Shown: positions 1 to 54,293 of the stretch, one piece after another | Position numbering within the stretch: the stretch's first letter is position 1 | How the letters are laid out: the number at the start of each line of letters is the position of its first letter | Source of the DNA: a virus | Taxonomy: Duplodnaviria; Caudoviricetes | Reading direction: 5' to 3' (one strand) | DNA: 54,293 bases | Virus record (IMG/VR): IMGVR_UViG_3300009164_000100 | Location: 1 to 54,293 of that record | Program-made: the position numbers and the translations under genes | The notes under the pieces: generated by a model | What the model saw: only the letters and a program-made list of their open reading frames with translations | What the model was told of the DNA's origin: nothing | Databases searched by the model: none

Positions 1-3000
1 CAGTTTCTTGCGTTCCGCATCGGTCAGGTTCTTTGTGATTACATGGTGCGCGTCCATCGCCGCTTGAACCCCATCTTCCAATTCTTCGTAGAACACACCT
101 AATCGGTCTGTTATTTGAGTTTCGCTCAAGGTGCTATCCACGCCCATACCCATCATAATCCCTTCTGCTGTGTCCATCTCCTTCGCAAAGCCCTGTGCAA
201 CACCCGCAAGCAGCCGTTGTGCGCCCCGCTCACTGAAATCATGGCCTTCCTTTCCATACTGTTCGGTCGCTGCATTCAACTTGTCGTGTAGCAACTTCAA
301 CTGCGCCCCGGTCAACTCGTCAACATTCACACCCATCTTGGATAGCATAGGTTTGGTGCTTTTCTCGTAATACTCCGCGTATTGCCCGGCGTTCTTCTTC
401 TGCTGTTCCAACAACTCCGCTGCCGATGCGTTCTGCACCTTTGCAGCCGCCTTTGCAGCCTCCTTTGCGGCCTTCGCAGCCAACTCTTCTGAAGTCGGCG
501 TTACAGACGCAATCGCTCCGTCAATCTTCGCAGTCATGCCGTCAATGCCTTTGACGATGCCTCCGCCAACGCTGTCGGGCAGCATACTTGCCAACCACCT
601 AATCTCGCCAAGCCTCATCTTTAGAAACTCACCGAACAGCGTAGCGACACTCAATAGTGCCTTCTTTAGAACACCAAAAATAACTGAACCCAAAGTTCCA
701 CCAATAACTACTACCGCAGCAATTATTCCATCAACGAGGGCCAAACCAATGCCGCCAATGATTTCCAAGATGAAACCAAGCCCGGACCCAATAGCCTTCA
801 CCATGCCCCAAAGACCATTCAGAATGTCTGAAGCAAGAGCACCCCAATCTATTGACTCCGATGCCGTAGAGAAGTTTTCACTACTGAAGATACCCCCGAC
901 GAAGTTCAATGCTGCTTCCGTCAAGTCTAGGTTCTCCATAGCCTCAACAAAGGTTGCACCTAGATTTAGCAGCCATTCCATGCTGTCGCTCACCTTTTGG
1001 CTAAACCCTTCGCCGTCCAACCATTCGAGATTGAAGAAAGACATTGTTGATGCCAACGCATCTCCAACCGAAGCACCAATCCCGTTGGCCTGATCGTACA
1101 ACTCGTTGCCAAACCCTTCGGTTGACATAACCAAGTCGTCCATCCAAGAAGTAGCAGCCTTCTTTGTTTCGGGAGAAGCGTAGGCCGCTCCAACCCCGGC
1201 TACTACCGACCCTACGGCAAGCAAGACAAGACTGCCTCCAATCGCCGTAGCCGCCGCGCCCGTTGCGCCCAACGCTACGCCAATGCCTTGAAGCATACCT
1301 GTCCCTGCCGCCATGCCTGTCGCATACCAACTCGTCGCTGCAAACGCCGTTTCTGCCGTTGCAACCGCAGCAGTTGTTTCTGCCGCAAGTGCCGATGCCG
1401 CAACCGTCGATGCTTGAGCCCCGGCAACCGCAGACGCAGTTGTTGCCGATGCGGTCATTTTAGCGGCTTCTAAGACTAATTCTCTAGCCGTATCCGCTTC
1501 TGACTTTGCAAACTTCAACGCCTTTAGCGCACCTTCATCTCGGCCACCCATAACCGCTTCCTTTACTGCACCACCTACCTTGCCGAATCCCTGCTTTGCA
1601 TAACCAACGCCCTTCTTGCCTACCGTTGTGTCGGCAACGCTGTTGATCATGGCTGCAATCTTGGGAAGTGCGCCCGCAACGAGCGCAACCCCAAGCGGGA
1701 TCGTTATGTATTTCTTGATTTCGGGATCTTCCCACATACCTTGCAGCAAGGTGCCAATCGTCTCTTTGACCGTCTCCCACGCAGTCGTGAAGAAGTTTCC
1801 GAGCGCAATACCAAACTTCGTGGCTCCGCTGTCGTCCACCCCGGCAGTCAACCCTTCACCGCTAAAGAACGCTTTGACGCTCATAGCAACGCCGTGCAGG
1901 AACTCTAGGATCTTGTTGGCGAACCCTTCTCCGTCAAACGCCATAAGCGAGACGGTCAGTTTGTTGATGAACCCCGCTGCCATACCAAGCATTTTGTCTA
2001 TCGCATCCTTCACCTTCTGCGGCAACGCCTCCCAAATCGCAATGAAAGCGATTAGAACGAGGAAGATTGTGGCAGGCCAACCGATGATTGATGCACCAAG
2101 GGCTATCGTTGACAGAACAAGTTGACCCAACGCTTTTGTGAGGCTAGCAAGCGGGCTCAAGATGCCCGTAATAGCGTCCTTCGCTACCGAGAACAGTTTT
2201 AGCACGCCTATGAGCGCACCGAGCGCACCCGCGAGAGCAATCGCCACAGGAACGAATGTATCCTTCAGCGTCTTTAGGATTGTAAACTTTTCGTAGAGGC
2301 TCGCTGCCTTCTTCTGCGCCGCTGCCATTGCCCCTGCGGTGTCGTTCACGCCCTTGTGCAAGTCAAGGAACACGCCTGCCAAGCCAAGTTGTTGCACAGC
2401 CTTCAGTCGCCCGACCAACCCACCTTCCCCGGCTGCTTCACCGACCTTCTTGATCTGCGCCGTCAACGCCTTACCCTCTTGGCGCATCGGGAGCAGGAAT
2501 CCGCTCACGCCAACGCGAGACGCAAGCGCAAACCGCTTCGTTAGCGGCCCCCAAGTCTCATTGGAGGCCAAGTTTTTGACCGCATCTGCTGCACCTTGAT
2601 AGCCCTTGACCTGTTCGGCTGCAAACTGACCCGTGCCTCCGCCAATCGCTCCTAGCGTACTGTCAAACGCATCTTTCGCACGCGACACACCATCTGCGAC
2701 AGTTAGCCCGGAAGCGTATGCCGCCTTGCCAAACTTCTCGAACGCTCCCTTCGCCTTGTCGGTTGCTTCCTCAATCCCGGTCATGTTGGTCTTGAACTCG
2801 TCTGCCTTCTCTTTGGTCAGCAGACCGACCTGCATCTGTGGTGCTAAATCAGCAAACTGCGTGTTCAACCGGGCAAGCGCAGGCTCTCCGTCTTTGCCCA
2901 TTGCAATAAACCGCGCACGGAGCAGCAACAGCACCTTCATGGCTTCGTCGGGAGACTTGCCGATAAACGCATCGGCAACACCAATCCCGGCCTCCTGCGC

Positions 3001-3903
3001 TACTGACTTGAACACTCCGCCAAAATCGCCGCCCAACCCCGCGAGCATACTTTTGATAGCGTTCTGTTCTTCGTTCAGTTTCTTGGCAAATGTTACTGCC
3101 GCTGTCTGCGCCTCTCCCGCGTCACCGCCAAAGGTCTTGTAGATCGTGCCTGCCAACTTCTGCGTGCCAATAACTTGATCTTCAACATACTTTCGCTGCT
3201 CGGCAGCCTTCATGCTAATAAAGTCCGAATTCTTTTGCATCGAGGCTTTGAGGTCATCGAGGGTGGTTTTCATGGTGCCGAAGGCTACCTGACCCAATCC
3301 CCCGGCAAGTGACGAAGCCGTAAACTTGTCCAAGAACGAACCCGCTTCCTCGCCCGTGAAGCCGAACGAACCCGCAAGTCCGTTCAAGTTCTTCATCAAA
3401 TCTTCAGAGGTGATCCCCGTGGCCTCTTCTGCTCGGAGGAAGTCCTTGAGATCAAGGCCACTCTTGTTCAGCCCCTTGCGGAAGTCTCCCGACAACCGAC
3501 TGTATTCCTTCTGCGCTTTCGCAACTTGGTCAATGCCAAGGTTCATGCCGTAGGCGAGCGAAGATGTAGACGCAGTAAACTTGTTGAGGTCTTTACCCAT
3601 CAACCCGGCCTGTGCGCCAATCACGCGAGCAGCCTTCTTGCTCGCTATCATCGTGCTTTCAAGGCCGTTGACTAGGTTGACGCTACCGCCAACCATCTTG
3701 TCCATGCCGTCAGAGATGTGAGACAGCGCAGCGGTGTTGAAGCCGCTGAACATAGCACCAAGCGTAACATTCTTGGCAATGCCTCCAAGTTTCGAGACTT
3801 GGCTCGAAATGTCAGACAGATTCTCTTGCACGGAACCAAAGGCAGACTTCAGCCCCCGATCCTGCGCCCCGAACCCGAATGTAAAGCCAAGCATTGACGG
3901 CAT
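1..3903 (-). CDS. Tape measure protein (3' end cut by window edge; missing from ORF track)
   Basis: ATG at 3901-3903 after GAGGAG RBS; reads MPSMLGFTFGFGAQDRGLKSAFGSVQENL...; frame open in the parts translated, including the codons at position 1; Ala/Gly-rich helical composition; follows the tail chaperone. Confidence 0.9.
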   Translation of the reverse strand, partial: MPSMLGFTFGFGAQDRGLKSAFGSVQENLSDISSQVSKLGGIAKNVTLGAMFSGFNTAALSHISDGMDKMVGGSVNLVNGLESTMIASKKAARVIGAQAGLMGKDLNKFTASTSSLAYGMNLGIDQVAKAQKEYSRLSGDFRKGLNKSGLDLKDFLRAEEATGITSEDLMKNLNGLAGSFGFTGEEAGSFLDKFTASSLAGGLGQVAFGTMKTTLDDLKASMQKNSDFISMKAAEQRKYVEDQVIGTQKLAGTIYKTFGGDAGEAQTAAVTFAKKLNEEQNAIKSMLAGLGGDFGGVFKSVAQEAGIGVADAFIGKSPDEAMKVLLLLRARFIAMGKDGEPALARLNTQFADLAPQMQVGLLTKEKADEFKTNMTGIEEATDKAKGAFEKFGKAAYASGLTVADGVSRAKDAFDSTLGAIGGGTGQFAAEQVKGYQGAADAVKNLASNETWGPLTKRFALASRVGVSGFLLPMRQEGKALTAQIKKVGEAAGEGGLVGRLKAVQQLGLAGVFLDLHKGVNDTAGAMAAAQKKAASLYEKFTILKTLKDTFVPVAIALAGALGALIGVLKLFSVAKDAITGILSPLASLTKALGQLVLSTIALGASIIGWPATIFLVLIAFIAIWEALPQKVKDAIDKMLGMAAGFINKLTVSLMAFDGEGFANKILEFLHGVAMSVKAFFSGEGLTAGVDDSGATKFGIALGNFFTTAWETVKETIGTLLQGMWEDPEIKKYITIPLGVALVAGALPKIAAMINSVADTTVGKKGVGYAKQGFGKVGGAVKEAVMGGRDEGALKALKFAKSEADTARELVLEAAKMTASATTASAVAGAQASTVAASALAAETTAAVATAETAFAATSWYATGMAAGTGMLQGIGVALGATGAAATAIGGSLVLLAVGSVVAGVGAAYASPETKKAATSWMDDLVMSTEGFGNELYDQANGIGASVGDALASTMSFFNLEWLDGEGFSQKVSDSMEWLLNLGATFVEAMENLDLTEAALNFVGGIFSSENFSTASESIDWGALASDILNGLWGMVKAIGSGLGFILEIIGGIGLALVDGIIAAVVVIGGTLGSVIFGVLKKALLSVATLFGEFLKMRLGEIRWLASMLPDSVGGGIVKGIDGMTAKIDGAIASVTPTSEELAAKAAKEAAKAAAKVQNASAAELLEQQKKNAGQYAEYYEKSTKPMLSKMGVNVDELTGAQLKLLHDKLNAATEQYGKEGHDFSERGAQRLLAGVAQGFAKEMDTAEGIMMGMGVDSTLSETQITDRLGVFYEELEDGVQAAMDAHHVITKNLTDAERKKL

Positions 3904-3906
3904 AAA

Positions 3907-4113
3907 CTATCTCCTCGACCGTTTCGATCTCGCTTGCGAAACTGCCCGTTCGTTCTCTGCCTGCCGCTTTCGCTCCAACTCGTCCTTCTTCTCAACCAAC
4001 CGCTTCCGGCGTGAGTAGGGTATTTCCATAACCTGTTGTGGTGCAATGTGCCACAACTCACACAGATAAAAGACCTCGCCTTCTAACGCTTCGACTGCCC
4101 CTGCGGGAAGAAA
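3907..4113 (-). CDS. -1 frameshift extension of tail assembly chaperone (gpT / T4 gp51-like segment)
   Basis: -1 frame after the slippery site reads FLPAGAVEALEGEVFYLCELWHIAPQQVMEIPYSRRKRLVEKKDELERKRQAENERAVSQARSKRSRR*; stop lies 3 nt before the TMP ATG. Confidence 0.75.
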   Translation of the reverse strand, partial: FLPAGAVEALEGEVFYLCELWHIAPQQVMEIPYSRRKRLVEKKDELERKRQAENERAVSQARSKRSRR

Positions 4114-4868
4114 AAACCCGGCTGTGCCACGTCAAGGTCGCCTCGGAAGTCTGCTGCACAAGCAGGGCAAGTGTATTCAACATTGGTGTCGATAAAGCCT
4201 TCCGTTTCCACGAACAGATTGCGCAACTCATTGCGCTCACGGCTCCGAAGCCCCTTCAACAAAGTCATAGCAGAAGGAAGGCTCGTCATTCGGTTCAACA
4301 CCGTGTCGCCAATCGCATCTACACGCGAAAGCAACGCAAGCGTGAGCAGGTCATTGTCAGTCTGTGGACGCTTCCGAAGGTTCTGAAGCCAATCCTCGTC
4401 CTGCCCGACCATGATGTGCCATTGCACCACAAGACCCGTCGAAAGGGTCGTCGTGATTCTGCGCTTCATCGGGTCTGCTACGCGGCGCGTCTCAAGGTCG
4501 GCAAGGCTGATCGTAATGCTGCTCTCTTTGCTGCAAGACGGACACTTGATCTTCGTGTCGTAGTCGTCGCCAAGAGAAGCCCGGCGGATAGCAACGAGCA
4601 ACAGCATACGGTCAGTCGCCGTCAAGCCGTCAACCGCACGCGAGATCACACCCTTGTCCGTTGCTTCGCCAATACTTTCAAGGCAGTTTGTGATCACTCG
4701 GTTCAGACGCGGCAAAACAGGCCCCTTGCCCGCAAGCAAGTCCTCTTCCACGCCTGTCATCTCCCGGACCACGAACGATTGGTGCAATTGATTGCGTTCG
4801 TCCAACCATCCACAGGTCAACTCGCCCGACACCACTCCGCTTCTCGGCTCAACGATTTCCATGTTCAT
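4083..4868 (-). CDS. Tail assembly chaperone / T4 gp26-like baseplate hub assembly protein
   Basis: VREMTGVEEDLL, DRMLLLVAIRRASLG, two CxxC motifs (CPSC, CPAC), ends PGFFFP; upstream of TMP; start chosen at MNMEIV after GGAGG. Confidence 0.8.
   Translation of the reverse strand: MNMEIVEPRSGVVSGELTCGWLDERNQLHQSFVVREMTGVEEDLLAGKGPVLPRLNRVITNCLESIGEATDKGVISRAVDGLTATDRMLLLVAIRRASLGDDYDTKIKCPSCSKESSITISLADLETRRVADPMKRRITTTLSTGLVVQWHIMVGQDEDWLQNLRKRPQTDNDLLTLALLSRVDAIGDTVLNRMTSLPSAMTLLKGLRSRERNELRNLFVETEGFIDTNVEYTCPACAADFRGDLDVAQPGFFFPQGQSKR
4110..4119 (-). other. Slippery sequence G GGT TTT TTC (candidate -1 frameshift site)
   Basis: Two overlapping X XXY YYZ heptamers (GGGTTTT, TTTTTTC) in the correct phase near the chaperone 3' end. 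Confidence 0.75.
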
Positions 4869-5013
4869 TCCGACCTCCATTCGCCTGACGGCGGTTCGAT
4901 AAGTAGTCCACGATCAACTGCCGCATAATGTCGGACACAGGGCGACCTTGCGCCTCAGCCTCACGCCGAAGTTCGTCTGCAACCTCTCGCTTTAGGTCGA
5001 AGTTTACGCGCAC
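4849..5013 (-). CDS. Ribbon-helix-helix (CopG/Arc-like) DNA-binding protein, 54 aa (not in ORF track)
   Basis: GGAGG RBS plus GTG; MRVNFDLKREVADELRREAEAQGRPVSDIMRQLIVDYL fits the RHH pattern (alternating beta strand, helix, GxxxS, helix). Confidence 0.8.
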   Translation of the reverse strand: MRVNFDLKREVADELRREAEAQGRPVSDIMRQLIVDYLSNRRQANGGRNEHGNR

Positions 5014-5023
5014 ACCTGCCTCC

Positions 5024-5042
5024 GTGAGTAGGACTTACTCAC
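5024..5042. promoter_or_regulatory. Inverted repeat GTGAGTA-N5-TACTCAC, candidate operator of the RHH gene
   Basis: Perfect 7-bp arms directly upstream of the RHH RBS; TTGACT at 5050-5055. Confidence 0.5.
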
Positions 5043-5081
5043 ACCGGGCAGTCAATGCAAGCGAATGTCGCCACGTCCTAC

Positions 5082-5510
5082 CTACTTGGCAACAGCCGCC
5101 AACCACCCATCGTTGGCATACCCTCTAGCAGCCCCAATGTCGTCGCAGATCGCGTGGAAACAGTAGGCGAACGACTCTTGGTAGTCGTCCTGCAAGGCCC
5201 GATTCTGACCGAGGCTAGGGTCGGCCATCACAGCCGCGTACTCGGCCTCACCGAGGCCTACAATGTGGGTGATAAGGTCGTCGAAGGAATCCCCGCCAAG
5301 GCAATCCACAACATCGTCTAGCCGCTCGTAGAGCGCGTTCACTTTGCCCCGGAAGGCCGCCTCTAGAGAGATCTTGATCTCGATAGCCTGCTGCGGCTCA
5401 TAGGCCGCGTCAATCCGCGCCTTCAGGTCTAGCCCGATGCGCTTGTAGTCGTGGCCGTTGCGCATCCACCCCATGTCGTCAACCGCCTTCCAAAAGTCTT
5501 GATCGTTCAT
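5082..5510 (-). CDS. Hypothetical protein (DUF4240-like N-terminus)
   Basis: MNDQDFWKAVD start after GGAGG; own promoter upstream. Confidence 0.6.
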   Translation of the reverse strand: MNDQDFWKAVDDMGWMRNGHDYKRIGLDLKARIDAAYEPQQAIEIKISLEAAFRGKVNALYERLDDVVDCLGGDSFDDLITHIVGLGEAEYAAVMADPSLGQNRALQDDYQESFAYCFHAICDDIGAARGYANDGWLAAVAK

Positions 5511-5556
5511 CTCATCCTCCAACTTTCGCAACGCCTATCGCTGCGACTATGTGAAG

Positions 5557-5584
5557 ATACTAGCAGGACTTCCTGCCCTGTCAA
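5557..5584 (-). promoter_or_regulatory. sigma70-like promoter
   Basis: TTGACA-N16-TAGTAT with TGn extended -10; spacer holds GCAGGA/TCCTGC inverted repeat. Confidence 0.7.
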
Positions 5585-5636
5585 GGACTTTTGTTCACCC
5601 CGCCCGTGCAATCGGTTGCACCAAAGGGCCGGGAGG

Positions 5637-5849
5637 CTACTTGTCCCGCTTCTTCAGCATCTCTTTCCAACGCTCGTTCGGAGACAGCGCGTTGTATCTG
5701 CCGTTGTCCTCAGCCTCCGCAATCGCTTCACGCAGGTCGGCAATCAGCATCTTGGCCTCTGCAACCGTGAGGTTGCCGCCCGTGTTCGCAGGCAGCGTTA
5801 CCGCAATAGGCCGCTTCTCGTTGTCGTCGTTTGCGTATGCGTATGCCAT
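5637..5849 (-). CDS. Hypothetical protein, 70 aa
   Basis: ORF fills the gap between two promoters; no clear RBS, possibly near-leaderless. Confidence 0.55.
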   Translation of the reverse strand: MAYAYANDDNEKRPIAVTLPANTGGNLTVAEAKMLIADLREAIAEAEDNGRYNALSPNERWKEMLKKRDK

Positions 5850-5858
5850 GTTGCTGTC

Positions 5859-5887
5859 GTTATGGCAGGTCTATCCCTGCCTGTAAA
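5859..5887 (-). promoter_or_regulatory. sigma70-like promoter
   Basis: TTTACA-N17-CATAAC, spacer GCAGG...CCTGC. Confidence 0.45.
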
Positions 5888-5890
5888 GTA

Positions 5891-6184
5891 TTATTCGCAG
5901 CGACCGCAAGCGCAGCCTGCCGATTCATCCACCCACCACTCGGCCCCACAAGCGGGTTCCCAATAACTGCCGGGGGATCCTTCCTCGACCGCTACGCCGA
6001 CCGCGTAGAACCAACCCTCCGCGTCACGGACGATCAGACGATGTTCGTGGTTCCAAGTCGGCCCGAAACAGATCGGTTCAACGCAGCCCAACCCCGCACA
6101 CTCATCTACGAAGTGGAAGAAGTCTGCCCACGGATCTCCGTCCGAAACATAGTCTCCAATCTCTTCGATCCAAACCTGTGCCAT
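5891..6184 (-). CDS. Hypothetical acidic, Cys/Trp-rich protein
   Basis: AAGGAGG RBS before MAQVWIEE; C-terminal CACGRC. Confidence 0.6.
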   Translation of the reverse strand: MAQVWIEEIGDYVSDGDPWADFFHFVDECAGLGCVEPICFGPTWNHEHRLIVRDAEGWFYAVGVAVEEGSPGSYWEPACGAEWWVDESAGCACGRCE

Positions 6185-6229
6185 AGCAACCTCCTTCGGA
6201 ACACCCGCTGTTCCTTTCAATGAAGATCT

Positions 6230-6257
6230 GTTCTAGCAGATTCACAAAGCGTGTCAA
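6230..6257 (-). promoter_or_regulatory. sigma70-like promoter
   Basis: TTGACA-N16-TAGAAC with TGC before -10. Confidence 0.6.
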
Positions 6258-6282
6258 GTACCCCCACGATCTTTCGTCTAAG

Positions 6283-6366
6283 TGCCGAAGGCGGGAATCG
6301 AACCCGCACGCCCTTTCAGGCAACGGATTTTGAGTCCGTCGCGTCTGCCTATTCCACCACTTCGGC
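6283..6366 (-). tRNA. tRNA-Leu(CAA), CCA not encoded
   Basis: GCCGAAG acceptor stem, TGGTGGAATAGGCAGAC D arm, ACGGA-CTCAAAA-TCCGT anticodon arm, long variable arm, GGTTCGATTCC T arm. Confidence 0.95.
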
Positions 6367-6368
6367 TT

Positions 6369-6683
6369 CTAATGCTTGCTTGCCTTTCGCTCGTCGGCCA
6401 TTCTGCCCGTGTGAGGATCGTAGTTTTTCCACGGCTCCAACCTCGACAGGTCCACAGTTGCTTCCCATTCCGTCAACACCGGGAGCGGCGACCCGGCCAT
6501 AAACGGAGACAGCCACCGACCTTGCACCACAATCAAACGCCGCATTGCGATTGCCTCGGCGCAATACTTCTTTGGTTGCCGCTTCATCCCTTCGCGCTCC
6601 AACTTGGACGGCGAACGTTGCAAATGGTGCATCGGGGTCGTCTTTGTGCTGACCCGCTTCTTAGGCTCGTTATTCTTCATCAA
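6369..6683 (-). CDS. Hypothetical basic protein
   Basis: ORF fills the gap between thyX and the tRNA, overlapping the thyX end. Confidence 0.45.
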   Translation of the reverse strand: MMKNNEPKKRVSTKTTPMHHLQRSPSKLEREGMKRQPKKYCAEAIAMRRLIVVQGRWLSPFMAGSPLPVLTEWEATVDLSRLEPWKNYDPHTGRMADERKASKH

Positions 6684-7548
6684 TGTCTACACCCAACATC
6701 TCCGCGAACTCTCGAACCTCGCGCCGGCCTGCGTCCATTGACTTGAACACATCGACCATAGCCTTGCGGTCGGATTGGCTTATGGTGCGAAGAACCGCCG
6801 TCCACATACCGCTAGACAAGCCCGGAGCCTCCACCCAATAGTCTTGGTAGGCTTCCATTGTGTGCGGCGCGAGAGCGGTCAGCACCGAGCCAATCGCCAC
6901 CCCGTAGAGCGCGATCTCGACCTGCGCGTGCTTGTGCGTCCGAAGATGCAGGAACTTGAGCAGGTTCAGAAGGTCTACCTTCCAATAGAACTCTGTGTAG
7001 GTCGCCACGGGCAAGATCGTCCGGGCCAACTCACGCGCCAAGTCCTTGCCGAGCAAGTGGTGGTACTCCGCGTGCGTCTGCGCCATGTTGGAGCGCATAG
7101 CGAACAGAATGTCGTTCGCCTCTGCGCAATCGAATGCACCATCACGGCCTTGGTTGTTCAGCAGCGATTGGTGTTGAACATAGTGATCCTCGGCCACATA
7201 GAACTCCTCCGAGAGAACCGAGTAGCGAGCCGACACCTCGTTGAACGAACCCGTCCGATGCCGCACCCACTGACGCGCCACGAAGATAGGACACTTCACA
7301 TGGAAGGTGAACTCCGCCATCTCAAACGGAGTAGTGTGCCGATGCCGCATAAGGTAGCGGATCAGATTGCGGTCGTCGCTGACCGTCTTGGTGCCTTTGC
7401 CGTAGGAAACGCGAGCAGCCCGGACAATCGCGTTGTCCACAGTCTCGCCTTCCGCAACATTGCGGGGCATACAGTCAACGAACCGAATGAACCCCTTGTC
7501 CAACACAGGCATAGAGTGCGTCCACCCTTCAAGCAAGTCAACAGCCAT
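6670..7548 (-). CDS. thyX: FAD-dependent thymidylate synthase
   Basis: AARVSYG, RHRHTTPFE, RQWVRHRTGSFNEVSARY signature, RELARTILP, HAQVEI. Confidence 0.97.
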   Translation of the reverse strand: MAVDLLEGWTHSMPVLDKGFIRFVDCMPRNVAEGETVDNAIVRAARVSYGKGTKTVSDDRNLIRYLMRHRHTTPFEMAEFTFHVKCPIFVARQWVRHRTGSFNEVSARYSVLSEEFYVAEDHYVQHQSLLNNQGRDGAFDCAEANDILFAMRSNMAQTHAEYHHLLGKDLARELARTILPVATYTEFYWKVDLLNLLKFLHLRTHKHAQVEIALYGVAIGSVLTALAPHTMEAYQDYWVEAPGLSSGMWTAVLRTISQSDRKAMVDVFKSMDAGRREVREFAEMLGVDIDEE

Positions 7549-7556
7549 GCAACCTC

Positions 7557-7718
7557 CTACTTGTCTTTATTCTTGCGGCCAAAGTCGGCCTTCCACATCA
7601 AAATAGCCGTGTAGGTGAACAGGCCCACCATGAGCAACAACATCAGAGCATCCCCCGGCACCTTCTTGCTCGGCGGAACGATCTGAACCCCTGCTAACGC
7701 ATAACAGTATGACTGCAT
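7557..7718 (-). CDS. Small membrane protein, 53 aa (not in ORF track)
   Basis: GGAGG RBS; MQSYCYALAGVQIVPPSKKVPGDALMLLLMVGLFTYTAILMWKADFGRKNKDK*; one hydrophobic segment and a basic tail. Confidence 0.55.
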   Translation of the reverse strand: MQSYCYALAGVQIVPPSKKVPGDALMLLLMVGLFTYTAILMWKADFGRKNKDK

Positions 7719-7744
7719 CACAACCTCCAAACGCAACCGATTGC

Positions 7745-7773
7745 ACCTTACAGGCAGGGATTCCGTTTGTCAA
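7745..7773 (-). promoter_or_regulatory. sigma70-like promoter abutting a copy of the dispersed palindrome
   Basis: TTGACA-N17-TAAGGT; palindrome core at 7733-7744 covers the predicted +1. Confidence 0.6.
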
Positions 7774-7797
7774 GAAGGTTGTGGCCGGGAGCCGAGA

Positions 7798-8748
7798 CTA
7801 GGACGGCATCAACTTCTCTTTCGCAATCTTCACAGCAGCAGCGTCGCCTCTGAAGTTGACCATCATCGTGCCATTGTTATCAACGCTTATGTCCAAGTCC
7901 AAAGAACCGTTGTAAGACCCGACACTTGCAACATCGAACCCGTAGTCAATGACGAACATACGATCTCCAATCATGCCCCAATTTGCAGGCTGATAGAGAT
8001 CTCCCATCACCATTTCGCCGCCTTTGCAGGCACGGATCAACTCTTCTAAGTTGGACTTCTGATCGCCGCTCAAGTTGTATTGCCTATTCCAAGATTCGAT
8101 TGCCTTGCCAAAGCCTGCGTAGTCACGCGAATAAGATGAAAACGCACGGGACAACTCTGCGCCGGGAACACCAAAGAACTTCCTCAGTTCTCCAAACCAT
8201 TCTTGTTGCCCCGAAGCCGAGTTCTTGAACGGCTTGACTTCAACCGTCTGAATCCAATTGGAATACTGTGGAGGAACAGGCTCGCCGTTGACTTCAACGG
8301 AAGAAGCACGCTTGTTTATGGTGCTGTGGTCTATGATAGGAACGAACAACCGAGACTTGGTTTTCTCCCAAGCGCGGATCTCACTTGCGTTCTGTGCAAC
8401 GCCCTGCTCGTTCAAGGCCAACTTGATAACTGTCTTGATCTGACCGCTAGGCTTGATGCCATAGTCTTTCAGCGTCTTTTTACCGTCCGAAGTAAACTCG
8501 TTGGCACTCACACTAAGCGCGATTGCGACACGCGACGAACCTTCGCCTAGCCGCTCCAATCCGTAGCGTTCCTTTTCCTTCTTATCCATCTTGTCAATCT
8601 TGCCGAACACGGGCTTTGCATTGTAGTATTCTTTGCCTGTGTTCGGGTTTATCTGCTTCTCCGGGTAGAGGACCTTCGGATCCATAAGCGGAGGAAGCGG
8701 TGCCTCGGTCAAGGCGCGGAGAGACTGAATAGACTTCTTGAAAGACAT
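7798..8748 (-). CDS. Protein kinase-like fold protein
   Basis: Gly loop LGEGSSRVA, VIKLA lysine, QNxxE helix, catalytic-loop-like GDLYQPANWG, DFG-like IDYG; start MSFKK after GAGG. Confidence 0.75.
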   Translation of the reverse strand: MSFKKSIQSLRALTEAPLPPLMDPKVLYPEKQINPNTGKEYYNAKPVFGKIDKMDKKEKERYGLERLGEGSSRVAIALSVSANEFTSDGKKTLKDYGIKPSGQIKTVIKLALNEQGVAQNASEIRAWEKTKSRLFVPIIDHSTINKRASSVEVNGEPVPPQYSNWIQTVEVKPFKNSASGQQEWFGELRKFFGVPGAELSRAFSSYSRDYAGFGKAIESWNRQYNLSGDQKSNLEELIRACKGGEMVMGDLYQPANWGMIGDRMFVIDYGFDVASVGSYNGSLDLDISVDNNGTMMVNFRGDAAAVKIAKEKLMPS

Positions 8749-8965
8749 TGTGACCTCTTGAAAGTTATGGCCGACATACAGGCTGTCGCCGCTTGGTGCA
8801 ATCACTTTGATACATACTGCGGAAAGCCGGGTCGCGCAACTGATTGCGTTTCGCCGTTGCACTTTTGGAATCTGTGACTATCCTACTTCTTGTAGGGGCG
8901 GTTGGGGAATCGCAGAGGCACAAGCCAAAGCCCGTCACGATGCTGTCCTTCGTCGTGGCGGGCCT

Positions 8966-9430
8966 TTACTTTCCTCTTATCCGGGCAGACCACGGGCCAC
9001 ACTTTCGGCCCCACTCTGCGAGCCATAGCGCATCTGCCTCGGCTATCAACAGATCGCGCTTCCACTTGTCCTGCGCGGATTCGCGGATTTGCTTCTTGAA
9101 GGAAGGCTGAAGATACCGCTTCGGCAACTCCAAGTCTCGATGCCAACTCGTATCACGATGCCGATGCAGCATAGCCTTCGCCAAGACGATTGCACCAAGA
9201 CATTCCCCCAACACCCGTGCCGCATGAAACTGTGGAGACTTGTCGCTGACAGAACCAAGCGTCACCGATACAACCTCGTTGCCCAACTCGGCAAGGTGAT
9301 CGGCTACCGATAACGCAGCGCGTCCAAAGGTTTCCGTCTCGATAAAGCGTGTCACAAGGATAAGCGAGCCGTCCTCGTTCAACGAAGCAACTGCGCCGTT
9401 TCGCTTAGGATCTACCCCCACGAAGATCAT
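8966..9430 (-). CDS. RuvC-like Holliday junction resolvase (possibly degenerate)
   Basis: N-terminal FVGVDP...GAVA, C-terminal AEADALWLA; central catalytic Glu not evident. Confidence 0.65.
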   Translation of the reverse strand: MIFVGVDPKRNGAVASLNEDGSLILVTRFIETETFGRAALSVADHLAELGNEVVSVTLGSVSDKSPQFHAARVLGECLGAIVLAKAMLHRHRDTSWHRDLELPKRYLQPSFKKQIRESAQDKWKRDLLIAEADALWLAEWGRKCGPWSARIRGK

Positions 9431-9431
9431 G

Positions 9432-9812
9432 CTACTCCTCCGTCACGGGCGTTACCGGATTGTTCCAAGTACCGCGCTTGGCGTTGGCGATCTCCCAATG
9501 ATCCTCTTGGACAATGAGAGCCGTAGCGACCTCACTTTCAATCGGAAGTTGGAAGTCCGTGCGCCCGGCCGTAACATACTCCACGGGGCAGCATAGAACC
9601 GTAGCCCACCACGCATGAGAGAGCGGCCATACCTCTGCGCTCGTCTGCCTGTGATGCAAGGCTTGGCGGGATAGTCCAATCCGAACCGACAAGGCCGACA
9701 TTGACCCGTAGATAGCCTTTGTCCGAGCGCGAATCATCTCGCCCGATACGGCGTGAGCCTGCCGACATTCCTTCTTTCGCGTTCTGCCTGTCTGCGTCTT
9801 ACCAATCAACAC
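9432..9812 (-). CDS. Hypothetical protein, possible HTH
   Basis: GGAGG RBS; SMSALSVRIGLSRQALHH resembles an HTH. Confidence 0.55.
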   Translation of the reverse strand: MLIGKTQTGRTRKKECRQAHAVSGEMIRARTKAIYGSMSALSVRIGLSRQALHHRQTSAEVWPLSHAWWATVLCCPVEYVTAGRTDFQLPIESEVATALIVQEDHWEIANAKRGTWNNPVTPVTEE

Positions 9813-9855
9813 TTCAACCTCCTACTTTTTGGGGGGATACCCAAAGTTGTCCACT

Positions 9856-9883
9856 AGGATACACGAATCTATCCACCCGTCAA
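9856..9883 (-). promoter_or_regulatory. sigma70-like promoter
   Basis: TTGACG-N16-TATCCT. Confidence 0.55.
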
Positions 9884-9887
9884 GGAC

Positions 9888-11315
9888 TTACTGAACTTCT
9901 TGACTTTCAGATGCAATCGGTTGCGCGAACAGGTCAATCTGATCGTCGCCCGGCTTCTTCCGCAGCACCTTGAGGCTAGAACCTGCCTTTGGTGCAGGCT
10001 TGACCACAACTTCGTCTGCAAACCCGCCGTTACGAAGCGCGTATTCAATCCGGGCCTTCGCTATCTCTAGGTATTCAGCATCTTGCTCGATGCCGATAAA
10101 GTTGAACCCTTCTAGCATAGCAGCCTTGCCTGTGCTTCCGCTGCCCATGAAAGCGTCTAGCACCACTCCGTTCGGTGGCGTGATGAGGCGGCAAAGGTAG
10201 CGCATGAGTTCTGTGTGCTTCACCGTAGGGTGATGGTTCTTGACCTTGCCTGCCGTTCTACTCGCGCCTGCGCGTGGGGAGTTTATGCCTGCCGAGCCTT
10301 CTTCTCGGTCAACCGCTTCTGCACCTGTTCTATCTACAAGATGTTCGCAGCCTTCCTCTCGGTCGCGGCGAGATGCTTTAGCACAGTAGAAGAAGCGGGC
10401 CGCGCTGCCTTTGCTTGGCTCTATGTTTTGTTTTGTAGGCTCCCGAACACCCCATGAATGTTGAACAAATGTGCCTTTGCCGCTATGCGCCCCGCCGTCA
10501 GGAAACCCCGACACCACCTCGGCGCTGCCGTCTGTGATAACATTAGCGGGCCATCTTCCCACAAAGGTTTTCTCGCCCGACTTCACATTACGGCCACCGC
10601 CTGTCGTCTCAAAGCCCCCCGATACCATCGTCAAGTCGTAGGTGCGTTCTTCCGTTCCAATGCGGCAAGCGTCGATGTTCAACGCGCCCGTGCCGTATCG
10701 CAGCACATTCGCCGCTACTGTTCCTTCAAGCGGCTTACGCAAAAGCCACCAATCTTCAGCGGCAGGTTTCAATGCGGTTCCCCAACCTTCCCACTGTTTC
10801 GCTTCGGGCGTAGCCGCAACCGTTATTGGCACCTCGATGGGTTTTACTCCTACGCTGTTTGTGTTCGATGCGTAAGTTCCGCCCTTCTCCGCTGTGCTCT
10901 GCGCGGCGTTGCCTCCTAACCGCTGATGCCCGATAACAGGTCTCTGCGCTCCCGCCGCCTTGTCTATCGCCTTGCCGACATTCAGCGACTTCGGGAAGCC
11001 TGTGCCAAACAAATGCACCACTTTGTCTCTAGGCTCCCAACCTGCGTTCTCCCACGCCGTTCCTGTCCAATGGGAAGTCCGAGGCAAGGCCCATACCAAC
11101 GCATGACCTCCGGGCTTGATCACGCGAAGGCACTCTCGCGCAATCGATTGCATCCACGCAATCCAAGCGTCACGGCCACCCTTGTCCGTATCCCACTCCT
11201 TGCCCATGAACGCGATTCCTGCCGGGGGGTCGGTGACGATTGCATCCACCGAACAGGAAGGAAGCGTCTTGAGAACCTTTAGGCAGTCTCCGTGGTGCAG
11301 CGTGAACTGTGTCAT
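9888..11315 (-). CDS. DNA amino-methyltransferase (N6-adenine/N4-cytosine, beta class)
   Basis: LHHGDCL, IVTDPPA (motif IV), HPTVK, VLDAFMGSGSTG (motif I), FIGIEQD. Confidence 0.93.
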   Translation of the reverse strand: MTQFTLHHGDCLKVLKTLPSCSVDAIVTDPPAGIAFMGKEWDTDKGGRDAWIAWMQSIARECLRVIKPGGHALVWALPRTSHWTGTAWENAGWEPRDKVVHLFGTGFPKSLNVGKAIDKAAGAQRPVIGHQRLGGNAAQSTAEKGGTYASNTNSVGVKPIEVPITVAATPEAKQWEGWGTALKPAAEDWWLLRKPLEGTVAANVLRYGTGALNIDACRIGTEERTYDLTMVSGGFETTGGGRNVKSGEKTFVGRWPANVITDGSAEVVSGFPDGGAHSGKGTFVQHSWGVREPTKQNIEPSKGSAARFFYCAKASRRDREEGCEHLVDRTGAEAVDREEGSAGINSPRAGASRTAGKVKNHHPTVKHTELMRYLCRLITPPNGVVLDAFMGSGSTGKAAMLEGFNFIGIEQDAEYLEIAKARIEYALRNGGFADEVVVKPAPKAGSSLKVLRKKPGDDQIDLFAQPIASESQEVQ

Positions 11316-13282
11316 GCCTGCTTGCTCGCTTCATAGGCCGCAATCCGTTCACCGATCCACTCCATGCAGTTGACCGCCATGCTGTTTCCTAGTGCCTTGT
11401 AGCGAGGACCGTCTGAAGCGGGCTTGCCACGAAAGGGAATCGCTGTCCAATCGTCCGGGAAGCCCTGCAAACGCTCGCACTCGCGGGGCGTGAGGCGGCG
11501 CACGTCGAAGGTTGCGGCATAGACCGCTGCGACCTGCTGCGTGACCTCCGACGATTGCGGCGACCTCGACGGATCGTTGCTCGCGGTGAGGGTCGGCACC
11601 ACAACATAGGGAGCAGAAGCCTCCAAGCAAGCAGGTGCGCCGTGTCCTCCGGCTGTCCTCAAAGGAACATGAACATCACCCGTTGTAGTGTTGTTGTAGA
11701 GGTCAACCCCAACTGCCTTCGTCTCAAAGGCAACGCAAGACCCGCAAGCACGCTCCGTGATTAGCGTCTGCGAAACATCTTCTACATCTGTGGTCGCTGA
11801 CCTCAAGGCCACCGTTCCTACCGTTGTGACAGTAGGTGCAGCGTTAGGTATCATAACTGCTGCGTAGCCCTGCCCCGGCTTGCCGCCACCGCAAGTAAGC
11901 GGATAGGAAATCTCGTCGAGTGACATCGTTCCACGAAACCCGTTCTCTTGGAAAGCAACGGGCTGCGGAATGAGAACTGCATTGGTGTTGGTTCCGTGCT
12001 GCTCGCGCACGACACCCATCACATCACCCGTGAGTTTGCTGTTGTAGACATCAAACGCAATCGGTTGCGCGTGCGCGACAATCGGCACACCTACTAGATG
12101 CGCGGTTTCATTGTATGGAGCCCAACCTGAAGCACCTTGCATTTTTGCCGTTAGGGTCGGTGACGGATCGTAGAATGGAACGGCCCGCGCTGCAACAATC
12201 GGCACGCCGCGCCCCGTTCCATCTTCGCTGCTATCATGCCGCTTCGTCAGCGCGTGCGACACGTCTGCGAGCCCTACGGCGTGCGGCCCCTTTGCCACAA
12301 GTGCGCTCATCGTCTCGCGTCCATCCTGAAGCGGATAGGCAACTATCGTTTCACTACCTCCGCCAAAGTCGCCTCCGGATGCGCGAAGCGTTCCAACACC
12401 TACCTTCCATTCTCCAAACCCTTTGCCTGTGTATGGCATCAGATTCGGACGTTCAGTGACAATCGGATTGCCCGTCACGCCGTCACGCCCGCACGATGGC
12501 CCCTTGTAGTCGCGGGCCGACAAAGTGGTGGCGACTTCTTGATTGGGCGCGTATCGGCTGATCACCACAGGGGCAGGAGCAGAAATCATGCGCCCCGTGC
12601 AAGCATCTTGCAGCGTTTCGCCTACGGTTCCCGCACAGATTGCGCCGACTGTATCAACGCCTGCCTCAAGGCTTGCGGCAAGGCCTTTCCCCGCCTTTCG
12701 GCGCGTTGAAGTATCCCGTTGCACGCTCTCGCGCTCAAATAGAACCGCTGCGGCACTTTCGCTGTCTCCAAGACATCCGACAACGAACACACGTCTCCTG
12801 CGCTGCGAGACGGCGCGTGGATGCCCGTTGCTTCTGCACCATTGAGCGTCCAAGACCCGGTAGGCCCACCCATACCCCAACTCCCCCAATGCCCCGAGGA
12901 AGGTTCCAAAATCCCGTCCTCCGTTGCTCGACAGAACACCGGGGACGTTTTCCCACACAATCCATCGAGGCCGTAGACGGTCAGCGATTGCAAGATAGGT
13001 AAGCATGAGGTTGCCTCGCGGGTCGGCAAGCCCTTTGCGTAGTCCTGCAACGGAGAAGGATTGGCAGGGGGTTCCTCCCACAAGAAGGTCAATTGATCCG
13101 GGTGCGAGTGGCCACGTTTCATGCTTCGTCATGTCTCCAAAGTTAGGAACATTCGGGTAATGGTGCGCCAACACCGCCGAAGGGAACTTCTCAATCTCCG
13201 AGAAGCCCACAGCCTCCCAACCAAGCGGGTGCCATGCGACAGAGGCCGCTTCGATACCGCTGCAAACAGATAGGTATCTCAT
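11312..13282 (-). CDS. DNA cytosine-5 methyltransferase with long variable region
   Basis: CSGIEA (I), GGTPCQSFS (IV), WENVPG (VI), QRRRRVFVVG (VIII), RRLTPRECERLQGFPD (IX), RYKALGNS (X). Confidence 0.95.
   Translation of the reverse strand: MRYLSVCSGIEAASVAWHPLGWEAVGFSEIEKFPSAVLAHHYPNVPNFGDMTKHETWPLAPGSIDLLVGGTPCQSFSVAGLRKGLADPRGNLMLTYLAIADRLRPRWIVWENVPGVLSSNGGRDFGTFLGALGELGYGWAYRVLDAQWCRSNGHPRAVSQRRRRVFVVGCLGDSESAAAVLFERESVQRDTSTRRKAGKGLAASLEAGVDTVGAICAGTVGETLQDACTGRMISAPAPVVISRYAPNQEVATTLSARDYKGPSCGRDGVTGNPIVTERPNLMPYTGKGFGEWKVGVGTLRASGGDFGGGSETIVAYPLQDGRETMSALVAKGPHAVGLADVSHALTKRHDSSEDGTGRGVPIVAARAVPFYDPSPTLTAKMQGASGWAPYNETAHLVGVPIVAHAQPIAFDVYNSKLTGDVMGVVREQHGTNTNAVLIPQPVAFQENGFRGTMSLDEISYPLTCGGGKPGQGYAAVMIPNAAPTVTTVGTVALRSATTDVEDVSQTLITERACGSCVAFETKAVGVDLYNNTTTGDVHVPLRTAGGHGAPACLEASAPYVVVPTLTASNDPSRSPQSSEVTQQVAAVYAATFDVRRLTPRECERLQGFPDDWTAIPFRGKPASDGPRYKALGNSMAVNCMEWIGERIAAYEASKQA
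12622..12873 (-). CDS. Nested alternative-frame ORF in the C5 MTase (putative second MTase polypeptide)
   Basis: Frame open 12622-13122; ATG at 12873 has GGGGAG upstream; encodes SLSDVLETAKVPQRFYLSARACNGILQRAERRGKALP. Confidence 0.55.
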   Translation of the reverse strand: MGGPTGSWTLNGAEATGIHAPSRSAGDVCSLSDVLETAKVPQRFYLSARACNGILQRAERRGKALPQALRQALIQSAQSVREP

Positions 13283-13387
13283 AGCCTCACGACTGCATTC
13301 TTGTTGCTCATCTTCCAACCTCCAACAAGCACCATAGGGCGCGTTCCCCCTATTAGCACAGGTTCCTCGGTCGTCAATAACTTCCGG

Positions 13388-13732
13388 TCAAGCCCCTACG
13401 GGAACATTGCCGCCGTCATTGTCGTCGTCGCTGTCCTCAACCGTCTGAATGATGCCCATGCGGTCGAGGTAGTCTCGCTCGTCATTCAGAATCTTCAGTT
13501 GCCTGCCCTTCTCCCGCAGCCAACAGGTACTACACAGATGCTTGGGCCGCTTGCCGCTCCAATCGACCCGCGCAAAGTGGACATAATCTTCCGCAACAAA
13601 CTTATTGCAGATCGAGATTACCACATTCTCGCCGTAGGCAATGTTGCCGTATCCGACATAGTACGGATACAGCGCGTGAACGGTTGGATCCTTCACGATG
13701 CACTCGGTCTTTCGTTTGCCTAGACGCGCCAT
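13388..13732 (-). CDS. Hypothetical protein with HLCSTC motif
   Basis: GGAGG RBS; TAATG coupling to the upstream gene. Confidence 0.65.
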   Translation of the reverse strand: MARLGKRKTECIVKDPTVHALYPYYVGYGNIAYGENVVISICNKFVAEDYVHFARVDWSGKRPKHLCSTCWLREKGRQLKILNDERDYLDRMGIIQTVEDSDDDNDGGNVPVGA

Positions 13733-13950
13733 TACTCGCCCTCCTCTACATAGGGTGAGGCAGGGCCGGCTTTAGGCTCGTCCTGCAAGGTCGCTATGGC
13801 CTCGGCAAAGGCATGGTTGATAACAGGGTAGATGCTCACCGCAGGGGTGGCATGAATAGCCGCGCACAGCCGTTCTAGGGCCATGCGCAGATCGTAGATC
13901 CGTTGCTTTGCGGCGTTGCGCTCGGCAATCAGCCGATACTCGTTATTCAC
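13732..13950 (-). CDS. Hypothetical protein
   Basis: GTG start with GGAGG, overlapping the previous stop; coiled-coil character. Confidence 0.55.
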   Translation of the reverse strand: MNNEYRLIAERNAAKQRIYDLRMALERLCAAIHATPAVSIYPVINHAFAEAIATLQDEPKAGPASPYVEEGE

Positions 13951-14119
13951 CGCTACCCTCCACACGCGCCACGCACGCCTTGTACGCTTCAACGCTCCGC
14001 CCGGAACACTCCGCGAACCGAAGCGCACGCTTATCGTTGCGGCTCACATTCGCCGCCACCGCAAACACGGCAATCGCAACAACGACAACAACCAAAACAA
14101 TCTCAATCGGCTTCAGCAT
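13943..14119 (-). CDS. Small membrane-anchored protein
   Basis: AAGGAGG RBS; MLKPIEIVLVVVVVAIAVFAVAA hydrophobic N-terminus; two Cys. Confidence 0.65.
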   Translation of the reverse strand: MLKPIEIVLVVVVVAIAVFAVAANVSRNDKRALRFAECSGRSVEAYKACVARVEGSGE

Positions 14120-14160
14120 CGGAACCTCCTTGCAACGGGCCAATCCCGTCGAACCCGAAC

Positions 14161-14188
14161 ATTCTAGCAGACCTTGATCTTGTGTCAA
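14161..14188 (-). promoter_or_regulatory. sigma70-like promoter
   Basis: TTGACA-N16-TAGAAT, TGC before -10. Confidence 0.7.
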
Positions 14189-14421
14189 GTATTATCCGAA
14201 TACCCGGCCCACCCACGGAAGGACGGGTCATGCACAACAGTCGCAAGTGTATTGTAGGCTCGGTCAAGGCTCGTTGACTCGACCGTAACACAGTCCACCT
14301 GATCGGGTGTTCCCGTCCGAAAGACCTCATAGCAGATCTTCGCTACGCCATTCGGCTTCACCTCGACAATCGAAACAAAGCGATCATACAACTGACTCGT
14401 TTCACGCCACACAACTTGCAT
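14185..14421 (-). CDS. Hypothetical protein
   Basis: AGGAGG RBS, own promoter. Confidence 0.65.
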   Translation of the reverse strand: MQVVWRETSQLYDRFVSIVEVKPNGVAKICYEVFRTGTPDQVDCVTVESTSLDRAYNTLATVVHDPSFRGWAGYSDNT

Positions 14422-14463
14422 CTTGGCCTCCTATGCAGGGTCAATCCCTACCAACGGAGCAAG

Positions 14464-14492
14464 ACACTATCAGTCGGTTAGCCGTGTGTCAA
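14464..14492 (-). promoter_or_regulatory. sigma70-like promoter
   Basis: TTGACA-N17-TAGTGT. Confidence 0.55.
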
Positions 14493-14713
14493 GAACCTTT
14501 ACCGAACCTCGGAGCAGGTATGCCGGGCGCGACTATCCATAGTGGTGCTACTTCCCGCTTATCGTTGTCGAGCAGCCGCTTGCGCTTTTGCTTCCGTCTC
14601 CGAAGCATCTCAAGCGGAACATCCTGTGGGTTCCCCCCGGCATACGGCCACGGTGGAGGCGCACCAACTAGGAAGCCCATAGGGTCGGTCGCAATGTTAC
14701 CGCTTGTCGTCAT
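14489..14713 (-). CDS. Hypothetical basic/Pro-rich protein
   Basis: AGGAAGG before ATG. Confidence 0.5.
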   Translation of the reverse strand: MTTSGNIATDPMGFLVGAPPPWPYAGGNPQDVPLEMLRRRKQKRKRLLDNDKREVAPLWIVAPGIPAPRFGKGS

Positions 14714-14858
14714 GGTGCCTTCCTAGCCTCGACAAGCGAGATCAGACTGTTGATCAAACGGCGCATACTCATTCTGTCCTCCAAAAAGTGGAACGCTCGC
14801 ACAAAGTAACCCATTCCGTTACTCCGTGCAAGCGTTACACAGGTGCAATCAATTGCGT

Positions 14859-15434
14859 TTAGGCAGAGAAGTCCCGGCGAATAAGCACGAAACGAGGCTG
14901 CGTAACAGCAGCGACCACAGTCAGCGTGTCGCCCGAAGCAATCTTCTTGAACTTGAAGTCAACCGTGGTGCCGCTAACCGCCGAGAACCACCAACGGATA
15001 ACAGCCGTTCCCGTAGTCGCCGTGATGTAGTTTGCAGGGATGAAGAAGTCAGCAGTCGGCCCCGTCGAAAGAACGGCCTGCACATAGAAGCCCGTCGAGG
15101 TATTGGCCGTAGCGGTGAAGGCGAAGCCAAAGTTGATGTCGGCGCAGTAGGTGGTCGTCGTGGTGCTGTCGCTCTCCACCGAATCGGGGATCGTGAACGG
15201 CGCAGCGAGAAGGCTCACATACGAAACCGTAGCCGTCAGAGTTCCCGCGCCGCTAAAGGCAACCGACACAGGCTTGTCGAGATACCAAGTCGCAGCCGCC
15301 TTCTCCGCAACCAAGCCCTGCGGCGTGGCGTAGATCAGCGTCTCACCTGCATCGGGAGCCGGGATCGGGTTGGCAGTCGAAGTGCCAACCTTGTCGAGAA
15401 CGAGGAGATAACCGTTAGGATCAACATACGCCAT
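14859..15434 (-). CDS. Hypothetical beta-rich protein, possibly virion structural
   Basis: Thr/Ala/Val-rich composition typical of tail appendage proteins. Confidence 0.6.
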   Translation of the reverse strand: MAYVDPNGYLLVLDKVGTSTANPIPAPDAGETLIYATPQGLVAEKAAATWYLDKPVSVAFSGAGTLTATVSYVSLLAAPFTIPDSVESDSTTTTTYCADINFGFAFTATANTSTGFYVQAVLSTGPTADFFIPANYITATTGTAVIRWWFSAVSGTTVDFKFKKIASGDTLTVVAAVTQPRFVLIRRDFSA

Positions 15435-15538
15435 GAGAAACCTCTAGTGTGAGAGACGAAGTTACCGCCGCCAAAAGATCGTAGGCGCAACAGATACGGC
15501 ACTCACATTAGAATTGCAAGCCCTTTCGGGCGCGACCC

Positions 15539-15880
15539 CTAGCGGGGGAACATACGGGCAAGGAGAGCGGCATTTCGTCGCTGCCACCAAGCCTCGTTTG
15601 CGGCGTCCTGCTCGGCGGCAAAGGCGTTCTCGTTGATGTCCTGCGCCGGACGGTCAACCCGCTTGGCAACGGGCGCGACCTTGGAAGCGGGCGTGACCAT
15701 AGCGACGAATCGCGGGTCGTTCGGAACCCTCCACTTCTTGCCCGGCTCACGCACGCGCTGAAGGCCACGCGCCTCAGTCGTCTCAACGACCAACGACTTG
15801 CCGTTGACCTTGACCACTACGCCCTCGGTCTTTTCACCGTTGGGCCGACCAAAGGAAACAATGTCACCCTTTCCAAACAT
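15539..15880 (-). CDS. SH3/KOW-like small protein
   Basis: FGKGDIVSF...EGVVVKVNGKSLVVET pattern; GGAGG RBS. Confidence 0.65.
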   Translation of the reverse strand: MFGKGDIVSFGRPNGEKTEGVVVKVNGKSLVVETTEARGLQRVREPGKKWRVPNDPRFVAMVTPASKVAPVAKRVDRPAQDINENAFAAEQDAANEAWWQRRNAALLARMFPR

Positions 15881-15929
15881 CTTCAACCTCCGCTTAGGCA
15901 GTCACCGTGACCACCGTTGTTACCTACGC

Positions 15930-15957
15930 ATCCTAGCAGATACCTACTGCCTGTCAA
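15930..15957 (-). promoter_or_regulatory. sigma70-like promoter
   Basis: TTGACA-N16-TAGGAT; spacer GCAG...CTGC. Confidence 0.7.
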
Positions 15958-15960
15958 GTA

Positions 15961-16239
15961 TTATGCTAGCAGAATCTTGGCTTCGTCGCGGTCAACCAAA
16001 ACCACGGTTCCGAACATCTGAAGGTCAATCGGCCAATCCGTCTCTGTGCGTGTCCGGATCGACCACGCCACTAAACCCTGCTCCTCGCCTTGTCGGTTCT
16101 GTATCGCAACCGCTCCGTGGGCAAGTTTGATAACCTCAAAGTCGCCACCGACGATCTCGTTGATTTTAGCAAGCGTTAGATCTTGCTCCTCCGTGACTTC
16201 TTTATCTCCCTCACTACTCACCCGGACCACTCTAATCAT
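15961..16239 (-). CDS. DUF3846-like protein
   Basis: LTLAKINEIVGGDFEVI...NxxGxxxGL...FGTVVLV pattern. Confidence 0.6.
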   Translation of the reverse strand: MIRVVRVSSEGDKEVTEEQDLTLAKINEIVGGDFEVIKLAHGAVAIQNRQGEEQGLVAWSIRTRTETDWPIDLQMFGTVVLVDRDEAKILLA

Positions 16240-16286
16240 CTTGTCCTCCTACTTTACGGATACCCATTACCCGTTCCTGTCCACCC

Positions 16287-16314
16287 ATTGTAGCAGGTCT
16301 GTCCACCCTGTCAA
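16287..16314 (-). promoter_or_regulatory. sigma70-like promoter (leftward of a divergent pair)
   Basis: TTGACA-N16-TACAAT, TGC extended -10. Confidence 0.75.
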
Positions 16315-16359
16315 GTATGTCAGTCGAGAAACTTTGTTGAACAATCCGTATCGTGATAC

Positions 16360-16388
16360 TTGACACACGGATAACCCGCCGCTAGGAT
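16360..16388 (+). promoter_or_regulatory. sigma70-like promoter (rightward of a divergent pair)
   Basis: TTGACA-N17-TAGGAT upstream of the plus-strand genes. Confidence 0.7.
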
Positions 16389-16431
16389 AGTCGTTGTCGG
16401 AACGGTTCCGATAAGTTGCAGGAGAGAGAAC

Positions 16432-16668
16432 ATGAGCAAGGCAGAGGCAATCGTGTGGCTCGCAGAGGCAAGGATGGAGCGAGACCGGGCAGCGGAGGCA
16501 TGGAACGCAAGCGGAGCGGAGATCAGGCGACTGACCGCCGCCCTCGCAGCGGAAGAGGCCAAGAATGACACGCTCAAGCGCGGGTACTACACGGCATGGA
16601 ACGCCGTGGGCAACGCAACGGCAGCACGCGACAAGGCATTCCGCGTCGAACGCGCAGCCGAGAAGTAG
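16432..16668 (+). CDS. Hypothetical coiled-coil protein
   Basis: AGGAG RBS, promoter upstream. Confidence 0.7.
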   Translation: MSKAEAIVWLAEARMERDRAAEAWNASGAEIRRLTAALAAEEAKNDTLKRGYYTAWNAVGNATAARDKAFRVERAAEK

Positions 16669-16677
16669 GAGACGAAC

Positions 16678-16944
16678 ATGGACACCCGAAACGCACTGAT
16701 CAACCACTTTGTCGCCAAGTATGCGGCAGCGATCCTGTCTCACGCAGAGGCAGACCGCCGCTACACGGGCGCGAAGATCAACAACAACCTGCCCGGAAAG
16801 GGCCGGACGAACGAAGATCTCCACGCCGCCTATCAGGAGTGGCAGGCCGCAGAGAAGGCGTGGTTCGCCTCCCTCGCCGTTCTGAACGCAGCGGTTGAGG
16901 ACCACAACATCGTTATGGCCTACCTCGACGCGAACGAGGCTTAG
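16678..16944 (+). CDS. Hypothetical helical protein
   Basis: AGGAG RBS directly after the previous stop. Confidence 0.7.
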   Translation: MDTRNALINHFVAKYAAAILSHAEADRRYTGAKINNNLPGKGRTNEDLHAAYQEWQAAEKAWFASLAVLNAAVEDHNIVMAYLDANEA

Positions 16945-17585
16945 GCCGAAGGCGCAACCGATTGCGCGGCTTGGAAGGCAAAGACCTTCGCAGCCTCCAC
17001 ATCGGACGGGAAGTGAAGCCCCAAGTCCATGCGTGACTGTCCGACCCGCTCCGCGATACGCTCCAACCGACCCGCGTGCGCGGGATACCTAGTGCCTAGC
17101 ACATAGGCTAGCAGGTAGGCTTGGAAGGCATGACCGCTCGGATACGCAGGTGTGTCTGCCGTCTTTGTGTCGTAGGGCTTGAAGTCCATGCCATACATAA
17201 AGGCAAGCCTGCCCGGTCGCGGCCTGCCGTACTGAAACTTCAACGTGAGCAGGAGCGGAACAGCCTCATGCACCAATGCGTCTAGGTAGCCCGGCCGAAC
17301 CTCAAGGCCGTTCACTTCCGCGTAGTCGATAAATGGTGCCGCTACATCCTTGTCTACCTTGTAGGCAAAGTCCAAGTCGCGGCTCTTATCCTTCTGCAAC
17401 TTGATCAGATACTTCAACTCGTTCTGCGCTTCCAAACTGTCGTTCGGCGGAAACGGGATCACCGGGAACTGCGAAGCCGAGATAGGGATAAGGCGGCTCT
17501 CCACCGCCATTTTATCGCGTTCCTCAGGCAGCGGAACAGCCATGCCAATCCCCGACAAGAACCGGATTGCGTCTACCGTGTTCAT
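16941..17585 (-). CDS. PAP2 / vanadium haloperoxidase-like acid phosphatase
   Basis: All three PAP2 motifs: KxxxxRPRP (KFQYGRPRP), PSGH (AYPSGH), SRxxxxxHxxxD (SRMDLGLHFPSD). Confidence 0.9.
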   Translation of the reverse strand: MNTVDAIRFLSGIGMAVPLPEERDKMAVESRLIPISASQFPVIPFPPNDSLEAQNELKYLIKLQKDKSRDLDFAYKVDKDVAAPFIDYAEVNGLEVRPGYLDALVHEAVPLLLTLKFQYGRPRPGRLAFMYGMDFKPYDTKTADTPAYPSGHAFQAYLLAYVLGTRYPAHAGRLERIAERVGQSRMDLGLHFPSDVEAAKVFAFQAAQSVAPSA

Positions 17586-18373
17586 ACCGCCCCCTCGCCT
17601 CTAGGCTTGTAGGATAGCACCACTTTGTAGATGTTGTTCTGTTCGTCGCGCTGCTTCAAGTCTCGCGCTTCAATCTCGACCTCTTGGCCTCTGAACAGAA
17701 CTTGCAAATCTTCAAGGTTCAGACGCACCGTGAGCGTTACGTCGTTCGTTGAGAAGATGTTTGCCACAGCCCGGCCACGACCACGGACAGGCTTCGCCTT
17801 GTTCGCTCGGCCAATAGATGGTGCAGCGGCTTCGCCCAAAATCGGATAGCCCTCGTCCTCAAACGGAGTGACCTGTTCCTCTTTCGCAAGCACGCGCTTC
17901 ACCCACGCAGCCGCAGGATCGCCGCCCCATAGCAGCCATGCAACATACCCCGGACTAGGCTCGCTGTCGTCGCCAAACCCTTCACCCTTCTTATCGACCT
18001 CATGCCGAGAGAAGTAGGCCGCCATGCGCTTCACCGACGAGAGCGATACCTTACCCCCGTCTGCAAGTTGGACGGCACGGGAAACGCCAATGTCGGTGCC
18101 TCCAAGAGATTCGGTTGCACCAATCTTGCCTGCCTTCTGCAAAGCCTCGCGCTTCTTCCGAAGTTCAAGCCCCTTCTTTGCCGCAGCCGCAATCTGCTTG
18201 GGAACCGGGTAGCCCCCGCGCCCGGACGAAACTTCGTCAGACGATGCGCCCGAAGGGGTCTTTCCGAGAGGCTTCAACCCACGCTTCATCAAAGCGTCCG
18301 TGGACACCTGAATCGTGGGCGAAACGCTGTCTCCGGCTTCCACAAGCATCCTACCGAGCCGCGAGAACTTCAT
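17582..18373 (-). CDS. Phage protein with GGT...RAxQLA...VKRMxxYFSRH...AWLLWGGD domain
   Basis: Motif string recalled from phage head-associated hypothetical proteins; function unknown. Confidence 0.7.
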   Translation of the reverse strand: MKFSRLGRMLVEAGDSVSPTIQVSTDALMKRGLKPLGKTPSGASSDEVSSGRGGYPVPKQIAAAAKKGLELRKKREALQKAGKIGATESLGGTDIGVSRAVQLADGGKVSLSSVKRMAAYFSRHEVDKKGEGFGDDSEPSPGYVAWLLWGGDPAAAWVKRVLAKEEQVTPFEDEGYPILGEAAAPSIGRANKAKPVRGRGRAVANIFSTNDVTLTVRLNLEDLQVLFRGQEVEIEARDLKQRDEQNNIYKVVLSYKPRGEGAV

Positions 18374-18384
18374 GGTGTTTCAGC

Positions 18385-18684
18385 CTACTCCTTTACCAAC
18401 TTGTAGCCCTTGGGCATGATTGCTTTGTCAAGGTTCAGGGCTTGGGAAAAGTCTGCCTTCGTCAAATCTGCGTCCGTAAAGTCGGAACGCTCAAGGTAGG
18501 CACCCTCAAAGTTTGCGTTCATCAACTTTGTGCGCCTAAAGGTTGCGCCTGTCATGTTTGCACCGTCCATAGCCGCACTCATCAACTCTGCGTGACCAAA
18601 GTCTGAACCCTTCAGTTTCATCTTCTTGAACTCTGAATACTCGCTTTTGCCTTCAGCAGTCTCGATCAAACGCTTCATACTCAT
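18385..18684 (-). CDS. Pentapeptide repeat protein
   Basis: Tandem A(D/N)(L/F/M)xx repeats: SDFGH AELMS AAMDG ANMTG ATFRR TKLMN ANFEG AYLER SDFTD ADLTK ADFSQ. Confidence 0.92.
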   Translation of the reverse strand: MSMKRLIETAEGKSEYSEFKKMKLKGSDFGHAELMSAAMDGANMTGATFRRTKLMNANFEGAYLERSDFTDADLTKADFSQALNLDKAIMPKGYKLVKE

Positions 18685-18687
18685 GGT

Positions 18688-18894
18688 CTAGCCTTCCTTC
18701 TTGGGAGCGAATGACTTCCGCTCCAAGTTACCTGTCAACAACGCGGAGATCCCACCGAACAGCGCAAGCCAATCAGTCTCTACAAGCGGTTCGCCACCGA
18801 GCAACTTTGAGATTGGCCCGGCGCAGATGCCAAGAACAGCACCAATAAGCAAGGGCGCGTTGGCGAGGATGTCCTTCGATACCGAAACCTTCAT
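18688..18894 (-). CDS. Small two-TM membrane protein (holin-like)
   Basis: GGAGG RBS; two hydrophobic segments; basic C-terminus. Confidence 0.5.
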   Translation of the reverse strand: MKVSVSKDILANAPLLIGAVLGICAGPISKLLGGEPLVETDWLALFGGISALLTGNLERKSFAPKKEG

Positions 18895-19012
18895 AGTAGC
18901 CTCCGTAGAAACGCTTTCGCGCACGCTACCACACGCTCGGACAAGCCGCAAGCAAGGTTGTCACACCTCGCTGTCACAGCCTGTCACAGCCCCGCGCAAT
19001 CGGGTTGCGCGA

Positions 19013-19573
19013 CTATCGGCCCTTGCCGAAGTCGGGATCCAACTTGCGGAAGGCAAGCACATCTTCAACATGGCCCTGTGCAACCGAAACCGCTTCCTTC
19101 AAGCCGTCGAGCAGATCATACTTCTTGTTGAACAGCACGTGCGGGTCGTTGCTCGGCAAGTTGTTCGATGCGTCCGGGCCGATTGACTGCAACTCAAAGT
19201 CCTTGATCTTGCCCGTCTTGCGGTCAGCGTAGACATAGATCTCAGCCGAAAGACCGTTGCTAGCCTCTGCGTCCAAAGTGGCCTGCCAATCTTCATGTTT
19301 GTTGCCACTGATAAATACTTCGTGGCGCTTGTCTTGCTTCAGCCCGGCAGCGTCGAAACGCTTGCCCAACTCGGCAGCGAAGGCACGCGCCGCAGCAACA
19401 TCAGTAGGAAGCGCCGGATAGTCACCATCATAGGTATCCAACTCGGCAGTAATTTCGCCAAGCCCTCGACCTGCGGAAACTTGCAGATGCGCAATACCCG
19501 AATCCCGCCCCTTCAAGGCTACAAAACCCGATGATTCCGTGGCTTCACTCAATCTACGCATAAACTCACTCAT
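19013..19573 (-). CDS. Hypothetical protein
   Basis: AGGAGG RBS; promoter TTGACA-N16-TAAAGT at 19602-19629. Confidence 0.75.
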   Translation of the reverse strand: MSEFMRRLSEATESSGFVALKGRDSGIAHLQVSAGRGLGEITAELDTYDGDYPALPTDVAAARAFAAELGKRFDAAGLKQDKRHEVFISGNKHEDWQATLDAEASNGLSAEIYVYADRKTGKIKDFELQSIGPDASNNLPSNDPHVLFNKKYDLLDGLKEAVSVAQGHVEDVLAFRKLDPDFGKGR

Positions 19574-19625
19574 TCTTGCCTCCTAGTTGTTAGGCAAAGA
19601 TACTTTACACACGATCTTTCCGCTG

Positions 19626-19973
19626 TCAAGGCGAGCTTGTGCGATAGCGCGGTCTAGGATCAGGTGCAGAATCGTCGTACTGTTTGTTCTCAAGGTACTT
19701 TGTTCGGTCCTCAAGGTCAGTCACCCGGCGGTCGAGCAGGTCGATCTCACGACGATACATCGTGCTGATACGCTCCTGATCTTCAATCCGCCGCAGCGCA
19801 TCGTCAAGCGTCTTGCCAATCGCCTGCACATCTTCGCGCAGGCTGTTGTTCGTCACAAGCCCTGCACCATTGCCGCCCATGATCAGGACGACAATTAGGT
19901 ACAGAAGCGGATTCTGCTTGGCCCAAAAGTTCATGTTATCGTCCGCCTTTTGCTCGTTGTTTGGTTCAATCAT
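19626..19973 (-). CDS. Membrane-anchored coiled-coil protein (possible lysis accessory)
   Basis: LLYLIVVLIMGG TM segment followed by heptad repeats. Confidence 0.6.
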   Translation of the reverse strand: MIEPNNEQKADDNMNFWAKQNPLLYLIVVLIMGGNGAGLVTNNSLREDVQAIGKTLDDALRRIEDQERISTMYRREIDLLDRRVTDLEDRTKYLENKQYDDSAPDPRPRYRTSSP

Positions 19974-19982
19974 GGTGCAACC

Positions 19983-20576
19983 TCAAACAGCCAACAGCGG
20001 ATCAAGCGAGAACTCTTCGTAGTAGGACGGACTGACCTCTAACTCTGCTATCGACACATCAGCGGAGTTTGCGTCCAAGTCGCCGCCGAGCGAATAGCGC
20101 GTAGGGATGCAATCGTAAAGAAGATAAGCCTTCCCGAACGCCTTGATCACCTCAACATACCCCAATCCAACCGGGGCCGGATCACGCGCATACCCCGCAT
20201 CAACATCGAGTGCTGCGCTCGACAAATGCAGCACCATAAGATTGCGGTGCGGCTTGTCCGTTCCGTTCATAGCGTTTGTGATCCATTGGTAGAACGAACT
20301 GTCATACCGAGAAACACCCCGCCGCAGCGTCACCGAACTAACTTCGTAGCCCGTTACATAGGTCGTCGCAATTGATTCGTTGATCGGGGAAACAGTAGCC
20401 GTGGTAGCGGTCAACTCCGGCAGAGATACCCCGGCAAAACCGCCCACCAAACCACCCGAAAGGCCCGCACCCACAAAAGGGTTCAGAACCACAAACGGAG
20501 GCTTTATGCTTGCCCCAAACTCAAAGACCCAAAAGTTGTGGCTTTGCAAAAAGTCGTCGTATCGAACCCTAGCCAT
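19983..20576 (-). CDS. Tail tube-like protein 2 (gp19 family)
   Basis: DFLQSHNF, VTLRRGV, FYQWI, LYDCIPTRY, LDANSADVSIAELEV; paralog of the adjacent tube. Confidence 0.85.
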   Translation of the reverse strand: MARVRYDDFLQSHNFWVFEFGASIKPPFVVLNPFVGAGLSGGLVGGFAGVSLPELTATTATVSPINESIATTYVTGYEVSSVTLRRGVSRYDSSFYQWITNAMNGTDKPHRNLMVLHLSSAALDVDAGYARDPAPVGLGYVEVIKAFGKAYLLYDCIPTRYSLGGDLDANSADVSIAELEVSPSYYEEFSLDPLLAV

Positions 20577-20599
20577 TGGCTACCTCTTGGTGCCTACGG

Positions 20600-21184
20600 T
20601 TACGCGCCCGCTTCGACTTCCTTGACCTCGAACCACTCCAAGGCAAAGTCGCACTCGCCCATCGCCACTTCCGACGAAGTAGCATCCAAGTCTGCGCCCG
20701 GCTTCGCGCGGGTAGGCAAGCACTCATGGCAGAGATAGGTTCGCGCACACCGAGCAGGAATCTTGGCGTTCTCGCCAACATCGTACTGCGGGTCTGCGGC
20801 TCCTTCCGGGAGGACCATGTTGTTTCGCGTGAACTGACTGATCAAAATGTCAGCGCGGTATTCTGCACCACTAATGGCACGAATGATCCAATCATAGAAC
20901 ACTGTGTCCTTGACGACCACGCCGCGCATCAAAGACACGTCAGAAACCGTGGGAACGCCCGCGAACTTCTTGGTGTATTTGTAGGTTCCCTCACGGTACT
21001 CAACTGCGTCCATAGACACATCGGGGAGCGAACAAGACTGAAAGCCCGCCTTGCTATCAACACCCGTGTTGCTCTCGCCCGTTCGGTCATAGTTGATCGG
21101 ATTCCAACCCTGCCCGGCAGTAGCAACAGTCTCAACGTGGAATCGGAAGTTCTGAAGGAAGTCAGTCGCCTGCGCTCTAGCCAT
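20600..21184 (-). CDS. Tail tube protein (gp19 family)
   Basis: DFLQNFRFHVE, GFQSCS, VEYREG, VSLMRGV, FYDWI, LDATSSEVAM. Confidence 0.92.
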   Translation of the reverse strand: MARAQATDFLQNFRFHVETVATAGQGWNPINYDRTGESNTGVDSKAGFQSCSLPDVSMDAVEYREGTYKYTKKFAGVPTVSDVSLMRGVVVKDTVFYDWIIRAISGAEYRADILISQFTRNNMVLPEGAADPQYDVGENAKIPARCARTYLCHECLPTRAKPGADLDATSSEVAMGECDFALEWFEVKEVEAGA

Positions 21185-21193
21185 GATGCACCT

Positions 21194-21691
21194 CTACGAG
21201 AAGATATTTTGGAGTGTTCGGTAGCCCCAACCGCCGCCAACAAAGAACATGATGCGTGCGTCTGCTGTCAACGCACCATTTGTCTCAAACACAAGGCTGT
21301 GGCTAGGAGGAACGAAGATACCGCTGTTTGGAGCGTAAACGAAACTTTCGGGGGATACCAAGGCTTGCCCTTGCACATCGATCAGCGTGTTGTTGTCAAA
21401 CAGCGTGAAGTCGAAAGTTGCAGGAGTGGCGGCAGGCCACAACGCGCTGCGGATAGACAGCCTAAAGTCGGTCGTGCCTTCACCCTTGAACATAATCTGC
21501 GAAATGTAAGTGCCTGTGTCAGCAGTAGCCGTCAATAGACCACCCTGCGTACCTTGCCCGTAGAAGTTCACCCGGCCACCCCAATAGGGAGCACCCTGCG
21601 TAATGGTGCCAAGAACGCCGTCCGTGGCGACACCTGTAAAAGTGTTGCCCGTTGTGACTTCTTGGATAACTATTTCGGGAATGTACGCCAT
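21194..21691 (-). CDS. Hypothetical virion protein
   Basis: TAATG-coupled to the sheath gene; beta-rich. Confidence 0.65.
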   Translation of the reverse strand: MAYIPEIVIQEVTTGNTFTGVATDGVLGTITQGAPYWGGRVNFYGQGTQGGLLTATADTGTYISQIMFKGEGTTDFRLSIRSALWPAATPATFDFTLFDNNTLIDVQGQALVSPESFVYAPNSGIFVPPSHSLVFETNGALTADARIMFFVGGGWGYRTLQNIFS

Positions 21692-24291
21692 TAGCCCGCA
21701 ATCGCCTTCTGTTGGAAGCGGAATACCACAAACTCGGCCGGGCGGGTCGGAGCAACACCAATGTCGCAAGTGAGGATGCCCTGCGCAACCTGCGCGGGAG
21801 GATTGTTGCTCCCGTCACAGATAACGAAGAACGACTGTGCAGGGGTGTTGCCCGTGAAGTAACCCGCGCTGTAAAGGCCGAGAAGGAAGGTTTCGACCGC
21901 AAGCCGAACTCGGACCTGCAACGCCGACCCGTTGTTCTCAAACACGAACTGCTGCGTGTTGTTGAACACCGACTTCTCAAGGAACATAAACAGACGGCGC
22001 ATCTGAATGTATGGGAACTCGCCGCCAATCTGAAGCGTCCGTGCGCCCCAAACGACCCGGCCCGTGGTCGGGAACTGCACCAAGTTGTTTACGCCGACTT
22101 GGTTCGTCACGCCTGCCTGATCGGGAGTCATGTAGAACTCCAAACCCGTCGAGAAGTTGAGCGTGCCACGGGTCGTTCCCGCAGGTGCCGTCGAAACATT
22201 CGCCGTAGCGTCCGTCCGAGCATACACGCCCAAGATGTGACCGCCCGGAGGCTGCAACACCTCCGTCTCCGAAACGGGGTCGATGATGCGAATGTGCGGG
22301 TAGTAGAGGGCCGCACGCGACGAGTTTTTGGCAAGCGTCAGTTGCTTGTAGTTGACCGCCTGTGCATTCGTCAGACCGCTCGGAACCGACAAGATACAGA
22401 AGCGATCCTTGCGCGTCTCGCAGTAGTCCACAAGATCCTGCGACACCAAGTAGTCCGTCTCGAAGTCGGGGATACAGATGTTGAGGATGCTCTCAACGGT
22501 GTTGAGCGAGTAGAGGCCGCTGTTGCTTGCCGCCAAAGCCGGGGCAGACACCACCGAGCGCGTCAACGCAGAGCCGTCCGAACCACCCGAAAGCGTGACA
22601 GAGGCCGAAGTCGCAGCGGCAGGGTTGTAGTAGGTTACAGTCTGCACGCCCGCGCCCGAAGGCCCACGCGCAGGGTTGTCCAAGAACTTCCAAGTCAACG
22701 ACAGCGAACCAACCGAAGTGGGCGATCCGTAGTCAATGGTGTTAGAAGCAGACGGGTCGAGAACAATGTCAACCGCCGTTCCCGTTCCAAGATCGGTGAT
22801 GTTGCCTTCACCATCGTCGGCAATCAGAACCGTTCCGATAGCGTAGTTGATCGGCTCCAAGTTAGAAGCCGTCTGAAGCGTAACCGTTGCAGGGTCGAAC
22901 TCGGGATCGGGATTGCCGCCGCCTGCTACAAGCGTGATGGTAGCCACAAGGTTTCCACCCACAATCGAAATGCCCGATGAAGCACTCACAACGTTACCCG
23001 CAACGAGCGTTCCTGAAACCGTGAAAGTGTCGGACGACGAAACATAGGTGAAGGTCTGATCGGTAAACGCGACAGAACCGGCAACATTGCCGCTTGCTTT
23101 CGCAACCAAGATCGTTCCGTTCAAGTCGGTTTGTGCCGTCGTAAGCGTAACGGTGCCGCGACCCGCTGCAATGTCCTGCGCAATCGTCTGATAGGCAGCC
23201 GGGAGCGTGTAGGTCAGCACCAAGTTTGCGCCGCTCACCGCAAAGGTCTGCCCGACGACAGGCGTAGCGGCAATCGTGTTCTCCAACGCGAAGGAACCCG
23301 TCAGCGAGAACGGGGCCACATCATTCGCAAGCGCGTAGGTGAACGAACGAACCGTGCCGTTGTAGGCAGGAGCCGAGGTCACAGCCGCAGCCGTCACAGG
23401 CACGCCGTTGAAGGTCGATACGCCCTCGTTGTTGCCCTCAGCGGTCACAGACACATACTGCGACCCGGTAACTTCGTCGTTCAACACAGTCGCAATGAAC
23501 GAAGTGCTGCTTGGATCCGTGAACGAGATAGCGTCAAAGGTTTCAAGCACGGAGTTGGAGTTCGCCGTGTCCACAATCTGCACCACATAGCGGGTGTAGG
23601 TCGCGGTGTTCACCGTGTAGTAGTTGGGGTCGCCCGAAATGGCCACCACATAGTCGTCGCCACGCGCACCCTCCCACTTCACGTCGAACGAGAAGGTCTT
23701 GTAGTCATAGGCAGCGGTAAAGACTGCCGCAGATAGCGTCGAACCCGCAGGGCCGCTGATCGTGATCTCGCCCGAAGCGTAGTCAATGGTGCCGCTCAAG
23801 CCGACAACCGCGCTAGTCAGAACGCCCGAACCGTTGTCGGTCAGCGTTCCGTTGGCCGCGGTACCGCTCGTAATCACAATCGAGACAGTCGAAGGCGCAA
23901 CCGGGGTCTTGTCCGTGCCGTTCGCACCCGTGAAGGCGGCGAAGGTCGCGGTCAGCGTGCCTGCATCAGCCGTCAAAGCCTCGCCCGTCTTGGGGAGCGC
24001 AATGTAGCCTGCCGCAGCCGTAGCATCGGTAGGCGTAACGCGCACCACTACAAGGTTCTGCCCGCCGTTCTGAAAGAAGGCGTAGGCCGAGGTCGTCATG
24101 CGCGAAAGCGAAGTGAACGAACCGAATCTGCCAACATAGTCCGTGAACGAGGTCACAGCCGTAGGCGTGTTGGTCGGCCCCTGCAAGGAGCCGCCAATCA
24201 TAGAGCCAATAGACGGAGAAACGCCGTTGATGCCAACGGCATTGCTAGGCACTTCCTCGATGTAAACGCCGGGATAAGTGTAGGTCGGCAT
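21691..24291 (-). CDS. Contractile tail sheath protein (gp18 / FI family) with large insertions
   Basis: YPGVYIEEV, AFFQNGG, AALYYPHI, PPGGHILGVYARTD, VWGARTL, YIQMRRLF, PTRPAEFVVFRFQQ. Confidence 0.96.
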   Translation of the reverse strand: MPTYTYPGVYIEEVPSNAVGINGVSPSIGSMIGGSLQGPTNTPTAVTSFTDYVGRFGSFTSLSRMTTSAYAFFQNGGQNLVVVRVTPTDATAAAGYIALPKTGEALTADAGTLTATFAAFTGANGTDKTPVAPSTVSIVITSGTAANGTLTDNGSGVLTSAVVGLSGTIDYASGEITISGPAGSTLSAAVFTAAYDYKTFSFDVKWEGARGDDYVVAISGDPNYYTVNTATYTRYVVQIVDTANSNSVLETFDAISFTDPSSTSFIATVLNDEVTGSQYVSVTAEGNNEGVSTFNGVPVTAAAVTSAPAYNGTVRSFTYALANDVAPFSLTGSFALENTIAATPVVGQTFAVSGANLVLTYTLPAAYQTIAQDIAAGRGTVTLTTAQTDLNGTILVAKASGNVAGSVAFTDQTFTYVSSSDTFTVSGTLVAGNVVSASSGISIVGGNLVATITLVAGGGNPDPEFDPATVTLQTASNLEPINYAIGTVLIADDGEGNITDLGTGTAVDIVLDPSASNTIDYGSPTSVGSLSLTWKFLDNPARGPSGAGVQTVTYYNPAAATSASVTLSGGSDGSALTRSVVSAPALAASNSGLYSLNTVESILNICIPDFETDYLVSQDLVDYCETRKDRFCILSVPSGLTNAQAVNYKQLTLAKNSSRAALYYPHIRIIDPVSETEVLQPPGGHILGVYARTDATANVSTAPAGTTRGTLNFSTGLEFYMTPDQAGVTNQVGVNNLVQFPTTGRVVWGARTLQIGGEFPYIQMRRLFMFLEKSVFNNTQQFVFENNGSALQVRVRLAVETFLLGLYSAGYFTGNTPAQSFFVICDGSNNPPAQVAQGILTCDIGVAPTRPAEFVVFRFQQKAIAG

Positions 24292-24311
24292 CGTCAACTC
24301 CTATCAAAAGT

Positions 24312-24800
24312 TTAGTCGGTTTCAGTCTTGGCAAAGCCACGCCGCTTGCGCAGAGGTGCAACCACAGATTCATCGGAAGCCGCTTCAACTTCAACAGGTT
24401 CGTCAGCAGGAGCATCAACCACAGGCTCACTAGGAGCATCTTCCGCAACAACCGAGGCTGCTACGGGTTCGTCAAGCACAGCATCGGCAGACTTGGGAAG
24501 CGGCGCATCTGCTACCACCTTCGCCTTCGTCGTCAATGCCGCCTTGCCCTCTACGAAAGAATCAGAGAACAAATGGGGCTTCTCAACCGCGACCTGCGCA
24601 ATCGGTTGCGCGGGAACGAGGTCAACCCCATCCTTGGGCGCACCCGTGCGGCGCAGCACCTTGCCAAGCCGCTTGAAAGACGCGCTGTTCTCGATGCTCG
24701 AATCAACAAAGATCGTGGAGTATGGGCGGGCTGCGACAACCTCGCCCTTCCCAATCGGGATCGAGAGAATGGTGCTTCCGGTGTAGTAATACCAAGCCAT
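24312..24800 (-). CDS. Hypothetical protein with Ala/Glu/Pro-rich tail
   Basis: TGATG coupling; located upstream of the sheath gene. Confidence 0.7.
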   Translation of the reverse strand: MAWYYYTGSTILSIPIGKGEVVAARPYSTIFVDSSIENSASFKRLGKVLRRTGAPKDGVDLVPAQPIAQVAVEKPHLFSDSFVEGKAALTTKAKVVADAPLPKSADAVLDEPVAASVVAEDAPSEPVVDAPADEPVEVEAASDESVVAPLRKRRGFAKTETD

Positions 24801-25549
24801 CAACAATCCTTGTGCCTTGCCGCGATCTCGGCGTTGATCCGAACATTCGTCTCAATCGTGCTAACCTGTATGCCAATGTTGGGCAAGGTTGTCACGATCT
24901 TATCTTCAGTTGTCTGCGCTTCCAAGTCTAACTCTCCGCGAATGCTAAACGAGATCGTCCAAGAGATCGTCCGGTCGGCTATGTCTGCCAATTCTGAACC
25001 GTCCGATACCGACACCTCGCCCGCATCGTAAAGACGCTTATCGCCTAAACTATCAAAAACTGCAACAGAGAAAAAAGGTGGCCTACAAACTTTCAGAACG
25101 CTCATCAACAACGGGATGCCCGTGTTCTGCGTCCGGGCATAGACCTGTATGTCGTAGGAAATGTCGAACGGGGTCGGCAATGGTGCAGACACATACTTGT
25201 TGTAGCCTGTAAGAACCTTGCCCCCGGATTGGATCATCACCTTCTTGGCATCAGGCGCGACTGTTCGCTGATAACCGTAGTAGGGAGACCGCTCGAAAGC
25301 AGGTGTCAGATCGTTACGGCGCACCACAACGCACGGCAACCGAAACTGCTGAAACACATCTTCGGGAATCGTGAAGAACACAGGCACATACGGGGCGTAG
25401 TACGGCACATCGGTCGTCAATGACGGAACCGAGAGAGCATACGCCTTCCGGGTGTCGCTATCGATCTGAATGTCGATCAACTGCGAGCCGAGCGTGAGTA
25501 TCATACCCCGGTCAAAGTCCTTTAGACCGACCGTGCCAATCGCGCCCAT
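24800..25549 (-). CDS. Tail terminator / sheath-cap-like protein (gp15/Pvc16-like)
   Basis: LPCVVVRRND, PTPFDISYDIQVYAR pattern; position between neck and sheath. Confidence 0.6.
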   Translation of the reverse strand: MGAIGTVGLKDFDRGMILTLGSQLIDIQIDSDTRKAYALSVPSLTTDVPYYAPYVPVFFTIPEDVFQQFRLPCVVVRRNDLTPAFERSPYYGYQRTVAPDAKKVMIQSGGKVLTGYNKYVSAPLPTPFDISYDIQVYARTQNTGIPLLMSVLKVCRPPFFSVAVFDSLGDKRLYDAGEVSVSDGSELADIADRTISWTISFSIRGELDLEAQTTEDKIVTTLPNIGIQVSTIETNVRINAEIAARHKDC

Positions 25550-25570
25550 AGCCGCACCAAAGAAGCGAGG

Positions 25571-25774
25571 TTAGTCGTCCTCTTCCTCGTCATCCATCTC
25601 TTCCTCGTCGTCCATCTCACCGCAGTCGCCTTCGCACTCGGCATCGCCGCAACCGCAGTCCTCTTCGCCGTCCATCTCGTCCATCTCCTCTTCCTCGCTC
25701 TCCAAGACGGAAAGTTTGTGGAGCAACTGAACTTCAATGTCGGCAAGGGTAAGGTTCAACTTCTGAATGTCCAT
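25571..25774 (-). CDS. Very acidic small protein with Cys cluster
   Basis: GAGG RBS; D/E-rich tail containing CGC...C...C. Confidence 0.6.
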   Translation of the reverse strand: MDIQKLNLTLADIEVQLLHKLSVLESEEEEMDEMDGEEDCGCGDAECEGDCGEMDDEEEMDDEEEDD

Positions 25775-25806
25775 GACTAACCTCTCCATAGGAAGATGTG
25801 CCTGAC

Positions 25807-26655
25807 CTATCCGCCCTTTGCATAGGGCGCAAGTTTATCCTGCACCTTATCGTCATACCTGCTCGTTTCGTTTGATGCAACCTTTTTGTAGAGCGGAAGA
25901 TCGAACCCGATTTCCTTCCCGGTCTGAACATACTCGATAAAGGCCTTCTGAAGATCGTCGTAGGCAGTTGCCATCTCCGCAAGCGCGGGTCGCCAATGCG
26001 GAAGCACAGGCCCGCCGTAGCCGAACTCCGCACGCAACACCGAATACCCAATGTCGTCTATCACGCTCACGCTGTCGGACGGCTTGGTGTTGGTCCTCAC
26101 CGCATTCTCCCTCAGACCTGCTTCCTTCAAGTCGAACTCGATCCTTCGTCGGTTCACCATAATCCGGTCATGCAAGTCCTGTTCTTCCTTCTCCGTGATC
26201 GTTCGCGCAATCACTTGCGCGTCTGCTTTGCTTGGCATCGTTGGCACCATGTATGGAGGCCACGGCTGATACTTCGCCAATGCACGAACCCACTTTGGAC
26301 TCTTCTCATGCGGCTTGAATAGGAGTGCTGTCTTTCGGCCCTCCGTTGCAATGTTCAACTTGCGGGGCTTGTTCTTGTAGAGCAAGGCAATCCCAACCTC
26401 GTCGCCCATGCCCTCCACAAGCACGACTTCCAAGTCCTCTGCGTAGTAGCCCACTCCGGGCAGACTAGGCGCACGTGCCTTCACGCCTTCCTGCAAGATC
26501 TTGGCCGCTCCGAGCAGAAACAACTCCATGCCACGCTTGATCCGCTCCGGCATTTCGGAAGCAATCTCGTTCGCTGTCTTTATCGCATCTTCGGTCAGAT
26601 AGATCGCAGGCATACCGCCGCCCACCACGGGCTGTCGATACTTGAAACTACCCAT
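25807..26655 (-). CDS. Hypothetical morphogenesis-region protein
   Basis: Long ORF within the neck cluster; EFGYG...PHWRPA. Confidence 0.75.
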   Translation of the reverse strand: MGSFKYRQPVVGGGMPAIYLTEDAIKTANEIASEMPERIKRGMELFLLGAAKILQEGVKARAPSLPGVGYYAEDLEVVLVEGMGDEVGIALLYKNKPRKLNIATEGRKTALLFKPHEKSPKWVRALAKYQPWPPYMVPTMPSKADAQVIARTITEKEEQDLHDRIMVNRRRIEFDLKEAGLRENAVRTNTKPSDSVSVIDDIGYSVLRAEFGYGGPVLPHWRPALAEMATAYDDLQKAFIEYVQTGKEIGFDLPLYKKVASNETSRYDDKVQDKLAPYAKGG

Positions 26656-27007
26656 GCTTTAGATCGGGCTTCTCGCCCGTCACAAAGCGCGGAGCCTCGC
26701 CTTCAGGGGAGTATTGCATTAGCACTTCTAGCCCCTTCTCCGATGCGCCGACCATGAGGCTATCGGGGGTAGTCACGGCCACGGTCGAAGGCTCCCCTGT
26801 GGCGAAGCAGAAGGCTAGTAGGTTGCCCTTCAGCGGCCCCTCATACTGCGGGAAGCCCCTGCCCCCTAGAGGCCCACTACAAGGGGTCTTATCATAGACT
26901 GCCTTGCAGCCGTCCATGCCCCGCTCCGCCCCCCACCAAAACTTCTCGCAGGTGGAACACACGAACGATACGCCGTTCGCCATAGCGAGAGCGGGGTTCC
27001 TACGCAT
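26648..27007 (-). CDS. Cys-containing hypothetical protein
   Basis: TAATG coupling; CSTC plus further Cys. Confidence 0.65.
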   Translation of the reverse strand: MRRNPALAMANGVSFVCSTCEKFWWGAERGMDGCKAVYDKTPCSGPLGGRGFPQYEGPLKGNLLAFCFATGEPSTVAVTTPDSLMVGASEKGLEVLMQYSPEGEAPRFVTGEKPDLKHG

Positions 27008-27204
27008 TAGGCGTTGCGCTGCCACCGCGCAGCACGCTCGGCCTCTGCCGCTTCGAGGATTGCCACGGCCTGCTTGTAGTCGGCCACCGCACGCTCAAGC
27101 GTTTCAATCAACTTGCGGTCGATCATGAAGCAGTCAACCTTGTTCATCGCATCTTCCAACCGAGCGCGACCACTCTCCAACACATTCCCGTAAACCTTGT
27201 TCAT
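27007..27204 (-). CDS. Hypothetical protein
   Basis: AGGAG RBS; promoter TTGACG-N16-TAGAAT at 27256-27283. Confidence 0.65.
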   Translation of the reverse strand: MNKVYGNVLESGRARLEDAMNKVDCFMIDRKLIETLERAVADYKQAVAILEAAEAERAARWQRNA

Positions 27205-27289
27205 TGCCGTTCTCCTATGCTTGGACAGGACCTATTCCTGCCCTTCAATGCGAGCATTCTAGCAGACTATCACACGCCGTCAAGTACCT

Positions 27290-28066
27290 TTAGATCTTCT
27301 CGTCAAAGTCCGACTGCGCAATCCCGTCCAAGATCTGATCGATAATCCGGTCAAGCACATCGTTCACATCTTCCGCTTCCTCATAGAACGAGGAAGGGAG
27401 CAGACCGTGAGAAGTGCCAAAGACCTTCTCGGTTATGTCTCGGAGCGGCTTATCAATCGCTACGCCCACTACCTCGTCCACAGGCGAAGCCAACGCACCA
27501 ATGGCCTTCAGAACGCCACCCTGAAACAGATGCGCTACCGTTGCTCCAATCAATGCCACCTTCACAAGATCAACTGCTTGGTTGATCGCCCGGTCACGGT
27601 CAGCCTTGTAAACCTTCTCTCCGCGCAAAGCCTTTCCAATCGTCTCCTTGAGGTGCTTCGTCTCTTTGACCTCCTTGCGAACTGCACCTTTGAGATACTT
27701 TCCAAACTTCTTCCGTGCGGCCGGGTTCGTTATCAAGTCCTTTGCAGCCACGAACGGGTGCGCCAACTGATGACCTACATTCTTGGCCATTGAACGGAAC
27801 TTATCCTTCCAATCCACCTTGGACTTCTCCACTTCCGCCGCCGCCTTTTCAGCCTTTGCTGCGGGCGTGCGCTCATGCTCTGCCGCCGCGTTTTGCTGCG
27901 CACGCTTCATGTTCCAAAGGTGCGTTGCTTGCGGATTTCCACTCACAGCCTGCTGCTTCTTGTTCAGACCAATCATGTTCTGACCGACACGAATACGGCG
28001 AACAACCTCGGTGTCCTTGTATTCGACCAACGCAACAAGATCTTCCGCTAGTTTAGATAGGCTCAT
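27290..28066 (-). CDS. Hypothetical protein (possible internal head protein)
   Basis: Basic helical protein with a hydrophobic segment; N-terminal ...LVALVE. Confidence 0.75.
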   Translation of the reverse strand: MSLSKLAEDLVALVEYKDTEVVRRIRVGQNMIGLNKKQQAVSGNPQATHLWNMKRAQQNAAAEHERTPAAKAEKAAAEVEKSKVDWKDKFRSMAKNVGHQLAHPFVAAKDLITNPAARKKFGKYLKGAVRKEVKETKHLKETIGKALRGEKVYKADRDRAINQAVDLVKVALIGATVAHLFQGGVLKAIGALASPVDEVVGVAIDKPLRDITEKVFGTSHGLLPSSFYEEAEDVNDVLDRIIDQILDGIAQSDFDEKI

Positions 28067-28074
28067 AGCACCAC

Positions 28075-28557
28075 TCACGGAATCAATCCGCCTTCTGAAA
28101 CAAACTTTCGGTTCGGATCGAACTTCTCACGACGCCTCAATAGCATCTTGTATCCGACCACATTCACGGTGTCTACAAAGTTGCCCCCGGAAGCCGCATT
28201 GACCACATCAAAATACTGCCCCATGCAGAACAGAACGTCGCCTTCCTTCGGGATTTTAGCACCAATGCGCTTCTCCCATTCGTTGTAGGCAAAGTAGGCT
28301 TCCGCATCGAACTCGATAACAAGACCTTCATCACGCACAGACGGATCCCGGTTGTCCATCTGCTGATAGGTGACTGCGCCTACGAGCGAATACTGCGTGA
28401 ACGACCAACTAGGTGCAGGCTCACTGTAAAGCGGATCTACATTCGCTCCGCGAGACAGCACATAGTAGTCAATCTGCTGACCAAACAGGTTGATCCGTTC
28501 CTCTTCGTAGAAACGGTAGAGGTTCAACTCACTAGCGTTTCCGCCGTAAAGTGCCAC
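28075..28557 (-). CDS. Neck / head-closure protein (T4 gp14-like)
   Basis: EERINLFGQQIDYY, VDPLYSE, PKEGDVL pattern. Confidence 0.8.
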   Translation of the reverse strand: MALYGGNASELNLYRFYEEERINLFGQQIDYYVLSRGANVDPLYSEPAPSWSFTQYSLVGAVTYQQMDNRDPSVRDEGLVIEFDAEAYFAYNEWEKRIGAKIPKEGDVLFCMGQYFDVVNAASGGNFVDTVNVVGYKMLLRRREKFDPNRKFVSEGGLIP

Positions 28558-28581
28558 GGATCAACCTGCTAGGTGCATTGT

Positions 28582-29604
28582 TTACTTGGCGCGAGTTGCG
28601 GCACCCTTGCGAGCAGCCCAAGCCGGAATCTGACCATCCCAACAACGGCGACCGAAGTTGGCACCCGACCCTGCCGTGCGCGAAGCCCGGCCACACGGCA
28701 ACTTGGTAGCGGCAAACTGCAAACGACCGTCCTTGGTACGCTTGTCACGCGCCTTCAAGCGAACCGCGTTGTAGTTGCTGCCAAGCGAAAGCGAACCCGA
28801 AGGCAACTGCTTGTCGCCCGCAAACTTGCCATCATCGGGAAGGTGCAGGACATTGCCCTTGTTGACCAACTCCTTGTTGGAAACACCGCCGTAGCGAGCC
28901 TTCTCACCCTTTGCCTCGGCCATAAGCCACTCAAACTGATCAACATCTTCTTCGACAATGTGATCGTAGATGCTCTCCAAGAACTCGTAGAAGATCTCAG
29001 GCTTCGTCTCGCGCACGTGAGGCGCAAGACGGACAGCATACTGACCAACACCATAGCGGCGATCCACGGTCGAGTCGTAAGTGACCTCGCCACGCTTCAA
29101 GCCCAACTCCTGCGCAACCCGGTAGGCGGCGAGAGCGGTGCTTCGATCATCAAAGAACACCGAAATTTCGGAGTCCGAGCGGTTCTGATCTTCTGCCAAA
29201 CGATTACGGATACCCATGATTTCTCTAGCCTCCTGCATAGACAAGTTACGCTTTTCAGCCGGGTCAAAGTAGGCCCGGTTGGTGTAGTCATAGTAAAGAA
29301 CATTACCCGTGTGGTAACGATAAGGGCCGCTCAAACCCGTCTTGCGCGGGTGGTTCACCTTATCAATCGGCACCACATACATCCCTGCGGCGTTGTAGTT
29401 CTCTTGGATTGTGTGGTGGTGGTGAGCCGCAACATCCTTCGCCCGGTCGTCAAACTCGGTCGAAATCTGCGTCGTGTAGTCGGCCATTGCCTTCGCACGG
29501 GCATCACGCACTCCGTCCAAGTGCTGCATCCAATCCTCATGCGCGTCAATGCCTTCAAGAAGGACATTGGTGCTTGAGATAAAGTCAAACATTGATCGCG
29601 CCAT
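28582..29604 (-). CDS. Hypothetical phage protein with GPYRYxxGxVLYYDxxxxxYFDP module
   Basis: AGGAG RBS; module recalled from T4-like phage hypotheticals; basic C-terminus. Confidence 0.75.
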   Translation of the reverse strand: MARSMFDFISSTNVLLEGIDAHEDWMQHLDGVRDARAKAMADYTTQISTEFDDRAKDVAAHHHHTIQENYNAAGMYVVPIDKVNHPRKTGLSGPYRYHTGNVLYYDYTNRAYFDPAEKRNLSMQEAREIMGIRNRLAEDQNRSDSEISVFFDDRSTALAAYRVAQELGLKRGEVTYDSTVDRRYGVGQYAVRLAPHVRETKPEIFYEFLESIYDHIVEEDVDQFEWLMAEAKGEKARYGGVSNKELVNKGNVLHLPDDGKFAGDKQLPSGSLSLGSNYNAVRLKARDKRTKDGRLQFAATKLPCGRASRTAGSGANFGRRCWDGQIPAWAARKGAATRAK

Positions 29605-29627
29605 CTTCAACTCCTGTTCAGCCAACG

Positions 29628-30371
29628 CTATCCCGTAAAGAAATTAGCAGGTGGGCGCAAGGACAAAATCTGATCCCTAACAGTATCACGAATCATGTCT
29701 GCATTGGCAAGAAGATCTGCACCATTGAGCGTGATCGATCCTGTTGCGCTCGGCCCGTCTGCATACTTGCTCCGAACATTGCCCAAGATCGTCATTGCTT
29801 CGGCCAACGCATACTTGCGAATCAACCGATACTCGTATGGCCGAACCTTCCCCAAATCCATCTCGTCCACCATGTAGACAACAAAGACATTCGTGCCAAT
29901 GTCGCCGCTCGTCGGGTAGATTCGCAACTTCTTTGCCTGCCAATCCCATTCCCAATCTCGGTCGGCAGACAGAATGCGCCGGGCTTGCTCAAGGTACTGC
30001 ATTGACTGAACAATAGCGGAGTAACCACCACCACTGTAACCGCCTCCGCCGTAGCCACCGCCTCCGCTGAAACTGTATGGGCTCAACTCCACGCCCGCCC
30101 AACTAAACTGATCGAACAGGCCCGCACGATGAATGTCAAAATGGCATTCGACCACCGAAAGGCAGTCCTCGGCAACATCAAACGCTCCGCCGTCCGGCTG
30201 AATCGTTAGCACCTTGTTCTTCATCTGACCGATAAGGCCCATGAACCACAAGTTTGCTTCCGAAATGGCATCATTATACTGATCGTCAGTCAACTCAACT
30301 GCCACCGTGGGCGCACCAAGATTTCGAGCGATAAACCCCTTGATCTCTGCTGCGCTTTGCGGTGTCGCCAT
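29628..30371 (-). CDS. Neck / head-tail adaptor (T4 gp13-like)
   Basis: LGAPTVAVELTDDQ, IRKYALAEAMTILGNVRSKY, ITLNGADL. Confidence 0.88.
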   Translation of the reverse strand: MATPQSAAEIKGFIARNLGAPTVAVELTDDQYNDAISEANLWFMGLIGQMKNKVLTIQPDGGAFDVAEDCLSVVECHFDIHRAGLFDQFSWAGVELSPYSFSGGGGYGGGGYSGGGYSAIVQSMQYLEQARRILSADRDWEWDWQAKKLRIYPTSGDIGTNVFVVYMVDEMDLGKVRPYEYRLIRKYALAEAMTILGNVRSKYADGPSATGSITLNGADLLANADMIRDTVRDQILSLRPPANFFTG

Positions 30372-30373
30372 GC

Positions 30374-31117
30374 TTACTTCCCTTCCAAGACAGGCTTGAT
30401 TGCTTCCTGCAACTTGACGATCCGACCATACACTTCGGTATCCTTCACGCCAACTGCCTTGAACGCACGCATAGCAGCCTCGGAGATAGCAGACAACACC
30501 CGGTCACGGGCATCCTCGTCCAACTCTGAAACGCCCTTCAGACGCTTCTGCAAGTCCTTTGGAAGCGAGTTCACATCGACCTTCGCAGACGCAGTTCGGT
30601 CATCCTTCCGAACCTCCTTCTGCTTTGGTGCAGGCTTCTCGTCTGCCTCTTCAATCTTCCACTCCCAATCCTGTTCCATCATCCCCGCTTTCATCACGGA
30701 CTTGTGATAGCGCGTGCCGTCCGGGTAGACGATCCAATCGCCGTCCACACGATGCAACTTGGGAAGTGCATTCGATTGCGCGGATTCTGACACAGCATCA
30801 GAAACAGGAGGGGCTTCCATTTCAGGGTCGAGTAGAACCGGCACCTCCGCAGCATCGGGGTCGCCAATCTCACTGTCCTCGGGCGGATCAGTAGGCAAGA
30901 ACAGATACAGATCCGCATCATAGATACGGTCGGAGATAGCCTGCGAACCCCCGTGTTCCAAGTCGTACTCGCGCACTTGGACAGCACCATAAGGAAACAC
31001 CTTCATCACCTTTCCTTTGGAGACGAACGTTCCCATGCGCGTGACAACGGCAACAGGCTCACCCAAACCTAGAGCCTCATAAGGGATCGCAGCATCAAGG
31101 GCTTCTTCGTGCAACAT
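30374..31117 (-). CDS. Hypothetical protein
   Basis: GGGAG RBS before MLHEE; tight packing with neighbours. Confidence 0.7.
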   Translation of the reverse strand: MLHEEALDAAIPYEALGLGEPVAVVTRMGTFVSKGKVMKVFPYGAVQVREYDLEHGGSQAISDRIYDADLYLFLPTDPPEDSEIGDPDAAEVPVLLDPEMEAPPVSDAVSESAQSNALPKLHRVDGDWIVYPDGTRYHKSVMKAGMMEQDWEWKIEEADEKPAPKQKEVRKDDRTASAKVDVNSLPKDLQKRLKGVSELDEDARDRVLSAISEAAMRAFKAVGVKDTEVYGRIVKLQEAIKPVLEGK

Positions 31118-31118
31118 C

Positions 31119-31676
31119 TTATTCTCCCGTCGAAAGAACCCGGAGCATCTCTGCCTTTGTCGTGTTGTTGTAGACCAAACCAACATTCAGACCACGCGAA
31201 ACGACCTCGGCCCACAGGTGCTTGCGGGTCATTGAAGTGACATCTGCTTCTGCAATCTCCGCTGCTTCCTCAACCAAATCCTCGATAGCCTGCGCCGATG
31301 CCACAGGCTCAGGTACAGGCTCGGATACAGGCTCAACCACAGGTGCAGCGGGAGCCGAGGCGGGAGCAGGAGTGGGTTCGGGTACAGTCTTTGGAACAGA
31401 CTTGGCAAACGCATTGCCCATTGCCTCGGCAAACGCCGCCATACGATCCTTTGGTGGTTCAACGACAACCTCCTTCTGTGCAATCGGTTGCACAAGCGGA
31501 GCGGAATCTTGCTCAACCGGGCCACCCTTGATCAAGCCACCTGAAACCCACGCAGACAAGTCATGCTCGGTTTCAATCCAATGAGAAGTCGGAACAAGCA
31601 CCATTTCGCCCGTTGCCAACTGAATAGGCCACACGCGCTTAGGATTACGATCATTCGAGATGTAACGGAACTTCAT
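31119..31676 (-). CDS. Hypothetical protein with Pro/Ala linker and C-terminal HeH/Rho-N-like motif
   Basis: SMTRKHLWAEVVSRGL...TTKAEMLRVL; directly downstream of the capsid gene. Confidence 0.7.
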   Translation of the reverse strand: MKFRYISNDRNPKRVWPIQLATGEMVLVPTSHWIETEHDLSAWVSGGLIKGGPVEQDSAPLVQPIAQKEVVVEPPKDRMAAFAEAMGNAFAKSVPKTVPEPTPAPASAPAAPVVEPVSEPVPEPVASAQAIEDLVEEAAEIAEADVTSMTRKHLWAEVVSRGLNVGLVYNNTTKAEMLRVLSTGE

Positions 31677-31689
31677 ACTTCAACTCCAC

Positions 31690-31726
31690 AAACAGAAAGG
31701 CCGAACCCCTTTCGAGGTCCGGCCCT
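31690..31726 (-). terminator. Rho-independent terminator after the major capsid gene
   Basis: GGCCGGACCTC-GAAA-GGGGTTCGGCC stem followed by TTTCTGTTT; a CTAATCC-TTCG-GGGTTAG hairpin precedes it at 31731-31748. Confidence 0.8.
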
Positions 31727-31756
31727 TGCTCTAACCCCGAAGGATTAGTCGGTCAA

Positions 31757-33358
31757 CTAGATACCGCCGACAGTGGGCATACCCTGTACCGTAATGGCAC
31801 CATAGTACTCCGGGCGGAGCATCTTCTTCGCGTAGCGAGTCCGCAGACCCTTACGGAAGGTGAAATCGTCGGGATCAAGGAAGGTGGGCGTGACCTGAAG
31901 CGGGATGTACGGAGCGTACACATAACCCGCGTCGAGGAACGACGAACCCTTGAGGCCAACGAGAACATTCGGAACCGAACCCGTCGAAGAGGGGTCAAGG
32001 AACGGATCCTGATAGACCGTAAACTTGTTCATGAGCGTACCAAGACGGCTCACGCCAAAGTTGGAGTTCATCGGGCCGTAGGAAGGCGCAACCATCGGGT
32101 CGAGCGCACGGTTGACGATCATAAACTCGCCTGCCGTGGTCAACTGCGCGAGCATTGCACCAACCGAAGGGCTGACGACAATGAAGTTGGCCGGGGAGCG
32201 AAGCGAAGCGCGGTGAATCTGCGCCGACACCGACTCGATGATCGTGAGCAGACCGCGAATGCTGTCGATTTCAGAGAACTGACCGCCGTTGCCCGCAGTA
32301 GGACGGGTAGGCCCGGTCTGAAAGTTGTAAGTCGCGCTAAACTTTGCGCCCGTGATGAGGTCGGTGATGATCTCACGGTCGAGTTCAAGCGAGATTTCGT
32401 TCGCCATACCCGCGACCAACTCCGTCTCGGCGTTGAGGCCGTGGAAGGCACGAAGGTCGTCAACAGCCTCGGCAGACCAACGAGCCTTCAACTTGCGAGT
32501 GATCGCCGTGACGGTGTTGAGCGTGATGTCGAGGTTGATGTCCGGGATCTGCGCGACCTGATCGGTGTTGGCGTAGAGCGAACCATTGACCGCAGGGGCC
32601 GTGGTGCCGCTGACCAACTCCGAGTTGTAGTAGTAGGTCGAGTAGATAACCGACGAAGCCGTGGGCGGGAACGGCGTGAGGTCAAGCGTGTATGCGCCCG
32701 TGGTGTAGTCCACGGTGCCGCTGCAACCTGCTGCCGAAACAGCAGGAACGAGAACGCCGCTACCGTTGTCGGTGAGGCTGCGAAGGACAGCACCGCTCGT
32801 CCAATAGAGCGTGAGGACATAGCCCTTGCTCGCGTTGAGCGGCGAGAGCGGAAGCCACTTGTAGGGAATACGGTCGGTCGCGTTGGTCGCGTCGTTGAAA
32901 AGAACCTTGATGCCGTCCGTGGCCGTGGTCGGAACCTTCACTTCGTAGTCAACAAACTCCGAAGAGTAGTACTTCTGAAAGTTCTCGATGAGGTTGGTTC
33001 CCCCGGTCGTCGTACCCTTCGTTGCACCATACTTGTATTCGTAGGTGAAGATACCGCCAACGGCAGAGGTCATCGGCTGAACCGAGACAATCTGATTGGC
33101 GATAAGGTTGGGGAACACCCGGCGAAGGATGGGGAAGATGTATTTCGTGAAGGAACCAACGCCCGTCGAAAGCGTCTCCTCGTTCAGAGAACGCAGGTGC
33201 GTCATCTGATTCTCAAGGAGGATCGCAAGAACGCCACGGTTCCACGGATCGTCTACTCCCTCAAGGAGCGGCGACCACTTGGACGCAACCTTCTGAACGA
33301 AACCCGCATCTGCTGCGGTGCCACCACTCTGCTCTGCCAATAGCCGACGACTTTCCAT
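31757..33358 (-). CDS. Major capsid protein (T4 gp23-like)
   Basis: KWSPLLEG, PILRRVFPNLIA, VQPMT, TRKLKARWS, EISLELDREII, YAPYIPL, GLRTRY. Confidence 0.97.
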   Translation of the reverse strand: MESRRLLAEQSGGTAADAGFVQKVASKWSPLLEGVDDPWNRGVLAILLENQMTHLRSLNEETLSTGVGSFTKYIFPILRRVFPNLIANQIVSVQPMTSAVGGIFTYEYKYGATKGTTTGGTNLIENFQKYYSSEFVDYEVKVPTTATDGIKVLFNDATNATDRIPYKWLPLSPLNASKGYVLTLYWTSGAVLRSLTDNGSGVLVPAVSAAGCSGTVDYTTGAYTLDLTPFPPTASSVIYSTYYYNSELVSGTTAPAVNGSLYANTDQVAQIPDINLDITLNTVTAITRKLKARWSAEAVDDLRAFHGLNAETELVAGMANEISLELDREIITDLITGAKFSATYNFQTGPTRPTAGNGGQFSEIDSIRGLLTIIESVSAQIHRASLRSPANFIVVSPSVGAMLAQLTTAGEFMIVNRALDPMVAPSYGPMNSNFGVSRLGTLMNKFTVYQDPFLDPSSTGSVPNVLVGLKGSSFLDAGYVYAPYIPLQVTPTFLDPDDFTFRKGLRTRYAKKMLRPEYYGAITVQGMPTVGGI

Positions 33359-33361
33359 TAT

Positions 33362-35023
33362 TTACCTCGCTCGCTTGATGCCTGAAAGTTCAAGAAACTG
33401 TGCGTTTGTTACGCCACCCAACATTGGGTCACGCAAGATGTTTGGTGCAACTTCTTCCGTCATTGCTCCCGTGCTTACTCGGCCACGCTTCAACTTCCTA
33501 ACCGCTTCCGAAAGGTCACGGTCACTAATGTCGTTCGTTCCGCTTTCGTCGATAATAGCATCAACGGCATCCTTGTCGTCAATACTTTCAATCATCTTCA
33601 TCAAACGGCTTGCGTTCGTCATGCCGGAAGTCTTGCGAGCCTTGTAAGCGGTCATGTCAGACGACTTTGCCTCTGCATCCTTGCTCTCGGCCAAAGACCG
33701 ATACTGCTTGGCAGTTTCAAGGGCTTCGGACACAGCCGACTTTGCCTCGTCCAACTCCGACTTGTGCTTCTGCACCAAAGCATCAATCTTGCTCTCAAAG
33801 CGTTCCTGCGCCTCTTCGTCGGCAGTCTCAAACGCTTCAATCTGTTCGGACGCTTCCTCGAAAGAAGCCTCCAACTCTGCAATCCGATTGCGCAGCGTCT
33901 CAACCTCGGAGGCGTGGTCCTCGTTCACGCGCTGCTGCCGCTCGGATACGATCTCGTCGTACTCCCCGGCAATGTCCTCCAATCGGGCCTGCAAAGCATC
34001 CCGACTGCTAAACGCGCTAATGTCGCCAAGCACCTTGCGGATACGCTCACCCATAGGATGCCCGCCAATCCGCTGCTCGACCACAAGTGCGTAGGACGCT
34101 CGACGCGCAATGTCCGTGGCCTTGTCCAAACTCTCTTTCATCGAGGCAATCTGCAAGTCGCGCTCGCGCACAGCATCACGAAGCGCAACCTCGTCGCCGC
34201 TGCCCGAACCGCTGAAGGTGCCAATAAGAGAAGCAATCTTCCCAAGCACCGCACGCGCTCCGCCAATCTCCGGGTCGGAACTAAACTCTTCCCGCAAACC
34301 TTCGGTCACACTCTCGCGCACGCTCACGATAGCCCCGGCCAACTGCTTCTCAAAGGCTTCGCGCATCTCGCTGCGAACCTTCTCTTCGTTGGCGGAAATC
34401 ATCGCGCCAACGGCAGCCTCGGCATCACGCTTTGCAGCCTCCCGCTCACGCGAACGAAGGTCCTCTGCCAATTCAGGGAACTCGGCAAGGAAGTCCTGCT
34501 CCGCATCAATCTCGACATCTTCCGCGAAGATCTGCGGGTAGGCAGTTTTCATGGCAGGGTCGGCAACGAAGTCGAACGAACGCAGAACGAAGTCCTCGCC
34601 AACCATAGATGAACCGTCAGGCATAGCACGGGTCGAACCGAAGCCCCGGCTAGATACGCCAACCTCTGCACCACTATCAAGGATAGCCTTGAGAGTGCGT
34701 CCGTTCGGAGTATCCAAGATCTCGGCTTCGCCAATGACAACGCCGTTCTTGTCCACAGTCAACTTTGTGATCAAGTGACTGACTCGGCTCAACTTCGTCT
34801 TGCCATCGTCCGGGTGATCCAACTCACCGAAAGCGCGGCGCGAACCAACGCTTTCCTGCAACTTCTTGATCTCCCGCTCGTACACGCCACGCGGATAGGT
34901 GCGCCCGTTCTGCGTGGGAACATCACAACGCGCAAACTCGCCACGCGCAACCGTCTTGCCGCCTTCGCTCTCTTGAAGCGAAAGTTTGATTGGTGCTGCG
35001 TCAATAAGTAGTTGCTTGCTCAT
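33362..35023 (-). CDS. Prohead protease (T4 gp21-like) fused to coiled-coil scaffold (gp22-like)
   Basis: NGRTYP, GELDHP, VSHLI, ILDTPNG, GVSSRGFGS, FDFVADP, then ~380 aa acidic coiled coil. Confidence 0.93.
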   Translation of the reverse strand: MSKQLLIDAAPIKLSLQESEGGKTVARGEFARCDVPTQNGRTYPRGVYEREIKKLQESVGSRRAFGELDHPDDGKTKLSRVSHLITKLTVDKNGVVIGEAEILDTPNGRTLKAILDSGAEVGVSSRGFGSTRAMPDGSSMVGEDFVLRSFDFVADPAMKTAYPQIFAEDVEIDAEQDFLAEFPELAEDLRSREREAAKRDAEAAVGAMISANEEKVRSEMREAFEKQLAGAIVSVRESVTEGLREEFSSDPEIGGARAVLGKIASLIGTFSGSGSGDEVALRDAVRERDLQIASMKESLDKATDIARRASYALVVEQRIGGHPMGERIRKVLGDISAFSSRDALQARLEDIAGEYDEIVSERQQRVNEDHASEVETLRNRIAELEASFEEASEQIEAFETADEEAQERFESKIDALVQKHKSELDEAKSAVSEALETAKQYRSLAESKDAEAKSSDMTAYKARKTSGMTNASRLMKMIESIDDKDAVDAIIDESGTNDISDRDLSEAVRKLKRGRVSTGAMTEEVAPNILRDPMLGGVTNAQFLELSGIKRAR

Positions 35024-35226
35024 GCGATCTTCCAATCCTTGAACTTGAACGGTGTCCGGTCAATGCCGATGCCCAACTCTGCTCTGCGACGAAACTTCGG
35101 GTCTACCTTCCGATCCGTCTTTTTTCCGCTCAACCTAACATCAGCCCTAAAGCCTTCCATGCCTGCCACCTCACGCCGACCACTTGAATAAGCGGTTCGA
35201 CGCTTCCGCTTGGCCTCTACTAGCCG
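35020..35226 (-). CDS. Basic peptide: -1 frameshift extension of the core gene, or a separate 46-aa gene from ATG 35160
   Basis: Open -1 frame RLVEAKRKRRTAYSSGRREVAGMEGFRADV...FKFKDWKIA*; TGA overlaps the protease ATG (ATGA). Confidence 0.6.
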   Translation of the reverse strand, partial: RLVEAKRKRRTAYSSGRREVAGMEGFRADVRLSGKKTDRKVDPKFRRRAELGIGIDRTPFKFKDWKIA

Positions 35227-36086
35227 TTTCCCAAGTCGTCAATCTGTTCCAAGCAACGCGCAATAACCTTCAGCGCAGGGCCAAAGGCACGCTGCGGGTC
35301 GCTGTTCTCTGCGAGAAGCGAACCCTCCATCGTCTCGTATGCGCTCTCAAGGACATTGCCAACATCAGAACCGAGGATAGCCTCAAGCAGGCTCATAATG
35401 CGAGCAACACGCGACACGGTATCGCCGTAGTCGCCGTACTGATTGCCCTCGCCAAGAATGCTGTTCAGTTCAAGCACCAACCCGTCACTCATGTCGTCTG
35501 CGTTCTGCGGGCGGCGGTTGTTCAACCTTGCAGACTTTGCATCGAATCCACGCACCTTGCGCTTCAACTCAATGCGAGCACCCTTGCCCTTCTCGTAAGT
35601 GTTCCGCTTTCCGGCAGTACGCTTATCGTACCGAATCTTCTTGCGAGCAGAACGGAGCGCGTCGGACTTCTTGACCTTTACAGCCCTACCGTCAACCATG
35701 TGGAAGCCCGGAGCAGCCTTCTTCTTGCGCTTGCCCATCTTGTCAATGGCATAGATAATCTTGCGCGACTCAAGGATAGCCTTGACGACCGCCTCAGCAG
35801 CCTCGGCAAGATCAGCGTCACCTTCCGGGAGTTCCTTCTCACGAAGGCCGTCAAGAAGATCGTCCAAATCGCTTTCGGACAGCGCGTTGAAGTCGAGGTC
35901 TGCAATGCGGCTCAACAACTCCACCGTCACCACGGGGCCGTCAATGGGGTCAGCCGTGATAGCCGGGACGCTGTAAAGGCTCTCGTCAAGGCGGTTGCTA
36001 GACAGGCGGTTCAACTCGTTGACACCCTTATCCCACCCAATCTTGGCGAAGTCCTCGCTCAAACTGCGAACAATACGATCCTGCAT
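35220..36086 (-). CDS. Putative prohead core protein (gp67/gp68-like position)
   Basis: Acidic N-half and K/R-rich middle with many LxE sites; lies between portal and protease. Confidence 0.7.
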   Translation of the reverse strand: MQDRIVRSLSEDFAKIGWDKGVNELNRLSSNRLDESLYSVPAITADPIDGPVVTVELLSRIADLDFNALSESDLDDLLDGLREKELPEGDADLAEAAEAVVKAILESRKIIYAIDKMGKRKKKAAPGFHMVDGRAVKVKKSDALRSARKKIRYDKRTAGKRNTYEKGKGARIELKRKVRGFDAKSARLNNRRPQNADDMSDGLVLELNSILGEGNQYGDYGDTVSRVARIMSLLEAILGSDVGNVLESAYETMEGSLLAENSDPQRAFGPALKVIARCLEQIDDLGNG

Positions 36087-36088
36087 GG

Positions 36089-36940
36089 CTAATCTCCCTT
36101 GATGGTGCTTTCTTGAATAAACCGCCGCATAACTTGTAGCGACTTTACTGTGTCAGCGAGCCGATCATGCACTTCCGCAAGGTCGGCTAGGTGTTCTTTC
36201 CGGGCCAAAGATAGGGCTTTATTCCCCCTATCTAAGATCACGCTACATTCTGTCTGCATACTTGCCAAGACATTTTTCACGTTCCAACCTCTAGCGTCAA
36301 CGCTTTTGGGGTCAACAACTTTCAACTCGTTGAAGATTTCTTCTGCTAGGCCGATCAGGGCACCCACGGATGAGCGCAACTCTTGGTCAAACCCTTCGAC
36401 CTTCTTCGGAGGCAAGGCACCATAACGGGTCTTGGGAACCCTGTTCTCGTCATCGCGGATTGTTCCATGAGCCATGCGGCGAATGTCTTTACGGTTCGCT
36501 TCGTAAAGCGTCTCCCAATGCAGCGGGTTCTTGCCCGACTCCAACAGACCGTCACGCTCTTCCGAGAACAGATAGCGACCACCGCTCTGCATCAACTTCG
36601 CGGCTTGGTGCAATTGATTGCACGGCTTCCCGTTCAGCAGGGCATCCACAGCCTCGGAGATAGACCTGCTAATGTATCTGTCAAGGTTGTTCTCGGTCAC
36701 AAGACCATCTTTGACCCGGTTGGAAATCACCTTCGGGCCGTCAGCATCCATGCGAACACCTAACTTGCGAACGCAGTCCTCGCCTTCTGCAACCACAAAG
36801 ATACAGTCCGTGTGCGTGGCAAGAACTTCCACCTTCTTGTCAAGGTGTGCTTCCGCAAGAGCCTCGGCAGCGTCAAGCACGCTTTCGACCGAGCCACTAC
36901 GCATTTCCGCAAACTTGTCTCCAACTACAAAAGGCTTCAT
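36089..36940 (-). CDS. Hypothetical head-module protein
   Basis: ATGA-coupled to the portal gene. Confidence 0.8.
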   Translation of the reverse strand: MKPFVVGDKFAEMRSGSVESVLDAAEALAEAHLDKKVEVLATHTDCIFVVAEGEDCVRKLGVRMDADGPKVISNRVKDGLVTENNLDRYISRSISEAVDALLNGKPCNQLHQAAKLMQSGGRYLFSEERDGLLESGKNPLHWETLYEANRKDIRRMAHGTIRDDENRVPKTRYGALPPKKVEGFDQELRSSVGALIGLAEEIFNELKVVDPKSVDARGWNVKNVLASMQTECSVILDRGNKALSLARKEHLADLAEVHDRLADTVKSLQVMRRFIQESTIKGD

Positions 36941-38703
36941 CGGTTCCTCTTTCGGTTCTCTGTCAGAACGCCTCTGTTCCGTTTCACCAACCTATGCACT
37001 TCTTTTACAGTAGGTGCAAGGTCGTCGTAAAGACGGTCAATCGATCTGATAGACGCTTCCTGCGACTTGTGCAATCGATCATACCGCTCCTGTAACAACC
37101 GCAAACGCTTGTCAAGTTTAGCGAAAGATTCCGCTGCCGCAACTTCTGCACTGTCCTCTGCGGGTGCTGTGGCAGCAGGGGCCTCGCCCGTGGGCAACTC
37201 GCCCTGCAACTCAATCGCCCCGGCACCACCCATAGCATCCTGCGCGGCAGACATAACCTTTGCTTCGGTATCCGCTTGGTACATAGCATCGTCACGCACT
37301 TCGCTACGCTTCTCCTTCTGAATAAAGATCGCGTCATCCTTGCTGAAATCAAAGATGTGTTCCAAGATCCAATCCTTTGGAAGATACTCCACCAATGCCT
37401 GCGCTGCTCCCGCCCTTGCGTTCACTAACTCCAACTGCGACAACTCAAAGATCGTAGAAGAAGTTGTCATTTTCAGATCGTAGGCGATCTGATCCGGGTC
37501 GATGTTCAACGCCGCCAAGTGAATACGGCAGACCTTCTTGTAGCCGTTCCGAACTTCGCGCTGCAACCGCTGTATGGTGCGAGCAAACCGAACATCCTCC
37601 TGCGATAGCGAAGCCCGGCTCTCTCCACCATCGAATCCAAGATACCGTCGCGGCACCTTCAACGCCGAGAACAACTTGCTTCGGAAGTATTCTAGGTCGT
37701 CGGTCGTCTGATAGTCGGGGCCGCTGATCACGTCGATTCGTGTGCTGTCCTGCCCGTTCGCAGTTGGGATCCAAAAGTCCTCGTCTGCGGCGAGTGGGTT
37801 CATACGGAAGTCCAACTTTCCCGTGGAAGGGTTGTAGAACTTCCGCTTCTTGTAGCCTTGCTTGACCTGATTCACATAGGCCGTGCGCTGCTGCGGAGGC
37901 AGGTTTCCCGTGTCCACATAGAAGGCAAACCTAGCCGGGGCGCGGGTCAACTTGTAGATAAGTGCGCTGTCCTCGGCCATAACAAGGCGGCGGAAGATCC
38001 ACCGCGCACTGTCTAGTACGCTGTACCCATAGGAGGTGTGAACGCGCTTGCCCTGCATTCGCCAATGCACCACTTCATAAGGCTCAAAGAATGTCACCCC
38101 CTGCGGCAACTTCTTGTTCTTTATGTCTGAAACAATCGTGCTTCCCTCGGCCAAGAACCGACCATCCATCGTCTGAATGAATCCGAGTAGGTTCCCCTTC
38201 TCATCTTCAATCCGCCGCATCGTAGGTGCAGGCAGATAGTTCAATCCGACCACGCCCGTATCGTTTGCCAAGATCTCTGCGTAGGCATTACCGTACTTTG
38301 CCAAGCCTCGCGTGAGCGCGTAAACATCTTCCTCCACGCGCAAGCGGCGCGTGATAAGGTCCTCTAGGATGCCACGAACAAGGCTGTCCTCGGCAGTCGG
38401 CCACATACACGCATTATGCCGTCCGTCCTGCACCGTAGCATCGTCGGCATACACATCTAGGGCCGAGCCGATCTCCGGGTAGTCGTCCATCTCTTCGTAG
38501 TCGGCGTACCGATACAGAAGCGTGTCCTCCAAGCGGAGGTTATCGGACAACTGATCGTATCCCGTATACCCGGCCATTCCGCCGCCGTCTCCACCGACAA
38601 ACTGACTTTCATCATTCCCCTTCTTCAAGGAAATGGTGACATTCTCCTTGTCTGCGTCGAACCACTTGCTGACTCGGCTTGCAATGTTGGATACAATACC
38701 CAT
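36937..38703 (-). CDS. Portal protein (T4 gp20-like)
   Basis: YEEMDDYPEIGSALD, AEDSALIYKLTRAPARFAFYVDTGNLP, EDFWIP, YFRSKLFSALKVP, EDVRFARTIQRLQ. Confidence 0.96.
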   Translation of the reverse strand: MGIVSNIASRVSKWFDADKENVTISLKKGNDESQFVGGDGGGMAGYTGYDQLSDNLRLEDTLLYRYADYEEMDDYPEIGSALDVYADDATVQDGRHNACMWPTAEDSLVRGILEDLITRRLRVEEDVYALTRGLAKYGNAYAEILANDTGVVGLNYLPAPTMRRIEDEKGNLLGFIQTMDGRFLAEGSTIVSDIKNKKLPQGVTFFEPYEVVHWRMQGKRVHTSYGYSVLDSARWIFRRLVMAEDSALIYKLTRAPARFAFYVDTGNLPPQQRTAYVNQVKQGYKKRKFYNPSTGKLDFRMNPLAADEDFWIPTANGQDSTRIDVISGPDYQTTDDLEYFRSKLFSALKVPRRYLGFDGGESRASLSQEDVRFARTIQRLQREVRNGYKKVCRIHLAALNIDPDQIAYDLKMTTSSTIFELSQLELVNARAGAAQALVEYLPKDWILEHIFDFSKDDAIFIQKEKRSEVRDDAMYQADTEAKVMSAAQDAMGGAGAIELQGELPTGEAPAATAPAEDSAEVAAAESFAKLDKRLRLLQERYDRLHKSQEASIRSIDRLYDDLAPTVKEVHRLVKRNRGVLTENRKRNR

Positions 38704-38706
38704 TGA

Positions 38707-40737
38707 CTAACCCATAATGAACGGCAACGGCATACCCGACAAGTCCTGCGCAATTGATTGCATCGAGCCTTGCGGCACCATAATCTTATTGCTCACCCAA
38801 CTGTCGCTATCCCTTGTTTCGAGGTCGAGGTCGGGCATCACAACATTACTCAATCTTGCGCCTTTGACAAGGGCATAGACCATGCCTGCCACGGCATCGG
38901 CAACATCCTTGGTGCCTGCAACCGGGTGGTCTACCTTGCCGCGAACCTTGTCATACTCCAAGGTCCTCAACTCTGTGACGAACGGATCGTAGCGGTAGAA
39001 CTCAATCCGCCGCTCGTACAGCGCCGACTTCAACGCATCATAAGCGTCCATCGACCTATCCACCGACACCACTTCGGACTGAACCCCGTGCGCCTTCATC
39101 TGCTGAATCATCTCCGCAGATTGGTAACTGTCACAGGAGAACCCGGATAGGTGGAAGCCGTGTTCCATCAACTCGTAGACCATACGCCGAATGTCGGGCA
39201 GGAAGATCTGCTCGCCTTGCGGGGGGTTCACACGCAGCATCAAGTCGATAACAATGTATGGTGCAACATCGGTGTATTCTTCACCGTCAGGGCCGCGACG
39301 GACGACTTCCACCCACCGATCAATGTGGCCCATAGCAATCCCGGTGCTGTCTCCCGATAGCGAAGGGTCAATGTGAACATGGCGAGCCGTCTTGGGATTC
39401 CGAAGCGGTTGCCAAAAGACCTCTTTGTAGCCCCCCGATAGTTTCCGCTCACCCTTCCTACACAGCGCAGGCCAAACAAAGCCTGCACCACTACCGTAGT
39501 CGTATTCCATCGACTCAAACGGATGCTGCATTTCATTGTTCACGCATTCTTCAATCCGACCAATGCGGTTGATAAACGCCGAGATCGCGTGCGTACTGAT
39601 ACCCGCTATGTCGCGTATGCCGTTCTCCAAGTCGCGGTCAAAGTCGTCGTAGTATTCGATAGGCACCTCGATGATGCGGCACTCCTGCTCTTCCAACCAA
39701 CCACGGTCAATCCCGTCTGCCTCGGCCTTGTCCTTGATCACCCGGCTGTGAACCGCGCTGTTCCCAATCAGAACCCAAAACTTTGCGCCGTTGAAGTTCT
39801 GCTTCGGCTTCACGTCCCATGCTGCGTAGTCGCGCACGAACACGGACGGGTCACTTGCCGAATCACGAATCTTTCGGTTCGTGAAACTGTCAATCGTTGC
39901 AGCCGACGATGCCAAGATCATCAGCCCCGGCAAGTCTTGTGGTGCCTTTAGGAAACGGGATTTGATACGGCGAACGATAGATGCGTACATCTTCTCGGCC
40001 AAGTCGTACTGCGCAACTGTTGCCTTCTTGCCCCCGTTCTTACCGATAACCTGACCCTTCGACACCATGAAGTTCGCTTCGTCCATCGCCCCGCCAAGGA
40101 CATTCATGCCCAAGATACGCTCGGAGAAGCACGAACCGATGCTCAAGTTGATGTTGTTGGGAAAGAAGGTGTTGTCGGAGCGGAAGTCCGGCTTGAAGCA
40201 TTCCATAAAGTAGGGAGACAACTTGATCTTGTCGTCCACCGACGATTTCATAACCTGCCGTGATAGGTGCAGCGACTTGCTCATAAGCGCAATCACGATC
40301 TCCGAACCGAGCGACAACCCATAGGCAGACTGCGGAGCGCGGAGACAGGACAACTCGTAGAGCAATCGGCAGACAGCGAACGAGATAAAGGTCGTCTTGC
40401 CGTAACCAATGCTGCCCGTCATTACCACTTCCCGGATTGAAGGGGTCTCAAACATTTCGATCAAGTCCTCTTTGATGCGAGGATACAGCGTTTGGCTAGA
40501 CGCACCCATGTAGTAGGGGTCCTCCAAAAACTGACGCACCGAAACAGGCTTCCGCAGCCAACGATTGTCGTTCATGTAGTCAAACAGATCACCATCACCC
40601 TGCGTTGCACTGACGAGCATTGCCTTCACCAACTTGCGTTGGGCAGGGGTCAACTCGGACAACTGCTGCATAAGCAGCGCCCGGTCCTCGCCTTTGGTGC
40701 GCTCCGATCTGTGACGACCATCTGTGCTGAAAATCAT
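38707..40737 (-). CDS. terL: Terminase large subunit
   Basis: Walker A GSIGYGKT, Walker B AMDEANF, nuclease HVHIDPS, KVDHP...KDVADAVAG; adjacent to the portal. Confidence 0.93.
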   Translation of the reverse strand: MIFSTDGRHRSERTKGEDRALLMQQLSELTPAQRKLVKAMLVSATQGDGDLFDYMNDNRWLRKPVSVRQFLEDPYYMGASSQTLYPRIKEDLIEMFETPSIREVVMTGSIGYGKTTFISFAVCRLLYELSCLRAPQSAYGLSLGSEIVIALMSKSLHLSRQVMKSSVDDKIKLSPYFMECFKPDFRSDNTFFPNNINLSIGSCFSERILGMNVLGGAMDEANFMVSKGQVIGKNGGKKATVAQYDLAEKMYASIVRRIKSRFLKAPQDLPGLMILASSAATIDSFTNRKIRDSASDPSVFVRDYAAWDVKPKQNFNGAKFWVLIGNSAVHSRVIKDKAEADGIDRGWLEEQECRIIEVPIEYYDDFDRDLENGIRDIAGISTHAISAFINRIGRIEECVNNEMQHPFESMEYDYGSGAGFVWPALCRKGERKLSGGYKEVFWQPLRNPKTARHVHIDPSLSGDSTGIAMGHIDRWVEVVRRGPDGEEYTDVAPYIVIDLMLRVNPPQGEQIFLPDIRRMVYELMEHGFHLSGFSCDSYQSAEMIQQMKAHGVQSEVVSVDRSMDAYDALKSALYERRIEFYRYDPFVTELRTLEYDKVRGKVDHPVAGTKDVADAVAGMVYALVKGARLSNVVMPDLDLETRDSDSWVSNKIMVPQGSMQSIAQDLSGMPLPFIMG

Positions 40738-41441
40738 TCTTGCTCCGAGTTCTCGCTAGGCTCAATCTCAAAGTCCATGTCAAACACATCCCCGTCCAAC
40801 GCAGCGAGCGCACGGGCAACCGCCAATGCCTTGCCACGGCTCACGGGGTCATTCGCTGCCTGAACAATGTCCACATCATACTTCCCACTCACCGTAGCAC
40901 CCAACTCCGGACGTAGCATCATGGTGCCAAGATTGCGCCCGCCATCCATGCCCAAGTCCATCTTGATCTCATGCCGCCGCATCAACAGGCTAGATGCCTG
41001 CGCAATTTCCTGCGTCATGTTCTTGTTCAACACTCGGCTCGCCTTCTCAAACTGAACGCCGATCTCGATGCGCTCCCGCTGCAAGTGGTAAAGTTTCTGC
41101 AACTCCTCCAACTCGTCCACCTGCTTGTCGATCACCACCTTCGCGTCCCGGACCACCGAAGGGAGCAGCCGTTCCGCTACCTCCATAGGCTTCAAGTCCT
41201 CGCGGTAGCGGTACAGCGTGGTCACAAGGCTGTCGTGCGTCAGATCGTTGCATTCGCTACGCTCTTCCTGCAACCACTTCGCAATGTCCGGGAGAGAGTA
41301 GCCATGCTTCATGCGGCTATCCATCTCGGCCCGTGTCTGAACCGCTATGTCCATTATCCGCTTGTGCCGCTGCTGCACCTTTGGCCTATCTCGGCGGAAG
41401 TCACGCTTGTCGTCGTTACCCTTCTTCAGCATCTTCGTCAC
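40734..41441 (-). CDS. Putative terminase small subunit
   Basis: Immediately upstream of and ATGA-coupled to terL; HTH-like N-part (GYSLPDIAKWLQ) plus coiled coil. Confidence 0.5.
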   Translation of the reverse strand: MTKMLKKGNDDKRDFRRDRPKVQQRHKRIMDIAVQTRAEMDSRMKHGYSLPDIAKWLQEERSECNDLTHDSLVTTLYRYREDLKPMEVAERLLPSVVRDAKVVIDKQVDELEELQKLYHLQRERIEIGVQFEKASRVLNKNMTQEIAQASSLLMRRHEIKMDLGMDGGRNLGTMMLRPELGATVSGKYDVDIVQAANDPVSRGKALAVARALAALDGDVFDMDFEIEPSENSEQE

Positions 41442-42195
41442 CGTTCAAGTCCACAGCCGCTTCGTAGTTGTTCGCCAACGCCTCAAAGAAGTCGCCCGCA
41501 TCTAGCCCGCGCTTCCGAACCTCGTTCATCATCTTCTCGATAGCCTTGAAAGCCTTGCTGTTCACCTCAACATACAAGTTCTTCTTCCCGCCCCAATCGA
41601 AGTAGATGAAGTGCTGATTGAGCGTTGCACCATACTTCTGATGTATCTGATAGATTATCTCGGACAGGTTATCGAGGCTCTTGGCATCCTTCGCCTTCGC
41701 CTCCAACTCGTCCTCGGCTTCCGGGGGCAGCCCGGCATCTCGGATAGCCTTGCGTGCGTGGCCAATCATCTTCCGCAGCGCGTCCTTGTCGGCAAAGCCC
41801 ATAAGGTCGGCAACTGCGCTCGCCCCGTGCTTTGCAGCGACCTCCTGATACAGCGCGAGCATCTTCTCGCCGTTCATGCTGCCCTTGATCGCGTTGAGCC
41901 GAACCGTCTCCAACTTCTGACGCTCTTCGTCCTGCCACTTCGGGTCGGTCAACACGACACACGGAATGGTGCTGTAACCGATCATCTTGCAGGCCAAGTG
42001 CCGGTGGTGGCCTCCGATAATCCGATACCGACCGTCACCATTCGGAACCACCTGTACCGGGTCGATCATGCCCCCTTCCTCGATGTTCTGAACAAGCCGC
42101 TTGAACTCCTTGTCCTTCATCTTGTTCGGGTTCCAATCCGCCGCGTCCAACAGGTCGATCCCCAACTCCACATAGTCTCCCGCCAACGACGACAT
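41416..42195 (-). CDS. ParB/Srx N-terminal domain protein
   Basis: WNPNKM, LVQNIEEGGMIDPVQV, YRIIGGHHRHLAC (GxxR box), RLNAIKG, helical/HTH-like C-part; GGAGG RBS before MSSLAG. Confidence 0.88.
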   Translation of the reverse strand: MSSLAGDYVELGIDLLDAADWNPNKMKDKEFKRLVQNIEEGGMIDPVQVVPNGDGRYRIIGGHHRHLACKMIGYSTIPCVVLTDPKWQDEERQKLETVRLNAIKGSMNGEKMLALYQEVAAKHGASAVADLMGFADKDALRKMIGHARKAIRDAGLPPEAEDELEAKAKDAKSLDNLSEIIYQIHQKYGATLNQHFIYFDWGGKKNLYVEVNSKAFKAIEKMMNEVRKRGLDAGDFFEALANNYEAAVDLNGDEDAEEG

Positions 42196-42331
42196 TCTCA
42201 TCCTCCGCGCAATCGATTGCACTCTCGCCACCACAACATGGTGCTATGTTAGTCTTACAGCGAACGCATTGCGTGTGTCCATGCACAAAGACTACTGTGC
42301 CAACATTCCCGCACCATTCGCAACGCCGCAT
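42035..42331 (-). CDS. Small zinc-ribbon protein (C-terminal part overlaps parB)
   Basis: GGAGG RBS; CEWCG...VHGHTQCVRC...PCC. Confidence 0.55.
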   Translation of the reverse strand: MRRCEWCGNVGTVVFVHGHTQCVRCKTNIAPCCGGESAIDCAEDENVVVGGRLCGVGDRPVGRGGLEPEQDEGQGVQAACSEHRGRGHDRPGTGGSEW

Positions 42332-42405
42332 CGAGCCTCCAAAAACGAAACGCCCCCGCGAGACTGTGGCTAGGTCAAGCGGGAGCGTCAAGCGGCAGAA
42401 ACGGA

Positions 42406-43149
42406 TTACTCCGCGTCTCCCGCAATCTCGTCAAGCAGGTCGGCACCGAACACAACCGCATCTGCCTCTTTGTCGTAGGCCACAAGACGCAGCCCGGACG
42501 ACTTCTCAAGCCGCCGCAGCACGCCGAACAGGTCGTCGTCAGCAGCATTCGTGGCGAGGAAATCGGAACAGATAAGGTCGAGCGCGTGACCCTCCTTATC
42601 CGTGTTCGCAAGCGACTTCGCCTTCGCAAGCGCAGCCTCGACATTCGTTGCCTGCTCAGGGAACAGCGCAAACGCCTTCTTGCCCGGCTTTTCGGGAGCC
42701 GTAGGACGGTCGGCCTTCCCGTCAATCGGTGTCTCGTCGCCACCCTTGCCGCCCTTCAACTCCGCGACCATCTCGGCGTAGGTCAGCCCCTCAAGGCGGG
42801 CCTTCCAATCGGCAGCGTTGTCGTCGGTCACAATACCGATCAACTCCTTGGCCTTCGTCCAACCAAGCCCCTGCACCCAAGCCTTCACTTCGGGCTTCAT
42901 CTTGCCGAACCAATCTTGGATTGAAACCAAGTATTGCGCCTTCCGCAGCGCAAACTGCAACTCCGATTCGACATACTCCTTCCAAGAGGAATAGCCCCAC
43001 GGAATGTAGTAAGAACCCTGATAGACCTCGTTCAAGGTCTTGGAAAGTTCCCAATAGGATTCTTCAACCTTGTTGCGAAGGTCGAGGACCTTCTGCCGGG
43101 CTTCGGAATGCTCCTTGCCGCCCTGCATCACTACCAAACTATCACTCAT
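42406..43149 (-). CDS. Putative DNA-binding protein (DUF3102 / pGP6-D-like helical domain)
   Basis: YWELSKTLNEV...GYSSWKEYVESELQFALRKAQYLV...LGWTKA pattern. Confidence 0.6.
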   Translation of the reverse strand: MSDSLVVMQGGKEHSEARQKVLDLRNKVEESYWELSKTLNEVYQGSYYIPWGYSSWKEYVESELQFALRKAQYLVSIQDWFGKMKPEVKAWVQGLGWTKAKELIGIVTDDNAADWKARLEGLTYAEMVAELKGGKGGDETPIDGKADRPTAPEKPGKKAFALFPEQATNVEAALAKAKSLANTDKEGHALDLICSDFLATNAADDDLFGVLRRLEKSSGLRLVAYDKEADAVVFGADLLDEIAGDAE

Positions 43150-43664
43150 TCCACTTCCTCCAATGTTGCCCGCCGCAACCATTCTGCGACGAGATAAGCG
43201 TCTGCTTCGTCGTTGTTTCTAACCGTCAAACCCGCATCTGTCAAGACCCGTTGAGCGTGTTCGTAGGACTGTTGCTTTGTCGCGTTGCCCTTGCCGAGCA
43301 GCATCTTCCGGTAGGACGAAGGCGAAACCACCTTTGGGTACAGGTGCAAAGACAAGTGCAACTGCATCTTCACGCAGCCATGCAACTCCCCTAAGTCGTT
43401 CTGCGCTCCCTTTGCACCAAAGGCGTAGTTCTCAATCGCTACCTTCGCTTCGCCACCCTTGTCGAACGCCTCGGCATGGTAGACCCGGACCTCCTGAACA
43501 ATCCGCTGCGTCAGGCCCACCAACCGCTCCACCTTCTGCTTCATCGTTGCACCACGCTCAAGTGATGCGCCGAACGAGCAGACCTTGACGATAGTGCCGT
43601 CTCCACGGACTACCGCCAACCCGGTGTTGCGGAGCGATAGGTCTAGGCCGATGGCGTAAAGCAC
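43146..43664 (-). CDS. ruvC: RuvC-like Holliday junction resolvase
   Basis: IGLDLSLRNTG, VAIENY, LGELHG, GKGNATK, DEADAY. Confidence 0.9.
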   Translation of the reverse strand: MLYAIGLDLSLRNTGLAVVRGDGTIVKVCSFGASLERGATMKQKVERLVGLTQRIVQEVRVYHAEAFDKGGEAKVAIENYAFGAKGAQNDLGELHGCVKMQLHLSLHLYPKVVSPSSYRKMLLGKGNATKQQSYEHAQRVLTDAGLTVRNNDEADAYLVAEWLRRATLEEVE

Positions 43665-44533
43665 GCGACCTTCGCGGGGCAATACTTGGCCCGTTCGCTG
43701 CCCTTGCCACGGCACTCGGTCAGTCGGGCAGGCTTGTGGCCTTCGTCCAACGCCTTCACCGTCTCAAGCAAGGTTGCTTTGATGCTCTCGATAATAGCCT
43801 CGTCGCGCAAGATCTCATGCTCGCAAAGCATCTCGTCAAACCGCCCGAAACGCTTGCAAAAGTAGACGATCCGCGCCCGCTTCAGCCCGCTAAACCACAG
43901 ATACGCCTGCGCTTGCAGCACGTGTTCTGCCTTTGGCGAGCCGCCATTGTCGGGGTCTACACGCGCAAAGCCCGTTTCGTTGATAGTCTTCAACTCAAAG
44001 ATTTCGGGGTCCTCGCCCGGCCACACTAGCACACCGTCACAGTGGCCCGTGATACGGAACGCTTCGTTGCGGAACGACAACTCCACATACTCGTAGTCGT
44101 CGCTGTCACCGCTAGGCATAGGAGCCCAACTGTGCGCCAAGCATTCGCCGTTGTGACCGAACGGTAGGCTATCGCCCTTCGACACATAGCCCGTTGCACG
44201 ATTGCGCCACCACCCTTGGAACACGCCCGCAGGAAGGCTTCGCAGGAACTCTTCTTGAAACTGCCTGTGCATGGCCGTGCCAATGCCGAAAGTCCAACCC
44301 AAGTCTGCGTCAACTTCAAGGTCTAGGCTAAACGCATTCTGCATTGCGAGCGCGTACATACGGGGGCAAAGCCTCGGCAAGCCCGATGCACGCATCCAAT
44401 CGCCCGGCTTCGGAGGGGCAGGATTCGCAGCCCGTTCTAGGCCAACCCGCAACGCATCCCGTAACTTCTTCGACCCCGCATGAACGACACGCGGTTTATT
44501 CTGTTCAGCGATTATCCGACCCAACATTATCAA
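43643..44533 (-). CDS. Cas4/AddB-like PD-(D/E)XK exonuclease
   Basis: ASGLPRLCPR, GTAMH, GHCDG, ELKT, QAQAY, C-terminal C...YCP...C Fe-S-type cysteines. Confidence 0.88.
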   Translation of the reverse strand: MIMLGRIIAEQNKPRVVHAGSKKLRDALRVGLERAANPAPPKPGDWMRASGLPRLCPRMYALAMQNAFSLDLEVDADLGWTFGIGTAMHRQFQEEFLRSLPAGVFQGWWRNRATGYVSKGDSLPFGHNGECLAHSWAPMPSGDSDDYEYVELSFRNEAFRITGHCDGVLVWPGEDPEIFELKTINETGFARVDPDNGGSPKAEHVLQAQAYLWFSGLKRARIVYFCKRFGRFDEMLCEHEILRDEAIIESIKATLLETVKALDEGHKPARLTECRGKGSERAKYCPAKVACFTPSA

Positions 44534-44885
44534 CCTCCACTTTTGGCTGTTCCGTCAACATCCGTTCAACATCGAACCCGATACGAACAATAGACGCATC
44601 AGCCGAACCCGCACCGTAAAGGCTCGTTTGGTTGATCGTCCAAGCGGGCAGGCCGCTAAACCCTTCGCCCTTGGCCAAGTCCTCCGTGACCTCACCCGCA
44701 GTCATAGCCCTGATAGTCTTGACTGTCAACAAGGCATACGGGCGCGTGTTCTCGCCCTCCCGCACGCGAGCAACAATGGTGCTGCCAATCTCATACGGGC
44801 AGTTCGCCATGCGCCGGGACAATGCCTTGCAACGCTTCCGCAACAACCCATACGCTTCTGTATCTGTCAATGTAATCGCCAACAT
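44505..44885 (-). CDS. ASCH-like domain protein
   Basis: K..SRR, YEIGS, EVTEDLAKGEGF pattern; AGGAGAGG RBS. Confidence 0.65.
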   Translation of the reverse strand: MLAITLTDTEAYGLLRKRCKALSRRMANCPYEIGSTIVARVREGENTRPYALLTVKTIRAMTAGEVTEDLAKGEGFSGLPAWTINQTSLYGAGSADASIVRIGFDVERMLTEQPKVEVDNVGSDNR

Positions 44886-44967
44886 CGGAACCTCTCCTCC
44901 TAAAAGCCACACCGTCAAACGGCGCAGAAACAACTGCCACATCAATCTGTATGCACCATACAGTAAC

Positions 44968-45348
44968 CTATTCATCGTCTTTGTCAAACAAACGCTTGAA
45001 CACGCTCATAGGAATAGCCACCCAATGAGCCTCCAAAACAGGATCCTCGTGGCCTTTGATCTCTATCGCAAGCGCAGGTTCCTTCCCGGCTGCCATTGCT
45101 TCCTTGGTGATCTTTGCAAGCCATTCACCCTTCACCGATAGCGAAGCGTGGATCGTTTGCTTGCACTCGATCAAGAACCGATCAAGGTCGTGGGCGTTGT
45201 TGGTGCGCTGTATCACATCCCCCTTCGCGTAGATGCTACTCCCGCTGCCGGGCTGCACTCTCCCTGCCACCGACTGACCCACGCGCATTTCTTGCTCGTT
45301 GGGCGACCTTGTGTGCTGACTGAAAACCCTCGGTTGGAACCTTGCCAC
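44968..45348 (-). CDS. PD-(D/E)XK nuclease, Hjc-like resolvase
   Basis: QPGSGS...KGDV...FLIECKQT...WLAKITKEA...PALAI. Confidence 0.8.
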   Translation of the reverse strand: MARFQPRVFSQHTRSPNEQEMRVGQSVAGRVQPGSGSSIYAKGDVIQRTNNAHDLDRFLIECKQTIHASLSVKGEWLAKITKEAMAAGKEPALAIEIKGHEDPVLEAHWVAIPMSVFKRLFDKDDE

Positions 45349-45622
45349 GCAACAACCTCCACTCTTCCACTGTGAACTTCAACAACTCAACCTTGTCGCC
45401 ACGCACCACATACACTTCTCGCGTCTCGCAGTACCGGCACTTATCGACTACATCACCGAACGCCGAAATGCCTTCCAACTCGTAGCAGGAAGCCTTGCCC
45501 TTCGCCGCGCAATGTGGGCAGCATGGGTCGTCCTTCTTGCGAACGAACACAAACACCGTTGCCACGGTCACTACCGCGCAAACTGCCACCGCTAGCGCGT
45601 CTGCGAGCGATACCAAACTCAT
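45236..45622 (-). CDS. Membrane-anchored Zn-finger-like protein
   Basis: N-terminal hydrophobic segment, CPHC and CRYC; ATGA-coupled to recA; 3' part overlaps the next gene. Confidence 0.55.
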   Translation of the reverse strand: MSLVSLADALAVAVCAVVTVATVFVFVRKKDDPCCPHCAAKGKASCYELEGISAFGDVVDKCRYCETREVYVVRGDKVELLKFTVEEWRLLRGKVPTEGFQSAHKVAQRARNARGSVGGRESAARQRE

Positions 45623-46833
45623 GCAATCATCTTCTTGCGAAGGAACGCCGTCAATCTAGCCCACTCCCTAGGCTCTTGCATAGCCTCAATCGCTGACTTC
45701 TTGCTCGTAAAAGTCTGCATCCCAAGCGTCCACTTGGCACCATCCTTTGCCAACTCCCCGTAACGCTCGCACAGGCTCACATACAAGTTCAACTGATCCA
45801 CCCGGCCGCTGTCCAACTCCATCGAGTAACTGCCCTTTCCCTTCGGTGGTGCAGTCTTGTTCTTCTCAATGCTAAAGTTGATCCGAACCGACTTCGCTAC
45901 CTGCAAGTCCTTATCGTCGCCGCCGATAGCCTCGACCTCTTGAATGTCGTAGCCGTTCGACCACAACTTGATCTCACACGACGACACAAACCCCTGACCC
46001 ATGCCACCCGGCATCGTCTCGGGATTGCCAAACATAACACCAATCTTCATCCTCAACTGATTGATCCACAACTGCGTAGGAACCCGCCCAAAGTCGCGCC
46101 CCACCGAGTTCACGCTGCTCTGCGTCTTACGGCAAAACTTGTTGAGCAACCTCGCTTGCAAGCCCTGTTGCCACTTCTCCACGCTTTCCTCGACTTCCTT
46201 GCTCGGTGTCATCGCCGCAAGACTGTCCAAGATAAACAAGTCTACTGCACCTGTACGCATCAGGCTGTCGTAGATGTCGATCCCTTCCTCAGCCGTGTCC
46301 GGGCGAACATAGACAATCAGCCTATCGTCCAACCCCAACTGCGCCGCCCAACGCTTGTCATACGCGCCCTCGTAGTCGAACAACGCTACGCGGTACTCTT
46401 CGTAACTGTTCTCCGCATAGCCGCGACACCGAGCCGCATACTCGTCCTTCTTCTCCTCCGGATACTGACGCGGAACGAACAGGCCCTTCTGATAACAGTC
46501 ACAATGCCCCTCTTGGTGCCATGTGACCTCTCCCGTAGTCTCGTTCTCTTCCTCGACTACCGTAGTCTCTACCTTCCGCAGACAATGCGCACACAACCGC
46601 TGCGCGTTGCCTGCCGTCCGATACGCAGTCGTCGTCTTGCCGCTGCTCTTGTCCCCGTAGAAGATCGTTGTCCGACCAACCGGGATGCCTCCGCCAAGCG
46701 AAATGTCCAACGACAAACTGCCCGTTTCCAAGCGCGGAATGTCCATGTGACGAACGCCCACGGCCATCGTTCCCGCACCATGCTGCTTGTCCACCGCAGC
46801 AGACAACTTCTTCAACGCATCTAACCTGCTCAT
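45619..46833 (-). CDS. recA: RecA/UvsX-like recombinase with Cys-rich insertion
   Basis: TGSLSLDISLGGGIPVGR, YGDKSSGKTT, LDSLAAM, GLQARL, INQLRMKIGVMFGNPETMPGG, KNKTAPP. Confidence 0.96.
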   Translation of the reverse strand: MSRLDALKKLSAAVDKQHGAGTMAVGVRHMDIPRLETGSLSLDISLGGGIPVGRTTIFYGDKSSGKTTTAYRTAGNAQRLCAHCLRKVETTVVEEENETTGEVTWHQEGHCDCYQKGLFVPRQYPEEKKDEYAARCRGYAENSYEEYRVALFDYEGAYDKRWAAQLGLDDRLIVYVRPDTAEEGIDIYDSLMRTGAVDLFILDSLAAMTPSKEVEESVEKWQQGLQARLLNKFCRKTQSSVNSVGRDFGRVPTQLWINQLRMKIGVMFGNPETMPGGMGQGFVSSCEIKLWSNGYDIQEVEAIGGDDKDLQVAKSVRINFSIEKNKTAPPKGKGSYSMELDSGRVDQLNLYVSLCERYGELAKDGAKWTLGMQTFTSKKSAIEAMQEPREWARLTAFLRKKMIA

Positions 46834-46901
46834 TGCTTCCACCCTTGAAAGAACAAGCGGCAAGCAAGGCAACCCGCCCGGCTCACCGCTCTGTAACGCC
46901 C

Positions 46902-47429
46902 CTAGAAGCCTACGGGCTTGGCCGAACGCAAAGCCTTCAACTCCGCCTCGATGAAGCGGCCCGTGATGCCCTGAACCACCTTCAACGCCGTCTCAAACGG
47001 CACGCTGTCGGCTACGGGCTCGTCAACCGTCACGTCGAACCGCGCACTCTCATACGCCTTCAACGAACGGGTCATGCCGTAGGTCACTTTGATGCGCCGT
47101 GAACACAGATCGTCGGCATAGGTCAAAGGAACCGCTACACGGTCGCCCTTTGTGATCGAAGCCGTCTCACGGTCAAGGACTTCCTGCGCGATCCGCTTCG
47201 CGCAACCGATTGCGTCACCCCCGTTGTCGGCAAACTCAACTCCGCACTCCACACGCGCAAAGTTGAAGTCGCCAAGCGAGATCGTCCGACCGAGGCTCAC
47301 GCTCACCGTCCGACCCTTCGCCCGACTGTGTTCAGTCGGCTCCGTTTCCGTGCCTTCCATTGTCCGATCCGAAACGCCGCCCGACTTGTGCTCGCGGCTA
47401 ACCAATACCTGACCCGCTACCATCTGCAT
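46902..47429 (-). CDS. Hypothetical protein with internally duplicated domain
   Basis: TVSVSLGRTISLGDFNFARVECGV versus RIKVTYGMTRSLKAYESARFDVTV. Confidence 0.75.
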   Translation of the reverse strand: MQMVAGQVLVSREHKSGGVSDRTMEGTETEPTEHSRAKGRTVSVSLGRTISLGDFNFARVECGVEFADNGGDAIGCAKRIAQEVLDRETASITKGDRVAVPLTYADDLCSRRIKVTYGMTRSLKAYESARFDVTVDEPVADSVPFETALKVVQGITGRFIEAELKALRSAKPVGF

Positions 47430-47483
47430 CTTGCCCTCCTGCCTTCTCGTCCAAACTCTTTGGACTTCTTCTAGGCAGGCGCA

Positions 47484-47511
47484 ATACTAGCACAGATTCC
47501 CGCTCTGTCAA
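47484..47511 (-). promoter_or_regulatory. sigma70-like promoter for the recombination operon
   Basis: TTGACA-N16-TAGTAT, TGC extended -10. Confidence 0.7.
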
Positions 47512-47677
47512 TGGCAACGGCGATCTTCGCTCCAAAAACGCTAAACGCAACCCCGGCTACTGATCGGATCGGATCCATCCAAAAGTAGATCAAAACCTAT
47601 GGTGCTGAACCCTTGTGCCTTGCTTCACTTCGTTCAGCAAGTCAGCGACTTGCTTCGCAAGCCGCACCACCGAGTAG

Positions 47678-47714
47678 CGAGTACCTAGTCACTAGTAACG
47701 AGTACCTAGTCACT
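47678..47714. repeat. 16-bp direct repeat CGAGTACCTAGTCACT x2 (21-bp period)
   Basis: Copies at 47678-47693 and 47699-47714 in the largest non-coding gap. Confidence 0.9.
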
Positions 47715-47808
47715 TGCAGGTCGTAACCATAACCAACCGCGTGCCACGCTGCGCGTGTTACAGGTCTGAAAATCGTGCGTCAATAGGCAAAATGACCGGG
47801 GTTCGATC

Positions 47809-48270
47809 CTAGCCCTGCACTTCGGGCAGATTGTTCCAATGTTCCAAGATCATAGCCGTGAAGCCAATGTTGTCTTTCCGAACATGAATCCGCTTGGTGC
47901 CGTTTCTGTGGGCCTCAATCGCCTTCTTGATCCCCTGCACTTGACCTACCGTGTAGCAGCGCGGGGTCCGGGCAAACGGGTCTGCCGGGATAACGCCCAA
48001 CCGCTCCCACTGAATGATCGTTTCTCGGCTCACATCGAGCAAGAACGCTGCCTCCGATACCGTGTAGCAGTTCCGCTCAACGCTATCTGCACCAACCAAC
48101 CGACCACTACCCCCGTCCTCCGATACCTCCTTCACCGACTTGCGTGACCTCTTGGAGTTCAACAAGACCTTCTCCCGGTAGTTTGGGTCGTTCAGATACC
48201 GATCCTTTCGCCGCTGCGACAACTTCTCTCGGTTCTCTGCATACCACTTCGCAAAGTATTCGTTCGACAT
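47809..48270 (-). CDS. MerR-type HTH DNA-binding protein
   Basis: YTVSEAAFLLDVSRETIIQWERLGVIP...RCYTVGQV. Confidence 0.85.
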   Translation of the reverse strand: MSNEYFAKWYAENREKLSQRRKDRYLNDPNYREKVLLNSKRSRKSVKEVSEDGGSGRLVGADSVERNCYTVSEAAFLLDVSRETIIQWERLGVIPADPFARTPRCYTVGQVQGIKKAIEAHRNGTKRIHVRKDNIGFTAMILEHWNNLPEVQG

Positions 48271-48279
48271 CCCTTCCTC

Positions 48280-49764
48280 CTAAATCGATCCAATCTCTTT
48301 GTAAAAACCAAGTCTGCGCTTGTAACTGTTCATCAGCCGCGTCACGTTCTCGTCCACCACATCGACCACAATCGGATGCGGCTTCCCCTCACAAGAGCCT
48401 GCCCTCCACGGGCAAAGGTGCTTGCATTTCGTTTCGCTAGGCTTGCAATGCCGACGCACCCGGCCAACTGCCTGTTCTGCGTCTCCAAGCGGAGTGACTA
48501 GCACCAACACATCAATCGCAGGAATGTCCAAGCCTTCCTCGATCATCTGCTTAGTCGCCAAGACAACATTCGCTCGCTCTGCCTGCTTCAGATCGGCTTC
48601 CGTGCGCGTGCGCTTGCGAGGTTGGCCTTTGGCATCAACGCCCCCGACATACCACTCGCCCGTGTAACAGTCGATCACAGGCTCAAACGGCAGATCCATG
48701 CGCAACAGGACGCTTGCCAACTCCCGCTCTAGCACCTTCAAGTGACCTAGCCGCTCGCTGACGACCATCACCTTCCGGCCCTTTGCAACTGCCTGCGCAA
48801 CCTCGTCGGCAATCATCTTGTTTCGCAGCGGGTTCTCCACCAACTGCGTCACGATCTGCGTGTGGTTCAACTTGTCCTCCGAGATCATTCGACCCCGGAC
48901 GCGCACAGGATTCATGTGGATCTGTGTCCGTAACCGCTTCAGACTTGGAACGATTGCATTGGTTTTGGCCGAGTAAAGGATCTCGCCTATGTGGTAGTAG
49001 AAGGCATCTTCTGCACCATCCTTGCGGCGCGGAGTAGCAGTCAACCCAAGTCGATACCGGGCGTTGAACCGAGGCATAATGTCCGACCACGACTGCGCTC
49101 CTACCCGGTGGCACTCGTCGCTGACGACAAGGCCGAACGCATCGTAGATCGCATCGGGGTACTTGCTCCCGCTCTGATCGTCTCGCGCAATTGATTGCAG
49201 CATCCCAATCACGAAGTCGCAACCCTCATAGTCGCAAACATCCTGTCTTATGGTGCCAATCTTCGCGTCCGGGAAGAAGTCCTCAATCCGTTCCCGCCAC
49301 TGACGCATAAAGAACTCCTTGTGGACTAGGATTAGCGTGCGCTTGCCTACCCGACGAGCGAACTCCAAGGCCACATTCGTCTTGCCGAATCCACAGCCTG
49401 CCCGGAGAATGAAGCCTCCCCACGGGTTCTCCTCCGTGTACCGCACCATTGTCTCAAGCGCGGCTCCCTGCTCCGCATACGGCCCCTCGAAACGCATCTT
49501 CGTTCCGAACTTCGCCATAGGCATACCGTCTGCCGTCATGCAGATTTCCTCATGCGCTGCGGTCCGGTTCTGCGCGTAGAAACCCCTCGGCATACCGAAC
49601 CAACGCTCGTCCTCCTTGTAGAGCAGAATCGGCATAGGAGGTTCAGTCGCAAACTCCGCGTGGACAGTCGGAGTGATCGTCAACCGCTCACGGAGATTGC
49701 GAAGATGATGCTGATCCAACTCGCGCTTGTCTAACCATACTCGACCATCAACCTTGACGCGCAC
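48280..49764 (-). CDS. SF2 DNA helicase (UvsW/XPB-like)
   Basis: AGCGFGKT, SDECH, GLTATPRRKDG, EEGLDIP, QAVGRVRR. Confidence 0.95.
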   Translation of the reverse strand: MRVKVDGRVWLDKRELDQHHLRNLRERLTITPTVHAEFATEPPMPILLYKEDERWFGMPRGFYAQNRTAAHEEICMTADGMPMAKFGTKMRFEGPYAEQGAALETMVRYTEENPWGGFILRAGCGFGKTNVALEFARRVGKRTLILVHKEFFMRQWRERIEDFFPDAKIGTIRQDVCDYEGCDFVIGMLQSIARDDQSGSKYPDAIYDAFGLVVSDECHRVGAQSWSDIMPRFNARYRLGLTATPRRKDGAEDAFYYHIGEILYSAKTNAIVPSLKRLRTQIHMNPVRVRGRMISEDKLNHTQIVTQLVENPLRNKMIADEVAQAVAKGRKVMVVSERLGHLKVLERELASVLLRMDLPFEPVIDCYTGEWYVGGVDAKGQPRKRTRTEADLKQAERANVVLATKQMIEEGLDIPAIDVLVLVTPLGDAEQAVGRVRRHCKPSETKCKHLCPWRAGSCEGKPHPIVVDVVDENVTRLMNSYKRRLGFYKEIGSI

Positions 49765-49790
49765 TTGCTTACTCCATGAAGGGCTTTGTC

Positions 49791-49819
49791 AAGATAATGC
49801 ACCTTTGGCCGTGTGTCAA
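49791..49819 (-). promoter_or_regulatory. sigma70-like promoter
   Basis: TTGACA-N17-TATCTT. Confidence 0.5.
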
Positions 49820-49895
49820 CGATTGCACGATAGTCAACCCAAAAACGCAAAGAACCGCAGGCTCGCGCCCACGGCTCCCCGGTTCGGCCTATGGC

Positions 49896-50645
49896 CTAGT
49901 AGTCCAAGTCGTCGTCTACGGGCTTCACACGGTCGCCCACAAGACGCTTCAGTGCGTCAAACGGCTTCGGATCAAAGACCTTGGCGTAGTCGAACGGCTT
50001 GAAATCAACCTCGCCCTGTGCGCCTAGACCCGCAAGGTAGGCTGCGTATTCGGCGGGCTTGACCTTCTCGACAAACTCCCACTCGTCGCCCACGGACTCG
50101 ACCTTTGCGCCCGAACGGTACACATCCCAAACCGTTCCCGCGAGGCTGTCGCCGTGTTTCCCCGCAAGGCGGCGCAACTTCTGAAGCACGCCCGGCTTAT
50201 CCTTGCCGCCACGCTTGGCCCCAAGGAGGCTCTTCTGAAACTGATACAGTTTGCCCGTCTTGCCCGTGAACCCCGACAACTTCACCGAACCGTCAGGTCG
50301 GCGCGTCACATCACCGCAGTCGATCACCGTGAAGTAGCCGACGAACGAAGGCCACATTTCGGCATCACACAACGGGCAACCCTTCCCATCGTCCATCCCG
50401 TTTTTCTTCAAGCAGGTGACATTATCTTTCGACTTATTCAAGGCGTAAAGACCGTGCTCGTAGAGGCTGAACGGGCTTCCGTCCACGAACATCACCCGCT
50501 TTGTGGCCGCAGCGGGCATCCAAAACTTGCGAGGACCATAATCCTTGCCCCCGCCGCTACCGCCGCCGTCACCCGCGCCGTCAAGTGGGTCGTCCCACCC
50601 TCCGCCGCCGAAACCGCCACCGAACGCACTTCCGAATCCACTCAT
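49896..50645 (-). CDS. Single-stranded DNA-binding protein (gp32-like)
   Basis: FWM...RVMFVD, H..C..CPLC metal ligands, acidic C-terminal DDDLDY; located in the replication cluster. Confidence 0.75.
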   Translation of the reverse strand: MSGFGSAFGGGFGGGGWDDPLDGAGDGGGSGGGKDYGPRKFWMPAAATKRVMFVDGSPFSLYEHGLYALNKSKDNVTCLKKNGMDDGKGCPLCDAEMWPSFVGYFTVIDCGDVTRRPDGSVKLSGFTGKTGKLYQFQKSLLGAKRGGKDKPGVLQKLRRLAGKHGDSLAGTVWDVYRSGAKVESVGDEWEFVEKVKPAEYAAYLAGLGAQGEVDFKPFDYAKVFDPKPFDALKRLVGDRVKPVDDDLDY

Positions 50646-50708
50646 GCTCTACCTCGCTTGTCCTTCACAGAGGACGATTTTGTTCACAAAAGCGTGAACC
50701 GTTTGACT

Positions 50709-50736
50709 ATCCTACACGCCTTTGCGCGACTGTCAA
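50709..50736 (-). promoter_or_regulatory. sigma70-like promoter for ssb
   Basis: TTGACA-N16-TAGGAT. Confidence 0.65.
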
Positions 50737-50739
50737 GGC

Positions 50740-51816
50740 TCAACCGAACAACGCCAACACTTCCTCTTGCGAAAGGTCGGCAGGGTCGCGCCCGAAAGGG
50801 CAGTCAATGATCTTTGGTGCAATGCTGTAACGCCGCATAGCCTCAACGACATCTACCGCCATCTTTCGCCCGGCATCGTCGCCGTCTCCCATAACATAAA
50901 CCGCGTCCGTTCGCTGCGCAATCAGTTGCGCCTGTCCTGCGGAAAGACTTGCACCAAGTATCGCAACCGGGTGCCTAACCCCGTGCCGCCACAGATTCAG
51001 CGCATCCGTAGTGCCTTCCGTAACCACGATAGGCTCTCCCTTCACATGGCGATCAATCCCAAACAGGCTCGTTCGTCGCCACGGCCCCGAATGGTGCTTG
51101 TATTTTGCGTAGTTGACCTTGCAGCCTTCGCAGAACTTATGCTCCGAAATCATCTCACCGCACCGATAGCAATGAGGCTTATCCCAATAGGTCCTCGCCG
51201 TGTAGCCTACCAACGAACCGTCAACTGCCCGGATAGGATGAACCCAACGCCTATCCTTCTCATTGTGGCCTAGCCGCCATTCCTTGTGAACCTCCGCAAA
51301 CCCACGCTTTACCGCGTAGGCAGGAATAGGTGCCGCAATCCAACGCTCCACTAGGTCGTTGTCGGGAGGCTCATACTCCACCTTCTCTTTCACACGGCTG
51401 CTGTACGATACCTCCGGCAGAAGGCTCCCCTGAAAGATCTGCTTTCGGATAGTCGGCCCCTCAAACGAGAACCGACCCCCCATAGAATAGTCTAGGTGCC
51501 GAACAGGTGGACGCTCCACTTCTTCGATTTCCCAACCATGCGATAAGATAGATGCCCGGTCCTCGTATGGTGCGCCCAATGCCGCCATACGCCACACCAT
51601 CTTCGGCAGCGGCCCACCTTCGCCACAAGCCAAACACTTGTAGGAGTAGTAGCCCTTCCGACCTTCCATAACCACGAACGAAGGATTGCTGTCCGAACCC
51701 TTGCTGTGCGTCCACCGGGCAAACGGGCAGGTCGCTTCCAACTTGCCGCCACGCCAACCACGCATCTCCGACCCGTAAAGCCGAAGCAACTGCTCCACTT
51801 CTAACTTGCGAGACAT
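50740..51816 (-). CDS. dnaG: DNA primase (Zn-binding domain + TOPRIM)
   Basis: CPF..H...DSNPSF...CLACG, GYTAR, VVTEGTTDA, MGDGDDAG, GRDPAD; extra CYRC/CEGC ribbon. Confidence 0.92.
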   Translation of the reverse strand: MSRKLEVEQLLRLYGSEMRGWRGGKLEATCPFARWTHSKGSDSNPSFVVMEGRKGYYSYKCLACGEGGPLPKMVWRMAALGAPYEDRASILSHGWEIEEVERPPVRHLDYSMGGRFSFEGPTIRKQIFQGSLLPEVSYSSRVKEKVEYEPPDNDLVERWIAAPIPAYAVKRGFAEVHKEWRLGHNEKDRRWVHPIRAVDGSLVGYTARTYWDKPHCYRCGEMISEHKFCEGCKVNYAKYKHHSGPWRRTSLFGIDRHVKGEPIVVTEGTTDALNLWRHGVRHPVAILGASLSAGQAQLIAQRTDAVYVMGDGDDAGRKMAVDVVEAMRRYSIAPKIIDCPFGRDPADLSQEEVLALFG

Positions 51817-51820
51817 AGGG

Positions 51821-53128
51821 CTAAAATGGTGCAGAGTAGTCGTCGTCGTCAACGACACCGCTGCTACTTGTGTTGAAATCATCCTTGTAGACCTGCTTTC
51901 TTGACCCGTCCGAAACGATCTCACCGAACCGCATTGCGTCGAAATCCCAATGCACCTCAATCGGGGTGCCGTCATGCGACCCGCGCCGCAACTTGCCCAC
52001 ATGGAACTTCAGCCTACGGTCAGCCTTCATGTCGCTGTCCTGCTCCATGATAAAGACCGCGTGAGCATCCCAAAGCAACTGATCCGACAAGGCAATCGCG
52101 CTTGTATCGTAGCCACCGCCCTGTTTCTTGTCTTTCGTTGCCTGCCGGGACAACTGATGAAAGGCCACGAACGGAATACGGTGCCGCTTCGCAGACTGAC
52201 GGATCCAATCCACAGCCCGCTGCGTCCGTTCCATCTTATCGCCCTTGGTGCGGATCATGTAGATACTGTCTACCGCAACTAGGTCGGGCTTCACCGCCGT
52301 TATCGCAGCGTCAATCCCGTTCGGAGTCAGATCGTCTGCGCTGTCCATAACATAAATCCCGTCCTTCCCGGATAGGCTCTCTATGGTGTCAAACAACTTC
52401 TTCTCGGAGAACCCGTCCAACTTGCCGCGCATAATCCCGCCCGCCGAAACATTCGCCTGCACGATAAAGAACCGCTCTGCGATCTCGGACTTGCTCATCT
52501 CCGGCGACACGATCAGAACTCGCTTGCCCGCACGCCAAGTATCACGCGCAATCAGGGTCGCTACCTGCGTCTTGCCAACGCCCGGACGGGCCACAAAGTA
52601 GGTTGCCGTAGACGGCCACAAGCCCATCGTCAGGTCAGTCATGCTAGGCCACGGGAGCGGTATCCCCGTGTAGCCGTCCTTGACCTTTAGGTATGCCTCC
52701 TTGACGCTATCCCCAAGGTCGAAAATCTTGCTCGGAATGCTGCCTTTCGATGCGCCAACCTCGCTCCCCGCAAAGTCACGCAACAACTCTAACGCCGCGT
52801 CCGGGTTGTTTTGGTGCAACTTGTCGGTGGCCTGTGAGATCGCTTCGGCAATCCGACGATACGACTTCCGCTTCAAGACTTCTTGCACCACAAAGGACGA
52901 CGCAATGTCTCGGTACAGGCTCTCGTCCAACTCCAACCCGCACACCCCGGCCACAGCCGAAAGGCCGCTCGGAGCGTTATGGTCAACCGCGTGCTGCACG
53001 ATAAAGTTGTACGCCTTACGGTGACGTGGATCGTCAAACTCCGCTGCGTCGAACCCGGTCATTTGCAGCCTCTCGACAACCGATAGATCGGTCGCCGCGA
53101 AGTAGATAACGGCTACTTCAATGTCCAT
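51821..53128 (-). CDS. dnaB: Replicative DNA helicase
   Basis: ARPGVGKT, SPEMS, VAVDSIY, HQLSR, KLRRG. Confidence 0.93.
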   Translation of the reverse strand: MDIEVAVIYFAATDLSVVERLQMTGFDAAEFDDPRHRKAYNFIVQHAVDHNAPSGLSAVAGVCGLELDESLYRDIASSFVVQEVLKRKSYRRIAEAISQATDKLHQNNPDAALELLRDFAGSEVGASKGSIPSKIFDLGDSVKEAYLKVKDGYTGIPLPWPSMTDLTMGLWPSTATYFVARPGVGKTQVATLIARDTWRAGKRVLIVSPEMSKSEIAERFFIVQANVSAGGIMRGKLDGFSEKKLFDTIESLSGKDGIYVMDSADDLTPNGIDAAITAVKPDLVAVDSIYMIRTKGDKMERTQRAVDWIRQSAKRHRIPFVAFHQLSRQATKDKKQGGGYDTSAIALSDQLLWDAHAVFIMEQDSDMKADRRLKFHVGKLRRGSHDGTPIEVHWDFDAMRFGEIVSDGSRKQVYKDDFNTSSSGVVDDDDYSAPF

Positions 53129-53141
53129 TAGAACCGCCTAT

Positions 53142-53795
53142 TTAGGATAGCAGAGAACCGATCTCTTGCTTCGCCTTCTCCCGTAGATCCTCGCCCAACA
53201 ACCGGACAGGATAGATGCATTCTTTGAGGCTGTGCATCGTAGACGCTTTCAACTCGTCCTCCAATGCCTTCAGCGTCATGTTCGTCGTGATAAAGGTCAC
53301 GCGCTTGTTTGCGTTGCGGTGGCGGATCAACTCGTCCAACACCCTAGCACCAAAGCCCGTGCTGTCCTGTACGCCTTTTCCAAGGTCGTCAATCAACAGA
53401 ACATCAACCGACTTCGCCCGGTCCCATAGCGTCTGTTCCTCGTCAAACGCTTCGTTGTGGATGATTGCACCCTTCAACTCCGCGCTCTCCAAGAACATCA
53501 GCGAGTGACCACGCCTGCGGTACTCCTTGCCTAGCACCACCGCTAGGCTCGTCTTGCCAATCCCGTTCGCGCCCCAAAGCAGAAGCCCAACGCCCCGTTC
53601 GTGCATCTGCGCGAACTCCTTTAGGTACTTCTCGGCAACGCCCCGGACCTGCTCTTGCACGCCCGCTAGGTTCACCGTCCAATACCGCATCGGAACACGC
53701 GCACGCAACAAGTCGTCCTGCGTCAACTCACGACGAAACGGCTGTGTTTCACCATCCTGCATCGGGCGATCCATCGTCATCGGTGTATTCGTCAC
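53142..53795 (-). CDS. dnaC: DnaC/IstB-like AAA+ helicase loader
   Basis: GLLLWGANGIGKT, LLIDDLGK, LIRHR, TFITTN. Confidence 0.9.
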   Translation of the reverse strand: MTNTPMTMDRPMQDGETQPFRRELTQDDLLRARVPMRYWTVNLAGVQEQVRGVAEKYLKEFAQMHERGVGLLLWGANGIGKTSLAVVLGKEYRRRGHSLMFLESAELKGAIIHNEAFDEEQTLWDRAKSVDVLLIDDLGKGVQDSTGFGARVLDELIRHRNANKRVTFITTNMTLKALEDELKASTMHSLKECIYPVRLLGEDLREKAKQEIGSLLS

Positions 53796-54261
53796 TATTC
53801 TTGGCGGCTACCTGCCGCTTACCAACTTGGACGGATCCGAAGATCTCGTTCCGCATAGCCCAAAACAACCCAAAGGTTGGTGCGCCATTCAGCCGTCCAC
53901 GGCTTCTCTTTACCAACTTATCCCAATCTTGGCAATAGGACTTTACAGCCTTCTCAACCAAGTCGGCTCCGTAGTCCTCAAGCAGACGCTTCGCTAACGC
54001 CTTCTCCTTCACCGTCCACCTAGAAACGACAAAGGCAGGTCCATACAGTTCTTGCAGCCCGGCCTTGAACCATGCTTCGACCTGCGTGGCCGTTACAGGC
54101 TTGGCCTTTGGTGCAGACGGCTCAAGAACCAACGGCTGCGCAACTGATTGCGTAGCCTTTCGCTCCTCGCGCTTGACCTCGACTTCGGCCCTAACCTGCC
54201 GGGTTGCTTCCGCTTGGGCCGCGACCTTCTGCATCAATGCCGCCAACTTGACTCTGCTCAT
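53749..54261 (-). CDS. Hypothetical protein, possibly replication-initiator associated
   Basis: Directly upstream of dnaC; helical KALAKRLLEDYGADLVEKAV segment. Confidence 0.6.
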   Translation of the reverse strand: MSRVKLAALMQKVAAQAEATRQVRAEVEVKREERKATQSVAQPLVLEPSAPKAKPVTATQVEAWFKAGLQELYGPAFVVSRWTVKEKALAKRLLEDYGADLVEKAVKSYCQDWDKLVKRSRGRLNGAPTFGLFWAMRNEIFGSVQVGKRQVAAKNSDEYTDDDGSPDAGW

Positions 54262-54293
54262 GCGTTCGCTCCACCGTGAAGCCATCGTGCCAA

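What the first reader, a model, noticed from the sequence alone, without database searches (positions are those of the whole stretch)
4784..54151. Genome-wide 16-bp palindrome (RYGCAAYYRRTTGCRY) with a perfect copy at the parB RBS: candidate dispersed centromere/operator system
Seen: at least 18 copies of the core GCAA(T/C)(C/T)(G/A)(A/G)TTGC, starting at 4784, 5608, 7733, 8836, 9913, 11140, 12057, 14845, 16954, 24598, 31480, 36610, 38750, 42209, 47202, 49187, 50918, 54140, plus 5 near-copies. Each keeps one intact GCAATC half-site, and 17 of 18 extend to RY...RY flanks. With equal base frequencies about 0.05 copies of the core are expected in 54 kb. Most copies lie inside genes and are read in different frames (AQPIA, QSIAR, CNQLH, AIGCA), so selection acts on the DNA. 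Several flank promoters (5608, 7733, 9913, 14845). A perfect GCAATCGATTGC lies ~14 bp upstream of the likely parB start. Known: parS is a 16-bp palindrome; RK2 KorB and phage N15 SopB use dispersed palindromes for partition and repression; LacI-family operators look similar. Inference: a phage-encoded (ParB 41416-42195 or neighbour 42406-43149) or host protein coats this genome about every 3 kb, for segregation, compaction, packaging or global repression.
Basis: partly seen in the sequence, partly recalled or inferred. Interest (0 to 1): 0.9.

Follow-up and report, generated by a model that had tools for sequence, protein, structure and literature searches.

The report
Evenly spaced 16-bp palindromes in phages
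This phage genome carries a conserved 16-base palindrome about every 3,000 bases, the same kind of mark turns up in many related phages including cultured ones, and it does not depend on the ParB gene first suspected, so what reads it is still unknown.

Summary
There are 18 exact GCAAYYRRTTGC copies, against 0.11 in dinucleotide shuffles. In-gene copies number 13, against 0.64 in synonymous-codon shuffles. 17 of 18 have RY..RY flanks. The window is a distant T4-like phage contig. In syntenic relatives of 64-79% DNA identity the sites stay at the same positions in 8 of 11 comparisons.

The motif is one variant of a wider pattern, (N)T/Y-GCAA-N4-TTGC-R/A(N). It occurs at 0.15-0.45 per kb, more evenly spaced than chance, in many phages that share a DnaB, SF2 helicase, UvsX and TerL core. 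Cultured examples are Stenotrophomonas DLP_5 (32 copies), Rhodobacter RcKickapoo (30), Agrobacterium JP1 (35) and Rhizobium RHph_Y1_11 (16). The central 4 bp differ between lineages.

The motif is not abundant in 151 + 151 genomes sampled from two host families.

The ParB centromere/operator reading fails as a general explanation. Two complete motif-rich genomes have no ParB_N domain. Several ParB-encoding relatives lack the motif. Motif class does not follow the ParB tree.

My best reading is binding sites for an unidentified phage-encoded dimeric protein that marks the genome at regular intervals. No paper found in my searches describes this motif.

The parts
4784..4795 (.). motif copy GCAATTGATTGC, inside the baseplate-like gene 4083-4868(-)
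5608..5619 (.). motif copy, intergenic, 23 nt upstream (minus orientation) of a -35-like TTGACA within AGTCCTTGAC
7733..7744 (.). motif copy, intergenic, 14 nt before the ATG at 7718, directly 5' of GGAGG
8836..8847 (.). motif copy between a hairpin (8930-8963) and gene 7798-8748(-)
9913..9924 (.). motif copy in the last 25 nt of the N6/N4 methyltransferase gene, 29 nt upstream of TTGACG within AGTCCTTGAC
11140..11151 (.). perfect copy GCAATCGATTGC in the 5' part of the N6/N4 methyltransferase gene
12057..12068 (.). motif copy inside the C5 methyltransferase gene
14845..14856 (.). motif copy between the stop of 14859-15434(-) and the terminator-like hairpin 14836-14792; kept in relative G001
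16954..16965 (.). motif copy at the 3' end of the PAP2 gene, where minus- and plus-strand genes converge
24598..24609 (.). motif copy inside 24312-24800(-); kept in G001 (flanks 66% identical)
31480..31491 (.). motif copy inside 31119-31676(-)
36610..36621 (.). motif copy inside 36089-36940(-)
38750..38761 (.). motif copy at the 3' end of the large terminase gene, 47 nt before the portal ATG; kept in G001, absent in G002 and G005
42209..42220 (.). perfect copy 13 nt before the ATG of the ParB_N gene; kept in G002 and G005; the centre flips CG/TG/CA among close relatives
47202..47213 (.). motif copy inside 46902-47429(-), 25 nt upstream of TTGACC within AGTCCTTGAC
49187..49198 (.). motif copy inside the SF2 helicase gene; kept in G002, absent in G004
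50918..50929 (.). motif copy inside the primase gene; kept in G002 and G004
54140..54151 (.). motif copy inside 53749-54261(-)
30768..30779 (.). decayed copy GCATTCGATTGC; the same place is an intact site in relative L007
7126..7137 (.). one-mismatch near-copy GCAATCGAATGC
41416..42195 (-). ParB_N-domain protein P0001; its model resembles Noc/ParB/KorB; not required for the motif in relatives
42406..43149 (-). P0002, a conserved phage protein of no known family with a helix-turn-helix-like segment (SWKEYVESELQFALRKAQYLVSI); candidate reader, unproven
47809..48270 (-). MerR-like helix-turn-helix protein P0003; weaker candidate (found in 20 of 33 records)

Best explanation
The 18 copies are binding sites for a phage-encoded, dimeric, sequence-specific DNA-binding protein. 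They are kept by selection at roughly even 3-kb intervals along the whole genome.

They are not operators of particular genes and not a ParB centromere. They form a genome-wide mark that a process acting on the whole phage chromosome needs. Candidate processes are organisation or coating of the DNA, or telling phage DNA from host DNA, during recombination-dependent replication and packaging.

The outer half-sites (GCAA/TTGC with R/Y flanks, centres about 10 bp apart) would be read in successive major grooves. The central 4 bp are read too, or sensed by shape, because they are uniform within a genome and change between lineages.

What is shown: the sites, their selection, their even spacing, their spread across phages of different hosts, and their independence from ParB. 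What is inferred: that a protein binds, that the phage encodes it, and what the process is. The best candidate in the window is P0002 (42406-43149), at about 0.2.
For: 1. Enrichment: 18 copies against 0.11 in shuffles, and 13 in-gene copies against 0.64 after codon shuffling.

2. Positional conservation: the site is kept in 8 of 11 site-by-relative comparisons with G001, G002, G004 and G005, while the 60-nt flanks are only 60-74% identical.

3. Dyad symmetry includes the centre in most lineages (TCGA, ACGT, GCGC). There is no excess of complementary flank pairs over independence in any of 13 records, which fits a protein dimer on DNA rather than an RNA or cruciform stem.

4. Spacing is more even than random. 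The coefficient of variation is 0.38-0.72, and P(CV <= observed) is below 0.02 in 9 of 10 records; for the window alone it is 0.09.

5. Density is similar across phages:
- window 18 per 54 kb
- DLP_5 32 per 96.5 kb
- G207 30 per 95 kb
- G208 27 per 77 kb
- G211 31 per 84 kb
- JP1 35 per 97 kb
- RcKickapoo 30 per 94 kb

6. Sites favour gaps between genes (window 5 of 18 in 7.5% non-coding DNA, P = 0.009) and one tolerant reading phase (10 of 13). This is what a costly but required DNA mark would show.

7. No core gene has a site consistently upstream.

8. The host does not explain it.
- 151 genomes of the family of a Lysobacteraceae MAG hold 0-26 copies each.
- 151 genomes of the family of a Boseongicola MAG hold 0-4 near-exact 14-mers each.
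- Phages of Agrobacterium and Rhizobium have different centres (ACGT against CAAA).
- Phages of Rhodobacter and Stenotrophomonas and this freshwater phage share TCGA/TCAA.

9. No LacI-type domain is encoded in 30 phage records.
Against: No binding protein has been identified.
- Every gene shared by all motif-rich genomes (DnaB, SF2 helicase, UvsX, TerL, mostly primase and the P0002 family) is also present in relatives without this motif.
- The P0002 family was not found in motif-rich G233 (89% complete) or G214 (64% complete).
- The P0002 model has no significant match among solved structures. The best lead is a Noc DNA-binding domain at E = 3.

The motif variants fit operators of host LacI-family regulators, so a host reader is not excluded.

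Asymmetric variants point one way along the genes in several genomes: G211 20:0, JP1 ACAT 10:0, RHph_Y1_11 CAAA 8:0. A simple symmetric dimer site does not predict this.

The host of the window phage is unknown, so the host-wide test was indirect.
Confidence: 0.45

Rival explanations
1. The ParB_N protein (41416-42195) loads at the palindromes like ParB/KorB/Noc and spreads, acting as a dispersed centromere and global operator.
For: - The ParB model (pLDDT 75) matches Noc, CTP-bound ParB and KorB over about 200 columns (E about 1e-7, TM 0.3-0.46).
- A perfect site sits at its ribosome-binding site and is kept in relatives with 74-80% identical ParB.
- 3-kb spacing would suit a clamp that slides a kilobase or two (inference).
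- DLP_5 is reported as a temperate phagemid (abstract of PMC5834331).
Against: - G220 and G227 are complete by the tool's CheckV figure, have 24 and 27 copies, and give no PF02195 match at E <= 0.01 and no A1 profile match at 1e-5.
- G220 is a T4-like relative of the window with the same gene order but no ParB gene next to the terminase gene.
- ParB-encoding records with no motif include G198 (0 in 160 kb), G170 (0 in 126 kb) and G184 (1 in 185 kb).
- Motif class A needs at least 4 changes on the ParB tree.
- The helix after the N domain is not conserved among class-A ParBs.
- No ParA-type partner appeared in the roughly 50 window proteins scanned against Pfam.
Confidence: 0.12
2. The sites are operators of a host LacI-family regulator (PurR, CcpA or MalR type). 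The replicating phage genome soaks up the regulator, or ties phage activity to host metabolism.
For: - The variants fit the LacI-family operator template TGnAAnCGnTTnCA (recalled, not from a call).
- GCAAACGTTTGC occurs in papers on the PurR regulon and MalR, and GCAAGCGCTTGC in a CcpA paper (search listing only).
- Bacterial genomes carry a few copies, somewhat above the reversed control.
- The phages encode no LacI-type domain.
Against: - Close hosts have different centres and distant hosts share the same centre.
- DLP_5 has 0 of 32 copies with the central CG, although TCGA is not avoided in its genome (649 against 349 expected).
- Even spacing, positional conservation and one-way orientation are not needed for a sponge.
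Confidence: 0.12
3. The motif is a Chi-like control signal for the phage's own helicase-nuclease and recombinase (SF2 helicase, Cas4/RecB-like nuclease, UvsX). It spares and recombines phage DNA while unmarked DNA is degraded.
For: - All motif-rich genomes share the SF2 helicase and UvsX, and most have a PD-(D/E)XK nuclease.
- Regular spacing, phage specificity and one-way orientation of asymmetric variants resemble Chi (the Chi properties are recalled).
Against: - Known Chi sites are short, asymmetric and read on single strands. Here a 16-bp dyad is kept, centre included.
- The same genes occur in relatives without the motif.
Confidence: 0.1
4. The motif is a by-product of methylation and short-patch repair, as proposed for HIP1-type palindromes, with no reader protein.
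For: - The window encodes a C5 and an N6/N4 DNA methyltransferase.
- The centres are 4-bp palindromes typical of methylase sites.
- The central CG flips to TG or CA among near-identical relatives.
Against: - CpG is not depleted (observed/expected 0.93-1.15).
- Transitions at CpG are only 1.24 times those at other G/C positions.
- The even spacing and a 16-bp specification go beyond known cases of this kind.
- Not abundant in the host families sampled.
Confidence: 0.05
5. The motif acts in RNA, as a 6-bp hairpin with a 4-nt loop placed before ribosome-binding sites, for processing or stability.
For: - Nearly all genes lie on one strand, and several intergenic copies lie directly 5' of a ribosome-binding site (window 7733 and 42209; DLP_5 3265, 6376, 28135, 61255, 78485).
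Against: - Flank positions show no excess of complementary pairs (window 7 of 18 against 9.5 expected; similar in 12 other records).
- The 'loop' is itself palindromic in most lineages.
- Most copies lie deep inside genes.
Confidence: 0.04

Closest known systems
17-bp dyad repeats of Cluster O mycobacteriophages (5'-TGTTCGGNNNCCGAACA)
   Same: More than 30 copies per roughly 70-kb genome, with dyad symmetry. They lie between genes, near gene starts and inside genes, and most are not at promoters. The authors predict a dimeric DNA-binding protein and a role other than transcription initiation. Those phages also encode a ParB-like domain protein, which the authors judge unlikely to serve genome stability (passages of PMC4351075).
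   Different: The sequence and architecture differ (7-bp arms with a 3-bp spacer), as do the host phylum and phage type. That paper reports no lineage series with changing centres, no even-spacing statistic and no spread over several phage groups. Function is unknown there too. G198 in my set has a similar N3-spaced motif, TCCGGA-N3-TCCGGA, in 14 copies.
KorB operators (OB) of plasmid RK2 and the dispersed SopB sites of phage N15
   Same: Palindromes of 13-16 bp scattered over a replicon, some far from promoters or inside genes, read by a ParB-family protein (recalled). The window's ParB_N protein folds like KorB, Noc and ParB.
   Different: ParB is dispensable here. There are about 10 times more sites than N15's four (recalled), and no partner ATPase was seen in the window.
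Stoperators of Cluster A mycobacteriophages
   Same: Dozens of short sites along the genome, inside and between genes (recalled; also mentioned in PMC4351075).
   Different: Stoperators are asymmetric, oriented with transcription and bound by the prophage repressor. Here the sites are symmetric and occur in T4-like phages that carry no sign of lysogeny in the window.
LacI/GalR-family operators (PurR box, cre)
   Same: The same template, with outer GCAA/TTGC and a central pyrimidine-purine step. The JP1 and G209 variant equals the palindromic PurR box (listing).
   Different: Density is about 330 per Mb in the phages, against at most about 9 per Mb in the 151 genomes sampled from the first host family. 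No LacI domain is encoded in the phages. The centre does not follow the host.
HIP1 of cyanobacteria and Chi sites
   Same: Short over-represented words spread along a genome.
   Different: HIP1 and Chi are properties of the host genome. This motif is phage-specific in the two host families sampled, and it is longer than either (HIP1 and Chi lengths recalled). It is also symmetric, which Chi is not.

Membership tests
ParB-parS / KorB-OB type system | A ParB-family protein (ParB_N, CTP-binding fold) is encoded by the replicon | tested here: met
   PF02195 at E 1.4e-9 on 41416-42234; the model matches Noc, ParB and KorB.
ParB-parS / KorB-OB type system | The sites and the ParB gene occur together across relatives | tested here: not met
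   G220 and G227 are motif-rich and complete but have no ParB_N. G198, G170, G184 and others have ParB but no motif. Motif class is polyphyletic on the ParB tree.
ParB-parS / KorB-OB type system | A partner ATPase (ParA/IncC type) | tested here: not met
   None was seen among the roughly 50 window proteins scanned against Pfam. The only P-loop hit is IstB/DnaC-like, next to DnaB. The window is only 32% of the genome.
ParB-parS / KorB-OB type system | ParB binds the palindrome | not testable with these tools
   Needs EMSA or ChIP.
Dispersed dyad-symmetric phage repeats (Cluster O type) | Tens of copies of one dyad-symmetric word along the genome, in genes and between them, mostly away from promoters | tested here: met
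   compared with passages of PMC4351075.
Stoperators | Asymmetric site oriented with transcription | tested here: not met
   The consensus is a palindrome. Only the imperfect variants show orientation bias.
LacI-family operator | Sequence fits TGnAAnCGnTTnCA with a central CG | tested here: inconclusive
   It fits in the window, G208, G209, JP1 and RcKickapoo. The centre is CA/TG in all 32 DLP_5 copies, and CAAA or TAAA in RHph_Y1_11 and G207. The template is recalled.
LacI-family operator | A LacI-family regulator that binds it | tested here: inconclusive
   No PF00356 match in 30 phage records. Host regulators were not testable because the host is unknown.
HIP1-like host-wide repeat | Comparable density in the host chromosome | tested here: not met
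   0-26 copies per genome in 151 genomes, and 0-4 near-exact 14-mers in another 151, of two host families. The window's own host is unknown.

The most novel reading that the evidence does not exclude
A previously unrecognised phage 'genome-marking' system. Lineage-specific 16-bp palindromes are kept every 3 kb or so, so that a phage-encoded reader can coat, organise or recognise the phage chromosome as self during recombination-dependent replication and packaging. The specificity of reader and sites co-evolves between lineages. The system is shared by T4-like myoviruses and 95-kb siphoviruses of Proteobacteria.
Probability: 0.3. Interest if true: 0.9.

Novelty: new variant of a known kind. Interest (0 to 1): 0.8.

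Why it matters
Dispersed dyad repeats have been reported in one mycobacteriophage cluster and left unexplained. Here the same kind of element is shown to be widespread, under selection, evenly spaced, and variable in sequence between lineages. It occurs in cultured phages of Rhodobacter, Agrobacterium, Rhizobium and Stenotrophomonas, so its reader and function can now be found with ordinary experiments.

If it marks phage DNA for a genome-wide process, it would be a new principle of phage chromosome biology. It would also be a useful signature for grouping uncultured phages. The result also removes a tempting wrong assignment, that of ParB centromere.

Tried and rejected
**ParB as reader.** Rejected as a general explanation.

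**Autoregulation.** No core gene has a site consistently upstream.

**Gene-content association.**
- tblastn of window proteins and DLP_5 ORFs against 80 loci and 17 whole records found no gene present in all motif-rich genomes and absent from motif-poor ones.
- The P0002 profile was found in 30 of 33 records, including all 8 motif-poor ones.
- MerR-like P0003 was found in 20 of 33.

**P0002 annotation.**
- No Pfam family; one PHROG of unknown function.
- The protein atlas gave only weak leads (DUF1016/ParB HTH 0.84, DUF3102 0.83).
- Foldseek against PDB gave nothing at E <= 0.001.
- A profile search of PDB sequences gave nothing.
- BFVD gave only uncharacterised phage proteins.

**Phage-encoded LacI domain.** None found.

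**RNA or cruciform stem.** No flank covariation.

**CpG decay or TCGA avoidance as the cause of the YYRR centre.** Not supported.

**Host identification.**
- The nearest cultured phages have a major capsid protein less than 40% identical to the window's.
- The genome search does not draw relatives for virus records.

**Sequencing runs.** All 24 runs are kept as contigs from freshwater or lake metagenomes. Nothing can be said from them about ends, nicks or transcripts at the sites.

**Literature.**
- Searches and passage searches found no description of this motif in phages. One search located the Rhodobacter phage paper.
- The DLP3/DLP5 and Rhodobacter phage papers contain no 'palindrom' in their main text.
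- Supplementary files were not read (closed) and could hold repeat tables.
- Only part of the literature is searchable.

**Not tried.** Complex prediction, because no binding pair is claimed.

Full report
**What the window is.** The window is a whole IMG/VR virus record of 54,293 bp, estimated 32% complete. It encodes a T4-type major capsid protein (31757-33358), prohead protease, portal, large terminase and tail sheath. It also encodes an N6/N4 and a C5 DNA methyltransferase, an SF2 helicase and a ParB_N-domain protein. Further genes are a DnaB-like helicase with an IstB/DnaC-like loader, a primase, a UvsX/RecA-like recombinase, Hjc-like, RuvC-like and Cas4/PD-(D/E)XK nucleases, a MerR-like protein and ThyX. 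Nearly all genes lie on the minus strand. The nearest cultured phages have less than 40% capsid identity. Runs that hold the sequence are freshwater or lake metagenomes.

**The observation.**
- All 18 copies are present at the stated coordinates, against 0.11 (largest 3) in 100 dinucleotide shuffles. The reversed control pattern has none.
- 17 of 18 copies have RY flanks on both sides.
- Shuffling synonymous codons within genes 1000 times gives 0.64 in-gene copies (maximum 4), against 13 observed.
- Five of 18 copies are not inside called genes, although only 7.5% of the window is non-coding (P = 0.009).
- Ten of the 13 in-gene copies use one reading phase, which encodes harmless residues (A/M/V/T-Q-P/S/L-I/V-A). 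The proteins concerned are unrelated to one another (methyltransferases, terminase, helicase, primase, a PAP2 protein), so the constraint is on the DNA.

**Selection.** Twelve contigs found through the capsid or ParB protein all carry the motif. Four of them (G001, G002, G004, G005) are syntenic with the window at 64-79% DNA identity. In 8 of 11 comparisons of a window site with its aligned place in these four, the motif is kept, while the surrounding 60 nt on each side are 60-74% identical. Three are lost: 38750 in G002 and G005, and 49187 in G004. The near-copy at 30768 is an intact site in L007. So sites are held in place by selection, but they also turn over. The central CG of the site at the parB start reads CG, TG or CA among contigs whose ParB is 90-99% identical.

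**A much wider phenomenon.** Eighty viral contigs encoding relatives of the ParB_N protein (alignment A1) were fetched. Many carry their own dispersed 12-mer:
- GCAATCGATTGC
- GCAAGCGCTTGC
- GCAAACGTTTGC
- GCAATAAATTGC
- GCACACGTGTGC (10 copies in 11.6 kb)
- GCACTTAAGTGC

Whole-record counts of GCAA-N4-TTGC, with the reversed control in brackets:
- G207: 30 in 95 kb (0)
- G208: 27 in 77 kb (2)
- G211: 31 in 84 kb (0)
- G204: 18 in 100 kb (0)
- G209: 18 in 98 kb (1)

Each genome has a sharp 16-bp consensus, for example TT-GCAA-ACGT-TTGC-AA in G209 (17 of 18 copies) and GT-GCAA-TCGA-TTGC-AC in G208.

Cultured phages carry it too (control in brackets where counted):
- Stenotrophomonas phage DLP_5: 32 copies, none in the reversed control, consensus yTGCAATCAATTGCAr.
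- Rhodobacter phage RcKickapoo: 30 copies (3), of which at least 21 are perfect GCAATCGATTGC.
- Agrobacterium phage JP1: 35 copies (4), of GCAAAC(G/A)TTTGC.
- Rhizobium phage RHph_Y1_11: 16 copies (0), mostly GCAACAAATTGC.
- Vibrio KarBoss (4 copies) and Arthrobacter Kitkat (1 copy) do not carry it.

**Spacing and placement.** Gaps between sites are more regular than random placement. The coefficient of variation is 0.38-0.72, and P(CV <= observed) from 5000 simulations is below 0.02 in 9 of 10 records; for the window alone it is 0.09. With crude ORF calls, sites are enriched outside long ORFs in every record, for example DLP_5 with 12 of 35 sites in 11% of the genome and G207 with 20 of 30 in 12.5%. 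The same reading phase dominates among in-ORF sites in most records. No core gene (DnaB, primase, SF2 helicase, UvsX, P0002 family, ParB, TerL) has a site consistently upstream.

In the window, all three exact copies of AGTCCTTGAC, which contains a -35-like TTGAC, lie 23-29 nt downstream of a palindrome. The distance varies, and 15 of 18 sites have no such partner.

**Host or phage?**
It showed single scattered hits over many phyla.
- Five of those genomes hold 9-14 copies of the degenerate 12-mer per 5-7 Mb. The exception is a Ktedonobacteraceae MAG with 94, arranged in close pairs.
- In 151 genomes of the family of a MAG titled Lysobacteraceae, the count is 0-26 per genome, at most about 9 per Mb, against about 330 per Mb in DLP_5 and the window. 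Genome names are hidden, so I cannot say that Stenotrophomonas itself was among them.
- In 151 genomes of the family of a MAG titled Boseongicola, TGCAATCGATTGCA with up to one mismatch occurs 0-4 times per genome.
- The centre differs between phages of Agrobacterium and Rhizobium. It is shared between phages of Rhodobacter and Stenotrophomonas and this freshwater phage. This argues for a phage-borne determinant.

**The ParB hypothesis.** The ParB_N protein has the GxxRxxA-like box (GHHRHLA), and its model resembles Noc, ParB and KorB.

1. On a ParB tree of 70 sequences (quick IQ-TREE; duplicates dropped as listed), motif class A needs at least four changes. One clade with 100% support holds classes C, E, F and A. 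Large clades have no motif.
2. The helix following the N domain is not conserved among ParBs of genomes with the same motif.
3. Scans made with the motif alone (GTGCAATCGATTGCAC and TTGCAAACGTTTGCAA) brought in new motif-rich records. Among 38 records examined, 5 match the ParB profile. G220 (133.7 kb, 24 copies) and G227 (116 kb, 27 copies) are both reported 100% complete with direct terminal repeats, and they have no PF02195 match at E <= 0.01.
4. G220 is a T4-like relative of the window (capsid 36%, portal 39%, terminase 34% identical) with the same order of replication, recombination and packaging genes, but no ParB gene before the terminase gene.

- Genes shared by all motif-rich genomes are DnaB, SF2 helicase, UvsX and TerL, and in nearly all also primase and the P0002 family. 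All of these also occur in relatives that lack GCAA-N4-TTGC.
- Some of those relatives have other palindromes: G198 has TCCGGA-N3-TCCGGA 14 times, G163 has TGCAC-N4-GTGCA 7 times, and G167 has CGACC-N4-GGTCG 7 times. So a shared protein with shifting specificity is possible.
- P0002 (42406-43149) has a helix-turn-helix-like segment with a conserved R-K-A-x-Y-L helix. In G192 it carries an intein-like insertion at a conserved GW|TK. It was found in 30 of 33 records, but not in motif-rich G233 (89% complete) or G214.
- The P0002 model (pLDDT 84) has no significant solved relative. The best lead is the Noc DNA-binding domain at E = 3.
- No LacI-type domain is encoded in 30 records.

**Other readings.**
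- An RNA or cruciform stem is unlikely. Flank positions 1-16 and 2-15 are complementary no more often than independence predicts, in the window (7 and 10 of 18, against 9.5 and 9.3 expected) and in 12 other records.
- Methylation-driven decay does not explain the YYRR centre. CpG observed/expected is 0.93-1.15. TCGA is not avoided; in DLP_5 it is in excess (649 against 349 expected). CpG transitions between the window and its close relatives are only 1.24 times those at other G/C positions.
- The variants match operators of host LacI-family regulators. GCAAACGTTTGC appears in PurR and MalR papers, and GCAAGCGCTTGC in a CcpA paper (I saw the search listing only). A host reader therefore stays a live rival.
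- An unexplained point is that imperfect, asymmetric variants point one way along the genes: G211 20:0, JP1 ACAT 10:0, RHph_Y1_11 CAAA 8:0, DLP_5 19:8.

**Comparison with what is known.** The closest described case is the 17-bp dyad repeat of Cluster O mycobacteriophages. It has more than 30 copies, between and within genes, and its function is unknown. The authors predict a dimeric binding protein acting in something other than transcription initiation, and they discount their ParB-like protein (passages of PMC4351075). The DLP3/DLP5 paper and the Rhodobacter phage paper do not mention palindromes in their main text. Searches for the motif strings found no phage paper.

**Verdict.** The ParB interpretation is not supported. 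The most likely mechanism is a regularly spaced set of binding sites for an unidentified phage-encoded dimeric protein serving a genome-wide function (0.45). Host-regulator, Chi-like and ParB readings come behind it.

Noticed in passing
window 5580-5589, 9879-9888, 47172-47181 (minus strand): Three exact copies of AGTCCTTGAC, a -35-like TTGAC with a conserved upstream extension. Two have a matching -10 by the consensus scan. All three lie 23-29 nt downstream of a palindrome copy. This is probably one promoter class of this phage.
   Followed up: partly
G192 (IMG/VR record behind L308), about 21950-23686: The P0002-family gene is a 688-aa open frame with a roughly 430-aa insertion at the conserved GW|TK motif. 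The insertion is intein-like, which suggests an essential protein.
   Followed up: no
DLP_5 68211-73322; L606 17842-23336; L608 18256-20690; L609 1412-7058; L610 10104-16660: The gene order glycosyltransferase, small ORF, ParB-like nuclease, small ORF, terminase is conserved in cultured phages of Stenotrophomonas, Rhizobium, Agrobacterium and Rhodobacter. In Arthrobacter phage Kitkat the glycosyltransferase, small ORF and ParB-like gene lie near the genome end, with no terminase gene in the fetched stretch. Sugar-nucleotide enzymes lie nearby. This hints that this ParB-like protein works with DNA modification or packaging rather than partition.
   Followed up: no
G010 (Ktedonobacteraceae MAG behind L177): 94 copies of GCAAYYRRTTGC in 3.8 Mb (control 4), mostly GCAATTGATTGC in pairs 40-53 bp apart. 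This looks like the ends of a small repeated element and is unrelated to the phage question.
   Followed up: no
G198, G163, G167 (IMG/VR records behind L314, L266, L271): Relatives that lack GCAA-N4-TTGC have other over-represented palindromes: TCCGGA-N3-TCCGGA (14 copies in 160 kb), TGCAC-N4-GTGCA (7 in 113 kb) and CGACC-N4-GGTCG (7 in 113 kb).
   Followed up: partly
loci from one sample (contigs of 19-38 kb): About 25 separate contigs from one sample each carry one perfect GTGCAATCGATTGCAC. The seven of them that were counted hold only 2-3 GCAA-N4-TTGC per genome. This is probably an ordinary operator of another phage group.
   Followed up: partly
JP1, RHph_Y1_11, G211, DLP_5: Imperfect centres are strongly one-directional relative to the gene strand (ACAT 10:0, CAAA 8:0, 20:0, 19:8). 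The cause could be strand-biased mutation, coding constraint or functional polarity; it is unexplained.
   Followed up: partly
window 11312-13318 (minus strand): The C5 cytosine methyltransferase has its Pfam match split into two stretches, one at residues 13-195. PHROG matches to the C-terminal part lie at about 590-667, which leaves roughly 400 unmatched residues between, possibly several target-recognition domains.
   Followed up: no
window 14792-14836 and 8930-8963: Long hairpins with T-runs lie next to sites 14845 and 8836. They are likely terminators at operon boundaries.
   Followed up: no
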